A stretch of DNA of 64,000 nucleotides, taken from Clostridia bacterium (GTDB taxonomy: Bacteria; Bacillota; Clostridia; Oscillospirales; CAG-272). Below the pieces are notes generated by a model. It saw nothing but the letters and a program-made list of their open reading frames with translations. It did no database searches and was not told the DNA's origin. The stretch is from the NCBI GenBank assembly GCA_017613355.1, contig JAGAEA010000032.1:26752-90751 (forward strand), written 5' to 3'. A program made the translations under genes and the position numbers. This document shows, piece after piece, positions 1 through 64,000 of the stretch (its first letter is position 1; every line of letters begins with the position of its first letter).

Positions 1-503
1 AGTTCGGTCGCCGCGCGCACGCCGCGCGCACGCGCGACCACGCGATCCAACACGTCGCTTTTCTCAAAATGCCCGGCTTCGAGGAAGAATTGCTTACGGT
101 TCCGCACCAGCAGGTTGCACATATCCTGCACGCCGTGGATGCCGTGGTTGTACATGATCGAGGGCTCCTCGTTGTCGGTGAAATCATAGGTGGGGGTGGT
201 ATCGAGGATGATGATCGGGAGTTTCGTGTTTTTCAGAACTTTCTCGCTCTCCAGAGAGGGGGAATAGGCGAGGTGGAGCGTGACGACGCAGTCGGCGCCC
301 TCGCGCTCGAATTGCGCCATTGCCGCGGCAAATTCCCCGTGTAAGCGGCAAATATCCCCGCGGATCAGTTCCACGCCCGGTTTTGCCGAAAAAAGCCCGG
401 CGATCCGGTCGGCAAAGGCATTGATGCGCGGGCGGACGCCCGGCGAGCCGTCGTCATACAGTTTGACATAAAGCGGCAGAAATCCGATTTTAACATTTTT
501 CAT
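1..503 (-). CDS. L-arabinose/L-fucose isomerase family protein, N-terminal part (truncated by window edge)
   Basis: Own translation of the minus strand from ATG at 503-501: MKNVKIGFLPLYVKLYDDGSPG...VVTLHLAYSPSLESEKVL...MYNHGIHGVQDMCNLL. The frame is open to position 1. It is absent from the ORF track because it is incomplete. Confidence 0.55.
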   Translation of the reverse strand, partial: MKNVKIGFLPLYVKLYDDGSPGVRPRINAFADRIAGLFSAKPGVELIRGDICRLHGEFAAAMAQFEREGADCVVTLHLAYSPSLESEKVLKNTKLPIIILDTTPTYDFTDNEEPSIMYNHGIHGVQDMCNLLVRNRKQFFLEAGHFEKSDVLDRVVARARGVRAATE

Positions 504-504
504 A

Positions 505-999
505 TTATTCACCGATCACCATGATCTGAACGGTACGGTTCCTTCCTCTGGTCTGGTCGAAATCAATGAAATGGACCCTTCCGAACTCGCCGAGATCGGG
601 GGTGCCGTCGTCAATGACGATCGTAACGCTTCTGCCGATGATCGAGGAACGAAGATGCGCGTCGGTGTTGTGGCAGCCGAAGTTGTCCTCGCCCACGCTT
701 TCGGCGAAGTCCAGCGCCTTTTTGCCGGGGTGGAGATACATTCCCTCGTACCGGCAGGTGGGGATCCACTTTTCAAAGACGTTCACAAGGTCCTGCTGCA
801 GGGTTTCAAGCCCGGTCATGGAGAGATCGAACGCACATTCCTGCGTGATAACCGAGCAGGTGGTGTGATGCGAATAGACCACGACGATCCCGTCCCGGAC
901 ACCCGATTCCCGGACGGCGTCACGGACGCTGTCGGTGACGTCGTGGAAAGTGACGGCGCGGTGGTTGGATTCCAGTTTCAACGCTTTTTTGAATACCAT
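505..999 (-). CDS. YjbQ/UPF0047 family protein
   Basis: 164 aa. The VVYSHHTTCSVITQE and HNTDAHLRSSIIG blocks are typical of the YjbQ family. Its stop lies 1 nt before the next start. Confidence 0.75.
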   Translation of the reverse strand: MVFKKALKLESNHRAVTFHDVTDSVRDAVRESGVRDGIVVVYSHHTTCSVITQECAFDLSMTGLETLQQDLVNVFEKWIPTCRYEGMYLHPGKKALDFAESVGEDNFGCHNTDAHLRSSIIGRSVTIVIDDGTPDLGEFGRVHFIDFDQTRGRNRTVQIMVIGE

Positions 1000-1009
1000 G
1001 GTGATTTCC

Positions 1010-1717
1010 TTATCCTTTCTTTTTCAGATCATCGGCGGCTCTGCGGGTCGCCGCGATCATTTCGTCGATCATCGCGATGGGGTCTTTCGCCTTCATGATT
1101 CCCGAGGCGGCACCCGCGGCTTCGCTGCCCGCCATAATGAAATCGTAAACCTGCTGACCGTTGGTGATTCCGGCAGCCTGTTCCACGAGAATATCCGGGT
1201 TGATCTTCTTGATTTCGGTGATGACTTCCCGGACATATCCCATATCGCTGACGCCGCCGCCCGTTCCGCCGATCAACTCGGACGGCTCGGGGTTAATGAT
1301 ATCGGGACCGAGTTGCGCGATCGCCTTGGTCTCGGCAACGCTATCTGCGCAGGCAAAGACCAGCATATCCAGTTCATTTGCCCGTTCGATGGTCGCCTTG
1401 ATCTGCGGGAGCGACATCGGCTTTTCGCAGTGGTTCACGACGACACCTTCCGCGCCTGCCGCCTTGAGGGCTTCGGGAAGAATATCCGCCATGCCGCGCC
1501 CGGGACGCAAGGTGTCCATATACGGCGCGAGGACGATTAGGTGTTTCGTGTTCTCAACGACGCGGCGGATCTCCACGGCGGGAGTGATGAACAGGACGTC
1601 AATATCGTATTTTTCGGCTGCCTTGTCCGCGGCGAGGGCATATTCCAGCACCGTGTCGCCCCAGATGTAGTTTTTGGTGCCGATCTCAAAATAGGGCGTT
1701 CTGATTTTTCGTTTCAT
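1010..1717 (-). CDS. Triosephosphate isomerase-like TIM-barrel protein
   Basis: An AAGAGGA RBS lies 6 nt upstream of the ATG at 1717; the longer ORF to 1777 has no RBS. The sequence is TIM-family-like (VVNHCEKP, GGTGGGV phosphate-loop-like). Confidence 0.65.
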   Translation of the reverse strand: MKRKIRTPYFEIGTKNYIWGDTVLEYALAADKAAEKYDIDVLFITPAVEIRRVVENTKHLIVLAPYMDTLRPGRGMADILPEALKAAGAEGVVVNHCEKPMSLPQIKATIERANELDMLVFACADSVAETKAIAQLGPDIINPEPSELIGGTGGGVSDMGYVREVITEIKKINPDILVEQAAGITNGQQVYDFIMAGSEAAGAASGIMKAKDPIAMIDEMIAATRRAADDLKKKG

Positions 1718-1820
1718 TTCCATTCCTCTTTTCTTTTTTGCCTTTGCGGAAAACTCCGGAACGCACGGCGTTCGCATCGCAAAAGCAGTAATCGTAATGC
1801 CGGATCCATTGGATCTTCGG

Positions 1821-2999
1821 TCATTTATCCCGGATCTTTTCGCTGAGGACGATCCCCTCGAAGATGACCGTTCTGACGTTCATCATGTCGTCCGTGAGGA
1901 TCAGATTTGCCGCTTTTCCCGGCTCGATACTGCCGTACCGGTCGTCGATCCCGAGCAGTTTCGCGGGATTCAGACTCGCCATCCGTACCGCTTGACAGAT
2001 CCCGCATCCGGTATGCGCCATGACATTCCGGCAGGCATGGTCGAGCGTCAGATGACTGCCCGCGAGATGCCCCTCGTAGTCGTAATTGAGGTCGGGACCA
2101 TAGAGGATCCCTTCCGCCTCGTTGTTCTTGTAGTGGTGCAGGTCGGGCATGGAATCGCTGATGAGGATGACGCGCTCCACGCCTTTGGTTCGGATGACCA
2201 TTCGCATCATGTCGGGATCGACGTGGATGCCGTTTTCATCCGCGATCAGTTCCGCGTAGATATCGGGATCGTAGAGCGTGTATTCGTCGCAGCCCGCGCC
2301 CACCGTTCCCTGTGCGCGTCCCTGTGCCTTGCCGGAATCCCCGTGGTGCGTCTGCAATTTCAACCCGTATTTGCGGACTCTGCGGCAATCTTCCGCCGTT
2401 GCGTGCGAATGTCCCATTGCAAAGATCGCGCCGCCGTCGATCTCCTTCACGTCGCGCATAAATCCGTCAATGCCCTCGCGCATCGGATCAATCGCCCAAA
2501 CGCGTGCAAAGCCGACGGTTTGCTCAATCAGTCCGGCATAATCTTTCCGGTCGATCTTCCCCCCGTGGAGAATATCCTTCTGATTGCTCCCGAAACCGCC
2601 CATATAGGGACCTTCCATATAAAGCCCGCCGATCATGCCGCCGTATTCATATTCCGATTGCACGGCTTGCAGTTTTTTTGCACCCGCGATCATTTCGGGA
2701 ATGGTCATGTCACAATAGAAAGTGGGCAGGACCGTGGTCACGCCGTGTTTCAGCACATGCCGCAGGCAGGCGATCGGATCGTCGGCAAATTTATTGTCGG
2801 GACCGCCATGGTTATGGATGTCGATCAGCCCCGGCGCGGTGTAAAGTCCCTTCGCGTCGAGGATCTCCGCGTCATCCGGGATCTTCACTTCGTCCGCTTT
2901 GCCGCATTCGATGATCCGGGCGCCGTCGTAGGTCAGCGCGCCGTCCCAGACGATGCCGTCCTCTAAAATCAGTTTGGTATGGACGATCGCTTTCATCAT
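1821..2999 (-). CDS. nagA: N-acetylglucosamine-6-phosphate deacetylase-like amidohydrolase
   Basis: 392 aa. It has the GLIDIHNHG metal-binding motif and NagA-like length and layout. It shares its final nucleotide region with the start of the next gene. Confidence 0.7.
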   Translation of the reverse strand: MMKAIVHTKLILEDGIVWDGALTYDGARIIECGKADEVKIPDDAEILDAKGLYTAPGLIDIHNHGGPDNKFADDPIACLRHVLKHGVTTVLPTFYCDMTIPEMIAGAKKLQAVQSEYEYGGMIGGLYMEGPYMGGFGSNQKDILHGGKIDRKDYAGLIEQTVGFARVWAIDPMREGIDGFMRDVKEIDGGAIFAMGHSHATAEDCRRVRKYGLKLQTHHGDSGKAQGRAQGTVGAGCDEYTLYDPDIYAELIADENGIHVDPDMMRMVIRTKGVERVILISDSMPDLHHYKNNEAEGILYGPDLNYDYEGHLAGSHLTLDHACRNVMAHTGCGICQAVRMASLNPAKLLGIDDRYGSIEPGKAANLILTDDMMNVRTVIFEGIVLSEKIRDK

Positions 3000-3967
3000 T
3001 ACAAATCCTTATCTTCGATCCCGTTGTGCCAACTTCCGAAAGGCTTTGCCAGCGCTTCCGATACGTAGCAGGTTCCTTTTTTGAGCCGATAGATTGATGC
3101 GGGGCATTCCATGGAGATCGGACCGTACAGTTCCATTCGCGAGATCATTCTCTGCCACGAACTGCCGTCCGCGTTCACGAAATTATGCAGTTCGACGACC
3201 TCTTTGGCGTGCATGACGTCGCGGGGACCGATGGTCGCCGCCTTCGGCGGGACTGCCCAGACGTCGCCCGATGCGCCCATGGGGCTGAACAGTGAGTTTT
3301 CACAAATCGTAAGCGGTGTTTCAGTGACAATGCGCGAGCCGAGTTTCAAAAACTCTTCCATGCTGTCCGCGGCGAATTCCCGGCATCTCGGATCAATGAA
3401 CGCGGTATGTCCCGGCCAACCGGTTGCCGTATAGATCACGTCAACGCCGCCGCCCGTGATCTCGTCGATCATGTCGGAATAGACGTTGTCACCTTTGGTT
3501 TCGTTGTTGTGGGTATGCCAATGCGAAACGTCGGGGCGCAGGTCTTCCCGGATCCGGTAATAGAAATGGTTCATGAAGGAATAGCCGAGCCCCGCTCCGT
3601 AGGTCAGGGGCGCGACGTTCCCGTTCTCATCCGCCCATTCGTCCATCGCGAAAGCATGGACGTTTCTCGCGGACACGTTGAACTTATTGAGCATATTCGC
3701 CACGGCGGAATAAGCGCCCGGCCACTGGTTGGGACAGATCATGGAGAAGGGCTTGTCTTCCAGGTCGGACATTAAGATCCGGTAGAACATATCCTGCACC
3801 ATGTGCAAAGTGGGATCGAGAACGACCTTGACCGAATACCCGTTCTCGTTGGTGTATTCCATATCCTCGCGCTTGATATTCCGGATGCGTTCCAATTCCT
3901 CAAGCGGAAGATTGCTGTTCGGGAGCCAGTCGGCGGGCTTGAATTTGAACTCTTCATATAAACTCAT
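2999..3967 (-). CDS. Glucosamine-6-phosphate deaminase/isomerase-like (NagB superfamily) protein
   Basis: 322 aa. The FAMDEW and TATGWPGHTAFIDP blocks resemble the sugar-phosphate isomerase/deaminase fold. It sits in an operon with the NagA-like gene. Confidence 0.55.
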   Translation of the reverse strand: MSLYEEFKFKPADWLPNSNLPLEELERIRNIKREDMEYTNENGYSVKVVLDPTLHMVQDMFYRILMSDLEDKPFSMICPNQWPGAYSAVANMLNKFNVSARNVHAFAMDEWADENGNVAPLTYGAGLGYSFMNHFYYRIREDLRPDVSHWHTHNNETKGDNVYSDMIDEITGGGVDVIYTATGWPGHTAFIDPRCREFAADSMEEFLKLGSRIVTETPLTICENSLFSPMGASGDVWAVPPKAATIGPRDVMHAKEVVELHNFVNADGSSWQRMISRMELYGPISMECPASIYRLKKGTCYVSEALAKPFGSWHNGIEDKDL

Positions 3968-4596
3968 GATTTTTTCTCCTTTCCAATCACTTCAAAGATT
4001 TTATCCCACCTTTCCTTCATGCCTTCGCCTTCCAGAACCGGTTGGAAGCCGAAACGCAGATAGGAGCAAATTGCGGGAATCCGGAAATCGTCGGTTTTCA
4101 GTTTGATGGTGCGCGCGCCGCGCGAAAGGAGGTTTGCCATCGCGTAGGAAGTCATGGCGTTGCCGATGCCTTTGCCCCGGAATTTCTCGCTGCAGCAGAC
4201 CATGTGCAACAGCCCCTTGTTGTCCTCGGGGCAGATGAAAAAGGTGATTGTCGCCGCGCGCTCGCCCTCGGGCGAGACGATGAAGATTAAGTCGGTTTCG
4301 GCTTTCACGCCGTCCATAAACAGGATGAAGTCGTGAAAATCGCGGTGGGGATCGTCGGTCAGCAGTTCCACGCCGCTCTGGCAAATGTTGATCCAATCCT
4401 CTTCCTGTTCGGGCTTGCCGCTGTAATATTCAATCGTAAAACCTTCCGGCAGGGGATAGTTCTTCACTTCGTCCCCGTGAAATTCCATGCGTAACTGTTC
4501 CATTTGCTTTTTTGATTCTCCTTTTCCCGTTCGGGATGATGGTTTTTCGGACACTGCCGCACCGTTCACGATTAGCGTCCCGACAAAATTCTGCAT
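3964..4596 (-). CDS. GNAT family N-acetyltransferase
   Basis: It carries the acetyl-CoA binding motif RGKGIGNAMTSYAM. The start is uncertain; the alternative is the ATG at 4503. Confidence 0.7.
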   Translation of the reverse strand: MQNFVGTLIVNGAAVSEKPSSRTGKGESKKQMEQLRMEFHGDEVKNYPLPEGFTIEYYSGKPEQEEDWINICQSGVELLTDDPHRDFHDFILFMDGVKAETDLIFIVSPEGERAATITFFICPEDNKGLLHMVCCSEKFRGKGIGNAMTSYAMANLLSRGARTIKLKTDDFRIPAICSYLRFGFQPVLEGEGMKERWDKIFEVIGKEKKS

Positions 4597-4603
4597 TCTT
4601 TTT

Positions 4604-5776
4604 TTAGAGGACGTTCTGGTAGCCTCCGTCGGCAGCGATTGCTTTCTTTACGTGGAGCCAGTTCATCAAGTAAAAGTTCCATGAATAGTTTCGGATATCG
4701 CCGTCCAAATATGGCTCTATGTTTGTTGCGATCCGCCCCCGGCAGTAGTTCTCCGACGTACAGTAGAGAACGGTTTCCGGGTCAACCGTGTCGTAAAACT
4801 CCTTAGTCCCTCCGCTGACTCCGTGATGCGGGACCTGCAAAATATCGCTTTTCAGATGGATCCCGTACAAATGCACCATGCGATTCAATGCGGATCCCAT
4901 CAGATCGCCCGGAATCAAGACGCTTTTTTCGCCTTTGTGTGTCTCGAAAAACAGCCTTGTTGCCATTGATGCCATATTAGAATCCGTTGAGAGAAGAGGA
5001 AACAGATCATCCACAGTTTTCATGATCTCCATCTGAACGCCCGGAAAAGAAATCATCTGCCCCTGATATGGCGAGTAACAAGGGATTCCGTTCTTGGCGG
5101 CGAGGACGGGAAACTTTTCCGCGAGGAAAGAATCGTCCCAATTTTTTCCTTTTGCGTTGAGGACCGGCGGAGCGCAGAACAGGAAGCACTCCACGACCGC
5201 TCTCGTTGAGCAACGCTTTAAAAAGTCAAGGACACAAAGGTAGTGGTCACCGTGTGAGTGCGTCAGCACCCACGCCGCGATCACGGGTTTTTCTCCTTTT
5301 GGCGTCTGCCCTTCGAGGTAGTCCATCAGCCCGTCCGTTTCGGTCGGATAACCCCCGTCGTAGATCAGAAAACGCCCGTCCGCAAGCGTCACGACCATTC
5401 CCATGCCGTTGTCGTGGGGATCCTCCGGAAAATAATAGTCCGAGTTCATCAAAATCATGCCGGTTTGACGTTTTTCTTCCCCTTCGGTCCCGAAAAACAG
5501 TTCTTCGCTTTGTGAAGTAATCACCAGCAAAGCGCCGATCCCCGCTTGCCGGGCAATGAACACGGTTTCCTGCCCTCGCCGCCAAAGCCGAGTGATCTGA
5601 TGTTCCGCCGATCGATCCGAACAAAGGGCAAAGCCTTCCTCCACCAGCCGTTTTTCCAGCGCGTCCGCCGCGCCGAAATCGGTGACCGTTCGGAAATAGC
5701 CCCGTCTGCCGGCGGAACATTCATACTGTCTGGTATTTTCTCCGAGAAATGAAAGAATCGTTTGTTCGTCGGTCAT
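4604..5776 (-). CDS. MBL-fold metallo-hydrolase, cytoplasmic paralogue of the exported MBL modules
   Basis: It has the canonical THSHGDH motif and a later VPHHG motif, with no signal peptide. The ATG at 5776 overlaps the upstream stop as ATGA; the track start at 5794 is a TTG. Confidence 0.75.
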   Translation of the reverse strand: MTDEQTILSFLGENTRQYECSAGRRGYFRTVTDFGAADALEKRLVEEGFALCSDRSAEHQITRLWRRGQETVFIARQAGIGALLVITSQSEELFFGTEGEEKRQTGMILMNSDYYFPEDPHDNGMGMVVTLADGRFLIYDGGYPTETDGLMDYLEGQTPKGEKPVIAAWVLTHSHGDHYLCVLDFLKRCSTRAVVECFLFCAPPVLNAKGKNWDDSFLAEKFPVLAAKNGIPCYSPYQGQMISFPGVQMEIMKTVDDLFPLLSTDSNMASMATRLFFETHKGEKSVLIPGDLMGSALNRMVHLYGIHLKSDILQVPHHGVSGGTKEFYDTVDPETVLYCTSENYCRGRIATNIEPYLDGDIRNYSWNFYLMNWLHVKKAIAADGGYQNVL

Positions 5777-8700
5777 TTTGTAAATACCCCCCAAGAAAGG
5801 TGATCCTGCTGTTCAGAATAATTCGCAATGGTGGCAGGTTCATCTTCACCGTTGTGCGGCAGTTTCATAACGGTGTAACCATTGTCTGCAATGAAGATTT
5901 CTTCCACATGCAGGGAATTCATTAAGTAGGTGAGCGAGGCACTGCCGCTGATTCGTTCAGCCGCTTTATCCGCTGATGTGTTGACGAATACATAGGACGG
6001 GTCAACGTTTGCGAAGAGCGTATCATAATCGGAGCCGTTGTTGTGGCCGTGGTGCGGAAGCGACAGGAAATCACTTTGCATAGCATCACCGTAAATGCTG
6101 TTCATCACCCGGATCGATTTCGGCATGGTATCGCCCGTCATAAAGAACGTGTTTCCGCCGAAATTGACACGGAAAACAAGCGAGTGGTTATTTGGTTCGT
6201 TGCTGGTAATCGGCCAAAGCATTTCGGCTGTAAAGTAAAATTCTATTTCCAGATCGCCGAACACCATCTTCTGCCCTGTGAGCGGCACAATGTACCTAGC
6301 GCCGCTGTATTTCTGAACACCGTTTTCGATCTTTGCGACCCAACCTGAAAACTGATCCTTCCACTCCTTGTCGATCTGTGCGATGAGGTACTCCAACCTG
6401 ACGTCGGCGGCGTGGCTATCCGTAAAGGCGAAGTAATTGCCGATATGGTCCTCGTCCGGATGCGTGAGGATCCACGCACGGATCAAGACCTTTCCATCCT
6501 CCCGTTGGTTGTTTTCAACGAGATACTGATACATTTTTTCGGTGTCGTATCCATAGCCGCCGTCGATAATGACATAACTGCCGTCGGAAAGGGTGAAGAT
6601 AAACCCGGCGCCGTTGTCACTGTACTCTTGCTGTTCGTAATCCATATCCATCAGGGTCACGCTTGGGGTTGCGACAGCCGTACCAACAGTTGCCGTAATC
6701 GGGTATTCAACGGCGACGGTTGCCGGAGAAACAAGGATCCGTGCCTCACTTTTTGCGGGCAAATAATAAGCGTGGATCACTGTTTGTTCATTACGGAAAG
6801 TTACATAGATGTTGTCGCCGATGCTGTTTGCCGCGTATTGCCGGAATCCGCCGGCTCCGAGTTTGGCGAGGTAGGCGTCATATTCCGCTTTTGTGGTGTC
6901 GGTCAGATCAATACGGAAATAATTTGTTGCAAATTCCCGGATGGAATCCAGCGTCCCGCCCTCGTAGGTAGGAATAGCGCTTGCCCATTCTGCGAAAAAG
7001 CCGCTTTCGGGATCAAATTTGCAAATGCGGACGGTTTTGCTTTCATCGAAACAGACACCCGCCGCAATCTTTTCGCTTAATCGATTGCAAACAATATCAA
7101 CGCCGTAATCGTCCAAACCGAACAGATAGATCTGATTTTCCGTATGCTCAAACTGCCATTCAAAATACGCTTTTTCGGCACGCAGGGCGCGGCAACGGTC
7201 GTATTCCGTATTACCGACGATGATCGATTTGACCGAAAGGTCGTATTCCTGTCCGGGACTGATCCAGTCGGTCGTTAAGTTGACCGGGGTTGACGCGATA
7301 TCGGAGATGGTATTGACAATTCCGGTTGCGGAGGCGATAACATTATCGGACGCAGTCTGACCGCGCACCACCTGATATTGCGGAACGCCTTCCCTGACGA
7401 TCTCAAGATACGGGATCTCATCGCTCTGGTATTCCAGATCCGCCTTTATGAGGAATTTTCCGTCCTCACCGGATGTCTGAACATAAGTTTCCATCAAATA
7501 GTCGATTGCCTTGCCGATCAATTCGGAAGTCGGCGCGGCGATCACCAGTTTGGCTCCGACTCTTTGGATGCGGAAGGCAAACTCGTCGCCCAGTGCATCG
7601 TAAACGGTTTCCGATTCAGGGCGGTTGGTTTTTCCAATCAGGATCTCCTTTGCGTTGGGATCTGGCGTTTCTCCTGCGGCAGGAGAATCACCGCTGAAGA
7701 CGATCGAGCTTCCCGTTGCACGGTCAAGCTCCTGCTTGAATTTTGCTCCGATGCTGACAAGCGCGTTAGGAGCGAGATCCGGTCGGATCAGCGCATACTC
7801 GGAAAGGTCAATTTCTTCCGTGGGACCGTTGAGGTAATTGACGGTCACTTTTTGTGTAGCCCCCTCAATAACCCCTTTGTCTGGATGTTGGTAAAAAGGC
7901 GTCACCGTGAAAGTAACTTTACCAACACTTACGGGAATATTGGCAATGTGGAGCGCAAAAATATAGTCACCGCCAAGCGATTCTGCCGTAATTGGTGTGC
8001 CCGCCGAGAGGATCGAGGTGTAAACATAGGTACAGGATCTTGTAACCGTTGCATCGACCGGGTTCCCGTTTCTCGTATATTGCGCACGAATCCTGAAGCC
8101 TACCGAACTGAGATTGGTAATTGTATTATCCGGGGCAACTAAATTGTTGATCGTGGCGACGAACCGAACCGAATACTTGCCGTCGGTCACATAGGATTTC
8201 TGATATCCGCGATAAATGGCGCCCGGCGCATAGATCTTCACATCGTCGATCAGAACATCCATACCCGGTTTCACGCAGAGCCCAATGGTGTCGGTGATCA
8301 CCGCCGCAGCCTCGGAAGTGATCCAAGTCCCGGCTTGACCGCTGTCGCGGTTCATATAGGTCACAAGCTCGCCGTCCATCCAGACGCTGATGCCAGCAAT
8401 ATCGGGATCGACGACGATCTTCATGGAGTGTTCCGCACCCATGATGGAAGCACCCGTCGTCGTACCGGCAGTCGGGTCGTCCATGTAATCATAGGTATAG
8501 TTCGCTTCAACGGGAGCGTAAGTAACGTTTGTGTACTTGAAGAAGGTGTCGCCCTTCCAACCGCCGTTGTACAGGGAGCGCCCGCAGTCGTACTGACCGT
8601 TCGGCAGAACGGGGCACTGCCAGTAGCCGGAACCGCCGACGGACGTGAACGCGGCGTACTGCCGGAGCGCCTGACCGTCGTTTTTGATGGTCTTGGTCAC

Positions 8701-9120
8701 GCTGTCGGAAGCGCGCGTCACCACGACGTCTTCCTGTCCGCGTTTGTCCTGATAGGTGAACTTGTACTCGATGACAGTAGCGCCTTGAGAGATGCGCGGA
8801 TCGGTCACGATGCTATACACCTTATCGTTCGCCCATCCCGCGCTGTTCAAAACGCCGCCCGGGGTGTACTGCGCAACGATACGGAGTTTGCCGTCCTGGA
8901 TCAGCATCGTTTGATACTGGTTCGGCGCGCTCCAACCGATCGCCTCGGCAAGGTCGGAATCCACCAAGGACGCGAGGGAAGGAGCGTTGAAGTTGTTCTC
9001 GTAGTAAACAACTCCGCTCGGAGCGAGTTCGGGTTCCGTTGCCGAAACCGTGGGGACGATTGCAACGAGCAATCCCATGCACATTGCAATCGTCAGAAGG
9101 ATGGATAACGCTTTTTTCAT
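5773..9120 (-). CDS. Secreted 1115-aa modular protein with four modules
   Basis: The signal peptide is MKKALSILLTIAMCMGLLVAIVPTVSA and the RBS is AAAGAGGA. The modules, in order, are a ConA/LamG-like N-domain, a beta-sandwich YxGYQ domain, a glycosidase-N-domain-like module and a C-terminal MBL fold. Each module is shared with 9175..11400, 13236..15620 or 4604..5776. Confidence 0.8.
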   Translation of the reverse strand: MKKALSILLTIAMCMGLLVAIVPTVSATEPELAPSGVVYYENNFNAPSLASLVDSDLAEAIGWSAPNQYQTMLIQDGKLRIVAQYTPGGVLNSAGWANDKVYSIVTDPRISQGATVIEYKFTYQDKRGQEDVVVTRASDSVTKTIKNDGQALRQYAAFTSVGGSGYWQCPVLPNGQYDCGRSLYNGGWKGDTFFKYTNVTYAPVEANYTYDYMDDPTAGTTTGASIMGAEHSMKIVVDPDIAGISVWMDGELVTYMNRDSGQAGTWITSEAAAVITDTIGLCVKPGMDVLIDDVKIYAPGAIYRGYQKSYVTDGKYSVRFVATINNLVAPDNTITNLSSVGFRIRAQYTRNGNPVDATVTRSCTYVYTSILSAGTPITAESLGGDYIFALHIANIPVSVGKVTFTVTPFYQHPDKGVIEGATQKVTVNYLNGPTEEIDLSEYALIRPDLAPNALVSIGAKFKQELDRATGSSIVFSGDSPAAGETPDPNAKEILIGKTNRPESETVYDALGDEFAFRIQRVGAKLVIAAPTSELIGKAIDYLMETYVQTSGEDGKFLIKADLEYQSDEIPYLEIVREGVPQYQVVRGQTASDNVIASATGIVNTISDIASTPVNLTTDWISPGQEYDLSVKSIIVGNTEYDRCRALRAEKAYFEWQFEHTENQIYLFGLDDYGVDIVCNRLSEKIAAGVCFDESKTVRICKFDPESGFFAEWASAIPTYEGGTLDSIREFATNYFRIDLTDTTKAEYDAYLAKLGAGGFRQYAANSIGDNIYVTFRNEQTVIHAYYLPAKSEARILVSPATVAVEYPITATVGTAVATPSVTLMDMDYEQQEYSDNGAGFIFTLSDGSYVIIDGGYGYDTEKMYQYLVENNQREDGKVLIRAWILTHPDEDHIGNYFAFTDSHAADVRLEYLIAQIDKEWKDQFSGWVAKIENGVQKYSGARYIVPLTGQKMVFGDLEIEFYFTAEMLWPITSNEPNNHSLVFRVNFGGNTFFMTGDTMPKSIRVMNSIYGDAMQSDFLSLPHHGHNNGSDYDTLFANVDPSYVFVNTSADKAAERISGSASLTYLMNSLHVEEIFIADNGYTVMKLPHNGEDEPATIANYSEQQDHLSWGVFTK

Positions 9121-9174
9121 TTTGTTCCTCTTTGCCTTTTGATTCTATTTATGAAAGGACCGTCTGTTCATCCA

Positions 9175-11400
9175 TCATTCCGTAAATGCTTCCCATAAAA
9201 TGTGATCCTGCTGTTCGGAATAATTCGCGAGCACGTAGGTCCGCTCGATATTGCCCGGCAAGTCCGGGAGAGTCTCCTCGCCCGGATGCGCCAGATCGAT
9301 AACGGTATATCCGCCGTCGGCGATAAAGTATTTCTGCACGTGCAGGGAATTCAACAAATAGGTAAGAGAGGCGCTTGTACTGATACGAGTCGCGGCGCCT
9401 TCTTTTGAGGTGTTGAAAAACACATAGGCAGGATCAACAAATGCATAGAAACTGTTATATACGAGCCCATTGTTGTGTCCGTGGTGGGGAAGTTGCAGGA
9501 AATCACAATGCATGGCATTGCCATAAAGGTTATTCAACACTTTTATCGCGTCCGCCTCAATATCGCCCGTCAGGAAGAATGTGTTCTCGCAGAAATTGAC
9601 GCGGCATACGAGCGACTGACTGTTTCCCTCGTTGTTGACCGTCGGCCAAAGCATTTCGGCTGTAAAGAAGAATTCCATTTCCAAGTTGCCGAACACCATT
9701 TTTTGACCCGCGAGCGGAACGATATATTTCGCGCCACGGTAATTTCCAATGCAGTTTTCGATTTCTGCGATTGTGCCTTTGTTTTCCTCCCGAAAACCCG
9801 TATCAAATTGTGCGATGAAATATTCCAAAGTGACATTCGTCGCGTACTTTGAGGTGAAGTTCAGAAAGTTATAGTAGTGGTCTCCATGCGGGTGGGTAAT
9901 GAGCCATGCCCGGATGAGGATCTTGCCGTCTTCGCGCTTGTTGTTATCTGCAAGGTATTGATACAGTTTTTCCGTGTCCTCATGCAGTCCGCCGTCAATC
10001 AGAATATAACTGCCGTCGGAAAGAGTGAAGATAAACCCTGTTCCATGCGCGGCTCCGACACTTTGACTTTCATAGTCCATATCCATCAGAGTGACCGATG
10101 GGGTTGCAACCGCTGTGCCGATGTCTTCCGCAACCGGGTATTTAACGGAAGCGTCTGCCGGCGAAACAAGGACCCGGGTTTCATGGTTTTTGGGCAAATA
10201 ATAAGCGTGGACCATGATCTGTTCGCTGCGGAATGTTACATAGGTGTTGTCGCCGAGGCTGTTTGCCGCGTACTGCCGAAATCCGTCGGCTCCGAGTTTG
10301 GCGAGGTAGGCGTCATATTCCGCTTTTGTGGTGCCGGTCAGATCAATACGGAAATGGTTTGTTGCGAATTCCCGGATGGATTCCAAAGTCCCGCCCTCGT
10401 AGGCAGGAATGCCGCGGGTCCATTCGGCAGAAAATCCTCTTTCGGCATCAAACGTAAGAATGCGGATCGCTTTGCTTCCGTTCATATAGCATCCCGCCTC
10501 GATTTTATCGAGCAGGCGGCTACAAACCAGTTCCACGCTGTTTTCATCCATACCGTACAGATAGATCTGGTTTCCCATTTGTTCCATATACCATTCAAAA
10601 TAGGAAGTTTCTCCGCGTAATTCACGACAGCGTGCATATTCGGTATCACCGATAATAATGGATTTAACAGAGAGATCATACTGTTGTCCGGCGCGGATCC
10701 AGTCGGTTGTCAGAACAGGTTCTGTGCTGGAACGCTTGCTGATTGCCGTGTGAATTCTGATTGCGGAAGCAGCCATTTTTGCGGATGCTTTTTGTCCACG
10801 GATGATCTGATATTGCGGGTCACCGTAGGCATTGACGATTTCCAAATAAGAAAACGCCTCGCTCTGATATTCCAAATTCTCTTTGATCAGGAATTTGCCG
10901 TTCCCGCCGGAGCGCAAAACATAGGTTTCCATCAGATAGTTGATCGCTTTACCCATCAATTCGGGCGTGGGCGCGGCGATGACCAGTTTATTTCCAACTT
11001 TTTGGATCCGATAGGAGAAGGCATCCCCCAGTTCTTCATAGACTGTGTTTGATTCCGGGCGATTGGTGTTTCCGATCAATATTTCTTTGGCATTTTCATC
11101 TGGCGTTTTGCCCTTAGCAAGGAAATCATCGCTGAGCGTGACCTTGCCACCCGCTGCGCGATCCAGTTCCTCTTTGAAATTTGCTCCGAGGCTGACCAGC
11201 GCAGCCGGCGCACGATCCGATCGGATCAGCGTGTATTCGGAAAGGTTGATCTCCTCCGTGGGACCGTTGAGATAATCGGTTTCGGTCGTATCATCAACTT
11301 CATTGGTCGGTTTTTTATTCTTGCATGCCGCAAAAACGAGGATCGACGCGAGAAGCAGGATGAGGATCGGCAAACCTTTTTTGATCAGTTTTTTCCCCAT
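9175..11400 (-). CDS. Lipoprotein with a glycosidase-N-domain-like module and a C-terminal MBL-fold domain
   Basis: It has a lipoprotein-like signal (LLLASILVFAAC) and the motifs THPHGDHY and LPHHGHNNG. It is colinear with the C-terminal two thirds of the 1115-aa protein. Confidence 0.8.
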   Translation of the reverse strand: MGKKLIKKGLPILILLLASILVFAACKNKKPTNEVDDTTETDYLNGPTEEINLSEYTLIRSDRAPAALVSLGANFKEELDRAAGGKVTLSDDFLAKGKTPDENAKEILIGNTNRPESNTVYEELGDAFSYRIQKVGNKLVIAAPTPELMGKAINYLMETYVLRSGGNGKFLIKENLEYQSEAFSYLEIVNAYGDPQYQIIRGQKASAKMAASAIRIHTAISKRSSTEPVLTTDWIRAGQQYDLSVKSIIIGDTEYARCRELRGETSYFEWYMEQMGNQIYLYGMDENSVELVCSRLLDKIEAGCYMNGSKAIRILTFDAERGFSAEWTRGIPAYEGGTLESIREFATNHFRIDLTGTTKAEYDAYLAKLGADGFRQYAANSLGDNTYVTFRSEQIMVHAYYLPKNHETRVLVSPADASVKYPVAEDIGTAVATPSVTLMDMDYESQSVGAAHGTGFIFTLSDGSYILIDGGLHEDTEKLYQYLADNNKREDGKILIRAWLITHPHGDHYYNFLNFTSKYATNVTLEYFIAQFDTGFREENKGTIAEIENCIGNYRGAKYIVPLAGQKMVFGNLEMEFFFTAEMLWPTVNNEGNSQSLVCRVNFCENTFFLTGDIEADAIKVLNNLYGNAMHCDFLQLPHHGHNNGLVYNSFYAFVDPAYVFFNTSKEGAATRISTSASLTYLLNSLHVQKYFIADGGYTVIDLAHPGEETLPDLPGNIERTYVLANYSEQQDHILWEAFTE

Positions 11401-11497
11401 GATTCGGTTTCTCCTTTACCTCCGATTGATATGAAAGAGGTGCCGCTCTGCATCCGAACAAACAGAAGAAAGACAGCACCTCCGTAACAGGTTGAAA

Positions 11498-12988
11498 TTA
11501 TTGATAGGCCGCTAATATTTCATTCAGGAAATCCCCTACCTTTCCGGAAACCTTATCGTTTTCCGAGGCAAGGTTTGTGTTATTTTGCATCACCATATTA
11601 CCGAGGATATAAGGATACATATCGAGCATAGTGCCAAACTGCATGGTCGGGTCAATCACCACATTGGACATAAGAATATCCACCATTCGAGCCGTATCGG
11701 GATCTTTGGAATACCGTCCTTTGAGTGCGACCTCATAATACTGGTAATACAAAGACTCAGAAGATTCGGCGCAGAGCGCGTCCGCGATATGCGCCGTAAA
11801 ATTGAGATCCGATTCCGGCAAAGTGATCGGAATTCCGAAAGCGGCGTACTGGTCATTCATGTAAGTAAAATACTCATGCTGATCGCTGTCATACATGGGC
11901 TGGGGCAGAATGCCAAAACTGGTGTCCATAAACCGGAAATGACTGTAGCACTCCTTCAGCGGCACCGTTACCATCGCAGCTTCTTCGTTGAAAAATTTAT
12001 CGCGATCGTGATCCATCTCCATATTTCCGGAATAAACGCTTTGGTTATTAAAATAGAAATCGTTGAGTTTTTCCAGAATGTTGATGTTCTTTTCGTTATA
12101 TAGATTCGGCGTTAGGGTATGATCCTCATTGATGGTTATAAGTTTGACGCCGAATGCCGTTTGCCAGAAGAAATAGGCGTTTCCGTCGTTGGAGTAATAG
12201 CCATAGGTGTCTCCGGCGGACTTCGTTTCGCTCATATCGGAATCAATATAAATGTCTTTCACGGTGGCTTTGAGCGCCTCGAAAGTCCATTCATAGTTAT
12301 CCACCATATCGTAAAAATCGTTGGTATTCACTCCGTAATTGGAGAGCATCTGTTCATTATAGAATATCGCTTGCGTGTATTGCAGTTTGCTGGTGCCGAG
12401 GTCACCCGTTGCGGCGAACAATTTCCCGTTGAAGGAAACGCTTTCGTTCAAAGAAACCGCCCATCTTTTGGCGGAAAGATCGATCCAGGCAGAGTCTAAT
12501 GTGTTCCAATCGCGGTAGCAACCGCCAAGAATTGCCCGGTAGACATTGCTGGAAATCGCGCAGTAAAGATTGACGTTGTTAACTCCCTGCATCACATCAT
12601 CCAGAACCGTCTTGTAATAACCACCCGCTTCGGTATAGTAATTTATATAATTGATTTGAACATCGTACCGTTCTTCCACGGTTTTCAGCCAATTATAGCG
12701 GGCGTCATCCAACAGGTCGCCCGTGTAGTGCTCCACACTGAAATCTGCCATGTAGTTGTTCATCACCTTGACCGTGAATTCCTTCCCGCCGTATTTGGCG
12801 GAAGGCAAAGTATCCAAAATGTTAAAGTTATAAACTCTATCATCCGTTGGAGGGAGAGCTGAAGCATCCTTCGTGGTATCGGAAGAAGAATCGGTTCCCG
12901 TAGGCGTTTCCGGCTTCTTCTTGCCGCACCCTGCGGCAAGCGGCAGAATCATTACGAGAACAAGAAGAAAGAGCAATATTTTTTTCAT
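11498..12988 (-). CDS. ABC transporter extracellular solute-binding lipoprotein (large family-1 type), with no permease genes nearby
   Basis: A GGAGAA RBS precedes the ATG at 12988. The lipobox is PLAAGC within MKKILLFLLVLVMILPLAAGCGKKK. The track ORF to 13114 has an implausible N-terminal extension. Confidence 0.7.
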   Translation of the reverse strand: MKKILLFLLVLVMILPLAAGCGKKKPETPTGTDSSSDTTKDASALPPTDDRVYNFNILDTLPSAKYGGKEFTVKVMNNYMADFSVEHYTGDLLDDARYNWLKTVEERYDVQINYINYYTEAGGYYKTVLDDVMQGVNNVNLYCAISSNVYRAILGGCYRDWNTLDSAWIDLSAKRWAVSLNESVSFNGKLFAATGDLGTSKLQYTQAIFYNEQMLSNYGVNTNDFYDMVDNYEWTFEALKATVKDIYIDSDMSETKSAGDTYGYYSNDGNAYFFWQTAFGVKLITINEDHTLTPNLYNEKNINILEKLNDFYFNNQSVYSGNMEMDHDRDKFFNEEAAMVTVPLKECYSHFRFMDTSFGILPQPMYDSDQHEYFTYMNDQYAAFGIPITLPESDLNFTAHIADALCAESSESLYYQYYEVALKGRYSKDPDTARMVDILMSNVVIDPTMQFGTMLDMYPYILGNMVMQNNTNLASENDKVSGKVGDFLNEILAAYQ

Positions 12989-13235
12989 TTGTTTATTCTC
13001 CTTTTTGTTGCGTTGCCCGGGTGCCGGAGCGCCCGGGCAACAGAGTTCGCGCCTGGGATCACCTGAAAATTTCAAAATCGATCTGATCTCTGTCTCTATT
13101 ATAGTCACCGGCAACCGGGGGGGCGGATGTGGTGATCACATCCAGATATTCGTCAAGCCGAATGAGATCGGCGCTTGGGGATTCATATTTTTTCATATTT
13201 CAAAATCTCCTTTCTCTTGATAACAGCCTGCCGAA

Positions 13236-15620
13236 TCAGCCGCCAACGACGACCGTCTGCGCGACGCTCTCGATCACGTCGCTGTCACCGACGCGGTAGT
13301 AAGGCGTGACCGTGAAGGTGATTTCACCGACATTTTCGGGAATGTTATCGATGTGAAGCGCGTAAACGTAATTGCCACCGAGCGACTCCGCCGTGACGGG
13401 CACTCCCGCCGCGAGGATCGAGGTGTAAACATAGGAGCAATACTGCGTAACCGTCTTATCGACAGGCGCGGCGTCCTTCGTGTACTGCGCGCGGATGATG
13501 AAGCCGACCGAGGCAACATTATCCAGATAGTTGATCGAGGCGACGAACCGGACCGAATACTTGCCGTCGGTGACAGCGGAGGTCTGATAGCCGACATAGG
13601 TCGGGCGCACCGTTTTATAAACCGCCGTGACCACCACCTCGGAAGCCGTCATGTCTTCCGCGGCAATGCTCGTTACCGTGCTTGCGTTGAAGGTGTAGTT
13701 TTCAAACCGGTAGTCCGGGACAGCCGAAGCGGCGGGAATATCGAACGCAACGCCCCAGACGCCGTTGTAGTAGGTCTTCGCGCCGTTCACGCCTTCCACC
13801 GTTACGCAAATGTTGCGGCGGCAATCGGCGGGAACTTCGCCCAGACTGTGCGTGGTGTTGCGGGTCCCGCGGTTCGCGCCCGTATCATATTTCAGTTGTC
13901 CGCAGACCTGGCTTCCGCCCTCGGCGTTCCAGTAGCTGAATTCGATCGATTTGGTGTACGCCTTCGTGTTCATGGGAAGACGTTCGGATTTGCTGCTGAT
14001 CCCCCAGCAGGACGCACCGGCGCTCGACCCGTTGATCATAACCGCGCTGATAAGGTTGCCGAGCTGACCGTTCGTACCCTTCGTCATTTCCGCGACCGGC
14101 GTGTAGTTCGCCGCGTTATCCGAACCGGTGTTGGTCACCTTCGTGACGCCGCACAGCGTCCAGCCTCCGCCTTCCTGGATTTTGAAGTTGTTGTCGCTGG
14201 ACGCGAAGAAGGTCTTGATCTCCGAACCCGCGGTCTGTCCCCAGTGATAGACCTCTAATTCTTTTACCATCTTCATCGAAACGCCAGCGGTAGCGCTGCT
14301 ACCGATATTGTTCCACGGGATGACGATCATCGCGCTTTCACCCGGCTGCAGAACGCCTTCCGCGTAGGCGGGGTTCGTGTAGGTCCGGTTGTAGCCACCG
14401 AAGGTGTGTTCTCCCGGATAGAGGTAGGCGATGTCGCGCTTGGCGGAGGTCGCCGTGAACGCCTCTTTGTACAGACCGTTGGTCGCCGACGATACCGGAG
14501 AATGATCTTCAAACAATGCGTAATCAAACACATTGATGTTGTAATCGGAGGTATTCGTCACTTCAGCCCACTGGATATAATAATTCTGTTGGCTACCGTA
14601 ACTGTCCGCAGCTTCCTTGGCGTAAGTAGCAAGTTCGCTGATAACGAGTTCGGGAACGTAGCCGTAGATGCGGACATCGTCGATCAAGACATCTACGCCC
14701 GGCTTAACATGGAAGCCGATCACATCGGAGATCGCTGCTGCCGCCGCAGAGGTGATCCATGTGTTGGGTTGACTGGCGTCGCGTTTCATTTGGGTGAGGA
14801 GAACGCCGTTGAACCAGACATTGATGCCCGAAATATCGGGATCGACGACGATTTTCACGGAATTCTCTCTGCCCATGATACTCCCACCGTCATACTCCGT
14901 TCCACTGGTGGCGGTATCGTAGTATTCGTAGTGTTGCGAACCCCGATCAACGGTTTCGTAGATCGGTCCTGTGCCGGTATGGTTGTCGCGCCCTTCAAGA
15001 GCAGAAACCTCATCCTTACTGTAAAAATAAGTACTGCCTACCCAACTGCCGCCCAATTTCATGAACGCACCGATGTCGAAAGTGCCGGTCGGGCGAAGGG
15101 GCGCTCCCTGCCAGAGGTTGTCGGTATCTCCCACCGAGCAGAAGGCGGCATAATGCTGCCAGCACTGACCGTCTGCCTTGATGGTCTTGGTCACGCTGTC
15201 GGACGCGCGCGTCACCACAACATCCGCGCTTCCGGCAGGTCTTGCCTGATAGGTGAACTTGTACTCGATGACGGTAGCGCCTTTGGAAATGCGCTCGTCG
15301 CTCGCAACCGTGTAGGTCTGCTCATTTGCAAATTTTGTAGCCGTGCTCTTGTCGCCGGTGTCTGTTGCCTGCGCGACGATGCGGAGTTTGCCGTCCTGGA
15401 TCAGCATCGTCTGATACTGGTTCGGCGCGCTCCAACCGATCGCCGCGGCAAGGTCGGAGTCAACGAGGGTCGCGTAAGCGGGATCGTTGAAGTTTTCCTC
15501 GTAGTAGACCGCGCCGCTAGGGGTGGGATCGGGTTCCGTTGCCGAAACCGTGGGGACGATTGCAACGAGCATCCCCATGCACATCGCGATCGTCAGAAGA
15601 ACGGATACTGCTTTTTTCAT
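13236..15620 (-). CDS. Secreted 794-aa modular protein with three regions
   Basis: Its signal peptide and first ~130 aa are nearly identical to those of 5773..9120. The regions are a ConA/LamG-like N-domain, a unique central region and a C-terminal YxGYQ beta-sandwich domain. The C-terminal block YVGYQTSAVTDGKYSVRFVASIN...FTVTPYY matches the internal block of the 1115-aa protein. Confidence 0.8.
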   Translation of the reverse strand: MKKAVSVLLTIAMCMGMLVAIVPTVSATEPDPTPSGAVYYEENFNDPAYATLVDSDLAAAIGWSAPNQYQTMLIQDGKLRIVAQATDTGDKSTATKFANEQTYTVASDERISKGATVIEYKFTYQARPAGSADVVVTRASDSVTKTIKADGQCWQHYAAFCSVGDTDNLWQGAPLRPTGTFDIGAFMKLGGSWVGSTYFYSKDEVSALEGRDNHTGTGPIYETVDRGSQHYEYYDTATSGTEYDGGSIMGRENSVKIVVDPDISGINVWFNGVLLTQMKRDASQPNTWITSAAAAAISDVIGFHVKPGVDVLIDDVRIYGYVPELVISELATYAKEAADSYGSQQNYYIQWAEVTNTSDYNINVFDYALFEDHSPVSSATNGLYKEAFTATSAKRDIAYLYPGEHTFGGYNRTYTNPAYAEGVLQPGESAMIVIPWNNIGSSATAGVSMKMVKELEVYHWGQTAGSEIKTFFASSDNNFKIQEGGGWTLCGVTKVTNTGSDNAANYTPVAEMTKGTNGQLGNLISAVMINGSSAGASCWGISSKSERLPMNTKAYTKSIEFSYWNAEGGSQVCGQLKYDTGANRGTRNTTHSLGEVPADCRRNICVTVEGVNGAKTYYNGVWGVAFDIPAASAVPDYRFENYTFNASTVTSIAAEDMTASEVVVTAVYKTVRPTYVGYQTSAVTDGKYSVRFVASINYLDNVASVGFIIRAQYTKDAAPVDKTVTQYCSYVYTSILAAGVPVTAESLGGNYVYALHIDNIPENVGEITFTVTPYYRVGDSDVIESVAQTVVVGG

Positions 15621-15879
15621 CTTGTTTTCCCTTTGCCATGCCTTTTCTGCATGGCTCCTTTCTTTTTTTATTTTATTAATTTTTTAGGGAAATAGGGACA
15701 AAATATTGAATTTGTTTGCTTTCTCTATCTCACACGCAAACAATTTCGGGGAATACAAACACGGACGGGCGTTGTGCGAAAGGATGTTTCACGATAGCTT
15801 TTTCAATGACGGCATTCTATCGGTTCAACTGCCCATATAGATATAGATTTTTTCTTTTTATAGCATTGCTGTTCGATTT

Positions 15880-16638
15880 TTAATCTGGATCAACGTAGAT
15901 TGCCGGTGTGTTTGTGGCGGGTTCCGTGATCTCCGGGTAGCCCCCCGGAACGGAGAAACCCGGCTCAGCCGGCATGGCCCAATGCACCGCGTTGGTAATG
16001 ATCTTCCTTACATAGGGATTATAGAAGGAACGGCAGGTTTCATGCCCGGGTTGGAAATAGAACACCTTTCCCATACCCCGGTACCAACAGCACCCGGCTC
16101 TGAAAATATATCCATCCTCATACCACGCGCCAAAAACCAGTTCATCCGGCTGAGGGATATAGAACGGCTCGCAGTAAAGTTCCTCGCAATCAAGCGCAAA
16201 ATGATCGGGCACCCCTTTTGCGATCGGATGCGACGGCATGATATTCCAGATGATCTCTCTTTGGTTTCTACCCCAGGAGAGATCTCCCTTCGTTCCCAAA
16301 AGCGCCCCAAAAAGTTTGGAACAATGCATGGAATGAAGCGCGATAAATCCCATCCCACCCCGATTCACGCGTTTTACGATCTTGCGGATCAATTCGTCCG
16401 GAACTTCGCCGTGCGCCATGTGTCCCCACCAAACAAGGACATCGGTGCTATTGAGTACGTCGTCCGGCAAGCCGCATTCCGGTTCGTCAAGCGTAGCCGT
16501 CCTAACGCAAAGCGCTTCATCAGCATCCAGAAAACTTTTAATTACCTCGTGTATTCCGTTTGGATACGCCTCTTTGGCTTCTTGCTCCCGTCTTTCGTGC
16601 CTGAATTCATTCCAGACCGTAACATTTATGGTTTTCAT
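15880..16638 (-). CDS. ThuA-like (trehalose utilisation) domain protein
   Basis: 252 aa with characteristic ThuA-family sequence (VTVWNEFRHE...VLVWWGH...FYFQPGHE). Confidence 0.8.
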   Translation of the reverse strand: MKTINVTVWNEFRHERREQEAKEAYPNGIHEVIKSFLDADEALCVRTATLDEPECGLPDDVLNSTDVLVWWGHMAHGEVPDELIRKIVKRVNRGGMGFIALHSMHCSKLFGALLGTKGDLSWGRNQREIIWNIMPSHPIAKGVPDHFALDCEELYCEPFYIPQPDELVFGAWYEDGYIFRAGCCWYRGMGKVFYFQPGHETCRSFYNPYVRKIITNAVHWAMPAEPGFSVPGGYPEITEPATNTPAIYVDPD

Positions 16639-16647
16639 GTTCCACTC

Positions 16648-17724
16648 TCAAAGTAAAATTTCTTTTCCTGTTCTTGCGGATTCATACAGGGCTTCAAGGA
16701 TCTTGATCATATTGATACCTTGCTCCGGTTTGAAGACAGGTTCCGCGTCGCCTCTGAGGGCAGCGGCAAAATTCTTCAAATTGCCCAGATGACCTTGAAT
16801 TTGACTATTGAAGTTCGGAATCAGATCAACGGTTTTCCCATACTGCTCGGTAAAAATCTTCAGTGTGTTATCCGTATCGCTGCCCGTGGAATGAAAACTT
16901 GCGCCCGCTTTTGTGCCTCTTAATTCAAAGAATTTATTTTCCTCCTCGATATTGGACGCCCAGGAGAACTCGATTTGCATACAGGCACCGTTATCAAAGC
17001 GGATATATCCCATTGCAAGGTCTTCAACGTCAAAAGTTCCATCCGCTTTTTTATCGCCGAAGGAAGAATTCACAGAATCGGAAACGTCATTGTTTGCAAA
17101 TTCGCAATAAGTATTTCCGCTGACGGCCACGGGAACGGGATTGCCCATCAGCCACATGGTAAGATCGATCATGTGGACGCCGAGATCGATCAACGGTCCG
17201 CCGCCGGATTGCGCCTTCGTTGTAAACCAGCCGCCTTTTCCGGGGATCCCTCTGCGGCGTTGCCAACCGCAACGGGCGGCGTAGATCTTTCCGAAGTTTC
17301 CGTCATCAATATATTTTTTTAAATATTGAGATTGGACCAGGAAACGGTTGTTTCTGATCACCATGAGCAATTTCCCATTCCGATCGGCAGCATCCTTCAT
17401 CTTTTCCGCTTCTTTAACGTTGATCGCGTCCGGTTTTTCGCAAAGCACGTTGATCCCTTTATTGAGCGCATCCACAGCAATGATCGAATGGAGATAGTTC
17501 GGCGTGCAGATATCTACCGCGTCAAGTCCGGGAATTTCAAGCACATCCTTATAGTCGGAATAAGCGGCGGAAATACCAAAAAATTTTGCCATTGCTTCCA
17601 CTCTTCTCGGTATGATGTCGCAAACGGCAACCACCTCAAATTCATCCGCGAGTTTCAAATACTGATTCGCGTGGTGTTTTGCAATTCCTCCGCAACCGAT
17701 AATCGCTGTTTTGATTTTTTTCAT
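16648..17724 (-). CDS. Gfo/Idh/MocA family NAD(P)-dependent oxidoreductase
   Basis: It has the Rossmann motif IGCGGIAKHH. A GGAGGAAACC RBS precedes the ATG at 17724. Confidence 0.85.
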   Translation of the reverse strand: MKKIKTAIIGCGGIAKHHANQYLKLADEFEVVAVCDIIPRRVEAMAKFFGISAAYSDYKDVLEIPGLDAVDICTPNYLHSIIAVDALNKGINVLCEKPDAINVKEAEKMKDAADRNGKLLMVIRNNRFLVQSQYLKKYIDDGNFGKIYAARCGWQRRRGIPGKGGWFTTKAQSGGGPLIDLGVHMIDLTMWLMGNPVPVAVSGNTYCEFANNDVSDSVNSSFGDKKADGTFDVEDLAMGYIRFDNGACMQIEFSWASNIEEENKFFELRGTKAGASFHSTGSDTDNTLKIFTEQYGKTVDLIPNFNSQIQGHLGNLKNFAAALRGDAEPVFKPEQGINMIKILEALYESARTGKEILL

Positions 17725-17859
17725 GGTTTCCTCCAAATGTTTTCATTTCTTGAATTTTTCTCAACACCTTTTGGGAAAAGCCGTCGATTTTTTCTATCGA
17801 TTGCAATGTGAAGAGAACGATTCAAGGGCAAAATCACCTTTTCGCACGATGCCAAGCAT

Positions 17860-17888
17860 ATTATATCATTTTTCGTCTATGCAAACAA
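17860..17888 (-). promoter_or_regulatory. Putative promoter of the Gfo/Idh/MocA-ThuA operon
   Basis: On the minus strand: TTGTTT, a 17-nt spacer ending in TGa, then TATAAT (17865-17860). Confidence 0.45.
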
Positions 17889-17952
17889 TGTGATACTTTT
17901 TCGAATGACTGCAAAAAAATGTGTTTTTTTGCCGCACACTTTTATAAGCTGT

Positions 17953-18789
17953 TCATTTATGCTTTTTTTTGGAAGAAGCATATTCTTTTGGCGACATCCC
18001 CGTGTATTTTCTGAAAAACGGAAAGAAATAGGTCGGATCAGCAAACCCGAGAATTTGTGATATTTCATTGGTAGAAAACTTTCCGGTCCGAAGCATTGTT
18101 TTTGCCTCATTGATCTTCGTGAGATTCAAAAACTGATGGAATGTGAGTCCGGTACAATTCTTGAAATCGCGATACAGGGTCGTAGTGGACACATAATACT
18201 CTCGCGCATAATCCTCACTCCGTTTCTTTGAATCAAAGTGTTCGATAATGTCTTTCATGACCGTATAAATATAGGATTGATCGGTGTTAGCATTTTCGTG
18301 AAATTGGTTTTTTAATTGAAGCTCCATGATTGTTTCCAAAATAAGAATCAATGTATGCTGTTGTGCAGGTGAATCATAGGGGTATCTATGGAATACCTCT
18401 ATCAAGTCCCGAAACTCCGTCAAATGTTTGCTGATATCAAACACCGCCGCACTTGTTTTTCCAATCAATGCTTCGAGGTCGGTTACCGGCGAAACTCGCT
18501 TCATCCAGGATTCAGAAAAATAAACAATGGTTACCGGAATTGGCGGACCTTCAAACAAATAGGAATTGTGAAGTGTAAATGGCTTTTCTAAAATGATACA
18601 GGGATAGTCAATCAAATAACCTTTGTTCTGGCAAATAAATTTTTGATTTCTTTGTTCCAAGCAACATAAGAACTCATAATGCGGATGCAAGTGAAAAATA
18701 TCCGATCTACTGTCCGGCACAAGGCACGCGGGAAAGAAAGAATCCTGATTACGAAAATTTTCTGTGTATGGCAAATAAGTGTATTTCAT
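17953..18789 (-). CDS. AraC family transcriptional regulator
   Basis: The C-terminal HTH_18-type region is present (YVSTTTLYRDFK...FADPTYFFPFFRKYTGMSPKEY). A GGGGGAAAAACG RBS precedes the ATG at 18789. Confidence 0.85.
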   Translation of the reverse strand: MKYTYLPYTENFRNQDSFFPACLVPDSRSDIFHLHPHYEFLCCLEQRNQKFICQNKGYLIDYPCIILEKPFTLHNSYLFEGPPIPVTIVYFSESWMKRVSPVTDLEALIGKTSAAVFDISKHLTEFRDLIEVFHRYPYDSPAQQHTLILILETIMELQLKNQFHENANTDQSYIYTVMKDIIEHFDSKKRSEDYAREYYVSTTTLYRDFKNCTGLTFHQFLNLTKINEAKTMLRTGKFSTNEISQILGFADPTYFFPFFRKYTGMSPKEYASSKKKHK

Positions 18790-18811
18790 CGTTTTTCCCC
18801 CCAATCAAGGA

Positions 18812-20869
18812 TTATAAATCGGAACGAAGTGAAATTTCCAGAAGTCTTGCGGCGGGACCTTCGGAGAAGCGAACCGTCAGCAGATTTCCCGAAAGCGCGG
18901 CGTCCGTCGGCTCCGATGCGGGGTAGCCTGCCCGCACCTCGATCGGATGCAATTCCGATAAAGGAATGGAGATTTCTTGAGACCCACTTTGCAGATTCCA
19001 GACTGCCAGGTAAAGTTTTTCATTGCTCAAAAGTCCGGTGGCAACGGCGGGGGCTCCGAATCTGGCGTACCCCAGCGGCAAATACGGCACGGCTTTTTCC
19101 CGGATCGGGGCAAACGCGATTGAATATCGGATTGCCTCGGTGAGCAGGGCAAATTCCCGTTCGTTCAATAATTTCAGATCGGACGCGAGGTGCATTCGCC
19201 CCAAAATTGCGTTTACGCCGTTCAGGATCACCTTTTCGTGCCCGATGATCGGTTGCTTTGCCGGGGTGTCCGCCGGGTAGCACCAGATTCCCGCCTGCTC
19301 CGGTAAAACCGCTGTGAAAAGGTTGCCTACAATGTAAGGATAGAGTTCGCAACGCGTCTGATCGGAAGACGACGTCAGCGCAAAGCGGGAAAGCGTCTTG
19401 TAATCCGCCCGCATTCCTCCGCTGGCGCAGGTTTCAAACAGGACGTGCGGGAAACGGTTGGTCTGCTCCTCCACCCATGAGAGAAACGCTGCCGCATGGT
19501 CTTCCAACCCCGCTCCCGCGCTGAACGCGTCCCGGTCGGTCCCGATGCCGCAATCCTGATTGTAGTCGATTTTGATGTACTCGGCTCCGTAATCTTCCAC
19601 CATCCGACGGATCGTTTCGGAAAGATAGTTTCTGACCTTGCGGCTGCGAAAATCCAACAGATACCGTCCCAACTCGCAAATCCGCTTGCCGCGGCGTTGC
19701 AGGAAGCAATCGTCGTCGTAATACTCCAGCATCTCCGCGCAATCCTGCCCAACGACTTCCGGCTCGATCCAAAGTCCCGGTTTCATACCGTAGGATCGAA
19801 TATACTCCGCAACGTGCCGGATCCCGCTTGGAAATTTCGTTCTGCTTTCCTTCCACGCTCCGACGTGGCGGTAAATGACCTTTGCGCTGACGTCGTCATG
19901 CCATCCGCAGTCGATCACGTAATACGCCGCTCCCGTTTTCGCAACAACGGGTACCGTTTCCATGGTTTTCTCTTCGGAAGGCGCGTCCCAGCGCAGGTGC
20001 ATATACTCGTTAAAAATCACCGGCTGTTTTTCATCGCAGGCAAATTTTTTTCTGCAAAGCCGGCGGTAAGCCGTCATCTCCACCAGCACGCCGTGGTAGG
20101 AATCGGAATACGCCAACGCGACTGCCGGCGTCCGATACGTTTCTCCCGGCAGCAAAATCCGAACCCAGCTGTGATACCGTTCCGTACCCCCGCTCAGATT
20201 GAGGTAACACATCTCCTGTTGAATGCCGACCTCGTAGTACCAGTCGTGATTGCTTTCGATCTGAAACATCAGAAACGACTGATTTGCGGCGTCCTCCAGA
20301 ATCCCCTGAGGCAATTGTTCTTTGGTGGACCAACTTCCCACGTTCGCAAACCGAAAAGAGGACGACGCATTTGCAATCCCGGCATCGGCAAAAGATCTTC
20401 GTTCCCCTCTGCACTCCGCATGCTGCGCGGTGAGAAACCGATGAAAAAACAGGTCCTTCCGATAATCCCGTCCGGTTCCGCCGAACCCTTGCAAAATAAA
20501 GGAGGAGACAAACGGGATCTGCAACGCATTGGGCGTCAGGTTGGTAATTTCGGTCAATATGCGGATCGTTCCTGTCCCCTCAAACGCCTGAAAAACGGTC
20601 GTGCAACGTAGCCGCAGGTTCTCCTGAATAATGGTTAGAAAATCTTTTTCTGATTTATGGGAAATATAGCGAAGAGAATCCGTTTCGCTCATGTTGATCA
20701 GTTTATGGGCACCGTCACCCGGATGATTCTCACCCAACACTTGAATCTCGGTAAAGCGCAAATACTTCTCCCTCTCATTCGGACAGACGATTCCGAAACC
20801 TTTTTTCAGAATAACCGTACCGTTGTCCAAAACCTCAAATTGAAGATTCTGAAACGAAAACAAAAGCAT
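18812..20869 (-). CDS. GH36 alpha-galactosidase
   Basis: 685 aa. The blocks YVIDCGWHDD, EYIKIDYNQD and ETCASGGMRADY correspond to GH36 catalytic-region motifs. Confidence 0.8.
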   Translation of the reverse strand: MLLFSFQNLQFEVLDNGTVILKKGFGIVCPNEREKYLRFTEIQVLGENHPGDGAHKLINMSETDSLRYISHKSEKDFLTIIQENLRLRCTTVFQAFEGTGTIRILTEITNLTPNALQIPFVSSFILQGFGGTGRDYRKDLFFHRFLTAQHAECRGERRSFADAGIANASSSFRFANVGSWSTKEQLPQGILEDAANQSFLMFQIESNHDWYYEVGIQQEMCYLNLSGGTERYHSWVRILLPGETYRTPAVALAYSDSYHGVLVEMTAYRRLCRKKFACDEKQPVIFNEYMHLRWDAPSEEKTMETVPVVAKTGAAYYVIDCGWHDDVSAKVIYRHVGAWKESRTKFPSGIRHVAEYIRSYGMKPGLWIEPEVVGQDCAEMLEYYDDDCFLQRRGKRICELGRYLLDFRSRKVRNYLSETIRRMVEDYGAEYIKIDYNQDCGIGTDRDAFSAGAGLEDHAAAFLSWVEEQTNRFPHVLFETCASGGMRADYKTLSRFALTSSSDQTRCELYPYIVGNLFTAVLPEQAGIWCYPADTPAKQPIIGHEKVILNGVNAILGRMHLASDLKLLNEREFALLTEAIRYSIAFAPIREKAVPYLPLGYARFGAPAVATGLLSNEKLYLAVWNLQSGSQEISIPLSELHPIEVRAGYPASEPTDAALSGNLLTVRFSEGPAARLLEISLRSDL

Positions 20870-21398
20870 ATTCTTTACCTTCCATCAGGCAAAATTACAC
20901 TATAATTATAACACATAACCCGGAAAATTTTAATTGATATTTTTTTTCATTTCTTTCAAAATAATGTGTTTTTTAACCAACATTACAAAACAATCCAAAA
21001 AAAACCGTCTTAAAACTGTGTTTTTTCAAAATAAAAAAACGGAATTATAGTGTCGGAAGGATTCATTCCAACAGGGATAATTTATGCTCATATCTCCGGT
21101 GAAATTCTGTTCATTTCCGGCGATTGATTGTCTGCAGGAGAAACTGCCTGGCTAATCTTTTTTTTGGAAAATTGTCAGACAACGGATTTGACAGGATCTT
21201 TGCCGCTTGATCCGTCGGACACGCCTGGTTTGTGCTTTTTAGGGGGGTCCACTCCATATTTCTTTCAAAAAACAAATTCATTTATGCAGTTCATCTTTCG
21301 GTAAAGATTGCTTTTTTGCAAGTGCTATTTTTGTAAAAAATCTATGCTTTTTGTTTGAAACCGAAAAAAAAAACATTTCTTTTTGATTTCAAAAGTTG

Positions 21399-21404
21399 TA
21401 TAAT
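21399..21404 (+). promoter_or_regulatory. Putative -10 element for the GH42-like/araM-like operon
   Basis: TATAAT lies 44 nt upstream of the ATG at 21448. The -35 element is weak. Confidence 0.35.
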
Positions 21405-21447
21405 GATAAATAAATAAATCTATTGTGTCTGCAAAAGGAGAAGTCAA

Positions 21448-22515
21448 ATGAACAGAACGCTTAAACTTGGAGTAGCATATCACGGAAACCGGATTCTGCG
21501 GCACGTGGAAGAAGATATGACGGATATTGTCAAGCATCACATGAACACCGTCGTTCATATGTACACGCACAATGATATGGAACGACATCCGAACGTGATG
21601 AAGGACATTTTCTCCATCTCCGAGGATCTCGGTTTGGAAGTTTGGGTGGACAACTGGGGCATCGACTGCGGACCCGGAGATAAATCTCATTTCACCGCTT
21701 TACATCCCGAAGCAAAAATGGTATTCAAAGACGGCACACCCGCACCCCTGAAACCCTGTTTCAACCATCCCGCTTTTCGTTCCTTTACGAAAGAATGGGT
21801 AGATGCCGTGCGGGATGCAGGTGGAAAAATTCTGTTTTGGGATGAACCGGTATTCGCCGCCGGCAAGGATCATGGAGATGCTTGTTTCTGCCCGGTTTGC
21901 CAAAAGCTGTTTGAAGAGCAGTACAATCATTCCATGACGGACGCAACCGAAGCGGAACTTCATGATTTCCGCATTTGGTCGTGTACGGATTATTTTCGCT
22001 TTGCCACAGACTATGCCCACCAGTTCGGAATGACGAACACCGGATGTGTAATCGTCAGTTCCAAACCCGGATTCGGCAACGACCTCTCCGAAGCCTTGAT
22101 CAAATTGCCCAATTTTGACAATGTCGGCTGTGATCCCTATTGGGCTACGCCCAAAAATCCGGATATTTCGGCAAAAGAGATTTACGACAAAGTTTACACC
22201 AAAGCAAAGCGCATCATTGATTCTGATCGTGCGCTCGGGAAAGATCACAACCTCTGGCTGCAGGGACACGCGATCCCGAAAGGAAGAGAACACGAACTGT
22301 GGATCGCCGCCAACGCGATGTATGACGCGGGAGCCAGAACCATTCTGACCTGGTCCTTCCGCGGAGGCGAACCGAACGACTACCGTTGCGAATGCTGTGA
22401 GATGGCATGGGATATCACGGGGCAGATCATGGCTGCATTACAGAACAAATATTTCAATGACACGGTTGAAGAAATCAGAAAAAACAATCTCATCGATTTT
22501 AATAACAAAATCTGA
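21448..22515 (+). CDS. Single-domain GH42-like TIM-barrel glycoside hydrolase-like protein
   Basis: It has an AAAGGAGAAG RBS. The PCFNHP...FWDEP...CFCPVCQKLFEEQY arrangement resembles the GH42 catalytic domain with its Cys-cluster metal site. The assignment is tentative. Confidence 0.4.
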   Translation: MNRTLKLGVAYHGNRILRHVEEDMTDIVKHHMNTVVHMYTHNDMERHPNVMKDIFSISEDLGLEVWVDNWGIDCGPGDKSHFTALHPEAKMVFKDGTPAPLKPCFNHPAFRSFTKEWVDAVRDAGGKILFWDEPVFAAGKDHGDACFCPVCQKLFEEQYNHSMTDATEAELHDFRIWSCTDYFRFATDYAHQFGMTNTGCVIVSSKPGFGNDLSEALIKLPNFDNVGCDPYWATPKNPDISAKEIYDKVYTKAKRIIDSDRALGKDHNLWLQGHAIPKGREHELWIAANAMYDAGARTILTWSFRGGEPNDYRCECCEMAWDITGQIMAALQNKYFNDTVEEIRKNNLIDFNNKI

Positions 22516-22629
22516 AATAGTGAGCAATTCCGCGGGAAAGGGGTCGTTAACCATTTCCCTTTGATCCGGATTTTCGGAGTATCGAAAAAAGTTGCAAAAC
22601 TGAATACAAATCCTATTGGAGATTAAAAT

Positions 22630-23895
22630 ATGGAAATCCGAAAATTTCTGAAAGGAAACGATCACTGCCCCTGCGGAAGATCGCATTCCTGCGACATTCG
22701 GTTTGTGGAGATCGGCGACGGTGTGCTTGCCAAACTGGGCGAGATCTGCTCTGATTTTTCACGCATCGTTCTGGTGGCGGACGGAAATACCGATCCGCTC
22801 TGCGGCAAGGAAGTTCGCGCCGCGCTCGGAGGAAAGATCGTCGGAGAACAGATCTTCGGCAAAGAGTTGGTGGTCCCCGATGAAAGATCGGTAGCGATGA
22901 TCGAAGCAAAAATGCCTGCCGACACCGATCTGCTGCTCGGCATCGGTTCCGGCGTGATCAACGACCTCTGCAAATACACGTCCCACGCGCATCATATCCG
23001 CTACGTGATCGTTGCCACGGCTCCCTCGATGGACGGTTACGCTTCGGTTGGCGCCGCGATGATCCTCGGCGGAATGAAGGTGACCACCACCGCGTTCCCG
23101 CCCTTTGCGATCGTTTCCGAAAGCCGCGTGCTGACCACCGCGCCGATGGATATGATCCGTTCCGGCTACGGCGATATCATCGGAAAATATTCCTGCCTAA
23201 ACGATTGGAAACTTGCCCGTCTGATCCGTGGAGAATACTTCTGCCAATCGGTTTACGACACGGTGATGGATTCGGTCCGCGAAACCGAGCGCAGCGCCGC
23301 CGCCCTGCTCGCACGTGATCCCGACGCGCTTCGTGATCTGATGTCCGCGCTGGTTTGCGTCGGCGTGATGATGAGCTACGTCGGAAACTCGCGCCCCGCT
23401 TCCGGAAGCGAACACCACCTCGCGCACTTCTTTGAGATCACCGGTCTGCTCGACGACAAGCCCTATTATCTGCACGGGATCGACGTGCTTTACGGCGCAA
23501 ACGTGACCGCCGCGCTCCGCGAGCGCGTTGCCGCCGCACAGCCGCCCTTTGATTCGCCCGTACACGACCGCGCCGCGTGGGAAAACGCGATCCGCCGCAT
23601 TTACGGAAAGATTGCCGACAGCGTGATCTCCCTGCAGGAAAAAGTGGGATTTTACCGCGATCTAGAAAAGGATCTCGGCGTGATCTCGGCAAATTGGGAT
23701 GACGTCAAATCCATTCTGCGGGAAGCTCCCGGCGCGGCCCGTATGAAGGAACTGACCGAAGCCATCGGGTTGCATCTGGATGATTTCCGCGCCTTTTACG
23801 GTGAAAAGAAGCTGGATGACGCGGTGCGCTACGCGAAGGATCTGAAAGACCGCTACACCGTGCTTTGGATCAGCTACGCGCTCGGAATTCATTGA
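22630..23895 (+). CDS. sn-glycerol-1-phosphate dehydrogenase (AraM/EgsA-like, iron-dependent ADH superfamily)
   Basis: 421 aa with the motifs GIGSGVINDLCKY, PSMDGYAS and SGSEHHLAHFFE. Confidence 0.7.
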   Translation: MEIRKFLKGNDHCPCGRSHSCDIRFVEIGDGVLAKLGEICSDFSRIVLVADGNTDPLCGKEVRAALGGKIVGEQIFGKELVVPDERSVAMIEAKMPADTDLLLGIGSGVINDLCKYTSHAHHIRYVIVATAPSMDGYASVGAAMILGGMKVTTTAFPPFAIVSESRVLTTAPMDMIRSGYGDIIGKYSCLNDWKLARLIRGEYFCQSVYDTVMDSVRETERSAAALLARDPDALRDLMSALVCVGVMMSYVGNSRPASGSEHHLAHFFEITGLLDDKPYYLHGIDVLYGANVTAALRERVAAAQPPFDSPVHDRAAWENAIRRIYGKIADSVISLQEKVGFYRDLEKDLGVISANWDDVKSILREAPGAARMKELTEAIGLHLDDFRAFYGEKKLDDAVRYAKDLKDRYTVLWISYALGIH

Positions 23896-23908
23896 AGGAG
23901 TGAAAATC

Positions 23909-24730
23909 ATGCGATTTCAAAATCCCGATCTATCGGTCATCCGCAATAAAAAGCTGTTCATTTTCGATATGGACGGCACCATTTATCTCGGAAATCAGGT
24001 TTTTCCGTTCGCGATCCGTTTCATCAAAAATCTGCGGGCAAACGGGAAAAAAGTCCTGTTTTTCACCAACAACGCGTCACACTCTCCTGCTTTCTATCTG
24101 GAAAAGCTGACGCGGCTGGGATTTGAACCGACGCGGGAAGAGATCCTGACTTCCGGTGACGTGACCATTGAATACCTGAAACGCCATCACACCGGAAAAT
24201 CGGTTTATCTGGTGGGAACGCCGGATCTGGAAAACAGCTTCCGGGAAAGCGGGATCCCGCTTTTGAAGGGAGATGAAGCGCGTGCGGATATCGTTGTCAC
24301 CAGCTTTGATACCACGCTGACCTATCAAAAGCTTGACAACGCCTGCCGTCTGATCCGCGGCGGCGCACAGTATTTCAGCACACACCCGGATTTCAACTGC
24401 CCCACCGAAACCGGCTTCATCCCGGACAGCGGGGCCATTGCCGCATTCGTGACCGCCTCGACCGGAAAGACGCCGACTTACTTCGGCAAGCCATACCCCG
24501 AAACGGTGCAGATGATCGGCGAAGTGACCGGATTCGATCGCTCCGAAATGTGCATTTTCGGAGATCGGCTCTACACCGATATTGCCATCGGCAAACGGCA
24601 CGGCGTGACCGCTGTTCTGGTCCTCTCCGGGGAAACACAACCCGCTGACGTGAAAGCCGCCGCTCCCGCCGACAAACCCGATTTTGTTTTTCCCTCGCTG
24701 GATGACGTGGATCGCGGCATTTATTGTTGA
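23909..24730 (+). CDS. HAD-IIA family sugar phosphatase (AraL/NagD-like)
   Basis: It has the FIFDMDGTIY motif I and FGDRLYTDI motif. A GAAGGAG RBS lies 8 nt before the ATG at 23909; the track start at 23900 is a GTG abutting the RBS. Confidence 0.75.
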   Translation: MRFQNPDLSVIRNKKLFIFDMDGTIYLGNQVFPFAIRFIKNLRANGKKVLFFTNNASHSPAFYLEKLTRLGFEPTREEILTSGDVTIEYLKRHHTGKSVYLVGTPDLENSFRESGIPLLKGDEARADIVVTSFDTTLTYQKLDNACRLIRGGAQYFSTHPDFNCPTETGFIPDSGAIAAFVTASTGKTPTYFGKPYPETVQMIGEVTGFDRSEMCIFGDRLYTDIAIGKRHGVTAVLVLSGETQPADVKAAAPADKPDFVFPSLDDVDRGIYC

Positions 24731-24842
24731 TCCATATCGGATACAAACGTGAATCATTCTGATTTTTCCTCTTTCGAGTTTGAAAAAGAGAATATAAGTT
24801 TGAAATAAACAGACTTTTGCCTACCAAAAGGAAGGGTATCCG

Positions 24843-25745
24843 ATGATTTACAAAATAAAAAAGGGCGGTCTTTCGATTCAAGTCAAAGATGTCGGTGCAG
24901 AGTTGCTATCGGTTATGAGAAACGGTTGCGAGTTCCTTTGGCAGGGCGATCCTGTTTATTGGGCAGACCGCGCTCCCGTGTTATTCCCGATTTGCGGTCG
25001 GCTATACGGTGGACATTATACTTACCGTGGCACCACATATGAAATACCGAGCAACGGTTTTGCACAGTTTGAAACTTTTCGGCTCTCGGAGCGAAAGGAT
25101 GATCGTGTAACCCTTGTGTTGGATTCTAACGAGAATACGCGGAGTTGCTATCCGTTTGATTTTTGCCTTTCCATTACCTATCGCCTAACCGAGCGTATGT
25201 TGGAGGTTGCCTGCCATGTGGAAAACAGAGGAGCGGAAACGCTTCTGTTTGCTTTTGGAGCGCATCCCGGGTTCCGCGTACCATTGGCAGCCGGCACCGA
25301 GTTTTCGGATTACAGCCTTGTGTTTCCTGCCGCTTCCGATCTGCACCTTTTGAATTTCACGGATACCGGTTTTGATACGGGAACTCAAACCCCCTACCCA
25401 TTAAAAGACGGTAAACAACTTTCGCTGCGCCATAGTCTGTTCGATATAGACTCGCTTTTTTTCGAGGGGAGCGGTGGAGTGGTGACTCTTTGCTCTGAGA
25501 AAACGGGACATCGCCTTTCGGTACACTATCCCGATTTCCCGTATCTCGGTATCTGGCATGCACCCAGAACCCAAGCGCCCTATCTCTGCATAGAACCATG
25601 GGCGGGATTGCCGTCTATAAATGGCAAGATTGACGATTTTGAAGAAAAAAAGCCAATGTTTCACCTCGCGGCGAACGAGACCAAAACGCTGTTTTATGCC
25701 ATTGAAGTGATTGCCCCAATAGAAAAGGATGGAGCAACGAATTAA
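24843..25745 (+). CDS. Aldose 1-epimerase (mutarotase) family protein
   Basis: 300 aa with the blocks VLFPICGRL, GAHPGF and YLCIEPW. Confidence 0.75.
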   Translation: MIYKIKKGGLSIQVKDVGAELLSVMRNGCEFLWQGDPVYWADRAPVLFPICGRLYGGHYTYRGTTYEIPSNGFAQFETFRLSERKDDRVTLVLDSNENTRSCYPFDFCLSITYRLTERMLEVACHVENRGAETLLFAFGAHPGFRVPLAAGTEFSDYSLVFPAASDLHLLNFTDTGFDTGTQTPYPLKDGKQLSLRHSLFDIDSLFFEGSGGVVTLCSEKTGHRLSVHYPDFPYLGIWHAPRTQAPYLCIEPWAGLPSINGKIDDFEEKKPMFHLAANETKTLFYAIEVIAPIEKDGATN

Positions 25746-25869
25746 AGATATTTTCATACCGTATAGTCGTTTTTCCATGTTTTCTCTGCTTTCTATATCC
25801 TTTTTCTCTTGTTAAGTTCCCCTTGTGTATCCATCGTGAACCCACCCATTATCCACCGAATGGGCAGAG

Positions 25870-26160
25870 TTATCCCTTGGTTGTGCCGGTATGAATTTTT
25901 GAGCCTTTTACCGTGAACAGGAGCGAGCTATTTGCTCCTGTTTTTCGATATCTCGGTTCGGTTATGAGGTATCCTCCACGCTTCAAATCCTCAATCGCAC
26001 GCCGGACTGTGGATTTGGACATGGACAGGTCTTTTGCGATCCGCCTCTCGGACGGCCAACATTGTCCCTGCGCGTTCGCTCTCTGCGTCAGGTACAGATA
26101 CACCGTTACCGCGCGGCTCGGCAGGTGGTCACTGTAGATGCTTTCAAACCAATTACTCAC
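25870..26160 (-). CDS. Winged-helix/HTH DNA-binding protein
   Basis: 96 aa with ERRIAKDLSMSKSTVRRAIEDLKRGGYL. Its GTG start overlaps the VirD4 stop as GTGA. Confidence 0.65.
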   Translation of the reverse strand: MSNWFESIYSDHLPSRAVTVYLYLTQRANAQGQCWPSERRIAKDLSMSKSTVRRAIEDLKRGGYLITEPRYRKTGANSSLLFTVKGSKIHTGTTKG

Positions 26161-27968
26161 CCCGTTTGCCCTTCTTCCTGTTTCTTCAGCGCGGTTTTGA
26201 GCGGTTTGTGAGGCTGTTTTACCATCGGCATATCCAATCGGACGCTTCCGGGTGGAATATCATTTTCCGGCTCCTTCGGCTGTTCTTTCGGCTTTGGAGG
26301 ATACTTTTCCTTGATTGCTTCGGTCAACGAGTCTTTGTCGGCATACCGCACGGTGCTGTTGTCCCGGAGAGGTACTTCGTAGGGCTTTTCTTCAAATGCA
26401 ATGCCCCACTTGAAATAGAGTTTCAGTTTTACCTTCATCGGGTAGAAGCCCGTTTTCGTGACAATGAAGGTTCCTTTCGGCAGGGCTTTCAGCTCATCCG
26501 GGGTCATCAGCGCGCGCTCCATCATCTGTAAGGAACGCGTCGGATCATTCCGGCTTTGGCTGACCGAACCGGACAGCACCGTTCGGTTCCCCATGGCTTT
26601 GGACAGTACCTGCGCCGACTCGGAGTTGGGAGCAAACCCGCCGAAGATCGTCAACTGCGTGTTGTCGACAATGATCTCCGCACCTTCGTTCCCGTAGTTC
26701 TTTTTGAGCTGTGCGAAAGACTGAATAATCGGTACCATGGAGATCCTTCTGGAACGCGACGCCGAGAACATCATCTCAGCGGATTCGATCTTCGGAAGCG
26801 TTCCGAACTCGTCGCAATAGAATACGACCCTGTTTTGCAGTTTCCCGCCGTTTTCATCGGCAACCGCAAGGATTTCACGGTACAGTTGCTGGATCAGGAG
26901 GGATACCATGAAATACTTGCTGCTGTCTTCTTCCGGCATGATGACAAAGATCGCCGATTTCTTCCGGCAAAACTGCTCCGCATCGATCTCGGTATCGTTA
27001 CAGAGGATGGTTTCGAGTTCCGAATCGAGGAAAGCGTTTAACCGAGAAAGCGCTGTGGACATGACAGATGCCATGCTCTGCTCGGCGGTATTGAGGGCTG
27101 CCCCGGCGAACCATTTGGCTTTGTGATCCGGCGGAAGTTGTTCCATCAGGGCTTGGAACTGATTTTTCTTGCCGGTCTTGTTGGGAGCCAACAGTTCCTG
27201 GATGATCTTGAAAACCGACACGATATGCCGTTCTTCCGGTTTACAGAACTCTGCTACCAACAGGATGGAAGCGGTGAGCAATCCTTCAGCTGCATCGTAG
27301 AAGTAGGCGTTCTGCCCGAAGTTGCTTCCTTCCATACCGGAGAGGATAATGGTCTTGGCAATGATCTTGGCATATTTCTCGGCTTTGGCTTTGTAAGCGA
27401 CCGCACCGGTATCTTTATAGAAGTCCATATACTTGTTCACAAGATGTAAAAGGTTATTGCCGTGAGACCGCATGGGATTCCGCAGGTCGATGACCGAGAT
27501 CTTGTACCCGTAGTATTTCGTAGCAATCGAGCCATAGTTGCGAAGCAGATCTCCCTTGGTATCGGTCGTCAGGAAGGACATACCGGACGCACAGGCATAT
27601 TCAATGTTCGGATAGAGCCAATACGCGGTCTTGCCAACGCCTGCCGCGCCGATCATCATACAGTGAACGTCACCCGTATCCACGAGTGCAACGGTTTTGT
27701 TGCCTTGGCTTTCACACCCGACCACGATCCCTTGCTCAGCAGGTCTGGTATCCGGATCGGATCGCCATTCCTGCGGGGTGAACGGAATATGCCGGTAAAC
27801 CTTGCGGATCTCCCGTTCGCTCGCCCATCTTGCCGTCCCGTGCTGTCCGTTGCCTGCTGTCTTATTTTTGATCCCGCGTAGGGAGTACAGATAGGACAAC
27901 GCGCCGACCAAAACAAAAAAGCCGCCCATACAAGCGACCACAATGATTAAGATTCCGATATTTGGCAT
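26157..27968 (-). CDS. Type IV secretion coupling protein (VirD4/TraG family)
   Basis: It has N-terminal transmembrane segments, the Walker A motif GAAGVGKT and TraG/TraD-like length. An AAAGGAG RBS precedes the ATG at 27968. Confidence 0.85.
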   Translation of the reverse strand: MPNIGILIIVVACMGGFFVLVGALSYLYSLRGIKNKTAGNGQHGTARWASEREIRKVYRHIPFTPQEWRSDPDTRPAEQGIVVGCESQGNKTVALVDTGDVHCMMIGAAGVGKTAYWLYPNIEYACASGMSFLTTDTKGDLLRNYGSIATKYYGYKISVIDLRNPMRSHGNNLLHLVNKYMDFYKDTGAVAYKAKAEKYAKIIAKTIILSGMEGSNFGQNAYFYDAAEGLLTASILLVAEFCKPEERHIVSVFKIIQELLAPNKTGKKNQFQALMEQLPPDHKAKWFAGAALNTAEQSMASVMSTALSRLNAFLDSELETILCNDTEIDAEQFCRKKSAIFVIMPEEDSSKYFMVSLLIQQLYREILAVADENGGKLQNRVVFYCDEFGTLPKIESAEMMFSASRSRRISMVPIIQSFAQLKKNYGNEGAEIIVDNTQLTIFGGFAPNSESAQVLSKAMGNRTVLSGSVSQSRNDPTRSLQMMERALMTPDELKALPKGTFIVTKTGFYPMKVKLKLYFKWGIAFEEKPYEVPLRDNSTVRYADKDSLTEAIKEKYPPKPKEQPKEPENDIPPGSVRLDMPMVKQPHKPLKTALKKQEEGQTG

Positions 27969-27979
27969 AGATACTCCTT

Positions 27980-29386
27980 TCATTCCATTGTTTGCCCCTC
28001 ATCCGGAGCAGGGATGTTCTCCCGTTCGATACAGCTGCAAAGCCGCAAACAGTCCACCGCAAAGGCGTTCCACTGACGGTTTTGCACCTGCCTTTCTTTG
28101 AATGAGAACAAGTCTTTTTCTTGTAATTGTGCCTTTAAAACGCCAAAAGAACGCCGCAGGGAGGCGATCTGGCTGTCCCCGTTCTCCTTATCCCGATGGG
28201 GCTTGTATGCCGCTTGCAGGGCGTTCTGACGGGTGTTCCAATCCGTTTGGACGCCTGTTTGCCGTTCCCTGCAGGCAAGGAAGGCAAGAACCGATTCGGC
28301 GGCACTCTGATATTCTCCCCGATCCAGGTACCGTTCCATATCCCGCAGGAAGTCCTCTTGCAGGTATCCGCGCGCCGCCTGATACCGTTGCAGGATCTTT
28401 TGGTAGTCGGGATCCTGTTCGGAAAGCGAGGAGATCTTCTCCTTCATCTGTTCGAGGTTCGGGTGTTCGCTTGACAGGATCGGGGTTCTGCCGTTCCGTT
28501 CTTTCAGGTCTTCGTCCCAATCCTTATTCTTGGGAAGGATACGGAACACCTCGTATGTTCCGGCATTGTGGATGCTTTCGGCTACCCGATAGGCACCCTC
28601 AATGCCTGCGGAATCGTGGTCGAGGCAGAGATAGACGGTTTTGAGATGGGGATAGGTTTTGAGCATCCAAAGCGCGGCACAGTCCGCTGTCGAGCAGAGG
28701 GCAACATAGGAATGCTGCTGCCAGTCGGTTTTATGCAGGGAGATGTATGCCAACAGATCGATCGGGGCTTCAAACACATAGAGCCGGTCGGAAGTGCCGA
28801 CATAGTGAAAACTGTAATCTGCCTGACTGCCGGGCAGGTTTCCCTTATAGCCGGACTGCGAAGAAGTTGCTCGTTTCTGAATGTGATGCGGGACGCCGTT
28901 CTCATCGGTTCCTACGAACACCGCACCGTGATGTTCCGCATCTTCATAGAGCAGATCCGCGTGTGTGAACACCCGAACCACATCCCGATCCAGAAACCGT
29001 TCGTAAAGCAAATAGGCGTACAAACGGCGCATATCCGCGTTCTTAGGCGGGAGAATCAACTCTTTGGGTTCTGCTTTCGGTTTTTGTTTGGCTTCCGCTG
29101 ACGGTTGCGGCGTAGCAGGACTGCTGCCTTGTCCGAGCAAATCCCGCACGGCTTCCGGAAAAGATTTGCCGAAGAACTTCTGTACGAATCCGACCGGGCC
29201 GCCGCCGGTCTGTTCGTATTGGGAGTACCATTGGCTTCCGTTGATGGAAACCTTTCCGGACGGAGAATCCCAGGTATGCTCCCGTCCAGTTTTTCTCACG
29301 GTTTCACCGTGGGAGAGCAGGTAGGACACGATATCCGCGTTGTTGGCGGCTTGCTTGTCCTGCTCCGAAAATGGAATGTATGGCAT
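27980..29386 (-). CDS. DUF3991/Toprim domain primase-like protein
   Basis: 468 aa. The N-terminal block (ADIVSYLLSHGE...WDSPSGKVSINGSQWYSQYE) and a Toprim-like core (VFEAPIDLLAY...CLDHDSAG) are typical of conjugative-element primases. Confidence 0.7.
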   Translation of the reverse strand: MPYIPFSEQDKQAANNADIVSYLLSHGETVRKTGREHTWDSPSGKVSINGSQWYSQYEQTGGGPVGFVQKFFGKSFPEAVRDLLGQGSSPATPQPSAEAKQKPKAEPKELILPPKNADMRRLYAYLLYERFLDRDVVRVFTHADLLYEDAEHHGAVFVGTDENGVPHHIQKRATSSQSGYKGNLPGSQADYSFHYVGTSDRLYVFEAPIDLLAYISLHKTDWQQHSYVALCSTADCAALWMLKTYPHLKTVYLCLDHDSAGIEGAYRVAESIHNAGTYEVFRILPKNKDWDEDLKERNGRTPILSSEHPNLEQMKEKISSLSEQDPDYQKILQRYQAARGYLQEDFLRDMERYLDRGEYQSAAESVLAFLACRERQTGVQTDWNTRQNALQAAYKPHRDKENGDSQIASLRRSFGVLKAQLQEKDLFSFKERQVQNRQWNAFAVDCLRLCSCIERENIPAPDEGQTME

Positions 29387-29431
29387 TTTTACTCCTTTTT
29401 GAATATCAATTATTTTATTTTTGCAAAACTA

Positions 29432-29460
29432 TTGACAGACATGAGAAACTGTGATATAAT
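29432..29460 (+). promoter_or_regulatory. Near-consensus sigma-A promoter for the XRE regulator
   Basis: TTGACA (29432-29437), an exact 17-nt spacer ending in TGa, then TATAAT (29455-29460). Confidence 0.7.
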
Positions 29461-29492
29461 GAATCACAATCCATTTTTAAGGGGAAAATCAT

Positions 29493-29966
29493 ATGGCTGT
29501 CTATTATCATAAGTTGTGGGCTTTGTTGCAAGAAAAAAAGATGACACAAAAAACGCTTACCGAAACGACCGGTATTTCCACTGCCACCGTCTTTCAGATG
29601 AAACGGAACGAAAATGTGTCCTTGGGTGTGTTGGACCGGATCGCAACGGTGTTGCAATGTGACTTCAAGGATATGATTACAAACGTTGCTCCGTTCCAGG
29701 AACAATCTTCCGGATTCGGATCCATTCTGGATCTCCACCGCAATCCGGAGCTTGTCCTGTCCGCCCTTACGGATTACATGGAGCAGGAAAACCTTTCTGT
29801 GAAGGATGTTCTGGAAATTACGACGCTTTCCCTGAATACCTTGAAAAAGCTCCTGAACGGGGGGCAGATCAGTCAGAATTCCTGTTACAAGTTGTTGCGA
29901 CTTGGAACAGAGTTTGAGAATTTAATTGCCAAGAAATACGGAAAACCCCTTTTTAGTTTCTTGTAA
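29493..29966 (+). CDS. XRE family transcriptional regulator with a second degenerate HTH
   Basis: The N-terminal HTH is MTQKTLTETTGISTATVFQMKRNE. A second HTH-like segment, LSVKDVLEITTLSLNTLKKLLNG, follows. Confidence 0.75.
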   Translation: MAVYYHKLWALLQEKKMTQKTLTETTGISTATVFQMKRNENVSLGVLDRIATVLQCDFKDMITNVAPFQEQSSGFGSILDLHRNPELVLSALTDYMEQENLSVKDVLEITTLSLNTLKKLLNGGQISQNSCYKLLRLGTEFENLIAKKYGKPLFSFL

Positions 29967-30023
29967 CAATCATACGAACCACTTGTAACATTCGCATCGA
30001 GTGAAGGGGAGTAAACAAAAATA

Positions 30024-30446
30024 ATGAAAACCATTTCATTGACGGTTATTGCGGACGCCATTGAAGAAACGATGGACGGTTGGAAACAGTATTACAATAC
30101 GACCACCGGAGAGATCAAATCCATTCCGGATATTGATAACCCGTATATTTCCATGGATGGGTTTCTTGATACAGCCGATGAAATTGATTCATCTGACGAA
30201 TGGCGCCTACTTCCGACGCAATGGGAACTTCATGAATACGATATCATGGAACGGTTTGCAGAAGAGCAGGACAGCGAGCAATTGTTTCACGCATTGCGCG
30301 GAAGAAAACCGTTTCGCACCTTCAAAGACAACTTGGCACAACTGAATCTGTCTGAATATTATTAGCGTTTCCGTACCCGTGCATATATGGAAATTGCACG
30401 GAATTGGTGTAGAAAACACGGCATCCCGTTTACGGATCCATATTGA
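30024..30446 (+). pseudogene. UPF0158-like gene interrupted by an in-frame TAG at 30363-30365
   Basis: The ORF 30024..30365 ends ...LSEYY*. The same frame continues RFRTRAYMEIARNWCRKHGIPFTDPY* to 30446, which matches the expected C-terminal helix of the family. Confidence 0.5.
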
Positions 30447-30614
30447 GAATAATTGCGTCTTTCCGCAAAAATATTCAATAGATTCATTTTTGAAGAACTT
30501 CTTTAATAGAACAGCGCAAATTGCAATAGCAAGTTGCGGATTATTTTTCAATAAAACATCAAAATACCCAACCGTTTCCGCGATATGCTTTTTCACTTTT
30601 TTCTCAAAAAGCGG

Positions 30615-30643
30615 TTGACAAAACCACTCTTTTCGGCTATAAT
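30615..30643 (+). promoter_or_regulatory. Consensus sigma-A promoter for the AAA+ ATPase gene
   Basis: TTGACA (30615-30620), a 17-nt spacer, then TATAAT (30638-30643). Confidence 0.7.
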
Positions 30644-30681
30644 AAGATTGTATCGTATTTTAGCCGTTAGGAGGGCGTAAT

Positions 30682-31908
30682 ATGCCGTATATACACAGAA
30701 CAATTGAAAAAAAGATTACGGAAGTCAGCAAAGAATACAGTTGTGTAATTCTGATCGGACCCCGGCAAGTCGGAAAATCGACCGTTTTTCGTCACCTGAT
30801 GGAAGGTACTCCCCGGAAAGAAGTTACGCTTGATGACATGACGGAGCGGAGACTTGCAAAGGAAGATCCGGCATTGTTCCTTGAAATGCACCCCGCGCCT
30901 GTCCTGATCGACGAGATTCAGTACGCACCGGAGTTATTCTCCTATATCAAGATCAAAGCGGATAACGGCGCCGCCCCCGGTTCCTACTGGCTGACAGGGT
31001 CACAAGCTTTTCGACTGATGACCCTCGCGCAAGAATCACTTGCCGGAAGAGCGGCTATCTTGCACTTGTCCTCCCTCTCACAAGCAGAACTGTACGGGGA
31101 CGGTATTTCTTCTCCGTTTACACTTGATCTCTCTGCGTTGAACGAACGCGCGACGCACCAACAGCCGGCAACCGCACAGGCCATTTACGAACGGATCTGG
31201 CTCGGCGGGCTGCCGGGATACCGTAGCGAAAAATATACCGACCGCGATGTATTTTTCGGTTCCTATGTGCAAACCTATATTGACCGCGACGTTTCGGATA
31301 TGATCGCCGGCGTAGACAAACTGCTTTATGCTGATTTCATCCGCGCAGTCGCCTGCCGCGCCGGGCAAATGCTCAATGTGCATGACGTAGCAATGGACAT
31401 TGGCGTATCGGACGATACGGCGAAGCGGTGGCTTGCCGTATTGGAAAAATCGGAAGTAATCTTCTATCTGCGACCCTTCTCCAACAATTTGATCAAGCGA
31501 ACGGTCAAAACACCGAAACTCTATTTCTTTGACACGGGATTGGTCGCCTATCTGACGCGGTATCCGAGTCCCGATGTGTTGATGAACGGTGCGATCAACG
31601 GGGCAATCCTTGAAAACTATATTGTTTCGGAAATTGTTAAAACGTACCGCAACCAAGCCAAAGATTGCCTGCTTCACTACTACCGCGACAAAGACGCTAA
31701 CGAGATTGACCTTGTGATGGAAGACAGCGGAGCGCTTCATCCGATGGAAATCAAAAAAGCGACAAATCCCCGAGCGGAATTGGTTGGCGCGTTCAGATTG
31801 TTGGACAAAGCATCTATGCCACGCGGAGTTGGCGCGATCCTTTGTTTGAGGGAAACACTTTCCGCAATTGACCGGCAGAATTTGATTGTTCCTGCTTGGC
31901 TGATTTGA
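30682..31908 (+). CDS. AAA+ ATPase with C-terminal DUF4143-type domain
   Basis: 408 aa. It has the Walker A motif GPRQVGKST, Walker B LIDEIQ and the architecture typical of the AAA_14/DUF4143 family. The RBS is AGGAGGG. Confidence 0.7.
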   Translation: MPYIHRTIEKKITEVSKEYSCVILIGPRQVGKSTVFRHLMEGTPRKEVTLDDMTERRLAKEDPALFLEMHPAPVLIDEIQYAPELFSYIKIKADNGAAPGSYWLTGSQAFRLMTLAQESLAGRAAILHLSSLSQAELYGDGISSPFTLDLSALNERATHQQPATAQAIYERIWLGGLPGYRSEKYTDRDVFFGSYVQTYIDRDVSDMIAGVDKLLYADFIRAVACRAGQMLNVHDVAMDIGVSDDTAKRWLAVLEKSEVIFYLRPFSNNLIKRTVKTPKLYFFDTGLVAYLTRYPSPDVLMNGAINGAILENYIVSEIVKTYRNQAKDCLLHYYRDKDANEIDLVMEDSGALHPMEIKKATNPRAELVGAFRLLDKASMPRGVGAILCLRETLSAIDRQNLIVPAWLI

Positions 31909-31972
31909 GTTTCGCAAATACCAACGAAAGACTGAACATGAATATCAATCCGTCGCTGTCCGGTCTTTTACT

Positions 31973-33280
31973 CTAAAATATAATTTCCGCATTCTTCTTT
32001 GCCTCGATCTCCCGCCGTTGCTTTTTATCGACTGTGGGGTGTTTGCTTCCATTATCCGAAACTTTCTCCCGGAACAAGTTGCAGAGATACCCGAACAGCC
32101 GACTGACGGCGGGAGCGCAAGTCGGCTTTTGATACGGCGGCAGGATCTTGACCTTTCCGTTATCGTCCACACGGATCCGCATGGCTTCCCGGATAATTTC
32201 ATTCTTGATTGACTTGAATTCTTTGTTCTGGGACAGCGGGATCTTTGGGAGCAGTTCGCTCGTATACGTTTTGAGAATCTCGTATTTTTTCTCATACCAC
32301 AGGTTGTACAGCCGCCGGATATTCTCATCCTCTGCCAGCAGATCCACGATCGAATCAATAAGGTCTTTGACATCTCGTTTGAGGTAGCCATAGACCTTTT
32401 TGCCTTTGATGCGGAACAACCGTTCGGAGAGCAACAGCAACTTTTCTTCAATGGCGGGATTGGCGTATTCCTTTCTGTTCATTTGTTGCAGGATGCTTTC
32501 CAGCAATTCCTTCCAATCCTTTTTGAGGACATTCCGGCGGTCTGTTTGCTCCCTGTAAACATGGTCAAGTTCATCCCGGAAGATGGTCTGTCCCAATACC
32601 GAGCGCATCTTGCGAACGCCTTTTTTGGATAGATACCCGACCTTCGGATCATCCGTATATGCCAACAGATGGATATGCGGGTGGTGCGATTCGTTATGAA
32701 AGGCGGCATACCAACGGAGATCGGGGAGAGGGATCTTGAGTGCGTCCGCCAATTCCTGTGTGTGGGAGCGAAGTAGCGTTCTCCACTTGTTCGCGTTGTT
32801 GTATCCCAATCGTTCCGCGTCTTCCCGTCGAAGGGAAACGATCACCGTCCAGACATTGCCCCTGTGTTCGTTCAGTTCTTCCGACACGCGGGAGAGGACG
32901 ATTTCGGTATCGTCCTCGGTGAACAGTCCGTGCGCGCCTTGTTTCTCAACGCCGGGACGGGTGGCAATGTAGTCCGCGTAGGTTTTCCTGCCCATAGCAG
33001 ACTGGGCGTTGTCCTCGATGGCGCGGGAGATAAACTCCGAGGCGTTTCCGATCGTAGGGGTTTTGACATAATCCTCATACTCGAGCATTTCCGCGCTATC
33101 GGGGTAGTCCCGCAGCAGACGGGCGACCAGTTCCTTCTGGTTGTAGGTAACAGGCGCAAATTTCTTGCTGTCGTCGCACCTTTCCACACCTTCTCGGGTG
33201 GCGATGTATTTGAGATACCCACCGATCTTCTTTCGCCCGCCGGGTTTGTAGTAGCGGAACTTGGTTACGAGTTTTGCCAT
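31973..33280 (-). CDS. MobL/MobP3-type conjugative relaxase
   Basis: The N-terminus is FRYYKPGGRKKIGGYLKYIATREGVE and the histidine triad region is HNESHHPHIHLLAY. It overlaps the accessory gene. Confidence 0.7.
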   Translation of the reverse strand: MAKLVTKFRYYKPGGRKKIGGYLKYIATREGVERCDDSKKFAPVTYNQKELVARLLRDYPDSAEMLEYEDYVKTPTIGNASEFISRAIEDNAQSAMGRKTYADYIATRPGVEKQGAHGLFTEDDTEIVLSRVSEELNEHRGNVWTVIVSLRREDAERLGYNNANKWRTLLRSHTQELADALKIPLPDLRWYAAFHNESHHPHIHLLAYTDDPKVGYLSKKGVRKMRSVLGQTIFRDELDHVYREQTDRRNVLKKDWKELLESILQQMNRKEYANPAIEEKLLLLSERLFRIKGKKVYGYLKRDVKDLIDSIVDLLAEDENIRRLYNLWYEKKYEILKTYTSELLPKIPLSQNKEFKSIKNEIIREAMRIRVDDNGKVKILPPYQKPTCAPAVSRLFGYLCNLFREKVSDNGSKHPTVDKKQRREIEAKKNAEIIF

Positions 33281-33696
33281 CTGACCGCGTCCTCAACCCG
33301 AAGCGTTCCGTTGAGCCGCTTGACTTCTTCCTCACAGGACTCCCGCAGAGCGCGGACGTCCTTACCGGCAAACCCGTTGCTTGCCGCCAGCACATTCATG
33401 AGAACCGACAGTTCCACCGCCACCCGGTATAGTTGAGAATATTGCCGTTCCTCGCTCTCCCGAACAATGGCTTTGAGCGTGGAGATCACGGCGCGGGGAA
33501 AGAAGTCGGTGTTCTGACCGCTTGAAACGTAACCGCTGTAAAAGGAAATCGCCTTTTCAATGAATTCGCTTGTGCTGGCGCAGTTGTCTTCCGCACACCA
33601 TTTTCGTGCCAATTCCATCGTCTTCGGATAGATATAAACAGAAAAGCGTTCTTTCTTTTCCGTTTGTTCTTGTTTTTGTTCTGTTTGTTTTTTCAT
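33265..33696 (-). CDS. Relaxosome accessory (MobC/RHH-like) protein
   Basis: It is a small basic protein directly upstream of, and overlapping, the relaxase gene. An AAAGGAG RBS precedes the ATG at 33696. Confidence 0.5.
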   Translation of the reverse strand: MKKQTEQKQEQTEKKERFSVYIYPKTMELARKWCAEDNCASTSEFIEKAISFYSGYVSSGQNTDFFPRAVISTLKAIVRESEERQYSQLYRVAVELSVLMNVLAASNGFAGKDVRALRESCEEEVKRLNGTLRVEDAVRWQNS

Positions 33697-33720
33697 ATTG
33701 CTCCTTTCCCGACTACACAC

Positions 33721-33946
33721 CGTTTATCTCCCGTAGGAAAGCCGAATCTGCCGGAATCAAACCCTTGATGACACACCGATTTTTGCAAAAATGCGGATTT
33801 CTACACACCGCGAAAAGGCGGTCGGCTCTGCCGTCCGAGGTGATTTTTGAGTGTGCATTGCACACTCATTTTCTCCCGCTTTACTTTCGACCGTGCATTT
33901 GACCCCGCAATTTGGCTGTTTTGAGCCATACGGTATGCAAATTTCG
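33721..33946. other. Candidate oriT region
   Basis: This non-coding stretch lies upstream of the accessory and relaxase genes. It contains a 10-bp-arm inverted repeat at 33848-33868 (tgagtgtgca t tgcacactca). It also contains the perfect palindrome atttttgcaaaaat at 33779-33792 and the direct repeat acacaccg at 33771 and 33803. Confidence 0.4.
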
Positions 33947-35092
33947 TTACATTGTCATGCCACCTATGTCGGTTTCTTCTTCCTTCGGACCGAGTTCTTC
34001 CGCACATATTTCCCGAACATCATCGGGCAGTTTTTCGAGAATCGCTTCTTCCACATCCTCCCGGGACCAGCCGTAAGGTTCCAGAAATCCACCGAGATAC
34101 AGATACTCCGTGAAGTCATGAAAGAGTTCCGACAGGTATGGTTTCATTTGCTCAACAGTCGGTTTTGCCTTTCCCTCGAAGTACCCTTCGATCCCTTTGC
34201 TTTCCAGAAAAGTGTGATCGCTTTTGGCATCTGCGTACAGGCAAGTCACATAGTGCAGGTCGGTCTGCAAGAGCGTTAAAGCGGCATCACAGAAGATTTT
34301 CCGGGCATAGTAATAGCTGCGGACTTCGTCGCTTTCGGAAAAGGAAATCCAGTCCTTCGGACGGATTCCGTAGTCACCAATATGTTCAACGAGTTCCTGA
34401 TAGGAATTTGCGGGATCGGCGGAAAGACCGTCTTCGTTTTTATGGATGCGAAAGATCGGGACACCGCTTTGGAACCAATGCTTGGCACAACGTCTTCCGG
34501 TGAGAAGGAATTCTTCTGGTCCGGTTTCGGTATTTGCCCGGCTGGTGGTGATGGGAAGCGTTTTCAGAAACGCTTCAGCGAGGTCTTTGTTCTCAAATAC
34601 CACTCTGCCGCCAGACCGATACCAATCCCGGAGAACCGAATCATAGACACCGTAGACGTTGGAATCTTCGATCTTGCCGGAATAGTACCGGCTTCCGAAC
34701 GGATGATAAGAAGAGGTGAACAACCGGTAATCCGGGAGCAGAAATGCTTTTTGATGTTGCTCCCGAAGCTTGTATGCATTGTAAATGATCAGAGGCGGAT
34801 TGCCCCCATCCTCAAACACCATCTTCTCGATCGTACAATCGGTCACTTCTCCCGACTCGGAATAAAGACCGACCTCATCGACCTTCATGTTTTGCAGTTC
34901 CCGGATGCGTCCGTTGGCGTATTCTTCTCCAAAACAGACGCCTTTGTAACGCGCGGAGAAGCCGGTTTCGGTTCGCTCGATTTCACTCTCGTCCCAATTC
35001 AGGGAAACGGTCTGACCGGTTCCGAGACGTACTTCGATGTAATCGATGAACAGATCCGGGCTGCTTGTCGTTACGTCAACAGACAGAATCAC
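33947..35092 (-). CDS. Hypothetical acidic-tailed conjugative-element protein
   Basis: The long ORF is clearly coding. The likely start is the GTG at 35092, which overlaps the upstream TGA (GTGA) with GGGAGGG 8 nt upstream. The track start at 35140 would overlap the upstream gene by 52 nt. The protein ends ...EEETDIGGMTM. Confidence 0.6.
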   Translation of the reverse strand: MILSVDVTTSSPDLFIDYIEVRLGTGQTVSLNWDESEIERTETGFSARYKGVCFGEEYANGRIRELQNMKVDEVGLYSESGEVTDCTIEKMVFEDGGNPPLIIYNAYKLREQHQKAFLLPDYRLFTSSYHPFGSRYYSGKIEDSNVYGVYDSVLRDWYRSGGRVVFENKDLAEAFLKTLPITTSRANTETGPEEFLLTGRRCAKHWFQSGVPIFRIHKNEDGLSADPANSYQELVEHIGDYGIRPKDWISFSESDEVRSYYYARKIFCDAALTLLQTDLHYVTCLYADAKSDHTFLESKGIEGYFEGKAKPTVEQMKPYLSELFHDFTEYLYLGGFLEPYGWSREDVEEAILEKLPDDVREICAEELGPKEEETDIGGMTM

Positions 35093-35970
35093 AGCGTCAT
35101 CCCTCCCATTCCTTGTTCTTCGGCATCCTCGGTCAGCCACTTTTCCGAGTCCTCAACCGAGCAATAGCCCGCCAACATATAGGAGAACGCACACAGTCGT
35201 TCGGGATCACACCCGCTGACCTCGATCTGGGTTCCGTAGGGACCTTCGCTGATGCGCTCGACTTTTGCGCCGAGAACGTCAGCCCAATCCTTCTTACCTT
35301 GCTCGGTCAGCGTGTTCTGATTGAGTTCGACGATGGTGGCGAGGTCGTGTTCCTCGTCCGAATCCAGCAGATGCACGTCTTCCAGATCGCAGCCCATCAG
35401 AGAGAAGACGGTCAGGACGCGTTCGCTCGCCGTAGCGGTTTCGGGCATCTGTTCCAGAGCGGCGGTGATCTGCAAAGAGTCCTCGGTCGCAATCACCTGA
35501 TCCACTTCCTCCCGGCTTTCGAGTTCTTCCAGAAGAAGCGTTCCGATGCCATTGTTCGGGGTGACGGTCAGGTCAAGGTGTTCCTTGATGTCATCGAACC
35601 CGATCAGCCATGCGCCGTCCTCGCTTTCTCCAAACCGCCCGTTCAGGATCGCGTCGGCAACGCGGCAGATCTCGTCCGAGAGAATCAGACGCGCACGGGG
35701 AAGGTAGGAAGAATACCGGGCATAGAAGGAACCTTCGGAATTGACGAGGATGCCGTCTTCTTCACCTTTGCATAACACCAGAAGCGCGTGCGTCCGATTG
35801 CCGTCGTCATAGAGAAAATTGGCGTGCGTAACGATAAAGTCATAGTCCAACAGGAGATTGGAGCAGAAGCGATCAAACTGTTCTTTGTCCAGTTCTTCCA
35901 CCGCGACAATGTCCGTATCCTGCAGGACCGGTTCCGGTTCTTTTCGTTCAAACCGTGTTTTGAGTATCAT
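35089..35970 (-). CDS. Hypothetical strongly acidic protein
   Basis: 293 aa with a GGAGG RBS and an ATGA overlap with the upstream gene. It ends ...EEQGMGGMTL. Confidence 0.6.
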   Translation of the reverse strand: MILKTRFERKEPEPVLQDTDIVAVEELDKEQFDRFCSNLLLDYDFIVTHANFLYDDGNRTHALLVLCKGEEDGILVNSEGSFYARYSSYLPRARLILSDEICRVADAILNGRFGESEDGAWLIGFDDIKEHLDLTVTPNNGIGTLLLEELESREEVDQVIATEDSLQITAALEQMPETATASERVLTVFSLMGCDLEDVHLLDSDEEHDLATIVELNQNTLTEQGKKDWADVLGAKVERISEGPYGTQIEVSGCDPERLCAFSYMLAGYCSVEDSEKWLTEDAEEQGMGGMTL

Positions 35971-36452
35971 GGTGTACCTCCGTATAGATTTTGAAATTCA
36001 GCTCTGTCGGCATCGGTAAACGCGATGCCGAACGCAGAGGAGATGTTGGAAAGCAGATCTGCTTCCTCGCTTCGGTTGAGAAAACAGTCCGCATAGGTCT
36101 GATAGAACCCTTCCTCGGATTCCCGACCGACGAGGCAGGAGAGGTAGATCACCTGTCCCGCCTCGATGTCCCGTTCGGACAGTTCGTAGGAACGGAAGGT
36201 TTCCGCAATGGCGTTCAGTTGGTATTCATAGGCCAGGATGCTGTTTGCGGACGAAGGGACGATGCCTTCGACCTCGCCGCCGCCTGCCATCCAGCCGAAC
36301 AGTCCGTAGACGGCGATGACCGGAAGGAGGACGATGACGAGGGCGATCCCGATGACGTAACCGAGGAATTTTCGCCCGTTTTTATCACCTGCAAGGGCGA
36401 CCAGCAGTTTTTTGCCGATAGCGGCGAGTGTTGCTCCGATTGCGACGTCCAC
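35967..36452 (-). CDS. Hypothetical membrane protein
   Basis: 161 aa with an N-terminal hydrophobic segment (LGYVIGIALVIVLLPVIAVYGLFGW). It has a GTG start with an AAGGAAG RBS. Confidence 0.55.
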   Translation of the reverse strand: MDVAIGATLAAIGKKLLVALAGDKNGRKFLGYVIGIALVIVLLPVIAVYGLFGWMAGGGEVEGIVPSSANSILAYEYQLNAIAETFRSYELSERDIEAGQVIYLSCLVGRESEEGFYQTYADCFLNRSEEADLLSNISSAFGIAFTDADRAEFQNLYGGTP

Positions 36453-36459
36453 CTTCCTT

Positions 36460-36822
36460 CTATAGTGTCATTTCGGGTTCGTCCGGCTCGTTTCTGGCAT
36501 ACAGCGGACTGACCGTTTCGCGGTCTATCAGGTTCCACATCATCTGCCGCAGGTCTTCATCCATGACGGTATCCGAACCGTATGCGGAGATCCAGTAGTC
36601 CCTGGCGATTTCCAGCGGATCCTCATATTGCATCAGGAATCGGATTTCTTCCTCGGAAAGTGCGTCCGGCAGGTTTTCGAGAATGACCTGCGAGGCATAG
36701 ATTTCTTCCGCGTATGCGATCAGATCCAAGGGATCCAATTGCTCCCAGAACGCTTTTCGGTTCTCATAGCATTCCAGAAGCCGTTCCCGCAGGGTCTGGC
36801 GCAGGGAGTTCAGTTCTTCCAT
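36460..36822 (-). CDS. Hypothetical small acidic protein
   Basis: An AAAGGAGAAA RBS precedes the ATG at 36822. It ends ...EPDEPEMTL. Confidence 0.55.
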   Translation of the reverse strand: MEELNSLRQTLRERLLECYENRKAFWEQLDPLDLIAYAEEIYASQVILENLPDALSEEEIRFLMQYEDPLEIARDYWISAYGSDTVMDEDLRQMMWNLIDRETVSPLYARNEPDEPEMTL

Positions 36823-36841
36823 TGGGTTTCTCCTTTTCGTA

Positions 36842-36880
36842 CAAAAATAAAAAAGCAACCGTCGTAAAAACGATTGCTTT
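36842..36880 (-). terminator. Intrinsic terminator of the HipA-like gene
   Basis: On the minus-strand RNA the stem is AAAGCAATCG/CGGTTGCTTT with a 9-nt loop, followed by TTTATTTTTGT. Confidence 0.6.
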
Positions 36881-36903
36881 TGCGTATAGAGTTCGCTTAA
36901 AAT

Positions 36904-38424
36904 TCAAAACACCATTTTAGGGGAATAGTTCTCAGCAATGTCCTCTTCGACATCGTCTTCCGTGGTGTCCGTTTCATTCTGAATCCGGCTGTTGGTATAT
37001 TCTCTGACGAGTTGTCCTAAGGTTTGGAGTCTTCGCTTCACAGAATCTGTCACGGCACGAATCCGGTTTTGGTCGATATAATTTTCATCCGTATCCTGTG
37101 ACAACACCTCTTTGATGATCTCTTCCACATCGTCCAGTTTCGACAGATCCAGCCAATCGAAAGACCGTACCAGTTTCAATTGTTCCGCGTGGTGATTCTT
37201 GAACGGCTTACAACCGATCTCTTGCCCGGTTCTGATTTGTCCGGGGAGTTTATCGTAACCCAACGATGATCCGCTGTCATAGATGGGAGCCATACCGATC
37301 CATTCCAATGTTTCGGCGTTCCTCAATGCGCCGAAATTGTTGAAATGTCTGTCCTCGTTCGCAATGATATAATCTAACGTGATCATCCGATCAAGGAACG
37401 GTTCGGCATCTTTGATTCCAAGCGCTTCACAGCAGTTGACAAAGTGCTGATAGACCGACGTGTTATTGTTCTTTTTCTGTGTCATCATGATGCGCCACGC
37501 GGGGATCAGTTCGGTGTTCTCGTCCACAAAGTCTTCACAGACCGAATACGGAGCGTTCTTGTTCCAGACCAATGTGTACGGCACCTGAGGGATCCCGAGT
37601 CTTTCCATGATTTTTGACGCGATGACCTCATTGAAAGGTTGCTGACGAAACGGATTGGACCCGCCTTTGATAAGGCTTCGCTTGCCGTTAATGATCTTCC
37701 ATCGTTTTTTCAGAAAGCCGTCCGAGGTGTTATCCGGAGAGGAAAAGTTCAGTTTGTTTGCTTTTTTGGGTGCGCCGAACAGAACATCTCCGATATCATC
37801 CGAGAACGGATGCTGAAAGAAGTTGATTTCGTCCCACGATAAATTGCTTCTTTCCGGTTTGACCCAGTATTGGTCCGACAGGCTTAATCCGTAGCAGCGG
37901 ATCAACAGCATTTTGGTATTGGAAATTTCAAGCGTTTCAAGCGCTTCCCGAATCCCGCTTCTGCTTGCGGGAATGGATCTATCCGTCCACCATTCATTGA
38001 GAGCCTTTCGATCCGCAATCCCATGTCTGATCGGAATTCCGACCGGGAGATGTTCGGGAGCATATATTTCTCCGATTTTTTGGATAAACCCGGTCGCGTC
38101 GTCAAGTTCAATAGAAGCCACCGGTATTCTTTTATGCATCAGCGTGCATTTCATAACATTCACCTCATTTCTTCTGCTGTTCTTCGGCGGTGTCTTTTTC
38201 AAAGCACGGATTTGTGCCTGTAATTCTTTTCTCTCGTCGATCAGTTTTGCAAGCTGTTCGACTTCATCGTTTTTGATATATCTGCTTTGCTTACTTCCGC
38301 TCTCCGACCATTGATGGTAATAGTAAACCGTCCCGCCGATTGTCTTTTTCGAGATATATCCTTTTGGGAGTTCCTTGATCCTCGCGGTTAATTCGGCAAG
38401 ATACTTCAGTGTTTCGTTCTCCAT
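36904..38424 (-). CDS. HipA-like Ser/Thr kinase domain protein with an ~85-aa N-terminal extension
   Basis: 506 aa with the catalytic-loop motif IANEDRHFNNFG. The gene is visibly more AT-rich than its neighbours. Confidence 0.7.
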   Translation of the reverse strand: MENETLKYLAELTARIKELPKGYISKKTIGGTVYYYHQWSESGSKQSRYIKNDEVEQLAKLIDERKELQAQIRALKKTPPKNSRRNEVNVMKCTLMHKRIPVASIELDDATGFIQKIGEIYAPEHLPVGIPIRHGIADRKALNEWWTDRSIPASRSGIREALETLEISNTKMLLIRCYGLSLSDQYWVKPERSNLSWDEINFFQHPFSDDIGDVLFGAPKKANKLNFSSPDNTSDGFLKKRWKIINGKRSLIKGGSNPFRQQPFNEVIASKIMERLGIPQVPYTLVWNKNAPYSVCEDFVDENTELIPAWRIMMTQKKNNNTSVYQHFVNCCEALGIKDAEPFLDRMITLDYIIANEDRHFNNFGALRNAETLEWIGMAPIYDSGSSLGYDKLPGQIRTGQEIGCKPFKNHHAEQLKLVRSFDWLDLSKLDDVEEIIKEVLSQDTDENYIDQNRIRAVTDSVKRRLQTLGQLVREYTNSRIQNETDTTEDDVEEDIAENYSPKMVF

Positions 38425-38462
38425 TTGACTACCCTTTCATTTATAGAGCTTCACACTACATA

Positions 38463-38491
38463 TTATACCCCAAATTAACCCCTTTGTCAAG
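38463..38491 (-). promoter_or_regulatory. Consensus sigma-A promoter of the HipA-like cassette
   Basis: On the minus strand: TTGACA (38491-38486), a 17-nt spacer, then TATAAT (38468-38463). Confidence 0.7.
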
Positions 38492-38508
38492 TATATTCAA
38501 ATGTTTTT

Positions 38509-40338
38509 TTATCTGCCTCCCGCACTACCAAACAGCGCGGCTTTGTAGTCGGGCGCGATGACCTGCAAGAGATACCGTTCGTTCCCGCACTTATAGAGGC
38601 AAGTTCCGCGTTCGGGATATTTGATCAGGTCATACTCGGCTTGTTCCAACTGCAAGGTGTCCATAAAGTCTTTCGGGTTGATGTTGCCTGCGTTGAAGAG
38701 AAACTGATGCGTCGGAATGCTGAACAACGGCTTGGTCAGTTCCTTGATATCGGGCAATAAAAAATCCTCGATATTCTGGCTTGCCAGCAGGATCGAGGAG
38801 TCCTTTTTCCGTACCCGTTTGGAGGCGTTCCGGATGTATTCGATGGCTGTCCGGTTCGTGAGGAACAGGTACAACTCGTCAATGGAAGCCGCCGTGTTGC
38901 CTTTCGTCAGGAGCTTGTGGTTCATGTAGGACAGGATGTTGAACAGCATCGCGTCCTTGAGCTTCTTGTTGGATTCCATCAGTCCCTTGACACCGAACAC
39001 CAGGAATCGGTCATCGGAAATGTTGGTATGCCCGTTGAAGAATTTGCTCTCGGCTCCGACGCACATGGAGTGAAGCCCAAGGCACAGTTCCCGCAGCAGG
39101 TCTTCCGTGAACAGAGACTTGCTGCCTTTTTCGTACTTCTGGTACTCACTTTCCACGATCAGATACAGGTCGCCCACGGTGGGATAGTCCTTTGCGCCGA
39201 GACGATCATAGTCGGTACTGTCCGTGATGCCGTACTCGCCGTAGAGCTTAGTCAGAAGGATCTCCAACGCGTCCAGTTGGGCTTGGTCAAAGTCCTTATA
39301 GACACGGAAGAAGTCCTTGAGGAAACTGATATGTTGGGACAGTCTGGTTGCCTTACGAAATGCCTCAGGGCTTTCGGGATCGTTTTCCTCTCTGGCTTGA
39401 TCGTTCCATTCCTTCGGCTCCAGCGGATTGATGATATACTCCCCGCTCATCAGATCGAGGTAGCACCCACCGAGATTGCGGCAGAGAGATTCGTATTCCT
39501 GCTCCGCGTCGAGGCAGATGACCGATTTGCCGGACATCCGCAGATTGGTCAGGAGCAGTTTTAGGAGGTAGGACTTGCCCTGACCGCTGTTGCCGAGGAT
39601 CAGGATATTGGAGTTGGTCTTGTCGTCGGTGCGGCGGTCGAAGTCCACGAGGATGTTCGTCCCGAACTTGTCCTTCCCGATGTAGAAGCCGTCCGGGTCG
39701 GTCTTGCCCGAATAGTTGAAGGGATAAAGGTTGGCAACCGAGGACGCTGGCAGGATGCGTTCAAACAGACTGCCAAAGGCGTTATGCCCGCAGGGAAGGC
39801 AGGAGAGGAAGCCCTCTTTCTGCCGTAAAGTCAGCCGATCCACCGACAGTTTTTCACGGGTCAGTTCCATGCTGACGTCGGATTGCAGTTCCCGCAGTTT
39901 TTCCAGAGTCGGCGCGGTCAGTTCAAGGAACACCGCGCAGTGCAGGAGAGGTTCGCGGTCGCGGCGCAGATCGTTCAGAAGTTCCGCAACGTCTTCGAGG
40001 TTGCCCTCGCCGGTGACGGTGTCCTGCACATCGTTTGAGTTCGCCAGGAGGCGATTCTTTCGCGTCGCGTTCTGCAGGATCTTTCTTTGCTCGATCCCGT
40101 CCACAAACCGGCTGTAGATATGCAGGGTCAGCGATTCTTTGTCCCCGAAGCGGGAGAGGATGGCTTGGTCGGTCGTGCCGGGCGGGTAATCCTTGATCGC
40201 CCAGACACAGCGATAACTGTCGCCGCAGATGAAATGATCCGTATAGAAGCGGATGGCGGCGGGGGCGATCATATCGAAGAAATCCTTGACGTATTCTTCG
40301 CTCTGAAGCACTTCGCGCGGTAATGGGTTCTTTTTCAT
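38509..40338 (-). CDS. VirB4-family conjugative ATPase, C-terminal ~609-aa cistron
   Basis: It has the Walker A motif LGNSGQGKSYLLK. The ATG at 40338 is preceded by AAGGAG at a 7-nt spacing, starting right after the upstream stop. Confidence 0.8.
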   Translation of the reverse strand: MKKNPLPREVLQSEEYVKDFFDMIAPAAIRFYTDHFICGDSYRCVWAIKDYPPGTTDQAILSRFGDKESLTLHIYSRFVDGIEQRKILQNATRKNRLLANSNDVQDTVTGEGNLEDVAELLNDLRRDREPLLHCAVFLELTAPTLEKLRELQSDVSMELTREKLSVDRLTLRQKEGFLSCLPCGHNAFGSLFERILPASSVANLYPFNYSGKTDPDGFYIGKDKFGTNILVDFDRRTDDKTNSNILILGNSGQGKSYLLKLLLTNLRMSGKSVICLDAEQEYESLCRNLGGCYLDLMSGEYIINPLEPKEWNDQAREENDPESPEAFRKATRLSQHISFLKDFFRVYKDFDQAQLDALEILLTKLYGEYGITDSTDYDRLGAKDYPTVGDLYLIVESEYQKYEKGSKSLFTEDLLRELCLGLHSMCVGAESKFFNGHTNISDDRFLVFGVKGLMESNKKLKDAMLFNILSYMNHKLLTKGNTAASIDELYLFLTNRTAIEYIRNASKRVRKKDSSILLASQNIEDFLLPDIKELTKPLFSIPTHQFLFNAGNINPKDFMDTLQLEQAEYDLIKYPERGTCLYKCGNERYLLQVIAPDYKAALFGSAGGR

Positions 40339-40349
40339 ATACACTCCTT

Positions 40350-40925
40350 TCATGTTTCGGGGATAAACCACCGGCGGATGGCATTTTCACCATCCACGTC
40401 TTCGGGCGGTTCTTCGGTCAGGTATCCGAAGTAACGGGAGAGGAACCGTTTGATGTCCTTTTTGGTTGCCCGCTTGCAGTCGAATCCCTGGTCGTTGATC
40501 TGTTTTTCCAGACGGTTGAGCGTGGCGAAGGACTGTTCCTCGCTTCCGTTCCCGACCCGATAGCAGAAGAGGAATTCCCGCGCCGTTGACATTTTCAGTT
40601 GGATGTCATCGAGAAACTTGCGGTCTTTCCGCAAGAGCTGCTGGATCTTCGGGTTCTGCTCTCTTTCTGTTTTTCTGCCAAGTGACAGTTTCACCTGTTC
40701 AAAGTTCTCCCGCGCGTCGGTGCAGATGATCTCCAGATCGGGCTGAACCGAGAGCAGTTGCATGAGCCGACGGATCTTCACCGTTACGGTTTCCTCGGAC
40801 AGCACCGAGAGGTTGGACGGCTGCACGCGGAAGAACACCAGCTCGCCGTGGTCGGTTTGCAGTCCGTTCCTGGTGAAGTGGCGAACCCCGAGCAGTTCTT
40901 TGGTTGAATTTTGTTTTTTCGGCAT
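40350..40925 (-). CDS. VirB4 N-terminal-domain-like protein (separate 191-aa cistron)
   Basis: It sits between the VirB3-like and VirB4 ATPase genes. 191 + 609 aa equals a typical ~800-aa Firmicutes VirB4. The N-terminal layout (FTRNGLQTDHGELVFFRVQPSNLSVLS) resembles VirB4 N-domains. Confidence 0.5.
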   Translation of the reverse strand: MPKKQNSTKELLGVRHFTRNGLQTDHGELVFFRVQPSNLSVLSEETVTVKIRRLMQLLSVQPDLEIICTDARENFEQVKLSLGRKTEREQNPKIQQLLRKDRKFLDDIQLKMSTAREFLFCYRVGNGSEEQSFATLNRLEKQINDQGFDCKRATKKDIKRFLSRYFGYLTEEPPEDVDGENAIRRWFIPET

Positions 40926-40928
40926 TGG

Positions 40929-41201
40929 TTATTCATCTTCCTTCCATTCGTATTTTTGTTGCGTCCCAACGAAGAAACGCCAAGCCCGCAGGATGTAATC
41001 CAATACCGAAGATTCATCCGCGCGGATGGTGAGGAACGCATAGACCAGCGTGAACGCTGCGGGCGGGATCCAGCCGAGTTTTGCCCGCGCGATCACCGAC
41101 AGGGTGATGAACACCCCGAGCAGAATGATATCGCGCAGGTTCCAAAACCACAGCTTCGCGCTCGTTTTCATGTTCTGTGGGTAGAGATATTGTTTTTTCA
41201 T
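40929..41201 (-). CDS. VirB3-like (PrgI family) small membrane protein
   Basis: 90 aa with two hydrophobic segments. A GAGGTGA RBS precedes the ATG at 41201. The 215-aa track ORF has an implausible extension that overlaps the VirB6-like gene. Confidence 0.6.
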   Translation of the reverse strand: MKKQYLYPQNMKTSAKLWFWNLRDIILLGVFITLSVIARAKLGWIPPAAFTLVYAFLTIRADESSVLDYILRAWRFFVGTQQKYEWKEDE

Positions 41202-41212
41202 AGTCTTTGTGA

Positions 41213-42145
41213 TCACCTCTTTGCGATAGCTCTGCCAAGATTGATGGCGGTCGTCGTCGTATGAACGGCGGACATCATATTCACGCGCACGCTCGTGTCC
41301 AGACCGAACTGCTGTGCAATGCGCGGGACTTCGTTTGCCGCGAGCATGACACCGAGTCCGAGAAGCGGATGAGACCGCATCGTAATCAGCCCCATCAAGA
41401 GAAGGGTGGTCTGCATGAAGGTCGTAAAGCAGATGGCAATGATCTGACGGCACCAGCCCGTGAACCCGTCCGTGTAACCGCGCGGCAGACTGAACAGGTG
41501 CAGACTTCCAACCGCGATCTGAATCAGGAGGATCCCGCCGCGCTTGATGTTGGAGAAGAAGCACTTGATGACGCAATAGCCGAAACAGATCACCAGAAGC
41601 AGATTCAGAAGCAGGGTGTTTGCCTGTATCGATGGACCGTTTTGGAAATAGTCGGTCAGAATACTCAACGCAGTATTCTGTACCGACAGATTCATCCCGA
41701 CGGTCTGCGTGATCAGATCTTTGGCAAACCTGCCTTGTAATGTCACGCAGAAACGGAACAGTTCCACGGGGACGACCGTGAAAAGGTTGACCGCCAGCAA
41801 ACCGTAGAGGAAAGGCAGGACCTGCCGTTTGACGTTGATCCTGCCCATGCTCTGATACTCGATGGCGATATCAAAAATAGCGACCGCCAAGCCCGCGATG
41901 AACAGTCCCCATCCGAAGAGGGAGAAGAAATGCAGGGCGGCTTTCACCCAATCGAGATCGAACAGGTTCGCCCCGATTTCTGCCATCCCGGTAAAGAATT
42001 CCGACAGCGCGTTGCAGACATGGAGATAGATCCATTCGAGAAAACGGTCCCAAAGGCTTCCGGCGATTCTCTCCCACACAGATAGGAGTGCCGAGCTGAT
42101 GCTGCTCCCGATGCCGGAGATCAGATCTTTCACCCAGTCAAACAT
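41213..42145 (-). CDS. VirB6/TrbL-like polytopic membrane protein
   Basis: 310 aa with multiple transmembrane segments, positioned between the VirB2-like and VirB3-like genes. Confidence 0.55.
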   Translation of the reverse strand: MFDWVKDLISGIGSSISSALLSVWERIAGSLWDRFLEWIYLHVCNALSEFFTGMAEIGANLFDLDWVKAALHFFSLFGWGLFIAGLAVAIFDIAIEYQSMGRINVKRQVLPFLYGLLAVNLFTVVPVELFRFCVTLQGRFAKDLITQTVGMNLSVQNTALSILTDYFQNGPSIQANTLLLNLLLVICFGYCVIKCFFSNIKRGGILLIQIAVGSLHLFSLPRGYTDGFTGWCRQIIAICFTTFMQTTLLLMGLITMRSHPLLGLGVMLAANEVPRIAQQFGLDTSVRVNMMSAVHTTTTAINLGRAIAKR

Positions 42146-42148
42146 CGG

Positions 42149-42499
42149 TTACATCCCCAGGATCGACCAGATGTACAGCGGGCAGGTCAGAGAGAAGACG
42201 AGCGTGCCGAGCAGGATTGTCGGACCCGCCCATTCAAACTGCCCGTGCTTGCGGTAGTCGAGATAGGCGGTTGCGATCTTGACGAACAGCAAGACCGCCA
42301 GCACCACGTCGATCACAGGAAAGACCACGCGGTTGACCACCTGCTTGATCTGCCCGCTGGCGGCGTTCCAGGTACCTTCCACCGCGCCTGCCACGTCCCC
42401 GGGATCGGATGCGAACGCGGGGATACAGAGAGTGGCGAAAAGGGCTGCACAAATGACAGCCGCAAAGATCCAACGAGTCTTTTTGTTAAAACATTTCAT
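42149..42499 (-). CDS. VirB2/TrbC-like small membrane protein
   Basis: 116 aa with a signal peptide (...LCIPAFASDPG) followed by two hydrophobic helices. Confidence 0.45.
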   Translation of the reverse strand: MKCFNKKTRWIFAAVICAALFATLCIPAFASDPGDVAGAVEGTWNAASGQIKQVVNRVVFPVIDVVLAVLLFVKIATAYLDYRKHGQFEWAGPTILLGTLVFSLTCPLYIWSILGM

Positions 42500-42860
42500 G
42501 TGTCAAAGTCCTTTCTTGTAAGTATTCTTCATATTGTTCCGGTCGGATGTGCCGAACCGGGATGCCATGCGCGTTTGCATAGCGGATTTCGGATTGCATT
42601 CCTTGGCTGATCGTGTCCCCGAAGACCCATAATTCTTCGCATTCGGACAGCAGTCGGATTCCCGCCATCAGGCCGAAGTCCCGTTCTTCGGCAACCTCAT
42701 CGTCCAGAAACTGCGTGAAATAGATATGCGGGGCAATCGGAATCGCCCCACACTCTTTTACAACGTATTCACAGTAGTGCCGTGCCGATCGGATATTGGC
42801 TTCCACGTCACCCCGCAGCGGGGAGCAGACGTACACCAGTTTGGGATTATTGCCCGACAT
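42486..42860 (-). CDS. DUF4406 / nucleoside 2-deoxyribosyltransferase-like protein
   Basis: The KLVYVCSPLRGD...PIAPHIYF...CEELWVFGDTISQGMQSEIRYANAHGIPV pattern fits the family. The ATG at 42860 overlaps the adhesin gene end. Confidence 0.5.
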   Translation of the reverse strand: MSGNNPKLVYVCSPLRGDVEANIRSARHYCEYVVKECGAIPIAPHIYFTQFLDDEVAEERDFGLMAGIRLLSECEELWVFGDTISQGMQSEIRYANAHGIPVRHIRPEQYEEYLQERTLTHEMF

Positions 42861-45135
42861 AGTAATCGTCATAGATGCTGCCCTTGATCCGAATCGAAAC
42901 AGCATTGCTTCGTGAAGTCAGAACCCCGGCAGGTGTCCAGACCTGCGTGGCGGTGACCGATACAGTATAATCTCCATCCGCGACATAAAGAGGGATGAAG
43001 TGCGTCCGCTTGCCGTTGTCAGCAGGGTTTTCCGTGAACGCAAATCCACCGTCCATCTTTTCCAATGAGCGGTATCTTCCAGTCACCGTGGAGTACCCGA
43101 ATTCGGGGAATGTGGCATAGACCGCCTGTACTTCAGAGTATGCATCAGCAGGCGGCATTTCATAACCGGGTAAAACCGTTACCATCGGCGCCACCCGGAT
43201 TGAGAATCCGTATCCCGAACGCATCACCCATGTGCCGTTCTCCTGTGCCGCACTCGCGCAGGATTCATCCGGTGTTACGATTGAAACGGCATCAGCAAAA
43301 GTGATCCCGTAGCGTTTGAGGACGAACCCGCCGTTCTCCCAGATCCATTCGTTCCATTTCATCGTGTTTTTGCTCGAGGTCAGCGGTTCTGTCTGCGCGT
43401 AATCAGCAGGAGCCGTTCGGTCATAGCGCGTGTCCGGTGTCTGCGAGGTCGGGTAGGCTTGAACGACTGTGGAAAAGGACGCACGATTGTCCGTCGGATC
43501 ATCCCCCGAAAGAGGTATTTCCGTATCGAGAACGCACGCGCAGCTCACAGTTTTTCCCGCAAAATCCTGCGGAACCGTCCAATGGAAATACACGAGATTG
43601 GAACTGTCCGATGGGATCACCACACTGCCTTTGGTTTGTTCCGTCAGGATCGTACCGTTGGAAGAAACGGTAAACCGTGCCGTTAATCCATTTTCCGGCG
43701 TAACGTTCTCGGAACCGTCATTGCGGATGACATACGTGGTGACCACAGTCATACCCTCGTAGTAGGGGTTGTTTGTGTTTTCCAGCACTTCAACGGAAAG
43801 CCCGTAGGCAGGACGGCGAACCGAAAGGGTTGCGCTGACTGCGTTGTTGTCGGGATTGGTTTCCGATTGTCGGTTCTCCCAATTCAGCCGCACTTCTACG
43901 GTGTGTTCTCCCGCAACGGTTCCCACATCGAGCGTAAAGGTAACATACGCGATTCCATACGGCTCGAAGTCAAGCGTTCTGCTCCCGATGACCGTACCGT
44001 CATAACAGAGTTCCAGCGGGATCCCGCTGTATGCGTGTACCTGATCCCAACTGTCCGCACGGATAGAAACCGTAACGGTATCTCCACGGTTGACCTGTGA
44101 CGGCAGGGCATCCCACAGCATCAGGGAAAACTCATACTCGGATTCCAGCCAGACGGCATAGAGCGTGCAATCCGAGTTCTCGGTATAGGCATCGCCGGAA
44201 GCATAGGAAACCGTATTCGACCAACTGTTGGTTGCCCAACCAGCGAACGCATAACCGCCTCTTACAGGAACGGTATCCGACAGGGTCAGCGACACGCCGT
44301 AATACTTCTTTTGTGATGCTGGTGCGCCCTCTCCGCCGTTAGCATCATAGGTGACGGTATATTCCTGCAAGGTATAGTAGAAGTTGACGACTACCGTACG
44401 GTTGATACAATAATCCAGTTTCCCGTGTTTGTCCTCATGGAAAGTGGACCAGTCTTTCATGGGTTCGCTTGCGGGGGTGTTCACATAATTGTATCCGAAC
44501 GCGTTTTTCCCGATGTTCTCACTCGCGCCGAGCCACGAATAGGAAAAGTTTCCGGTCAGGGCGGAATTGTACCCATCCTTGATGCGGTAACCCGGGATGG
44601 AAAGTGCTTGCAGATCGACCCAATCATAATAAAAAATATCTTGTCTGTCCGATTGATACAGCGTATCGTTCCCTTTCTCATCGGTCGTATAGTGCCGGAT
44701 AATCAGCGCGATCTGCTCGGACTTGCGGACGGTCACGGTCGCGGTGATGCTTTTTCCGCTGATCATCCCGGTGAACTTGTAGGAGATCTGGATATAGCCG
44801 TATTTCCCAAGCCCGGTACCGCTTGCCCATGTCAGTTTGCAACTTTGAAATAGTCCCGCGTTACTGGTAAAATCAGTAATGTCGTAGCCATATAAGGACA
44901 GGGAGATCAGGTCATCCACATCCCGCTTGGTGTGGTAGGTCACGCTCTTGACGATCTCTCCCGTGTCCTTGTCCACGCAGTGGACATAGACGATGCGATT
45001 ACATTCATCGGCGGGATATTCGTATTCTTCGGAGGCGCTTCCGTCTGGTTCGTAAGCGCCGACCGACAGCGCCAGAAAAAATGCCAGAAGGAATCCGAAA
45101 ACACAAGCGAACAGAATCTTATTCCGTTGTTTCAT
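42847..45135 (-). CDS. Large secreted adhesin-like protein with a Listeria-Bacteroides repeat
   Basis: It has a signal peptide after the ATG at 45135, with an AAAGGAG RBS. The block YTVTYDANGGEGAPASQKKYYGVSLTLSDTVPVRGGYAFAGWATN matches the Listeria-Bacteroides repeat. It has no LPXTG motif and no C-terminal anchor. Confidence 0.65.
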   Translation of the reverse strand: MKQRNKILFACVFGFLLAFFLALSVGAYEPDGSASEEYEYPADECNRIVYVHCVDKDTGEIVKSVTYHTKRDVDDLISLSLYGYDITDFTSNAGLFQSCKLTWASGTGLGKYGYIQISYKFTGMISGKSITATVTVRKSEQIALIIRHYTTDEKGNDTLYQSDRQDIFYYDWVDLQALSIPGYRIKDGYNSALTGNFSYSWLGASENIGKNAFGYNYVNTPASEPMKDWSTFHEDKHGKLDYCINRTVVVNFYYTLQEYTVTYDANGGEGAPASQKKYYGVSLTLSDTVPVRGGYAFAGWATNSWSNTVSYASGDAYTENSDCTLYAVWLESEYEFSLMLWDALPSQVNRGDTVTVSIRADSWDQVHAYSGIPLELCYDGTVIGSRTLDFEPYGIAYVTFTLDVGTVAGEHTVEVRLNWENRQSETNPDNNAVSATLSVRRPAYGLSVEVLENTNNPYYEGMTVVTTYVIRNDGSENVTPENGLTARFTVSSNGTILTEQTKGSVVIPSDSSNLVYFHWTVPQDFAGKTVSCACVLDTEIPLSGDDPTDNRASFSTVVQAYPTSQTPDTRYDRTAPADYAQTEPLTSSKNTMKWNEWIWENGGFVLKRYGITFADAVSIVTPDESCASAAQENGTWVMRSGYGFSIRVAPMVTVLPGYEMPPADAYSEVQAVYATFPEFGYSTVTGRYRSLEKMDGGFAFTENPADNGKRTHFIPLYVADGDYTVSVTATQVWTPAGVLTSRSNAVSIRIKGSIYDDYYVGQ

Positions 45136-45433
45136 CGGGAATCTCCTTTCTGTCATAGATTACCTGCCCGTCCACCACTTGTGCGGGAGAGGGCTTCGGT
45201 GCGAGATCGAGGACATCCAGATCCAATTCTCCGCTTTGTGCGGAAATCTCTTTTGTCATTGGTACAAGGATTTCATCATGGGTCGGTTCTTCCGATTCTT
45301 CCATTTCTTCTGTCATCCTTGACGGATCGCCTTTGGAAGTTGGTCTGATGTTCCAAAGAGAGATGCCTGCAACTGCAATTGCCAGCAGGATTGCCGACAC
45401 CAGCGCAATGTATAAAGTCTTGGTAATTCGCAT
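45119..45433 (-). CDS. Small N-terminally anchored acidic protein
   Basis: It has an AAAGGAG RBS and one transmembrane segment (LYIALVSAILLAIAVAGISLW). Confidence 0.5.
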   Translation of the reverse strand: MRITKTLYIALVSAILLAIAVAGISLWNIRPTSKGDPSRMTEEMEESEEPTHDEILVPMTKEISAQSGELDLDVLDLAPKPSPAQVVDGQVIYDRKEIPDETTE

Positions 45434-45444
45434 AGTTGCTCCTT

Positions 45445-45915
45445 TCATTTGGCTTTGTAAAAACTGCTGACCGTAACCGGAATTGTCAGGTCAGCAAAGG
45501 TAATTCCGTTCCATCGGACGGGCAGGATGACCTGATATCGGATGGTTGCTCCGTAGCCGTTGTTAAAGGAAACGGTCACCTCCGGGCGGGTCATGGTACA
45601 CGCGCCGTTCGGATACTCGTAGGTTTCCTGTGTTTCGTCGGCAAAGCCCAAGGCGGGACAAACCCCGTCCTCAAACGTCTGCCGATCCAGATAATCGGCA
45701 TAGTCCGTTCCGTGTTTCAGCCCTTCAAAGGCATCCACGGCATAGGACGAGACGTACCCGTCCAGCAGGGCTTGCACATCGCGTTTCTGTGCGGCGACCT
45801 GCGATGTCAGCCCGATATAAAGGAACAGAACCGAGAACAGCATGGAAGCGATGAGAACGACCACGCAGAGCCATACATAGGAATTGCCCCGCTTGTTTTC
45901 GAGTGCTTTTTTCAT
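45445..45915 (-). CDS. TadE-like / pseudopilin-like protein
   Basis: The N-terminus is NKRGNSYVWLCVVVLIASMLF, a class-III-like leader plus hydrophobic helix. Confidence 0.5.
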   Translation of the reverse strand: MKKALENKRGNSYVWLCVVVLIASMLFSVLFLYIGLTSQVAAQKRDVQALLDGYVSSYAVDAFEGLKHGTDYADYLDRQTFEDGVCPALGFADETQETYEYPNGACTMTRPEVTVSFNNGYGATIRYQVILPVRWNGITFADLTIPVTVSSFYKAK

Positions 45916-45924
45916 ACCGGTTCC

Positions 45925-46329
45925 TCACTTCCAATAGACCTGGGACATCCCACGGGAGGTTGCCGTGACCGTGATCGGGAAAACAAAGTCCCCGAACCCG
46001 AGGAACGAGGTTCGGCAGGTCACCGTGCAGACAATGGGTTCTCCCAATTGCACATGACCCTGCGCGTCCAGCGTCTGGCTTTCCGAGAAATCACAGGAGA
46101 AATCGACGCCGGTCTGTTCATGGAGTTCGGCGGCATAGTCGCCGATATCGGTCGTGCCGTGCAGACAGGCGTAGTCGGTCAGGTGATCCGCGATCGTTTT
46201 GAGATTCTGGTTCAGGGCGATCAGGGACGCCGCGTTGATGAAGAACACCAACAGAAAAACGACCACGAGGATCGTGACCGCAATGTCGATGTATCCTTCG
46301 CCGCGCCGATTGTTGATTCTTTGTTTCAT
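45925..46329 (-). CDS. TadE-like / pseudopilin-like protein
   Basis: The ATG at 46329 overlaps the tadC stop as ATGA. The N-terminus is MKQRINNRRGEGYIDIAVTILVVVFLLVF. Confidence 0.55.
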   Translation of the reverse strand: MKQRINNRRGEGYIDIAVTILVVVFLLVFFINAASLIALNQNLKTIADHLTDYACLHGTTDIGDYAAELHEQTGVDFSCDFSESQTLDAQGHVQLGEPIVCTVTCRTSFLGFGDFVFPITVTATSRGMSQVYWK

Positions 46330-47198
46330 CCGAAGATCCCTCCCAGTGACGAGAGTAACACCTGCCCGATGACCACCACGTAGATGGAAGCAAAGCAAAT
46401 GAGCAGGATCATGGAGAGGCGGCGAACTTTCTTCGGGGCTTTGTTCGCTTCGTCCCGCAAGGACTGCCGTTGGTATTCCCCGAATTTGCGGGAAAGATCT
46501 TCCCAGCGCGTCGGGGTGCTGTTGCCGTTGATGACACTTTGCAGTTCGCGGATGACTTCGTCCACTTTCGGCGAACCGATGCGGTTGCCCATCCTTCGCA
46601 GGGCTTCCAGATCATGACCCGAACGCATATCCGCGACCGTGATATCGAGTTCGTGCTTGAACTCGGTTCCGGCTTTCTCGCGGTAGCCGTCCAGGATCGA
46701 GAGGACGTCCCGGCTGTGGGAAAGGGTGTTCGCCACAACCGATACGAAACGCGGCAGTTCTTCCTCAATGCGCGTTCTGCGTTCCTTGATGGCACGGCTG
46801 ACCTTACCGGCCAGCCGTCGATACAGAATGACGGCAACGATGAGAATCAGGACCGCCAGGATCCGGGAGAAAAAGAGCGCGGGGAGAGCAAGAAAGCCGA
46901 CCAGCGCGCTTTTGACAATACAGTCCGCGACGTATCCTTCCGGAGAGATATCCAGATCTGCCGTCCGGAGATCTGCCTCGAGCATCAGGCGGCGGTATTC
47001 GTTGAGCCTCAGTTTGCCCACGAGCCAACCGGACACTTCCCGCAGGAACAGTTCCACGGGATTCGTTTTCTTTTTCCGTTTGCCGAGACCGTTCGCCGCC
47101 TTCGACGCCGCATAGTGCGGAACACGGAAAATATCCGAAAGAAGGAACGCAAGACCGAGGGCAAACAGAACTGAACCGAATATTATGATCCACATCAT
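46326..47198 (-). CDS. tadC: TadC-like type II secretion system F-family membrane protein
   Basis: 290 aa with N- and C-terminal transmembrane segments and a central cytoplasmic domain. It follows the tadB-like gene with an overlap. Confidence 0.65.
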   Translation of the reverse strand: MMWIIIFGSVLFALGLAFLLSDIFRVPHYAASKAANGLGKRKKKTNPVELFLREVSGWLVGKLRLNEYRRLMLEADLRTADLDISPEGYVADCIVKSALVGFLALPALFFSRILAVLILIVAVILYRRLAGKVSRAIKERRTRIEEELPRFVSVVANTLSHSRDVLSILDGYREKAGTEFKHELDITVADMRSGHDLEALRRMGNRIGSPKVDEVIRELQSVINGNSTPTRWEDLSRKFGEYQRQSLRDEANKAPKKVRRLSMILLICFASIYVVVIGQVLLSSLGGIFG

Positions 47199-48133
47199 CT
47201 GCCACCCCCTTTTCGGTATTCCACGGGTTTCGTGAACTTGAACGCGAAGATACCGGTGACGAGGATCGCCGCGCCGCAGATTGCCAGCACGATTTTACCC
47301 GGGACCGTATCCATGAGCGCCGCGTACCAGTCCTTGTTCAGCAAATACAGAAGCGGGATGTTGGCAAGAACCATGCCCGCCATCACGAAGTATTCGGTTC
47401 TGGCTGCCGTCATCATTGCCTTGATGTCCCGGTTGACGATGGCAATATCGGTCAGTTTGGTCACGATGGGCATGAGCGTATGCTTCAGGCTCCTGTCATC
47501 TTCACAGGCGATGAGCGTATCACACCAGTCGGCGAACACCGTGTTGTCGATCTTTTCCTGCAGAGATCGGATGCATTCCTTTCGGTTGGCACGGATCATC
47601 GTGCAGTCGGCAAGGAATCCCGCGAAGATGTCCCGCAGGGGCGGGCGCAGGTAGCCGATGTTTTCCTCAACCGCCGTCACGATGTCATCCGTGCGGATGT
47701 AGGACGCGGTGATGCTCGACAGGGCGGTTTCGAGGGATTCGGTGATGTGGTTCCGGTAATAGGTGATGGTTCGGCGCAAAAAGGCAAACGGGATCAGCGC
47801 CATGGCGAGTGCCAGCACGGGAATCAGAAACAGATTATCGATAGCAATTGCCAAAACCGTCCCGACCAGCATGAACAGCAGCGACAGCGCGCAGGCGAGG
47901 GCAAACCGCCCGCCTTTTCCGGTGGTTTCGAGCGCGTCCCTGACGCGGCGGAGTCCGACTGTCAGGCGGTGCGAGGTCTGTTTGCCTTTGGCACGGAGCG
48001 TCCGGCTCCGAAGAGTCGGCCCTTTGTTTTCTCCCCGCGAAAGGTCTTTCATGACGCGATCCGGGGTCAGTCCCAGAAGCAGAATGATTCCTACCGAGAG
48101 GAGTAAAAAACAAATCAGATAGAGAAATGTCAT
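47195..48133 (-). CDS. tadB: TadB-like type II secretion system F-family membrane protein
   Basis: 312 aa with the same architecture, directly downstream of the CpaF/TadA ATPase gene. Confidence 0.65.
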   Translation of the reverse strand: MTFLYLICFLLLSVGIILLLGLTPDRVMKDLSRGENKGPTLRSRTLRAKGKQTSHRLTVGLRRVRDALETTGKGGRFALACALSLLFMLVGTVLAIAIDNLFLIPVLALAMALIPFAFLRRTITYYRNHITESLETALSSITASYIRTDDIVTAVEENIGYLRPPLRDIFAGFLADCTMIRANRKECIRSLQEKIDNTVFADWCDTLIACEDDRSLKHTLMPIVTKLTDIAIVNRDIKAMMTAARTEYFVMAGMVLANIPLLYLLNKDWYAALMDTVPGKIVLAICGAAILVTGIFAFKFTKPVEYRKGGGR

Positions 48134-48148
48134 GGTTCACCTCTTTCT

Positions 48149-49444
48149 TCAGTTCAGGAACCGTTCCAGCGTCTGGTACGGCACGCCGTTACGGATCAGG
48201 AGGGTTTGCAGATCTGCGGACGGCACGCCCATCTTCCGGAACTGCCCGGTGATCTTGTATTGCCCGTTTTCACAGGTGTTCCCGGTGATGTGATATCGGT
48301 ACAGGCACCGATACCTTGCAACCCCGTCCGGCGTGACCGAACATTCCGAAATGTCCATGACACGGCGGTTGTTGTCTTCGCACTTGTGGCAGAAGGCAAC
48401 GATCGGGAACGCCTGACGCGCCTGGGCGAGTGAGACTTCCATGCCGAGTTGGAAACGCCGTTGGCATAGCAGAGAGATGCGCCCGTGCGCCGCTTCCGCA
48501 GGACCCGAATGGACGGTCGTCACCACGGTGTGGCCGGTAAGCGACGCTTCCACAGTTGCGTTGGCTTCCGCGTCCCGGATCTCCCCAACGACGATCAGGT
48601 CGGGATCGAACCGCAGGGCGGCGACCACCAGATCTTCCTGGGAGATGTTGTAGGCCGCGTTTTCGTTCGGCCGGGAGAGCGTATGGACGACGTTGTTCAG
48701 GATCTCACCGTTCGGTTTCTTCTTCACGAGAAACAACTCCCGCGCGCCGGACTCAATCGAATAGATGCGCTTGTCATCCGGAATGGAAGCGAGAAGCGCG
48801 CCGACCAGCGTGGTTTTGCCACTGTTGGTTCTGCCCGCCACCAGAGAGGAAACCCCGTAGCGGATGCACATTTCGAGGAACTCCATCATTTCCTCGGTCG
48901 CCATGCCGCTCTCGATGATGCACTTCCGGTCCACCCGTTGGGGATGCAGAAGCCGGATGGAGACCGATACCCCGCAACATTCGTCCACGACAGGTGTTTT
49001 GATCGCAGTGATACGGGTATTGTTCGGCAGGTGTCCCTGTGCCATCGGTGTCGCGTTGTCGATGATCATGCCGCTATGGTGCAGCAGACGTTTGACGATG
49101 TCCACAGCGTGACTCGGGCTGTGGAAATGCTCTTTCAGCTTTTCCATTCTGCCGTCCGACCAGGTCAGGGTTACGTCGTCCCAGCTGTTGATGTTGATTT
49201 CTTCGAGGTCGGGGTTCCCGAGGTAGGGTGTCAGGACCGAGTATTCCACCATTTCGCTGAACAGGCGGCCAACCAACTGTTCGTCGGTAAAGCCGTCCAC
49301 GATATAGCCGTGATCCATCACGAACTTCTCGATGTAATACCGCAGATCCTCGCGTTTGTTCTCGTCGGTCAGGGCAGAAGCATAGGTTTTGGAGATATAC
49401 CGCTGGGTTTCATTCAGAACGTCCCACAAATTACTCTTGACCAT
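48149..49444 (-). CDS. tadA: CpaF/TadA family pilus assembly ATPase (T2SSE superfamily)
   Basis: 431 aa with the Walker A motif GRTNSGKTTL, the VVGEIRD Asp box/Walker B and TGHTVVTTVHS His box. Confidence 0.85.
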   Translation of the reverse strand: MVKSNLWDVLNETQRYISKTYASALTDENKREDLRYYIEKFVMDHGYIVDGFTDEQLVGRLFSEMVEYSVLTPYLGNPDLEEININSWDDVTLTWSDGRMEKLKEHFHSPSHAVDIVKRLLHHSGMIIDNATPMAQGHLPNNTRITAIKTPVVDECCGVSVSIRLLHPQRVDRKCIIESGMATEEMMEFLEMCIRYGVSSLVAGRTNSGKTTLVGALLASIPDDKRIYSIESGARELFLVKKKPNGEILNNVVHTLSRPNENAAYNISQEDLVVAALRFDPDLIVVGEIRDAEANATVEASLTGHTVVTTVHSGPAEAAHGRISLLCQRRFQLGMEVSLAQARQAFPIVAFCHKCEDNNRRVMDISECSVTPDGVARYRCLYRYHITGNTCENGQYKITGQFRKMGVPSADLQTLLIRNGVPYQTLERFLN

Positions 49445-50178
49445 CGTTCACAACCCTTTCCGCGATTTCACGCATTCTTTTGTTGAATCGCTTATCGGAC
49501 ACCGATTCCCAGAGCTTTCCGGACAGGGACTGTTCCTTGACTTCGCGGCAAAACGGGACGGTAAAGCACAGGTCCTTCAGATGGGCTTTCGCTTCCTCGA
49601 TGGGAAGAAACACATCCTCGGTGACCGTGTTCAGACCCTGAATGAATTTTGCGGTATCCGAAAAAAGAGGGAGCTGCGAGAGGAAGAAACTCATACTCGA
49701 CAGATCCGGCGTGGCAAGCGAGAGAACCTGCTGAGCACGTTCCATCGCAACCACGGCCAGAAGATTGCCGTCCGGCACGGGAGGACAGTCCACGATGACG
49801 TAATCCGCAAGTTCGCAGAGCTTGTCCAGCAGGTCTTCCGCTTTCGCTTTGCTGTAACGCGGATAAGTGAATCGGTTTTCTCCCGCGCGGTATCCGATGT
49901 AGCAGAGATTCTCCCGTTTCTTGACCGACACCAACTGGGTCAGGATGCTCTCCATTTCCAGATCTATGGCGGATAGCGGAACACCGACCGATCCGAGTTC
50001 TTCGGAAGGGGTGTTCGGAAACAGGACCGGCATGGTCGGGGTGTCGAGGTCGGGATACAGGACGATGACCGTGGTCTTGTAGGAATCATAGATCGCAGAG
50101 GCGAGTTTCGTGGCGAAGGTGGTCTTGCCCGCATGAGGAGAACCCCACACGGCAAGGATTTTGGCTTGTTCTTTCAAA
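49431..50178 (-). CDS. TadZ/CpaE-like ParA/MinD-superfamily ATPase
   Basis: It has the deviant P-loop AVWGSPHAGKTT. The likely start is the TTG at 50178, with AGAGGG 6 nt upstream right after the cpaB stop. The track ORF extends to 50288. Confidence 0.55.
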
Positions 50179-50181
50179 CCG

Positions 50182-50913
50182 TCACCCTCTTTCCGCGAAG
50201 TACGCCTCTTGTGCGTCGAGATACCGCTGTGCCGTTGCCGCATCCCCACGGTATTCGAGCGTGAAGTGCATGGACGCCGTCTTTTCATACTGTGCCAGCA
50301 GTTCTGCCTGCTCTTGATTGACGAGCAGTGTCACGGTTACCGGTTGGGCATGATCTTTGACGTCGGCTTTGTCGATGCCGGACGAGGTCGTGCTGGTGAT
50401 GACCTTGACGTAGGACAGTTCGGGCGGCGTAAAAGCAAAGCCGTCTTTTGCGGAATACACGATGACCGAAATGATGTCCCCGGTTTCGAGTTTGCCGGAG
50501 ACGCCCGCCGCGAAGGTCCCGATGCTGACCGAGATCGCCTTATGGTTCTCATCCAGCACATCCAGAATGTCCATCGCGGTATCCACGTCGGACGTCAGTT
50601 TCATGGGAAAGAGATAATCCCCCGCGTAAAGGTCACAGGTCGCGTACTTTCCGACAACGTCCGAGGGCTTCGTCAGGACACCCTGCGGAATATGATAACT
50701 GCCCACGCTGACGGTTTCGATATCGTTTTCGGTCACGAGACTGCCGCGCGTCACGGTTTTCGATATGCGGACGATACTGGTTCTGCCGTCCTTTGCCCGG
50801 TTGACCAGCGGGGCAACACCGAAGCAGATGGCAAGGGCGGCGATCACACAGAGGATGCCGATGATCGTGCGGTTGCCCATTTTACGGGAACCGATGGATT
50901 TTGTCTTCTTCAT
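50182..50913 (-). CDS. cpaB: CpaB/RcpC-like Flp pilus assembly protein (SAF domain)
   Basis: It has an N-terminal transmembrane segment followed by a SAF-like segment (VRISKTVTRGSLVTENDIETVSV). Confidence 0.65.
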   Translation of the reverse strand: MKKTKSIGSRKMGNRTIIGILCVIAALAICFGVAPLVNRAKDGRTSIVRISKTVTRGSLVTENDIETVSVGSYHIPQGVLTKPSDVVGKYATCDLYAGDYLFPMKLTSDVDTAMDILDVLDENHKAISVSIGTFAAGVSGKLETGDIISVIVYSAKDGFAFTPPELSYVKVITSTTSSGIDKADVKDHAQPVTVTLLVNQEQAELLAQYEKTASMHFTLEYRGDAATAQRYLDAQEAYFAERG

Positions 50914-50928
50914 GGATTCCTTCCTTTC

Positions 50929-51585
50929 TTACACGAAGAACAAAATCATTGCCGCGACCGAAAGGAACGGAACGAGGGCAAAGGGCTGTTTCTTCGGAAT
51001 GCGCCGGATTCTGCCGTAAATGCTTACGAACAGGACGGCGATGATGAGTCCCGCAAGGTAGGCGACGATCCCGCGCCAGCCGCCGAGCAGGAACGCCAAT
51101 GCGGTAGAGATCTTGATATCGGCACCGCCGAGCGTCCTGTGGGGCGGAAGCCATGCCGGGATCATCTGGGGCAGGAAGACGAAGAGCGCGGCAAGGACCA
51201 TGGAGAGGATGCTTTGTGTTGCCAGAGACGGAATCGCCAGCGCGAGGATCAGCACCCAAGCATAGTCCCCGACCTCATGGGTAGCAATGTCCGAGCAGGA
51301 AGCGTAGAGAAGCACAAAGGCAAGGAACAGTCCCTGAATTGCCGTGACCGACAGCCCGAACCGTGCAAACAGGGCAAGGGACAAAAGCCCGAATAATGGC
51401 AGAACAACCGCCGTTTTTGCTTTGAAGTTCTGCCGTTGCAGGACGCGGCAGAGCGCCCATGCAATAAGTAAAGAAATCCCGACGAAGAGAATGGCGGACA
51501 AAATCAGGGAAAGAACCTCACGGGGAATGTTCTCTCCCTGCAGCCGCCAGATACCGACAGTCGGGATCATAGGATGGATCATCAT
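50929..51585 (-). CDS. tadV: A24-family prepilin peptidase (TadV/CpaA-like)
   Basis: It is polytopic with two catalytic Asp motifs (SCSDIATHEV and GGADIK). A GGAGAAACA RBS precedes the ATG at 51585. Confidence 0.75.
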   Translation of the reverse strand: MMIHPMIPTVGIWRLQGENIPREVLSLILSAILFVGISLLIAWALCRVLQRQNFKAKTAVVLPLFGLLSLALFARFGLSVTAIQGLFLAFVLLYASCSDIATHEVGDYAWVLILALAIPSLATQSILSMVLAALFVFLPQMIPAWLPPHRTLGGADIKISTALAFLLGGWRGIVAYLAGLIIAVLFVSIYGRIRRIPKKQPFALVPFLSVAAMILFFV

Positions 51586-51672
51586 TGTTTCTCCTTTCAG
51601 GTTGCTGCGGGGCATAAAAGCCCCGCAGCCGGTTTGTTGGATCACTCGTACTTGGTCAAGACCGCCGTCCGA

Positions 51673-51906
51673 TCAAGTGCCGGAATAATTGAACATATTG
51701 GTGATTTTGGTGGTCATGTTCGGGATGACGACCGTGTTGAAGAGCGCGTAGAGGCCGGCAAGGATCAGACCGCCGATGACGACGCCGATGATGATTTTGA
51801 CACCAGTATCGATGTAGCCTTCGGCTTTGCGGTTCTCGATAGCGAGTTTGGTAGCAACAGCGGTGCGGTTGAGTTTGTTCTTGATGGAGTTGAAGAGTTT
51901 TTTCAT
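51673..51906 (-). CDS. flp: Flp-like pilin, copy 1
   Basis: 77 aa with a basic leader, AEGYID, then the hydrophobic helix VKIIIGVVIGGLILAGLYALF. The RBS is GAAAGGAAA. Confidence 0.7.
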   Translation of the reverse strand: MKKLFNSIKNKLNRTAVATKLAIENRKAEGYIDTGVKIIIGVVIGGLILAGLYALFNTVVIPNMTTKITNMFNYSGT

Positions 51907-51937
51907 GTATTTTGTTTCCTTTCTGTGTTTGAATTGG

Positions 51938-52546
51938 TTAAATCAGGATCATGTCCGACCAACCGGCTTTCCATTCCAGGCCGGTGGGAGTGGTCATGGT
52001 GTAGTAGGTCTGCCCACCCGCCCAGTAGCGGATGACAAATCGTTCCCCGGAGAAAGATCCGGCAGTGTTGGGCAACTGTGCTGAAGTACCGTAATAGCAA
52101 TGCGTGATGCTTTGGGCGTTGAAGTTGTACTTCTGCGTCCAACTGATACCGCCATCTTCGGAGGAGAGGATGTAGTAGGTGCTTCCATCCTTCAGAAGCG
52201 CCACCGAAACCGGATTTTCCTCCGCGTTGTCGGTCATGGTGCCGTACACGGTCGTGGTTTCGGAATAGGACGGCATTTGACAGTCAAACCAGTGGGTTCC
52301 GTCATAGGAATAACGGAGTACCGTTCTGTTCCCATCCTGCACGCTTACATAACGGAGAGAAGCGTTCTCGCCGTAATCCATCAGCGCGTTGACCTCGGTG
52401 CTGGCTTTGGTCAAAACGCCGTTATCGCCTCCGAACAGCATGTATGCTCCCGCGATGAGAAGTCCACCCAACACAACGGCGATGATAATGATCACCGCCG
52501 TCTTGATGTGTCCCTCTCCGCGTTTATTAAAGAAGATCTTGTTCAT
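51938..52546 (-). CDS. Pilin-like protein with a ~150-aa C-terminal globular domain
   Basis: The N-terminus is MNKIFFNKRGEGHIKTAVIIIIAVVLGGLLIAGAYMLF. It is followed by a Ser/Thr/Tyr/Trp-rich beta-type domain. Confidence 0.6.
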   Translation of the reverse strand: MNKIFFNKRGEGHIKTAVIIIIAVVLGGLLIAGAYMLFGGDNGVLTKASTEVNALMDYGENASLRYVSVQDGNRTVLRYSYDGTHWFDCQMPSYSETTTVYGTMTDNAEENPVSVALLKDGSTYYILSSEDGGISWTQKYNFNAQSITHCYYGTSAQLPNTAGSFSGERFVIRYWAGGQTYYTMTTPTGLEWKAGWSDMILI

Positions 52547-52560
52547 GCGCTCACCTCATA

Positions 52561-52794
52561 TCAGGTGCCGGAATAATCGAAAAATCCGGTGACCTTGGTG
52601 GTCATGTTGGGGATGACGACCGTGTTGAAGAGCGCGTAGAGACCGGCGAGGATGAGACCACCGATGACGACGCCGATGATGATCTTGACGCCGGTGTCGA
52701 TGTATCCCTCGGCGCGGCGATTTTCGATGGCGAGTTTGGTAGCGACAGCGGTGCGGTTGAGTTTGTTCTTGATGAAGTTGAAGAGTTTTTTCAT
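52561..52794 (-). CDS. flp: Flp-like pilin, copy 2
   Basis: 77 aa, differing from copy 1 at 6 residues. The 157-aa track ORF to 53034 is an unsupported extension running across a hairpin. Confidence 0.7.
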   Translation of the reverse strand: MKKLFNFIKNKLNRTAVATKLAIENRRAEGYIDTGVKIIIGVVIGGLILAGLYALFNTVVIPNMTTKVTGFFDYSGT

Positions 52795-52855
52795 GGGTTG
52801 TTGTTCCTTTCTGAAATAAAATTGTTTTGGAAGTTTTTTGAACAGTTGGGGGTGT

Positions 52856-52898
52856 GGGGGAAGGAGAACTTTTTTCCCAAAAAAGTTCTCCTTCCCCC
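52856..52898. repeat. Perfect 20-bp-arm inverted repeat with a 3-nt loop
   Basis: GGGGGAAGGAGAACTTTTTT ccc AAAAAAGTTCTCCTTCCCCC, located between the SpoVG-like gene and flp copy 2. No U-tract follows it on either strand. Confidence 0.9.
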
Positions 52899-52909
52899 GC
52901 GGTCTTGCC

Positions 52910-53329
52910 TTACATTTTCTGCACTTGTTCGGCAGGTTCGGGCTGGGGCTGGGACTGCTGTTGCTGCGTGTTGGACTGGGCGTTGACGAGGGCTTGGTCG
53001 TATGCTTCCTTGACCGCGCCGTGGAGTTGCTCACGGGCTTCTTTGGTCACGGGGAAGAAGATGTCCTCGTACTTGGTTTCGCCGTTCTGATCGGTGTAGG
53101 CACGCTGGGGCGTATTGATCCAGAAGCCCTTTTCATTCTCAAAGAGCCGGATACCGCGCACCGCGAACCCGCCGGGCAGATTGGCGTTCGCCACCGCACG
53201 CAGACTCTTGGAAGTGTCGGTAAAGATCTTGTCAATCCGGACCGTGATCCCGTCCCGGGCTTCCTGTTCCACGCGTTCGGTGTCGCTCGCCTGTTTGATG
53301 GTTGCGCCGCCTTTCTTGCTGGTTGCCAT
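52910..53329 (-). CDS. SpoVG family protein with a Gln-rich C-terminal tail
   Basis: ITVRIDKIF...LRAVANANLPGGFAVRGIRLFENEKGFWINTPQRAY...EDIFFPVTKEAREQL matches the SpoVG fold pattern. The RBS is AAAGGAGGAAAA. Confidence 0.65.
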   Translation of the reverse strand: MATSKKGGATIKQASDTERVEQEARDGITVRIDKIFTDTSKSLRAVANANLPGGFAVRGIRLFENEKGFWINTPQRAYTDQNGETKYEDIFFPVTKEAREQLHGAVKEAYDQALVNAQSNTQQQQSQPQPEPAEQVQKM

Positions 53330-53362
53330 TCGGTTTTCCTCCTTTCTTATAGATTTTTATAG

Positions 53363-53398
53363 AAAAACGCTCCCTGCATCTGCAGCTGCGGGGAGCGT
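53363..53398 (-). terminator. Intrinsic terminator after the 366-aa gene
   Basis: On the minus-strand RNA the stem is ACGCTCCC/GGGAGCGT, followed by TTTTTCT. Confidence 0.6.
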
Positions 53399-53418
53399 GA
53401 TTCTAACTATTTGGGTCA

Positions 53419-54519
53419 TCACTCAAGCGTTATGAATGTGAAACCGCAATCGGCCTCGACTTCTTCGTCGGGGATGTATTCCGGATCGGCAAAGCGTTCG
53501 AGATATTTGTCCACCTGCTCTTGGGTCAGGTCGATAAATTCGCCCTGTCCGTTGTCGCCAAGGATATACAAAGGACCTGCGTAGATGCTGCCTTCGATCC
53601 GTCTGGTCCCTGCCATATGGTTCAGTTTTGCTTCCTCATTTCCGAGGATCGCGGCGTTGTCATCGAACGGGTAGGTGATCTCAAAGAATGCTTGCTCTCC
53701 CTGTCCGCTGACGGCTCGCTGAAGTCTTTCACGTCCGTTTTGAATCCGCGTTTCTACGGGCGGGCATCCGGATTGGATCATAACGGTGCGAAGACCTTTC
53801 ATCTCCTGACACTTGGATGTGTCGAAGTCCGGCAGATTGACAAAACCGAAAGTGTCAACGTAGTAAACCCCTTTGGTTTCGTTTGCGCTGCCATTCACGA
53901 GTTCCACGAGATCGCCGACCGAGAGCGAGTACCCTTGATAGGAACCTTCAAAGCCCTCGTTGAAATGGATATAAACGTCTTCGAGGCAGTCCGCATACAC
54001 ATATCCGCGAAACACGCAGCGGTAGCGTTCAGGCTTGACGGCTGTGGGATCGACGTCACTATACCCGTGGAACAACAGGTCGCCGATCTGCTGATCCTGA
54101 TCCGGCTGGAAGATGTTCACAAGCCGGTATTCCTTGGTCTGTTCCGCGTATTTGCGGAAGTCATCGATCAGTCCGTTGACGATTGCGGAATGGCTGTTCA
54201 GGGCAAACATGGCGTTGGGTTTGTCACCGAGCAAGGCAACCTTTTCGGACCAATCGCAATTGCTCGGATGGAATCTGCCGTCCCCCTCCCGTAACCGCAC
54301 GGTATTGGCAAGAACCAACATGACACGGTCGCGCCCGAATTCCGTACAGATGATTTCCGGGAGATCCACTTTCAGGTGCATGCCGTCAAAGGACTCGGCG
54401 ATCAGCTGATCCATGCGAAGCCTGCAACGAACGGTTTCGCGATAGGATTCCCGCCATTCGTCGAGGCACCCGCGCTGTTTGGCTTCTTCGGCGGTTTCCA
54501 GATGAAGCGGGATTCGCAT
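53419..54519 (-). CDS. Multidomain conjugative-element protein (DUF3849-like, YodL-like and DUF3846-like regions)
   Basis: The YodL-like block is RYRCVFRGYVYADCLEDVYIHFNEGFEGSYQGYSLSVGDLVELV. The DUF3846-like block is LRTVMIQSG...ITYPFDDNAAILGNEEAKLN...GPLYILG. Confidence 0.55.
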   Translation of the reverse strand: MRIPLHLETAEEAKQRGCLDEWRESYRETVRCRLRMDQLIAESFDGMHLKVDLPEIICTEFGRDRVMLVLANTVRLREGDGRFHPSNCDWSEKVALLGDKPNAMFALNSHSAIVNGLIDDFRKYAEQTKEYRLVNIFQPDQDQQIGDLLFHGYSDVDPTAVKPERYRCVFRGYVYADCLEDVYIHFNEGFEGSYQGYSLSVGDLVELVNGSANETKGVYYVDTFGFVNLPDFDTSKCQEMKGLRTVMIQSGCPPVETRIQNGRERLQRAVSGQGEQAFFEITYPFDDNAAILGNEEAKLNHMAGTRRIEGSIYAGPLYILGDNGQGEFIDLTQEQVDKYLERFADPEYIPDEEVEADCGFTFITLE

Positions 54520-54806
54520 CAGAGTTCACCCGCCTCGGAAAGTCGCTTTGCCAGAAGGCGGAACGCCGCTTTCTGCTCGGCGACCGAAATACCGTCCAGC
54601 ACTTCCGCAAGCGGCAGTTCGCGTCTGTCTTCTTTGATCTGCTCCCGGCAGCGGTCGCAGGGCTGTTCTTTCCGCAAAAGGACTGTCCCGTCCTTCCGGA
54701 CTTCAAACGAGATGATGTCGCCGGGCTTGAATCCGCAACCGACGCGGAGCGAGAACGGGATGGTGGTTCTTCCTCTTTTGCCGAGGATTCGATAGATCTT
54801 TTTCAT
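54519..54806 (-). CDS. AbrB/MazE/SpoVT-family DNA-binding protein
   Basis: The N-terminus is KRGRTTIPFSLRVGCGFKPGDIISFEV. Its stop overlaps the next start as TGATG. Confidence 0.65.
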   Translation of the reverse strand: MKKIYRILGKRGRTTIPFSLRVGCGFKPGDIISFEVRKDGTVLLRKEQPCDRCREQIKEDRRELPLAEVLDGISVAEQKAAFRLLAKRLSEAGEL

Positions 54807-54869
54807 GGTGTTGTTTCCTTTCTGTTTTTATTTGTAATGTAAAAGTTGAGAAAAGCGCTTGCTTTTTTC

Positions 54870-54898
54870 TGATTTTTATGGTACACTGTAAAACACGA
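54870..54898 (+). promoter_or_regulatory. Putative promoter of the nucleotidyltransferase gene
   Basis: TTGCTT, a 17-nt spacer ending in TGg, then TACACT. Confidence 0.4.
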
Positions 54899-54920
54899 TT
54901 CTGTTGGATGGAGGATTGAA

Positions 54921-55238
54921 ATGTCAGATCATATTTACACCGTTGACGAAATCCGTGAGATTGTTGCCCCGATCGCTTCCCGACACGGCATCTCGCGTGT
55001 ATATCTTTTCGGTTCTTATGCGAAAGGCGCAGCAACCACAACCAGCGATGTGGATTTATGTGTGGATGCTTCCAAACTTCGCGGGTTGTTTGCGTTGAGC
55101 GGTTTATACCTTGACTTGCAGGAAGCCTTGCAAAAGGACTTGGATTTGATTACAACAAACTCCTTGAAGCGAAACAAGGACGCCGCTTTCCTTGCGAACC
55201 TTCGGAAAGAACAGGTATTGATTTATGCCGGTAACTGA
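54921..55238 (+). CDS. MNT-type nucleotidyltransferase domain protein with no adjacent HEPN partner
   Basis: It has the motif LFGSYAKGAATTTSDVDLCV. The RBS is GGAGGA. Confidence 0.75.
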   Translation: MSDHIYTVDEIREIVAPIASRHGISRVYLFGSYAKGAATTTSDVDLCVDASKLRGLFALSGLYLDLQEALQKDLDLITTNSLKRNKDAAFLANLRKEQVLIYAGN

Positions 55239-55300
55239 AAATAAGCAGGCAACATAAGGATAAAAAGTCTTTATTTTTCAGTATTTTTTGAAACAAAGTA

Positions 55301-55329
55301 TTGACAATGTATAAACAATGTGATATACT
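55301..55329 (+). promoter_or_regulatory. Near-consensus extended -10 promoter of the dinJ-yoeB operon
   Basis: TTGACA (55301-55306), a 17-nt spacer ending in TGa, then TATACT (55324-55329). Confidence 0.65.
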
Positions 55330-55348
55330 ATGCATGGGGGTGATGAAA

Positions 55349-55621
55349 ATGGCTCAATCCAATATTTCGATTCGTATGGATGACAATCTGAAAAAGGACT
55401 TTACGATTGTCTGTGACAATCTCGGTTTGAATGTTTCCGCCATGGTAACAATTCTTGCAAAAAAGATGGTTCGTGAACAACGAATTCCGTTTGAGGTTTC
55501 CGTAGATCCTTTTTACACGGAAGCCAATATTGCTGCTTTGAAACAAAGCATGGCGGAGATGAAAGGCGGAAAAACCATTTCCAAAACCATGAGAGAACTT
55601 GAGGCAATGGAAAATGAGTAA
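55349..55621 (+). CDS. RelB/DinJ family antitoxin
   Basis: The N-terminus MAQSNISIRMDDNLKKDF is RHH-like. A GGGGGTGA RBS precedes the ATG at 55349. Confidence 0.75.
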   Translation: MAQSNISIRMDDNLKKDFTIVCDNLGLNVSAMVTILAKKMVREQRIPFEVSVDPFYTEANIAALKQSMAEMKGGKTISKTMRELEAMENE

Positions 55622-55877
55622 ATTTCTGTTCACGGACAGCGCATGGGAAGACTACCTGTATTGGCAAACGCAGGACAAGAAAACATTAAAAAGGATCAAC
55701 TTGCTTTTACAGGACATTGCAAGGAACGGATATGACGGAATCGGTAAACCGGAACCGCTCAAAGGTGATTTTGCAGGATTTTGGAGCCGGCGTATTGACG
55801 ATGCAAACCGGATTGTATATCGGATATCCGACGATCAGATTGAAATCCTTATGTGTCGATCTCATTATGGAAAATAA
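55614..55877 (+). CDS. yoeB: YoeB/Txe family mRNA interferase toxin
   Basis: FTDSAWEDYLYWQTQDKKTLKRINLLLQDI...GKPEPLKGDFAGFWSRRIDDANRIVY...CRSHY matches the family. The ATG at 55614 overlaps the antitoxin gene end. Confidence 0.85.
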   Translation: MSKFLFTDSAWEDYLYWQTQDKKTLKRINLLLQDIARNGYDGIGKPEPLKGDFAGFWSRRIDDANRIVYRISDDQIEILMCRSHYGK

Positions 55878-55883
55878 TGAAAA

Positions 55884-55930
55884 GAGCAAGCCACTTTTTT
55901 ATTTCAAGCGGCTTGCTTTTTTGTTTTTCC
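55884..55930 (+). terminator. Terminator after yoeB, overlapping the 3' end of the convergent gene
   Basis: The stem is GAGCAAGCC/GGCTTGCTT, followed by TTTTTGTTTTT. Confidence 0.5.
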
Positions 55931-56147
55931 GCTTTGGATTGTAATACTCGCATTCGTCGCAGCCGTCTTCATCCATAAATGGACAGTCATCCTCGGTCAG
56001 AAGGCAGTCGTCATCCTCATCGAGGATCGGTTCGACAATGATCGTCCCGTTGTGAATGCACGCACAGAGGGGCGTGTCGTCGGTGATCCCGAACGCTTCG
56101 ATCAGTGCGGTTGGGATCACATGGGTAAAGGTCAATTTGGTTTCCAT
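55899..56147 (-). CDS. Small protein with an AbrB-like N-terminus and an acidic Cys-rich tail
   Basis: 82 aa, overlapping the methyltransferase gene end by 16 nt. The tail is DEDDDCLLTEDDCPFMDEDGCDECEYY. Confidence 0.5.
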   Translation of the reverse strand: METKLTFTHVIPTALIEAFGITDDTPLCACIHNGTIIVEPILDEDDDCLLTEDDCPFMDEDGCDECEYYNPKRKNKKASRLK

Positions 56148-56998
56148 AGTACTTTCCTTTCTTGAATTCTGCTTTTTATATCTTCCGGATCGTCAAAAAA
56201 GGTCAACTGCCTAGCAAGGATGCCCTCGGTCAGCGTATCGTAGTTGGCAATCAGAAGTTCGGGGTACTGTTTACCCGCGTCATACCGCTGGGCGATATTC
56301 GACAGGCGGGTGGTGGTTTCGATCGTGATGCCGGGTTTGGAATACAACTCCCGTATTTCCGGGCAATCGTTATAGGAAAGCAGGAACTTTCCTTCGATCC
56401 CCAAGAGGGCGTTACAAAGCCGTTCGTGGTCTGCCCTTGTAAACCCGACGTCCTCGTAGTAATCCTCGGTGGCATAGTAGGGTGGATCCAGATAGAACTG
56501 CGTGTTCGGGCGGTCGTACTGGACGATGAGTTTCTCAAAATCCTTGTTCTCAATCACCACTCTCTGAAGTCGTCCCGCTGCACAACGAATGATGGGAAAC
56601 TTCTCCCACATCCCGCATGGCTGTGCACCGAAGGAATCAAGTCCCGACGCATAGCTCTGCCGGATGACCTGATAGAAGTACGCCGCCCGGCGGACGTCCG
56701 GCAGAACGGTTTTGCTGTGGAGCATCTCCCGGACATATTCAAAGTCCAATCGGGAATTCAGCACATATTCGAGTTCGTCGTGCAACTCTTGGGAATGTTC
56801 CCTGACGCACCGATACAGGTTGGTCAGATTGGGGTTGAAATCGTTATAGACCTCGAACGGGTGCGGATTTTTACGGAACAGCACCCATCCCCCGCCGCCG
56901 AATACTTCCACGTAACGGTCGCAGGAATCGGCAAGACGGACGATGATCTCATCCCGCAGGGCTTTCTTCCCGCCGACCCAACTCATAAAACTATTCAA
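56132..56998 (-). CDS. Dam-class (D12) N6-adenine DNA methyltransferase with no cognate endonuclease nearby
   Basis: It has the SWVGGKK N-terminal motif and DPPY catalytic motif. The probable start is the TTG at 56998, 7 nt after GAGGAG. Confidence 0.8.
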   Translation of the reverse strand: MNSFMSWVGGKKALRDEIIVRLADSCDRYVEVFGGGGWVLFRKNPHPFEVYNDFNPNLTNLYRCVREHSQELHDELEYVLNSRLDFEYVREMLHSKTVLPDVRRAAYFYQVIRQSYASGLDSFGAQPCGMWEKFPIIRCAAGRLQRVVIENKDFEKLIVQYDRPNTQFYLDPPYYATEDYYEDVGFTRADHERLCNALLGIEGKFLLSYNDCPEIRELYSKPGITIETTTRLSNIAQRYDAGKQYPELLIANYDTLTEGILARQLTFFDDPEDIKSRIQERKVLWKPN

Positions 56999-57035
56999 TT
57001 GATCACTCCTCTCTTTCAAAACCTTGAGATAATGG

Positions 57036-57084
57036 AAAAAGAAAAAGGGGGACTCTTTTGCAAAGTCCCCCAAAACGGTTTTGG
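57036..57084 (-). terminator. Intrinsic terminator after the 194-aa gene
   Basis: On the minus-strand RNA, CCAAAAC g GTTTTGG is followed by GGGGGACT...AGTCCCCC and then TTTTTCTTTTT. Confidence 0.7.
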
Positions 57085-57086
57085 TT

Positions 57087-57671
57087 TTATAAGGTCATTT
57101 CGTTTTCTTCTTCATTGCCCCAATCTTCCTCGCGTTCGTCCTCGTCTTCATCTGTCGAGGTAATGTTGACGTACTCTCCGATGATACCGAGTGCCTCGGA
57201 ATAACTGCCGCTGGAGGTGACTCGCTTGGTCATCTCGGTCGCTTCCTCCCGCATTCCGTTTTCACGGAGCGTGCGCGCGGCGATACCGATCAGGTTGAAA
57301 ATGTTACCGTCCTGCCCGATCAGGGGACAGTCCGGTTTTTGTCGTTCGGTTTGGATTTCTTTTCCGAATCGGTTGTCGAGATAGTCCGACAGCCAGGTAC
57401 CGCCGAATGCTCCATGCGTGGAGAGCCGCCACATGGCGAGCTTGCCCACATTGAGTTTGGTGTCCCGGAAGTCGAACAGCAGGCAGGTCACCCCTTCGTT
57501 TTCAAAGCGGAACACGTCTTTGAAGGTGTCCCCGTCCAGCAGGATTTCTTCGGTTGTCAGGAGATCTTGAATCCCGTCGATCCATTCCTGCGGATCACCT
57601 CCGCAACCCTGAATGATCAGGCCCTCATGCTTCCGCATCGCTTTCAGTTCGTCCAGCGTGATGTCTTTCAT
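57087..57671 (-). CDS. Hypothetical acidic-tailed protein
   Basis: 194 aa with an ATGA overlap with the upstream gene. It ends ...DEDEDEREEDWGNEEENEMTL. Confidence 0.6.
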   Translation of the reverse strand: MKDITLDELKAMRKHEGLIIQGCGGDPQEWIDGIQDLLTTEEILLDGDTFKDVFRFENEGVTCLLFDFRDTKLNVGKLAMWRLSTHGAFGGTWLSDYLDNRFGKEIQTERQKPDCPLIGQDGNIFNLIGIAARTLRENGMREEATEMTKRVTSSGSYSEALGIIGEYVNITSTDEDEDEREEDWGNEEENEMTL

Positions 57672-58576
57672 TGCTGCGTCATCCCTCCGTCCTCGTTCAA
57701 GTATCCGTCGATGTCGAACACATCCAGGTGGCTGTATTCCTCAAAGGTCAGCGTGCCGCCGAGAAAGTTCGGATCGGTTTCGTCGTTCAGTTCGATGTGG
57801 TCGCGCTCACCGAAGTCAATCGGTTCTTTCGACACGATGGACCCGGCGTGATCCACGCGAACGTTTGGTTCGATGGTGGCGAATCGTCCGGTGTCCGGAT
57901 TCTGGCGAAGATGGTACAAGTGCCACCCGTTCGGGATGTCTTCTTCGGTCAGGCGACTGTTGGAAAACAGCATGATCTTCCCGAAAAGATCCACCGGCTC
58001 ATATTCCTCGTTGTCCATACGGATGAACCTCGTATGAGCCGCGTTTTCGCACATTCCGAAGTCTTCTTCATCATAATCCCAGACACGGAGTGCCATTCGG
58101 AACGCTTCGACCGAACCGCCGTCCGGGATATCTTCGCCAGCAATCTCGCCATCGGCATATTCGACGGTTCCGACGTTGTAACCCATATCCTCGTCTGCCC
58201 ATTCGTGGGTGAATCGGACGTCCGGATAACGTTCGGCAAGCCGTTCGATGACGGGAAACGGGGGAGCCCAAGCGGTTTGGAATGAAAGTGTATGGCTGTT
58301 TTCGTCACAGTCGTTACTATAACTGTTCCATTTGGTTCCCCAGTGGGAAACGCTCCAGTCGTACCAGTTGTCCTTGCCGTACAGCCGCATTTCTGCTGCT
58401 CCGAGATTGCCGCGATAGATATGATCCGGCATGGGGATCAGCTTGTTGAAGTCGAAGGTGCCGATGCCTGTTCTTTCCGCATTGGCTCCGGGTTCATAGC
58501 AAACTGCCCGCAGGATCTCCTGAAAGCGTTCCTGCGGGCAGTCAAAAATGAGATGGTTTTCTACATGGTTTGGCAT
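57668..58576 (-). CDS. DUF1281/Api92-like protein
   Basis: It has the HWGTKWN motif and the FQTAWAPPFPVIERL block. It ends ...NEDGGMTQQ. Confidence 0.5.
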   Translation of the reverse strand: MPNHVENHLIFDCPQERFQEILRAVCYEPGANAERTGIGTFDFNKLIPMPDHIYRGNLGAAEMRLYGKDNWYDWSVSHWGTKWNSYSNDCDENSHTLSFQTAWAPPFPVIERLAERYPDVRFTHEWADEDMGYNVGTVEYADGEIAGEDIPDGGSVEAFRMALRVWDYDEEDFGMCENAAHTRFIRMDNEEYEPVDLFGKIMLFSNSRLTEEDIPNGWHLYHLRQNPDTGRFATIEPNVRVDHAGSIVSKEPIDFGERDHIELNDETDPNFLGGTLTFEEYSHLDVFDIDGYLNEDGGMTQQ

Positions 58577-58588
58577 TTTTGTTCTCCT

Positions 58589-58855
58589 TTACATGGTCAT
58601 GATGTTTTCTTCTGTTTCGGTCTGCTCCGGGATCTTCTCAAAGGAGTCTTCTCCCCAGATCAGACCGAGTCCGCTGCCGTTGTCCCAACGGACATGGATC
58701 GTAGCGGCGTCATCCACGCCGACAACCGTTCCTTCCGTTCCGGGCGGAACCGGGCGCGGGTCGCTGCCCATCTGGATCAGACGGACTCTCGTGCCAGACG
58801 GATAGTGTTCTCTCAACCGTTCGGCTGTGCGTCGTAACATTTCCCACTCGTTCAT
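58589..58855 (-). CDS. DUF4314-like small protein
   Basis: It contains GTEGTVVGVDDAATIHVRWDNGSGLGLIWGEDSF and ends ...TEENIMTM. Confidence 0.5.
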   Translation of the reverse strand: MNEWEMLRRTAERLREHYPSGTRVRLIQMGSDPRPVPPGTEGTVVGVDDAATIHVRWDNGSGLGLIWGEDSFEKIPEQTETEENIMTM

Positions 58856-59598
58856 GTGATACCTCCTATTTCGATTGTTTCTTCGGGCGTTTCAGTTGCG
58901 GTTTCCAGCATTTGTTCTACCTCAAAGGGAACATGGTCATTGTCCACGTGAATATCCCCGTCAAAGAACACGGTATACCAGTATTTGTATGGGACAACCG
59001 TTTTCATGATCCCTTGATCTCTTTCGGTCATGGAATCGTTATGGTTCACCACGCCGAAGGGTGTGATCAGATTGGAACCGTAATGCTCGCCCGAGGATTG
59101 CAGATCCAGATCCACAAGCCCCGGATAGATGGCTCCGTCCTGCCCCTGTATGACAGCGGGGAAGGTGACAAATCCCATATCCCGCACCGCATAGGAGATC
59201 CCGTAAGTTTTCACATACTCCTGATGCATCTGTTGGAGAATCTCCGTGGCGTAGGTCAGATCCCGATTTTTGTATTCGTGGGAAAGATCCCGCCAGTTGA
59301 TATTGCGGATCACGTTCTCGTTGACCGACCGCACGAATTCTTCCCGCAGTTTCATGCAGTTGAATTCGTATCCTTCTTTCTGTGTCAAGGGACGGAAGAA
59401 GTCCTGGGTGACGGAAAGGCAGAGATGTTTCCCGTTTTCCGTGCGGGTGCGGATGTTTCCGGCATCGTCCACAAAAGCGACGCGGGCAACGTTGTCCTCG
59501 TTCAAGTGTTCCTCTCCGAACGCGTCCTGCTCTTTGAGGAGCAGATACATCCCGGGGAGATACCGTTTCTGCGTGATTTCGATTTCGTTCTGTGTCAT
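58852..59598 (-). CDS. Hypothetical protein
   Basis: 248 aa with ATGA overlaps at both ends. It ends ...EETIEIGGIT. Confidence 0.55.
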   Translation of the reverse strand: MTQNEIEITQKRYLPGMYLLLKEQDAFGEEHLNEDNVARVAFVDDAGNIRTRTENGKHLCLSVTQDFFRPLTQKEGYEFNCMKLREEFVRSVNENVIRNINWRDLSHEYKNRDLTYATEILQQMHQEYVKTYGISYAVRDMGFVTFPAVIQGQDGAIYPGLVDLDLQSSGEHYGSNLITPFGVVNHNDSMTERDQGIMKTVVPYKYWYTVFFDGDIHVDNDHVPFEVEQMLETATETPEETIEIGGIT

Positions 59599-60755
59599 GA
59601 CAGACCTCCCATCGTAAGATCCTCATCCTGTTCCGGCGGAAAGAGTTCTTCTAAATCTTCCGGATCCATAACACCGACAAAGCATCCGTCTTCCAGAATT
59701 TTGCCGTTTGTCATCTCCCTGATCGCTTTCGCATAGGCGGCTGTGTCGATATATCCCCTCACTCCCGGGTCACACGAAATGTCATGTTCTTCCATCCATT
59801 CGCAGACCAGATTTTCGTCGTCCCAGACTTCGGGGGAAACATAGAAGAGATCCGTGTTTTCGGCAAGCGCGATAATCGATTCGCTGTCGGTGCGTCCGGT
59901 GTATTCAATGATGTGTGCCAGTGTGTCTGGATGATCTTCCTCGCTGACCGCCCGGCAGGTGCGAGAGAATGCGTAAACGCCTTCTTCCCGCAAAATATCT
60001 TCCAGATATTGATCCAGTTTGGGGTTCCCGCTATCGAGCGTTTCGATTTCCCATCCGCAATCACCGAATTCGTCAGCCCCGACACGGCGAAGCGCGCGGA
60101 CAATGGCGGTTTCGTCATCTGGGAAGTAGAGATATTCGTCCGCGTCCCCGTAATGGATCTTGATTCCAGCGAGATAGGAATCGTAGTAATACTCCGGGAA
60201 CGTCTTCCCGTTATAGAACGGTTCTTCCGGCTCATCCGCACAAAGTTCTTCTTCATTCGGAAACAGGATCCCATATTCGGTGATGATCCCTTTCCCGGAT
60301 TGGAGCAGTTTGCGACCGATCTCGGTCAGTTCGTCATCCGAAAATCGGTCGGGGTTTATCAGTTGATGCGTGTTCAAGCAGTATTTATATCCGACTTTAT
60401 AGGGATTCGACACATCCCGAATCAGGACATACGCGCCGCGCTCCTTGTATTCCGAAAGATTGATTAAATCTTTCACGCTTTCGGGATGCCGGAACCGTAT
60501 CAGGGCTAAATACTCTGCGTCTTCATAGTTATCATACTGGTCGATGAATTTTGCGAGGAAGTTCAGTTCGTCAAGGTCGATCTTCTGTCCGTTCAGAAAT
60601 GCGAACTCTTTGGGAGCGACGAATTCATGGACGGGAATGGTACGGGTTTCGATGGCTTGGGGATAGAACTGTTTCATCAGGTTTTCCAATGCGCCATCTC
60701 CGCACGGGAAAGAAAAAGTCCCGAATGTTTCGGGATTTCTGATTGTGATCTTCAT
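59595..60755 (-). CDS. Hypothetical acidic protein
   Basis: An AAGGA RBS precedes the ATG at 60755. The track extension to 60971 would overlap the fic gene. It ends ...EQDEDLTMGGLS. Confidence 0.55.
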   Translation of the reverse strand: MKITIRNPETFGTFSFPCGDGALENLMKQFYPQAIETRTIPVHEFVAPKEFAFLNGQKIDLDELNFLAKFIDQYDNYEDAEYLALIRFRHPESVKDLINLSEYKERGAYVLIRDVSNPYKVGYKYCLNTHQLINPDRFSDDELTEIGRKLLQSGKGIITEYGILFPNEEELCADEPEEPFYNGKTFPEYYYDSYLAGIKIHYGDADEYLYFPDDETAIVRALRRVGADEFGDCGWEIETLDSGNPKLDQYLEDILREEGVYAFSRTCRAVSEEDHPDTLAHIIEYTGRTDSESIIALAENTDLFYVSPEVWDDENLVCEWMEEHDISCDPGVRGYIDTAAYAKAIREMTNGKILEDGCFVGVMDPEDLEELFPPEQDEDLTMGGLS

Positions 60756-60906
60756 TTTTTGTCCTTTCTTTTTGCTTTTTAGGTCATTTTTCAGGCGGGT
60801 TTCTCTCGTTGTTTTTTCTTCACTTCCCTTCTGTTTTTGAAATACAAAAGCCCCCGAAGGTACCGTTCGGAGGCTATGTTTCCATATAGGTTTCGCCGAG
60901 GACGAA

Positions 60907-61953
60907 CTACTTGATTCGATAGTAACAGATGTTCTTCCCCTTTCCCTCGCGCCGCAATTCGCCGGAGGCAATCAACTTCCGCAACGCATTCTCAATAGAA
61001 CTGATGCTGATGGATGGGCAAAGTTCCCGAATATCCTGCTTGGTGAAACGACCGATTTTATTTTGTGTGGCGAGCCGTACCATATCAAGCGCGGAGCGTT
61101 TGGTTTCTATCAACGTGAAACGATCTTCAAAGTCCTTATATGCTGCAAGAATCGTTCCAAGCAGGTATTTGATGAATGGAACGGGATCGTCCTTCCCTTC
61201 ATGCCACCCTTCCTGCGATGCGGAAAGCGCGTCATAGTAGAGGTCTTTGTTTTTGGCGATTTTCGCTTCCAGCGAGATATATTTCCCAACATAAAACCCG
61301 TTCCGATAGAGTAAAAGCGTGGTAAGCAATCTGCTCATACGCCCGTTTCCGTCGTTGAAAGGATGGATACAGAGAAAATCGTGGATGAAAACCGGAATGG
61401 CGATCAGCGGTTCCACTTCCATATTTCCGATCACGCGGTTGTATTCCTCGCAAATCCGATCCAACGCCTCCGGCGTTTCGTAGGGAGCAAGCGGCGTAAA
61501 GAGCGTTTTTGTATGACCGTCCGGATAGGTCGCGCTGATATAGTTCTGCACGGTTTTGGTGCGGCCTGCCAACGGATTGTTCATGTGACCGTAAAGAATC
61601 TTATGCAGTTGAAGAATATAGTTGCGCGTAATCGGAATCGCGTCAAAACTATCGTGGATAATGCCCAGAACATCCCGATACCCCGCAATCTCCTGTTCAT
61701 TGCGGTTTTTTGGAGTTGTCCTTTCTTCCACAAGCTGTTTGATACGAGTGTTGGTCGTAACAATCCCTTCAATTGCGTTGGATGCCTCGGTGCTTTGGAT
61801 TTTAGCAATCTCAACCAATTTTTCGAGTTCTTCCGGCCGTTGTTTCAAATACAGTTCCTGTTTGCCGACCTCTTTGTAAATGGCGGCAATCAGACCAAGA
61901 ACTTCTGAATCCCATGTTTGATTTTTTATGGTGCTGTAATGGAATTTTCTCAT
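60907..61953 (-). CDS. Fic family protein with an internal inhibitory motif and a C-terminal winged helix
   Basis: It has the HPFNDGNGRMSRLL active-site motif. The N-terminal SNAIEG matches the (S/T)xxxE(G/N) inhibitory helix motif. Confidence 0.85.
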   Translation of the reverse strand: MRKFHYSTIKNQTWDSEVLGLIAAIYKEVGKQELYLKQRPEELEKLVEIAKIQSTEASNAIEGIVTTNTRIKQLVEERTTPKNRNEQEIAGYRDVLGIIHDSFDAIPITRNYILQLHKILYGHMNNPLAGRTKTVQNYISATYPDGHTKTLFTPLAPYETPEALDRICEEYNRVIGNMEVEPLIAIPVFIHDFLCIHPFNDGNGRMSRLLTTLLLYRNGFYVGKYISLEAKIAKNKDLYYDALSASQEGWHEGKDDPVPFIKYLLGTILAAYKDFEDRFTLIETKRSALDMVRLATQNKIGRFTKQDIRELCPSISISSIENALRKLIASGELRREGKGKNICYYRIK

Positions 61954-61975
61954 ATCATCACCCGCTTTCCCTTAA

Positions 61976-62004
61976 ATAATACCATAAAATAAGGGAATTG
62001 TCAA
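61976..62004 (-). promoter_or_regulatory. Near-consensus extended -10 promoter of fic
   Basis: On the minus strand: TTGACA (62004-61999), a 17-nt spacer ending in TGg, then TATTAT (61981-61976). Confidence 0.65.
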
Positions 62005-62050
62005 GAGATTAAGGGATATTGTTGTAACTATTTTTGCCGGAACAGCGGTT

Positions 62051-62779
62051 TTATTCGGTTTCGGAGTAGAATTCTTTTCCGTCGTCCAGCCGCAGGCAGG
62101 CAAGCCGACCGTGAAGGAGTGTTCCGTGATAATGAACCTGTCCCAGCCCGCTTCCGCAGTCGATGCCAATCCGGTTATCACCGTACCAGATTGACAGATC
62201 TTCGTTGCTCTGATAGAAGCAGGTCGGCGTATGCCCGAAGATGACCGTGCGATCCGCGAAAAGCGGGGTTTCGGGTTCAATGCGTTCCCATGTGCAGAAT
62301 TCGCGCTTGGAAGTTTTCCATTTCCATGCCTCGTCATAAAAATCGGGCGGGATCCCGTGAACTAGTTCGTAGGGCGTTTCGTTTACCACGATTTGCACCG
62401 AGAGCGGTAGGGCGTTGACCTTTGCCATCAGGGATTCAATTTCGGATTGGCTCATCCCCTGCAATCCGTTCACAGTCACCCACCCGCCGTTGTGTCGCCA
62501 ATCCTTCCACGCCGACCGATTTGCGAAGATCGGGAAGAACGGGTCGTGCAGGTCGTATTCGCCAGAAAAGGTATTCAGCATCATCAATTCATGGTTGCCG
62601 AGCAGGACGGTCGCGTTTTCCATGGAGAGCAGTTGTTTCAGCAATTCGATCCCATGCTCCCCGCGGTCGATCACATCCCCGATAACATAGAGGTGATCGC
62701 CCGGTTGAAGGTCGATCTGTTTCATCACAGAATCAAACGCCTGCTTGTTCCCGTGAATATCCGATAGGACATAAATCAT
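62051..62779 (-). CDS. PPP-family Ser/Thr protein phosphatase (lambda/PrpE/ApaH-like metallophosphoesterase)
   Basis: It has the motifs SDIHGN, GDVIDRG, GNHE and GHTP. An AAGGAAGGA RBS precedes the ATG at 62779. Confidence 0.8.
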   Translation of the reverse strand: MIYVLSDIHGNKQAFDSVMKQIDLQPGDHLYVIGDVIDRGEHGIELLKQLLSMENATVLLGNHELMMLNTFSGEYDLHDPFFPIFANRSAWKDWRHNGGWVTVNGLQGMSQSEIESLMAKVNALPLSVQIVVNETPYELVHGIPPDFYDEAWKWKTSKREFCTWERIEPETPLFADRTVIFGHTPTCFYQSNEDLSIWYGDNRIGIDCGSGLGQVHYHGTLLHGRLACLRLDDGKEFYSETE

Positions 62780-62828
62780 GTGTTTTTCCTTCCTTTTTTG
62801 CCGTTTTTTGTATAGACGGTACGCAAAT

Positions 62829-63368
62829 TTACGGATGTTCCGCTTTGAACCGTTCGTTGTTGGCGACCAGTTCCTCAAAGGTGACAGGACGGTATCCGTT
62901 CAAATCGGCTCCCGCGTTCAGCATCCGATTGCGGACACGGATCAGCGACCAGAAGTCCAGAGTGGTATCTGTATGAATATGCCCGTAGATCATGTATGCC
63001 CGCTTGGGGTGGTTCCATGAGAGCAGCGGATAATGGCAGAGCGTCATACCGTGTTGCCCGTCCGAGGTTTCCAAGAGATGGTCAACGCTCTCGAAATACT
63101 TTCCGAGGTCAACCTTTTTCATCCACGACCCGTCGTGGTTGCCGATGAGCAGGCGTTTCTTCCCCTTGAGGCGCGAGAGAATGTTCTCCGCGTCCTTGGC
63201 GCGGAAGCAGAGATCTCCGAGAATGAACACGGTATCGTTGCTGCGTACCCGTTCGTTCCAGAGAGCGATCATGGCTTCGTCCATTTCTTCTGCCGTGTTC
63301 CACGGGCGGTTGCAGAACCGGATGATATTCTCATGCCCGAAGTGATTATCTGCTGTAAAGTAGATCAT
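62829..63368 (-). CDS. Small metallophosphoesterase family protein
   Basis: It has the motifs ADNHFGH, LGDL, GNHD and GHIH. The RBS is GAAAGGAG. Confidence 0.7.
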   Translation of the reverse strand: MIYFTADNHFGHENIIRFCNRPWNTAEEMDEAMIALWNERVRSNDTVFILGDLCFRAKDAENILSRLKGKKRLLIGNHDGSWMKKVDLGKYFESVDHLLETSDGQHGMTLCHYPLLSWNHPKRAYMIYGHIHTDTTLDFWSLIRVRNRMLNAGADLNGYRPVTFEELVANNERFKAEHP

Positions 63369-63563
63369 GGCGATACTCCTTTCTTCTGTATTGGCAGGAT
63401 CATTATATCACAGAAATCCCTTGCAAAGGTGGACAAAATGATAACAAAAAAGCCGCACTTTTTACCGGAAGTTCCGTCGGGATTTTTCGGTAAGCACGGC
63501 TCAATGAAAATCAGGCATAGTGTGTTTGCCACACCTTTTCAATCGGTTAAGGAAAGTCCGATT

Positions 63564-64000
63564 TTAATCTTCTTTTTTGTCCCAGTTTTTGATAACACGC
63601 TCCACTTCAGCAATCAACTGTTCCTTGTTCGGCATGTACAAGACATATTTGGAAGCAAAGATATTATTGGAAAGTCCGCCAAGAGCATATTGAACATCGA
63701 AGTTGCCTTTATCTGTACAGAGAATAATGCCTATCGGCGGATTGTCACTTTTATCATTGACTTCGTTTGCGTAGTAGTTGAGATACATATTCAGTTGTCC
63801 GACGGCTTCCGGCATCAACTTCGTGTTTTTCAGTTCAATCAGCACATACGAGCGCAGTATCTTGTTGTAGAAAACCATATCTACATAGTAGTGATGATTG
63901 TTGAATGTCACCCGCTGTTGCGTACCGACGAACATAAATCCGCGCCCCAGTTCCAACAGAAATTTTTCGATTTGGGCAACAAGTGCGGCTTCCAGATCGC
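63564..64000 (-). CDS. YhcG/DUF1016 PD-(D/E)xK nuclease-family protein, C-terminal part (gene continues past the window end)
   Basis: The frame stays open upstream of the track start, which is a TTG: ...DLEAALVAQIEKFLLELGRGFMFVGTQQRV...VLIELK is typical of the family. Confidence 0.65.
   Translation of the reverse strand, partial: DLEAALVAQIEKFLLELGRGFMFVGTQQRVTFNNHHYYVDMVFYNKILRSYVLIELKNTKLMPEAVGQLNMYLNYYANEVNDKSDNPPIGIILCTDKGNFDVQYALGGLSNNIFASKYVLYMPNKEQLIAEVERVIKNWDKKED

What the first reader, a model, noticed from the sequence alone, without database searches (positions are those of the whole stretch)
38509..52794. Complete Tad/Flp-type pilus module placed inside a Gram-positive-style conjugative T4SS gene string
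Reading the minus strand from 52794 down to 38509, the genes are co-oriented and separated by only a few nt or by ATGA-type overlaps.

The Tad-type genes come first:
- flp copy 2, a pilin-like protein with a globular domain, and flp copy 1
- an A24 prepilin peptidase
- CpaB (SAF domain)
- a ParA/MinD-like TadZ
- the CpaF/TadA ATPase
- TadB and TadC
- two TadE-like proteins

Then come a small anchored protein, a 762-aa adhesin-like protein and a DUF4406-like protein. The VirB-like genes follow immediately: VirB2-like, VirB6-like, VirB3-like and a split VirB4. VirD4, a primase, a relaxase and a candidate oriT lie further along the same element.

Established knowledge: conjugation systems of Firmicutes (MPF-FA/FATA classes) are described as using surface adhesins rather than pili. 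Tad loci are normally described as chromosomal adhesion or colonisation islands.

I see no cell-wall hydrolase and no VirB8/TcpC-like gene in the window. No secretin is present, as expected for a monoderm.

Inference: the Tad machine may be the mating-pair-formation or contact organelle of this element. If so, it could replace missing channel or wall-crossing components, which would make this a hybrid T4SS/type IVc pilus transfer apparatus.
Basis: partly seen in the sequence, partly recalled or inferred. Interest (0 to 1): 0.85.

Follow-up and report, generated by a model that had tools for sequence, protein, structure and literature searches.

The report
Tad-like pilus module in conjugation operon
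A gut Clostridia conjugative element carries a complete Tad-like pilus gene set where its relatives carry a sortase-anchored surface adhesin, so the pilus is probably how this element catches recipient cells, which has not been shown for any Gram-positive conjugation system.

Summary
The gene string is real. Twenty co-oriented minus-strand genes run from 52794 to 38509, with gaps of at most 87 nt.

The first thirteen form a monoderm Tad-like pilus module: three DUF6133 prepilins, an A24 peptidase, CpaB, a TadZ-like ATPase, a CpaF-like ATPase, a TadB/TadC pair, two minor-pilin-like proteins, a small membrane protein and a 762-aa secreted Flg_new protein. They run straight into a Gram-positive-type T4SS: DUF7768, VirB2-like DUF3852, VirB6/TrbL_5, VirB3-like and a naturally split VirB4. 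VirD4, primase and relaxase lie further on.

Comparison gives the new result.
- Among 52 metagenomic relatives with the same T4SS backbone, 38 carry a sortase-dependent thioester/SpaA adhesin in this slot, 4 carry the Tad module, and none carries both.
- Two elements that are 87-92% identical in T4SS DNA differ by exactly this cassette.
- Similar Tad modules also sit beside other T4SS types on Clostridia plasmids.

The Tad pilus is therefore most likely an interchangeable mating-contact module. It resembles the IncI thin pilus in role, not a channel substitute, because several Tad-positive elements keep a wall hydrolase.

This element does lack the hydrolase catalytic domain. I rate it a new variant of a known kind, and no experiment has tested it.

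The parts
52910..53329 (-). SpoVG homologue, the conserved backbone gene just upstream of the contact-module slot
   Evidence: PF04026 on the identical contig. It is conserved upstream of the slot in both Tad-positive and TED-positive relatives.
52561..52794 (-). Prepilin copy 2 (77 aa, DUF6133), Flp-sized with a 30-aa leader
   Evidence: DUF6133 E 7e-22. Gene call. Sequence.
51938..52546 (-). 202-aa prepilin: a DUF6133 N-terminus plus a C-terminal beta-rich domain with two Asp-box-like motifs. Candidate tip or minor pilin.
   Evidence: DUF6133 E 1.8e-11. Sequence. The AF2 single-sequence model has low confidence: a helix at 11-38 followed by strands.
51673..51906 (-). Prepilin copy 1 (77 aa, DUF6133)
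   Evidence: DUF6133 E 8e-26.
51604..51629 (.). GC-rich palindromic hairpin between the pilin gene and the peptidase gene. It may set pilin-to-machinery stoichiometry; this is inference.
   Evidence: Stem of 10 bp with 9 GC pairs.
50929..51585 (-). Prepilin peptidase, A24 family, with no methyltransferase domain (TadV-like)
   Evidence: PF01478, 28.8 bits against a cut-off of 26.5. Seven hydrophobic segments and a GGADIK motif.
50182..50913 (-). CpaB/RcpC with a SAF domain and an N-terminal TM segment
   Evidence: RcpC E 9e-13 and SAF E 1.7e-6. TIGR03177 scores 71.6 against 71.
49431..50177 (-). TadZ/CpaE-position ParA/MinD-like P-loop ATPase, lacking the N-terminal receiver-like domain
   Evidence: Only sub-threshold ParA/MinD hits. 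hhalign against CpaE gives prob 95%, E 4e-8, covering the ATPase domain only.
48149..49444 (-). CpaF/TadA-like secretion ATPase
   Evidence: T2SSE E 1e-30. The best NCBIfam match is TIGR03819, 'TadA family conjugal transfer-associated ATPase'. NCBI names it a CpaF family protein.
47195..48133 (-). TadB-like platform protein (T2SSF superfamily)
   Evidence: hhalign against bona fide TadB/TadC gives prob 98.3%, E 1e-14 over 258 columns. There is no direct Pfam hit.
46326..47195 (-). TadC-like platform protein, a paralogue of the preceding gene
   Evidence: hhalign against TadB/TadC gives prob 97.8%, E 8.5e-13. Paralogy with the TadB-like gene: prob 97.8%.
45925..46329 (-). DUF4320 minor-pilin-like protein with the prepilin motif RRGEGYID
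   Evidence: DUF4320 E 1.5e-21 plus a weak N-terminal DUF6133 hit. No TadE homology.
45445..45915 (-). 156-aa minor-pilin-like protein with an N-terminal prepilin-like hydrophobic segment
   Evidence: Sequence. Conserved after DUF4320 in relatives.
45119..45433 (-). Small N-terminally anchored acidic protein (104 aa)
42847..45135 (-). 762-aa secreted or N-anchored adhesin-like protein (Flg_new repeat, DUF8194/DUF8195) with no sortase signal
   Evidence: Flg_new E 1e-15. Domains. C-terminus.
42486..42872 (-). DUF7768/DUF4406 protein, the first gene of the conserved T4SS backbone
   Evidence: DUF7768 E 1.7e-40. Present in both Tad-positive and TED-positive relatives.
42149..42499 (-). DUF3852, VirB2-like: a signal peptide plus two hydrophobic helices
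   Evidence: DUF3852 E 5e-44. The TrbC/VirB2 hit (E 3.6e-4) is below threshold. Topology.
41213..42145 (-). VirB6-like TrbL_5
   Evidence: E 1.8e-114.
40929..41201 (-). VirB3-like small membrane protein (90 aa)
   Evidence: Position, size and a TM segment only. Conserved in all relatives.
40350..40925 (-). VirB4 N-terminal part, encoded as a separate gene (191 aa)
   Evidence: It matches positions 100-279 of NF045975 VirB4. It is a separate gene in all relatives, and other genes are often inserted after it.
38509..40338 (-). VirB4 C-terminal ATPase part (609 aa)
   Evidence: NF045975 E 3.7e-87, positions 292-893. P-loop domains.
36904..38424 (-). HipA_C/DUF6788 kinase-like gene with its own perfect promoter and terminator. 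It is an inserted cassette, not part of VirB4.
35967..36452 (-). Remnant of the VirB1-type hydrolase: the 2-TM N-terminal domain only, with no NlpC/P60 or lysozyme domain
   Evidence: 32% identity to residues 1-149 of the L045 512-aa hydrolase, with no hit to its C-terminal domains. The relatives' domains are shown.
31973..33280 (-). Relaxase (MobP3 / MobL)
   Evidence: NF041499, 368 bits against a cut-off of 150. MobL E 4e-30.
27980..29386 (-). DUF3991 plus Toprim primase
26157..27983 (-). VirD4 coupling protein (CD1115 family)
   Evidence: NF045973, 265.9 bits against a cut-off of 250. T4SS-DNA_transf E 1.5e-45.

Best explanation
Window positions from about 25.8 kb to beyond 64 kb hold an integrated conjugative element of an uncultured gut Clostridia bacterium. 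Its transfer operon joins a monoderm Tad-like type IV filament machine head-to-tail to a Gram-positive-type (MPF-FATA-like) T4SS.

Proposed mechanism (all four steps are inferred)
1. The A24 peptidase cleaves five prepilin-like proteins at a shared (K/R)x(G/A)|EG(Y/H)I(D/K) motif.
2. The CpaF-like ATPase, on the TadB/TadC platform and together with CpaB and the TadZ-like ATPase, polymerises the 47-residue DUF6133 pilin through the wall. The 202-aa pilin and/or the 762-aa Flg_new protein provide binding specificity.
3. The pilus captures recipients, and may pull them in, since CpaF motors are bifunctional in Caulobacter.
4. The T4SS (VirB6, VirB3, split VirB4, VirD4, MobP3 relaxase) then transfers the DNA.

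The Tad block is an interchangeable contact cassette. It fills the same operon slot, and by inference the same role, as the sortase-anchored thioester adhesin of most sister elements.

Shown here: gene content, homology, synteny, mutual exclusivity and the cassette swap. Inferred: pilus assembly, the cleavage site and a role in mating.
For: Gene identities.

Operon structure: a tight co-directional string with no convincing intergenic terminator between the Tad and T4SS genes.

Conserved order: the same order appears in relatives whose ATPase is about 75% identical, from many human-gut samples.

Slot analysis on 80 loci anchored on the VirB6 homologue
- The backbone is SpoVG - slot - DUF7768 - DUF3852 - TrbL_5 - VirB3 - VirB4N - (sortase) - VirB4C - hydrolase.
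- In 38 of 52 loci the slot holds a 1236-1668-aa adhesin with TED, 7-9 SpaA domains, a TQ-ester domain and a PQTG sorting signal. In 4 loci it holds the Tad module. No locus has both.
- A sortase is present in 25 of 27 loci with enough downstream sequence. It is absent from the Tad-positive lineages (window, L022, L026, L059).

Cassette swap: L042 (Tad-positive) and L055 (TED-positive) are 87-92% identical in DNA over 11.7 kb from DUF3852 onward, and unrelated upstream of it.

Other T4SS types: DUF6133/DUF4320-type Tad modules lie directly upstream of different T4SS types on plasmids of Terrisporobacter, C. difficile and an Oscillospiraceae isolate.

Literature
- A TED adhesin in the pLS20 conjugation operon is required for efficient liquid mating (PMC8092201).
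- Plasmid-encoded type IV pili promote mating in IncI plasmids and are essential for PAPI-1 transfer (PMC9045228, PMC12857230).
Against: - There are no functional data for any member, and pilus production is unproven.
- The pilins are not Flp-family by Pfam, and the 'TadE-like' genes have no TadE homology.
- The same T4SS backbone works without Tad in most relatives, and with neither module on C. estertheticum pDSM8809. Tad is therefore dispensable for the channel and could be niche-adaptive cargo.
- Tad pili elsewhere serve host colonisation.
- The slot argument assumes that the TED adhesin of these elements is itself a mating adhesin. That is extrapolated from pLS20.
- Only four independent Tad-positive loci were found in the metagenome sample.
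Confidence: 0.6

Rival explanations
1. The Tad module is adaptive cargo. It would be a colonisation, aggregation or biofilm pilus that benefits the host bacterium in the gut, as in Bifidobacterium breve, and is merely carried by the element without a role in DNA transfer.
For: - Tad is the type IV filament class most often plasmid-borne and horizontally transferred (PMC6668835).
- The module is present or absent among elements with the same T4SS backbone.
- Tad pili are established adhesion organelles (own knowledge; text on B. breve).
Against: - The module is embedded in the transfer operon between the leading-region genes and virB2/virB6-like genes, with overlapping reading frames.
- Its absence is always compensated by another surface-contact module. 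It is mutually exclusive with the TED adhesin plus sortase.
- It recurs immediately beside at least two unrelated T4SS types.
Confidence: 0.25
2. The Tad machine would be part of the DNA conduit or wall-crossing apparatus, replacing the missing hydrolase and VirB8-like parts to form a true T4SS/T4P hybrid as proposed for PAPI-1.
For: - In the window and in L026, the post-VirB4 hydrolase is reduced to its membrane domain. No other hydrolase or VirB8-like gene is detectable in the visible 41 kb of the element.
- The PAPI-1 precedent exists (PMC12857230).
Against: - Tad-positive L042 keeps a full NlpC/P60 hydrolase, pTPHSE1 keeps a C40 peptidase, and the Oscillospiraceae plasmid keeps an M23 peptidase.
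- TED-positive L071 and L078 also show only the N-terminal domain.
- VirB6, VirB3, VirB4 and VirD4 are all intact here.
- The right end of the element was not reached, because the contig ends about 2.9 kb beyond the window.
Confidence: 0.08
3. The element is a decaying, non-transferring remnant, and the arrangement has no current function.
For: - The hydrolase is truncated.
- A HipA-like cassette is inserted after VirB4.
- No integrase is seen in the window or in the 2.9 kb beyond it.
Against: - All 20 genes of the string are intact.
- Near-identical copies (98-100% ATPase identity) occur in several independent samples, and the wider family has thousands of members.
- The same truncated-hydrolase layout is conserved in the diverged relative L026.
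Confidence: 0.05

Closest known systems
Thin type IVb pilus of IncI plasmids (R64, TP114)
   Same: It is a type IV filament machine encoded on the conjugative element itself, separate from the T4SS channel. It is used to capture recipients and matters in liquid and in the gut. Minor pilins or adhesins set specificity (PMC9045228, PMC12857230).
   Different: - The IncI systems are in diderms, with a type IVb pilus (PilS/PilV, a secretin and a shufflon) and a Dot/Icm-like T4SS.
- This system is in a monoderm. It is Tad-like (CpaF, TadB/TadC, CpaB, tiny pilins), has no secretin, sits in the same operon as an MPF-FATA-like T4SS, and is untested.
PAPI-1 / ICE type IV pilus-dependent transfer in Pseudomonas
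   Same: An integrated element in which VirB4 and VirD4 are combined with an element-encoded type IV pilus (PMC12857230).
   Different: In PAPI-1 the pilus is essential and few other T4SS parts are recognisable. Here VirB6, VirB3 and VirB2-like genes are present, and the pilus cassette is dispensable in sister elements.
Thioester (TED/TIE) mating adhesin of pLS20, and sortase-anchored adhesins such as PrgB
   Same: These are contact-forming surface modules encoded inside Gram-positive conjugation operons. The pLS20 TED adhesin is needed for efficient liquid mating (PMC8092201). Sister elements of this window carry such an adhesin in exactly the slot where the Tad module sits.
   Different: Those are single covalent adhesin proteins, with a sortase in the sister elements. 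Here the slot holds a 13-gene filament machine.
Tad-like genes next to T4SS genes on Sulfobacillus plasmids pL15/pY0017, and the actinobacterial TIGR03819 'TadA family conjugal transfer-associated ATPase' neighbourhood
   Same: Monoderm mobile elements in which MinD-like, CpaF-like and TadB/TadC-like genes accompany VirB4, TraG and a relaxase (PMC6803676). TIGR03819 is the best NCBIfam match of the window ATPase.
   Different: - Those cases are only descriptive notes or a database name. They include no slot analysis and no function.
- The window ATPase scores far below the TIGR03819 cut-off (130 against 373 bits), so it is not a member of that family.
Canonical Tad/Flp (type IVc) loci (Aggregatibacter, Caulobacter, Bifidobacterium breve)
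   Same: The gene order is the same: pilin, peptidase, CpaB, TadZ, TadA, TadB, TadC, minor pilins, large terminal protein. Compare the Methylobacterium plasmid locus.
   Different: - The pilins are DUF6133, not Flp.
- The minor pilins are DUF4320, not TadE/TadF.
- The TadZ-like protein lacks its N-terminal domain.
- There is no secretin, TadD or TadG.
- The module is embedded in a conjugation operon.

Membership tests
Tad/Flp (type IVc) pilus system | CpaF/TadA-type T2SSE ATPase | tested here: met
   PF00437 E 1e-30. It is 27-29% identical over about 90% of its length to annotated CpaF proteins. The best NCBIfam match is the TadA-family model TIGR03819, below its cut-off.
Tad/Flp (type IVc) pilus system | Two single-domain T2SSF platform proteins (TadB and TadC) | tested here: met
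   hhalign against bona fide TadB/TadC gives prob 98.3% (E 1e-14) and 97.8% (E 8.5e-13). The two genes are paralogues. The window proteins give no direct Pfam T2SSF hit, and only 1 of 10 relatives passes the Pfam cut-off.
Tad/Flp (type IVc) pilus system | Dedicated A24 prepilin peptidase without a methyltransferase domain (TadV type) | tested here: met
   PF01478, 28.8 bits against 26.5. The protein is 218-238 aa with only the peptidase domain.
Tad/Flp (type IVc) pilus system | Flp-family pilin (Pfam Flp_Fap, G/XXXXEY processing motif) | tested here: not met
   The pilins hit DUF6133 only. The motif is (K/R)x(G/A)|EGYID, read. Their size (a mature pilin of about 47 aa) is Flp-like.
Tad/Flp (type IVc) pilus system | CpaB/RcpC | tested here: met
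   PF16976 and SAF. TIGR03177 scores 71.6 against 71.
Tad/Flp (type IVc) pilus system | TadZ/CpaE localisation ATPase | tested here: inconclusive
   Only the ParA-like ATPase domain aligns (prob 95%). The N-terminal receiver-like domain is absent, and Pfam/NCBIfam hits are sub-threshold.
Tad/Flp (type IVc) pilus system | TadE/TadF pseudopilins | tested here: not met
   DUF4320 profile against TadE profile gives prob 7%. Only the prepilin-like N-terminus is shared.
Tad/Flp (type IVc) pilus system | An assembled pilus on the cell surface | not testable with these tools
   Needs EM or labelling of a carrier strain.
Gram-positive conjugative T4SS (MPF-FATA/FA) | VirB4 ATPase | tested here: met
   NF045975 E 3.7e-87 for the C-terminal part and E 8e-4 for the N-terminal part. 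It is encoded as two genes.
Gram-positive conjugative T4SS (MPF-FATA/FA) | Coupling protein and relaxase | tested here: met
   VirD4 CD1115 family and MobP3, both above their cut-offs.
Gram-positive conjugative T4SS (MPF-FATA/FA) | VirB6-like polytopic protein and VirB3-like protein | tested here: met
   TrbL_5 E 1.8e-114. The VirB3-like assignment rests on size, position and a TM segment only.
Gram-positive conjugative T4SS (MPF-FATA/FA) | VirB1-type cell-wall hydrolase | tested here: not met
   Only the N-terminal membrane domain remains at 35967-36452. Relatives have NlpC/P60 with or without Phage_lysozyme2 at that position. The right end of the element was not seen.
Gram-positive conjugative T4SS (MPF-FATA/FA) | VirB8-like (TcpC/PrgL, NTF2-fold) protein | tested here: inconclusive
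   There is no Pfam hit in any element ORF, and none was recognised in Tad-less relatives either. No structure-based search was done.
Type IV pilus-assisted conjugation (R64/TP114, PAPI-1) | Type IV filament genes encoded on the conjugative element next to or with the T4SS | tested here: met
Type IV pilus-assisted conjugation (R64/TP114, PAPI-1) | Pilus of type IVb (PilS/PilV, PilN secretin, shufflon) | tested here: not met
   The components are Tad-like, and no secretin or shufflon recombinase appears in the Pfam scans.
Type IV pilus-assisted conjugation (R64/TP114, PAPI-1) | Pilus mutants reduce transfer | not testable with these tools
   Requires genetics in a culturable carrier.

The most novel reading that the evidence does not exclude
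In this hydrolase-less lineage (the window and L026), the Tad machine would not only catch recipients but be required for DNA transfer itself. It would provide the passage through the donor wall that the lost NlpC/P60 domain used to open. That would make it a PAPI-1-like obligate T4SS/type IV filament hybrid in a Gram-positive bacterium.
Probability: 0.1. Interest if true: 0.9.

Novelty: new variant of a known kind. Interest (0 to 1): 0.62.

Why it matters
Current reviews state that Gram-positive conjugation systems lack pili and rely on surface adhesins. They list type IV pilus/T4SS partnerships only for Gram-negatives (PMC12102498, PMC12857230).

A widespread family of human-gut Clostridia elements appears to exchange a covalent adhesin for a pilus machine in the same operon slot. 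If that is right, it would:
- give the first pilus-assisted mating system in monoderms;
- offer a natural experiment on how contact modules set transfer range in the gut;
- identify culturable plasmids (C. difficile, Terrisporobacter, Oscillospiraceae) on which this can be tested directly.

Tried and rejected
- Megablast of the 14.3-kb region against PLSDB found no match.
- Full-text searches for DUF6133, DUF4320, DUF3852 and TrbL_5 found nothing. Several searches for Tad plus conjugation in Firmicutes found no dedicated study.
- Profiles of the TadB- and TadC-like proteins against PDB sequences gave only noise. The adhesin and the 202-aa pilin have no PDB sequence relatives.
- An AF2 single-sequence model of the 202-aa pilin had pLDDT 50, so no fold search was run.
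- A 26-sequence VirB6 alignment was too diverse for pattern search and was replaced by a 10-sequence one.

Readings rejected
- The 506-aa gene after VirB4 is not the second half of VirB4. It is a HipA_C/DUF6788 protein with its own promoter and terminator.
- TadE homology of DUF4320.
- M23, glucosaminidase and C40 hydrolase queries found nothing in the 80 loci. The backbone hydrolase was found only through the homologue of the 161-aa gene.
- The Deane & Rawlings 2011 paper on the Sulfobacillus plasmids could not be read.

Full report
**1. What is there**

Pfam scans of the window's larger ORFs gave the overall layout.
- Positions 1-25745 encode sugar and central-metabolism genes.
- From about 25.87 kb to the right end of the window there is a conjugative element, almost all on the minus strand.
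- The window is identical to ENA contig k141_4453072 (93.6 kb). Its ATPase is NCBI MBO4309031.1, 'MAG: Clostridia bacterium'.
- That contig stops about 2.9 kb beyond the window. The right end and any integrase were therefore not seen.

The independent gene call on that contig gives 20 consecutive co-oriented genes between 52794 and 38509. Gaps range from -26 to +87 nt. No convincing intergenic terminator separates the Tad genes from the T4SS genes. The terminator-like hits on that strand lie inside coding sequence.

**2. The Tad-like module (52794-42847)**

- *Prepilins.* There are two 77-aa DUF6133 proteins about 92% identical to each other. A 202-aa protein has the same N-terminus plus a beta-rich C-terminal domain.
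- *Shared N-terminal motif.* These three proteins, the DUF4320 protein and the following 156-aa protein share a basic stretch, then (G/A)|EG(Y/H)I(D/K), then a hydrophobic helix. I read this as a class III signal cleaved by the adjacent A24 peptidase. That is inference.
- *Peptidase.* The A24 peptidase passes the Pfam cut-off narrowly, 28.8 against 26.5 bits.
- *CpaB.* It passes both the Pfam and TIGR03177 cut-offs.
- *ATPase.* It is a clear T2SSE protein. Its best NCBIfam match is TIGR03819, 'TadA family conjugal transfer-associated ATPase', followed by VirB11 and FlaI. All are below their cut-offs.
- *TadB/TadC.* The two 290-312-aa membrane proteins have no direct T2SSF hit. They are paralogues. 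As profiles they match bona fide TadB/TadC from proteobacterial and Virgibacillus plasmids at 98.3% (E 1e-14) and 97.8% (E 8.5e-13).
- *TadZ position.* This protein matches only the ParA-like domain of CpaE.
- *DUF4320.* It is not detectably related to TadE.
- *Gene order.* It equals that of a canonical Tad locus.
- *Secretin.* None is present, as expected for a monoderm.

In short, this is a Tad-like machine built around its own families of pilins (DUF6133) and minor pilins (DUF4320).

**3. The T4SS part**

- The genes are DUF7768, DUF3852, TrbL_5 (E 1e-114), a 90-aa VirB3-like protein and VirB4. DUF3852 has a signal peptide plus two helices and a weak TrbC/VirB2 hit.
- VirB4 is encoded as two genes of 191 aa and 609 aa. 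This split is ancestral. All relatives have it, and a sortase, a HipA-like gene or a group II intron reverse transcriptase can lie between the halves.
- The 506-aa gene after VirB4 is not VirB4. It is a HipA_C/DUF6788 protein with a perfect TTGACA-17-TATAAT promoter and its own terminator.
- Further on are a MobP3/MobL relaxase, a DUF3991-Toprim primase and a CD1115-family VirD4.

**4. Comparative evidence**

*(a) Close relatives.* ATPase homologues are abundant: more than 1850 proteins at E<=1e-10, with clusters of up to 2194 members. Relatives at about 75% identity from many human-gut metagenomes keep the same order, from the DUF3849/YodL/DUF3846 leading-region genes through SpoVG, the Tad module and the Flg_new protein to DUF3852 and TrbL_5.

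*(b) Plasmids with other T4SS types.*
- Complete plasmids of Terrisporobacter (pTPHSE1) and C. difficile (pCd5_2) carry the same kind of module: two DUF6133 genes, A24, CpaB, an AAA ATPase, the secretion ATPase at 36-41% identity, two platform genes and DUF4320.
- In both it lies directly upstream of a different T4SS: CD1115-type VirD4, the pLS20_p028 membrane protein, DUF5592, a C40 peptidase and a MobP2 relaxase.
- An Oscillospiraceae plasmid combines the module with a DUF3852-TrbL-VirB4-M23 T4SS.
- Thermoanaerobacterium pMU3262 has two such modules.

*(c) Same T4SS, no contact module.* The same T4SS lineage exists without Tad and without a large adhesin on C. estertheticum pDSM8809. There a glucosaminidase follows VirB4.

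*(d) Survey of the slot.* I anchored a metagenome scan on an alignment of VirB6 homologues, obtained 80 loci and scored them with my own tblastn.
- The backbone is SpoVG - slot - DUF7768 - DUF3852 - TrbL_5 - VirB3 - VirB4N - sortase - VirB4C - hydrolase - ... - relaxase.
- In 38 of 52 loci with at least 3 kb upstream, the slot holds a 1236-1668-aa protein. It has a thioester domain, 7-9 SpaA domains, a TQ-ester domain and a PQTG sorting signal.
- In 4 loci the slot holds the Tad module. No locus holds both.
- A sortase gene lies between the VirB4 halves in 25 of 27 loci with enough downstream sequence. It is missing in the Tad-positive lineages (window, L022, L026, L059).

*(e) Cassette swap.* L042 (Tad-positive) and L055 (TED-positive) share 87-92% DNA identity over 11.7 kb starting at DUF3852. 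They have no nucleotide similarity upstream of it. L042 still carries the now orphan sortase.

**5. Interpretation**

The Tad block is an exchangeable cassette in the adhesin slot of the transfer operon. A thioester adhesin encoded in the pLS20 conjugation operon is required for efficient conjugation, especially in liquid (PMC8092201). By position, co-orientation, mutual exclusivity and the co-varying sortase, the Tad pilus most likely does the same job, which is finding and holding recipients. This is the role of the plasmid-encoded thin pilus of IncI plasmids in liquid and in the mouse gut (PMC9045228, PMC12857230). I put this at about 0.6.

The main rival is that Tad is niche-adaptive adhesion cargo (0.25). 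It fits Tad's known mobility (PMC6668835). It explains the operon position and the compensatory pattern less well.

**6. The hydrolase question**

In relatives, the gene after VirB4C has a 2-TM N-terminal domain followed by NlpC/P60, sometimes with Phage_lysozyme2. The window's 161-aa gene at 35967-36452 and its L026 orthologue retain only residues 1-149 of that protein.

The loss is not tied to Tad.
- L042, pTPHSE1 and the Oscillospiraceae plasmid have both Tad and a hydrolase.
- TED-positive L071 and L078 also show only the N-terminal domain.
- No VirB8-like protein was recognised in either kind of element.

The 'Tad replaces wall-crossing parts' reading therefore stays possible only for this sub-lineage. 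I rate it at about 0.1.

**7. What is known**

- Reviews state that Gram-positive T4SSs lack pilins and use adhesins (PMC12102498).
- They list type IV pilus/T4SS partnerships only for Gram-negatives, namely R64 and PAPI-1 (PMC12857230).
- Descriptive precedents do exist. [quoted passage not shown]
- NCBI also has a model named 'TadA family conjugal transfer-associated ATPase'.
- I found no study that tests such a module or describes its alternation with adhesin cassettes.

I therefore class this as a new variant of a known kind, namely pilus-assisted conjugation. It uses a Tad-like machine in a monoderm, and it is backed by comparative rather than experimental evidence.

**8. Limits**

- There are no functional data.
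- Only four independent Tad-positive loci were in the metagenome sample.
- Domain calls on relatives used my own ORF calls.
- The right boundary of the element is unknown.
- The structure-based checks failed or were not possible.

Noticed in passing
window 36904-38490 (-): A 506-aa HipA_C/DUF6788 kinase-like gene sits right after VirB4C. It has a perfect sigma-70 promoter (TTGACA-17-TATAAT, 38490-38462) and a 13-bp-stem terminator (36881-36851). In relative L070 the homologue lies between the two VirB4 halves. It looks like a self-contained toxin-like cassette that moves around within the transfer operon.
   Followed up: partly
window 33947-36858 and 57087-58855 (-); also L045, L070: Five of 266 ORFs of at least 70 aa end in an acidic stretch followed by MT[LM]-COOH: GGMTM, GGMTL, PEMTL, NEMTL and NIMTM. 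All five are small acidic cytosolic proteins of the element, where about 0.06 would be expected by chance. The same tails occur in relatives. This could be a shared C-terminal signal, for example for T4SS-mediated protein transfer into recipients.
   Followed up: partly
window 38509-40925 (-); L039 14519-16456; L067 11847-12689: VirB4 is encoded as two genes (191 aa and 609 aa) throughout this family. Relatives have a sortase, a HipA-like gene or a group II intron reverse transcriptase/HNH gene inserted between the halves.
   Followed up: partly
window 35967-36452 (-): This 161-aa protein with 2 TM segments is the N-terminal domain of the NlpC/P60 (with or without lysozyme) hydrolase found after VirB4 in relatives. 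The catalytic domains have been cleanly deleted here and in L026.
   Followed up: yes
window 51604-51629: A GC-rich perfect hairpin (10-bp stem) lies between the stop of pilin copy 1 and the start of the peptidase gene. It may be an attenuator that sets the pilin-to-machinery ratio.
   Followed up: no
L003 2642-8052; L002-L005 11427-12043: In one relative, an IME-like insert (NikA-like protein, relaxase, serine recombinase) has replaced the pilin, peptidase and CpaB genes of the Tad module. In four relatives a PhdYeFM/ParE toxin-antitoxin pair sits between the ATPase and TadB genes.
   Followed up: no
window 51938-52546 (-): The 202-aa pilin carries two Asp-box-like motifs (SYDGTHW and SEDGGISW) in its beta-rich C-terminal domain. 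It is absent from some relatives (L006-L008), so it may be a variable specificity determinant.
   Followed up: partly
window 55400-56000 (+ strand genes) and 30682-31908 (+): Opposite-strand inserts lie within the element. One holds a YoeB/RelB toxin-antitoxin pair plus a nucleotidyltransferase, by the gene calls on the identical contig. The other is a DUF4143/AAA_14 ATPase between the relaxase and the primase.
   Followed up: no
window 4604-11400 (-): Three adjacent large proteins (396, 1115 and 741 aa) each carry a metallo-beta-lactamase-fold domain. They lie in the flank outside the element.
   Followed up: no
window 33848-33868: A perfect 10-nt inverted repeat (TGAGTGTGCA / TGCACACTCA) lies in the intergenic region upstream of the relaxase accessory gene.
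   Followed up: no

Follow-up and report, generated by a model that had tools for sequence, protein, structure and literature searches.

Hundreds of unrelated substrates of the Dot/Icm system, the type IVB secretion machinery in Legionella and Coxiella, share a disordered, Glu-rich E-block within their last 20-30 residues. These signals reportedly have a hydrophobic residue near the very end. Acidic C-terminal Dot/Icm signals are read by DotM through basic patches (PMC5802825). Agrobacterium VirB/D4 substrates carry a positively charged C-terminal signal, according to the passage of PMC8406263 that cites Vergunst 2005. In the F plasmid, as described in other passages of that article, the acidic C-terminal tail of TraD docks into TraM, coupling the relaxosome to the channel, and the type IV secretion system (T4SS) moves plasmid-encoded maintenance and leading-region proteins (SSB, PsiB, ParA/B) into recipients; its passages on signals define no sequence signal for these proteins. 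Polyvalent proteins of phages and conjugative elements combine their domains in a single giant chain (Iyer et al. 2017, PMC5512222), in an account that mentions no tail or signal.

The window analysed here, a 64,000-nucleotide stretch of DNA from a Clostridia bacterium, carries a conjugative element of gut Clostridia on which about ten unrelated soluble proteins end in a common, predicted disordered tail, an acidic run followed by a Met/Leu tip (Table 1). The sequence-only reading had listed eight of them, and all eight tails are present, with translations and endings as first given. A literature search found no published description of this tail. Because relatives keep it, the relaxase carries its tip and phage copies are without it, it looks like a hitherto undescribed label for docking or export.

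Pfam scans of ~50 ORFs in the window identified VirD4 (T4SS-DNA_transf), a VirB4-like protein, TrbL_5, DUF3852 and Tad-pilus genes. A relaxase, a coupling protein, a VirB4 ATPase and a VirB6/TrbL channel protein lie on one co-directional element, which qualifies it as encoding a Gram-positive-type conjugative T4SS; the bearer lineage as a whole has a MobL relaxase, VirD4, split VirB4, TrbL_5 and a Tad-type pilus. In divergent members the tailed genes are syntenic with T4SS genes. On one 25.7-kb record (OY725851), a point against the export reading given below, the tailed genes form a small block and no VirD4, VirB4, TrbL or MobL was detectable.

Table 1. Features of the element in the window. 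Genes are named in the text by g and their first coordinate; "added" marks proteins absent from the list of eight first given; SD, Shine-Dalgarno sequence.
Product	Coordinates	Strand	C-terminal end	Remark
VirD4-type coupling protein	26157..27983	-		no tail of its own
DUF3991/Toprim primase	27980..29386	-	...PDEGQTME	homologue endings heterogeneous
MobL relaxase	31973..33280	-	...KKNAEIIF	added; hydrophobic tip, no long acidic linker
381-aa acidic protein	33947..35092	-	...KEEETDIGGMTM	Gly-Gly not SD-encoded
DUF6329 protein	35089..35970	-	...EEQGMGGMTL	Gly-Gly = SD of overlapping GTG start of g33947
120-aa protein, weak DUF3848 match	36460..36822	-	...NEPDEPEMTL	next gene's SD after stop
HipA_C kinase-like protein	36904..38424	-	...EEDIAENYSPKMVF	added; candidate member
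VirB4 (split)	38509-40925			VirB4 ATPase of the element
TrbL_5	41213-42145			VirB6/TrbL-type channel protein
SpoVG homologue	52910..53329	-	...PEPAEQVQKM	weak member
DUF3849-YodL-DUF3846 fusion	53419..54519	-	...EEVEADCGFTFITLE	added; variant tip, also given as ...EADCGFTFITLE
Two-domain soluble protein	57087..57671	-	STDEDEDEREEDWGNEEENEMTL (residues 172-194)	then terminator-like hairpin
DUF1281_C + LPD28 protein	57668..58576	-	...NEDGGMTQQ	Gly-Gly = GGAGGG SD of g57087
DUF4314 protein	58589..58855	-	...TETEENIMTM	next gene's SD after stop
248-aa protein, weak DUF4314-like N-terminus	58852..59598	-	...EETIEIGGIT	Gly-Gly (SD-embedding) flavour
386-aa acidic protein of unknown function	59595..60755	-	...DEDLTMGGLS	Gly-Gly (SD-embedding) flavour

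In general form, the tail is a short linear motif that occupies the free C-terminus, a disordered D/E-rich linker leading into a tip whose -1 and -3 residues are hydrophobic, mostly Met or Leu. Equal frequency at C-termini genome-wide had been named as a finding that would speak against it; the motif is not equally common off the element. In the 1.37-Mb assembly, C-terminal MT[LM] occurs five times, always on the element, and never among ~1,100 other ORFs (crude ORF calls). Across five related elements, whose kinship makes them non-independent, 40/65 soluble acidic element proteins have Met-tipped ends vs. 19/219 soluble acidic host ORFs (OR 16.8, p = 1e-17). With element-side ORFs dereplicated, Met at -1 to -3 is enriched 5-9-fold, and the combined tail motif gives an OR of 17.7 (p = 1.7e-8). 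Several tip flavours coexist within one element, with no concerted shift among close relatives, so any receptor must be permissive, which weakens the argument from specificity.

The tail is confined to one defined class, soluble acidic accessory proteins (net charge -7 to -59), and is never present on membrane T4SS parts, ATPases, HTH proteins, three kinds of DNA methylase or VirD4. It is terminal and not a linker: the internal domain junctions of the fused g53419 contain no tail-like segment, and a member of the DUF4314 family with a 95-aa inserted domain still has the tail at its C-terminus. Two AF2 models with confident domains predict it to be disordered, with tail pLDDT of ~38 in g57087 and ~41 in g58589 (residues 79-88).

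Examination of homologues shows that tip type persists through extensive sequence change. The g57087 family is very large (5,663 clusters), and among 100 distinct homologue tails the linker, hypervariable in length and sequence, is 62% D+E, positions -7/-8 are acidic in 73-81%, and hydrophobic residues occupy -3 in 76% and -1 in 80%, with tip type kept. Homologues of g57668 end in ...TMGMEMSDT, ...SEVMKLC, ...PGEMQL, ...QEMGGM or ...ESMSLKM, those of g35089 in ...ESMDMSM or ...EEMEMQM (23 of them in ...PTMGGQA or ...PTMGEQS), and those of g36460, down to 51% identity, in DEP[EQKR][MI]TM. The variant tip of g53419 recurs as ...ADTGFMVYSM and ...ADTGFRIYFM, 13 homologues of the HipA-like kinase end in ...QTQ[SF]GGQTML, and close relatives of g58852 have an identical tail. 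Homologues of g59595 end in ...PITMGEM (L023) and ...TLSMGEMS (an orthologue), and the end ...GTMGGLS occurs in L039. The g33947 family is small, and only the N-terminal domain is common to its homologues.

The acidic and hydrophobic positions of the g57087 family and the terminal location agree with the Dot/Icm E-block, a Glu/Asp-rich stretch with a hydrophobic residue near -3/-4, which the tail also resembles in being disordered, Glu-rich and placed within the last 20-30 residues of many unrelated proteins. The two differ in that Dot/Icm, of type IVB, belongs to Gram-negative bacteria, delivers into eukaryotic cells and works with DotL/M/N and IcmSW, whereas the element has Gram-positive-type machinery (VirD4, split VirB4, TrbL_5, Tad pilus), and the scans of ~50 element ORFs found no DotM, IcmSW or other known adaptor family. 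The tip here is also a defined Met/Leu h-x-h pattern, unlike the E-block, and translocation is putative. The Agrobacterium VirB/D4 signal, as far as the passages of PMC8406263 describe it, is likewise short, unstructured, C-terminal and borne by unrelated proteins of a conjugation-derived T4SS with a VirD4 receptor, but is of opposite charge (Arg-rich) and has no hydrophobic tip.

The Thr and Leu codons vary between the window tails, homologues at 30-65% identity keep the tip type while sequence changes, and the tail is present whatever lies downstream. Met-tipped tails are located 7-250 nt from the next gene start; tails also precede terminator-like sequences; and in 23/32 non-GG tails the distance to the next start exceeds 3 nt, reaching as much as 250 nt. 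As had been stated, the SD of the next gene sits 3' of the stop in g36460 and g58589, outside the tail codons, and behind g57087 lies a terminator-like hairpin. The tail is retained in homologues that have no overlapping downstream gene, the opposite outcome having been named as refuting, and no SD could supply the codons for Met or Leu at -1 and -3. In these comparisons codon variation, retention in homologues and indifference to downstream context show that the tip is selected as protein, upholding the proposal made for the E-x-M-T-(L/M) end. The Gly-Gly is a by-product of an embedded SD: the next start is <=3 nt from the stop in 11/13 tails of the G[GE] flavour vs. 9/32 non-GG tails (p = 8e-4). 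GGAGG of an overlapping downstream gene had been said to encode Gly-Gly in five genes; this holds for four (g35089, g57668, g58852, g59595) and fails for g33947, which reads GGTGGC and has no downstream gene for ~250 nt. Where the next start falls within a few bases of the stop, tolerant positions between the hydrophobics encode the SD, giving the M-G-G-(M/L/I) flavour.

Homologues of the MobL relaxase end in ...NAEMSMQ, ...NAEMSML, ...NAEITMQ and ...NAEFDFIM. The tip is found in 6/7 distinct endings of its relatives, with varying codons and no dependence on the downstream gene, and the host background for such ends is 2.2% for E+h-x-h and 0.1% for M-x-M. Judged by these endings, the relaxase, an obligatory T4SS substrate, carries the tip in its relatives but without the acidic linker. 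Primase is a classical transferred protein in some Gram-negative plasmids; homologues of the element's primase, to which a weaker tail had been ascribed, have mixed endings, of which the commonest, ...GQAISY, does not fit the motif, and the primase is a doubtful member. A weaker tail had also been ascribed to VirD4 but did not withstand comparison, since homologues end basic (...LGQDGGTK, ...KPHKPEVRQ) and EEGQTG in the window overlaps the SD region of the next gene. In F, as portrayed in the passages of PMC8406263, the coupling protein bears the tail and a relaxosome protein provides the pocket; on the present element VirD4 is tail-less, many cargo-like proteins are tailed and the relaxase has the tip.

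For four families (DUF4314, amidoligase, GGACT and the C-terminal domain of the g57087 family), we compared the element proteins with copies carried by Heliusvirales and by phages of Streptococcus, Terrisporobacter, Bacillus, Mammaliicoccus and Mycobacterium. The phage copies end at the domain boundary, at ...YVNVI* in g57087 homologues, and the ICE copies have 13-43 extra residues. Phage operons carrying the same genes are tightly packed, yet without the tail. In these families the tail is specific to conjugative contexts. A second conjugative lineage, of the CHAP-hydrolase type, ends its array proteins, the DUF4314 protein included, in another common module: the polar/basic [ST]-L-D-x-K-I-x-x-A-x-E-R module of L050-L052, nearer in charge to the Agrobacterium signal as the passages of PMC8406263 give it. 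By their endings, then, conjugative lineages differ in tail dialect.

The window contains the polyvalent-type domains LPD28, DUF1281_C, DUF4314, YodL, DUF3846 and DUF3849, and relatives of the element add ArdA, amidoligase, GGACT and methylases. This is the repertoire of polyvalent proteins (LPD28, DUF1281_C, YodL, DUF3846/3849, ArdA, methylases, amidoligase), with the same predicted role, delivery with DNA against host defence (Iyer et al. 2017). There, 2-15 domains are fused; on the element they are split among individual tailed genes, and the only fusions in the window are g53419 (three domains) and g57668 (two domains), the other genes being single-domain. DNA methylases might be expected as co-delivered cargo, yet are never tailed.

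We propose, at about even odds, that the tail is a recruitment or export signal for the T4SS of the element. A disordered, D/E-rich linker of ~10-30 residues and a hydrophobic tip of ~3-6 residues (-1, -3, often -5) would behave as a peptide that is amphipathic and beta-strand-like and ends in a free carboxylate. One lineage of conjugative elements in Clostridia has this tail on many soluble, acidic accessory proteins that are otherwise unrelated, and its tip on the relaxase; it would serve these proteins as a shared address label, recognised by a receptor that the element encodes, most plausibly VirD4 or a partner of VirD4. The label may bring proteins to the T4SS channel for entry into the recipient with the DNA, so that the tails would achieve without covalent linkage what a polyvalent protein achieves by fusing these domains. 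F-plasmid protein transfer, as outlined in PMC8406263, is similar in that a conjugative T4SS carries several accessory proteins, and differs as a Gram-negative system. Recognition by the coupling protein and transfer would fit the conjugative-element specificity, the relaxase tip and the lineage dialects, and the earlier suggestion of a shared recognition feature stands as putative recognition. More tentatively, the acidic Met-tipped tail may be a sequence-defined export signal, read by the coupling protein, of a large Gram-positive element lineage of gut Clostridia, with dialects differing by lineage. If so, each recipient would be injected, alongside the relaxase-DNA complex, with at least a dozen individual proteins for anti-defence and establishment, a set amounting to a split polyvalent protein.

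Alternatively, the tail could dock its bearers onto some common hub that is not the secretion channel, candidates being the relaxosome or the incoming ssDNA complex, a scaffold encoded by the element and a host protein of DNA metabolism; accessory proteins would be gathered there and not exported. SSB, with its acidic C-terminal tip, has such a docking design. An acidic disordered linker with a hydrophobic end and free carboxylate entering a partner pocket is generic to docking, TraD-TraM being another case in the passages of PMC8406263, and the mixture of tip flavours and the restriction to acidic proteins suit a hub as well. The SpoVG encoded by the host chromosome likewise ends in an acidic stretch and a hydrophobic tip, ...LMTV; the SpoVG of the element is thus not independent evidence, and such tails appear to be a general docking device not unique to conjugation. 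We nevertheless consider a hub rather unlikely: phage versions of these domains face identical host proteins yet are tail-less, the relaxase has the tip in common, and a host hub is hard to reconcile with dialects that differ between conjugative lineages in related hosts.

Less probable again is a degron through which a host or element-directed protease rapidly clears the accessory proteins, limiting their anti-defence and establishment functions to a short time. An ssrA tag is C-terminal and disordered, with a non-polar tip after a polar/acidic adaptor-binding stretch. The tail resembles this layout by analogy, and its bearers are plausibly costly proteins, but the host tmRNA tag is DNNTVAVAA whereas the tails end in M-x-[ML] with no ...[LV]AA match, and the motif is essentially absent from host proteins. 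A conserved host protease does not explain lineage-specific tails, phage homologues are without them, the relaxase carries the tip, and the ~50 element ORFs scanned include no protease or adaptor gene, all of which weakens the degron alternative.

Highly improbable, finally, is that gene packing (SDs, starts, stop-start overlaps or cassette-boundary recombination scars) set the codons and left a functionless peptide: embedded SDs clearly account for the Gly-Gly or Gly-Glu flavour, the ends of VirD4 and primase coincide in part with SD-like GA(A/G)GGG, and the tip shifted along with downstream context in g57087 and the relaxase, but the SD-inaccessible Met/Leu positions, tails distant from the next start or ahead of terminators, synonymous codon variation, kept tips behind hypervariable linkers and tail-less, tightly packed phage operons refute it for the tip, leaving it valid only for the Gly-Gly flavour. 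An ending of that flavour, ...FGMGGIT, similar to that of g58852, also terminates an unrelated protein of L049.

The acidic tract with a Met/Leu end is real and far from random, a C-terminal motif that acts at the level of protein and is specific to one lineage of conjugative elements. All eight proteins for which the sequence-only reading listed such an end translate and terminate as it described, and its expectation of genome-wide rarity was borne out: C-terminal MT[LM] is confined to the element, with none among ~1,100 other crude ORFs of the 1.37-Mb assembly. On the element it occurs four times in the greedy ORF set and once more on g57087 (window genes are named by start coordinate), which was displaced there by a spurious antisense ORF. 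The motif is broader than MTL. Across 25 related loci collected via the LPD28 protein at 31–51% identity (Ruminococcus, Oscillibacter, Anaerotignum, Muricomes, Butyrivibrio and others), consecutive small neighbours end in an acidic tract and then a Met-rich tip (...EGMEMSM, ...ESMDMSM, ...NGPVMGM, ...DGGMTMT, ...ESMSLKM, ...PEGMGMSL).

The tail anatomy is clearest in the g57087 family, which has 5,663 clusters in the protein database. Its fold ends at a conserved ...IIGEYVNITS, followed by a hypervariable linker of 13–32 residues (62% D+E) and then the tip. Over 100 distinct tails of this family, position -1 is hydrophobic in 80% (L 59, M 17) and position -3 in 76% (M 48, L 19); Met occupies -5 in 36%, -4 is Gly or Glu, -7 and -8 are acidic in 73–81%, and K/R stays at or below 3% except for 9% at -2. 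In AlphaFold models, both g57087 and the DUF4314 protein have confident domains and a tail of pLDDT ~38–41 without secondary structure. A fold search of g57087 against the PDB gave no match (best E 0.28), and NCBIfam and PHROGs gave nothing functional.

In the dereplicated element-side ORFs of these loci, Met shows a 5–9-fold enrichment at -1 to -3, and an acidic stretch plus Met tip is over-represented relative to the host genome (odds ratio 17.7, p = 1.7e-8). By database gene calls in five elements, the tail is present on 40/65 soluble acidic element proteins, versus 6/41 other element proteins and 19/219 soluble acidic host ORFs (OR 16.8, p = 1e-17 for the first against the last); because the elements are related and not independent, the p-values are too optimistic, although the effect is still large.

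The element is of the gut-Clostridia type and lies on the minus strand of the window from ~25.9 to 63.4 kb. Several of its small proteins carry LPD28, DUF1281_C, DUF4314, YodL or DUF3846/3849, domains known from "polyvalent proteins" of phages and conjugative elements (PMC5512222). The pilus set consists of a T2SSE ATPase, two TadB/C-like membrane proteins, a CpaE-like protein, RcpC/CpaB, an A24 prepilin peptidase and several DUF6133 pilin-like genes.

Features of the conjugative element and of the arrays carrying a second C-terminal module (window coordinates unless a related locus, L0NN, is named)
Feature	Position	Strand	Setting
HTH regulator			in element
VirD4 coupling protein	26157-27983	minus	
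DUF3991/Toprim primase			in element
MobL relaxase	31973-33280	minus	
HipA_C kinase-like protein			in element
VirB4, split in two genes	38509-40925	minus	
TrbL_5 and DUF3852 (VirB2-like)			in element
Large surface protein			in element
Tad/Flp-type pilus set, complete	46326-52546		inside element, beside VirB4/VirD4/TrbL genes
SpoVG, DUF3849-YodL-DUF3846 fusion, Dam methylase			in element, besides tailed block
Second-module arrays	L051:4291-11284 and L052:8016-19302 (= L050)		

The window bearers are all soluble, with net charges of -7 to -41; no tail is carried by the membrane components of T4SS and pilus, by ATPases or HTH proteins, or by basic proteins of the window. The same selectivity was seen in four divergent family members (L046–L049), where ArdA-like, DUF4314, DUF1281_C, LPD28, g57087-family, DUF4313, Imm51, DUF3849, YodL/DUF3846 and SpoVG proteins are tailed, and C5, N6/N4 and Dam methylases, MazE-like proteins, a sortase and membrane proteins never are. 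TrbL and VirB4 genes lie within 10 kb in L046 and TrbL in L048, with neither visible in the examined parts of L047 and L049. The HipA-like kinase is a further member (...ENYSPKMVF in the window, ...GGQTML in homologues).

DUF4314, Amidoligase_2 and GGACT genes co-occur both in a related conjugative-element (ICE) locus, L002, and in true phages, namely Streptococcus Javan638, Terrisporobacter TPDSL_ph1 and three Heliusvirales gut phages. The phage copies stop at the domain boundary (amidoligase ...AWRH(AA), DUF4314 ...DSVEKI, each directly before the stop codon) or bear an unrelated extension; the ICE copies run 13–43 residues further, into ...EDETEGMEMSM, ...MEDDIQMSFGI and ...EDMDEGPVMS. A fourth family is the C-terminal domain of g57087, whose versions in Bacillus phage SP-15, a Mammaliicoccus phage, Mycobacterium phage Allegro and a Heliusvirales phage terminate (...YVNVI, ...YVEVA, ...WVAVG, ...YVDIE) exactly where the ICE linker starts. 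One tailed record labelled "UNVERIFIED: Bacteriophage sp." (L031, GenBank MT835596) was rejected as a phage: it is a piece of an ICE that includes a TrbL gene, syntenic with the element over DUF4314, LPD28, surface protein, DUF3852 and TrbL.

A generic inter-domain linker of fused proteins was also rejected. No tail-like segment is found at the domain junctions of the three-domain fusion g53419, and in two related loci (L024, L006) an extra ~95-aa domain stands between the DUF4314 fold and the tail, with the ...EEDNxPVxGM tip still at the extreme end. A stand-alone YodL protein ends in ...QSQTMQL, ahead of a terminator-like sequence.

In 37 metagenomic relatives collected via the primase (~50% identity), the relaxase ends in ...NAEMSMQ, ...NAEMSML, ...NAEITMQ, ...NAEISMQ, ...NAEIGYTM or ...NAEFDFIM. 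The codons of this tip vary, the primase Shine-Dalgarno (SD) sequence lies after the stop, and the tip persists without a following gene; in the host background, a terminal E followed by h-x-h (h, hydrophobic) has a frequency of 2.2%, and M-x-M within the last five residues 0.1%. The one obligatory protein substrate of the T4SS therefore has the tip too, without the long acidic linker. The window relaxase end, ...NAEIIF, differs from the ...AEMSM[QL] of the relatives. Primase ends are heterogeneous, with ...GQAISY commonest besides ...AAVLSLE and ...SLILNLE. The weaker version of the tail once read on VirD4 is not supported, as VirD4 ends are basic in relatives. The 3' ends of VirD4 (26157-26180) and the primase (27980-28003) both carry GA(A/G)GGGCAAAC(A/G), giving ...E-G-Q-T..., and this common sequence probably belongs to the SD region of the following gene rather than to a tail.

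Judged from sequence, the tail is most likely a putative address label for the transfer machinery. The disordered acidic linker would present an amphipathic h-x-h-COOH tip to a receptor encoded by the element, most plausibly the VirD4 coupling protein, and the tip would fit a pocket with basic residues on its flanks; docking there would bring the relaxase and a dozen accessory proteins to the channel, presumably to be transferred together. Among known systems it comes nearest to the E-block, the Glu-rich signal by which DotM recognises Dot/Icm effectors (PMC5802825). The two agree in location and composition and differ in machine and reader; domain scans of about 50 element ORFs found neither a DotM/Icm-like family, DotM being a defining feature of that system, nor a recognisable reader protein. 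The tail may thus work like an E-block signal without being a member of that system. The polyvalent-protein paper does not mention the tails (PMC5512222), the passages searched in an F-plasmid protein-transfer paper define no signal for accessory proteins (PMC8406263), and in the words of a 2025 T4SS review "experimental evidence is limited" for Gram-positive systems, even for the contact between relaxosome and coupling protein (PMC12857230). Our literature search found no description of such a tail, nor of an accessory-protein signal in Gram-positive T4SS. If the tail is such a label, the set of proteins transferred by thousands of gut conjugative elements would be predictable from sequence (a single tailed family already counts 5,663 clusters), and the tag would point to unknown genes acting in the recipient, for example in anti-defence functions. 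It would also explain how elements with separate genes match what others do by fusing domains into polyvalent proteins, and would provide an easily testable handle on substrate selection by machines through which resistance genes spread in the gut.

The arrays reached through homologues of the g33947 N-terminal domain (L051 and L050/L052) have consecutive proteins that end in another module, [ST]-L-[DEN]-x-x-I-x-x-A-x-x-[RK], then 15–25 polar residues. The module lies ~29–42 residues from the end, the polar K/T/S/E tail that follows it often ends in ..ER, and among its bearers are a DUF4314 and an LPD1 protein besides many unknown ones. At the start of L052 is a protein of >2,139 aa ending in 3D and CHAP domains, the cell-wall hydrolase typical of Gram-positive conjugative elements, and L050/L052 is on this ground assigned to another conjugative lineage. 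DUF4314 thereby occurs in three states, tail-less in phages, acidic and Met-tipped in the lineage studied here, and with the local module in the L050–L052 arrays, and these fit an element-encoded reader. That the tail instead docks its bearers on a hub unrelated to export is a possible but rather improbable explanation, and a host hub would not predict the three DUF4314 states. A degron is more doubtful again: recognition by a conserved host protease would not predict these states either, and the host tmRNA tag ends in ...VAVAA. A concerted shift of tips was considered and rejected: relatives whose g57087 orthologue ends in ...DEGLFL keep all other tails unchanged, so that one element tolerates several tip flavours, and co-evolution finds no support at the scale of close relatives. 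In these relatives (L040:10597-10692) a 31-aa membrane-peptide gene overlaps the stop of the g57087 orthologue; in the window (56980-57090) this gene is lost, a terminator-like hairpin stands instead and the tip is ...NEMTL, the protein being otherwise 95–98% identical.

Selection of the tip at the protein level, as proposed from the sequence, is supported by varying codons, a tip type kept across homologues and independence of gene packing. Window tails encode Thr by ACA, ACG or ACC and Leu by CTG, CTA or TTA, and homologues at 30–65% identity keep the kind of tip with a changed tip sequence: LPD28 proteins end in ...TMGMEMSDT, ...SEVMKLC, ...PGEMQL, ...QEMGGM or ...ESMSLKM, DUF4314 proteins in ...NIMTM, ...GPVMGM, ...GPVMS or ...MRFHTL, and the g36460 family keeps a DEPxMTM end down to 51% identity. 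A DNA-level repeat or cassette was rejected in the window because codons differ between tails; the 13-nt identity of the 35089 and 57668 ends would be forced by G-G-M-T plus the SD. Among 45 Met-tipped tails from six elements, the G[GE] flavour goes with a next-gene start at most 3 nt from the stop (11/13 vs 9/32, p = 8e-4); tails of the other kind occur at all distances, and 23/32 lie 7–250 nt from the next start, as expected of a tail that does not need an overlapping downstream gene. The Gly-Gly had been explained in five window genes by the embedded GGAGG of an overlapping gene, which holds for four; in gene 33947 it is encoded by GGTGGC, with no gene for ~250 nt. The embedded GGAGG occupies tolerant positions between hydrophobic residues (M-G-G-M/L/I). 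The 10 homologues of g33947 have only the N-terminal domain in common and none has its tail, so the sole non-SD Gly-Gly tail gains no backing from conservation. The notion that the tail is a by-product of gene packing, true for the Gly-Gly flavour only, is very improbable for the acidic Met/Leu tip, which is independent of packing.

Two cases run against an element-specific label. A 25.7-kb circular "plasmid 17" of Subdoligranulum variabile (L045, OY725851.1), typed as non-mobilizable, has a small tailed block with homologues of g59595 and g57087 plus Dam, among transporter-like genes, and no VirD4, VirB4, TrbL or MobL was detectable in the 25.7-kb record; it may represent a remnant, a wrongly assigned fragment or a genuine exception, and was excluded from the alignment. 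The host chromosomal SpoVG (G000, the source assembly, C9:15179-15415, beside murC- and holB-like genes) has an acidic stretch and hydrophobic tip, ...EENAGDDTAENAEDAPLMTV, its ...AEDAPLMTV resembling element tails. SpoVG therefore failed as a host-versus-element control, the chromosomal copy itself ending acidic with ...LMTV; the ICE SpoVG tails were not counted, and acidic, hydrophobic-tipped tails are not unique to the element.

The two VirB4 pieces, a 191-aa N-terminal gene and a 620-aa P-loop gene, overlap by 22 nt. Homologues of the two are likewise separate ORFs in primase-anchored relatives (both pieces in L059 and L063), which makes the split look like a conserved arrangement, not a sequencing error. 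Relaxase and primase are separated by 2.6 kb in the window (29493-31908) versus 12–13 nt in relatives, and this stretch, which holds an HTH_26 gene and an AAA_14/DUF4143 ATPase gene on the opposite strand, is probably an insertion. Upstream of the 386-aa gene (59595-60755), the stretch 60907-63368 holds a Fic/DOC gene and a metallophosphatase gene; two related loci (L040, L041) have a RadC gene and housekeeping genes in their place, so that this end of the element carries variable cargo.
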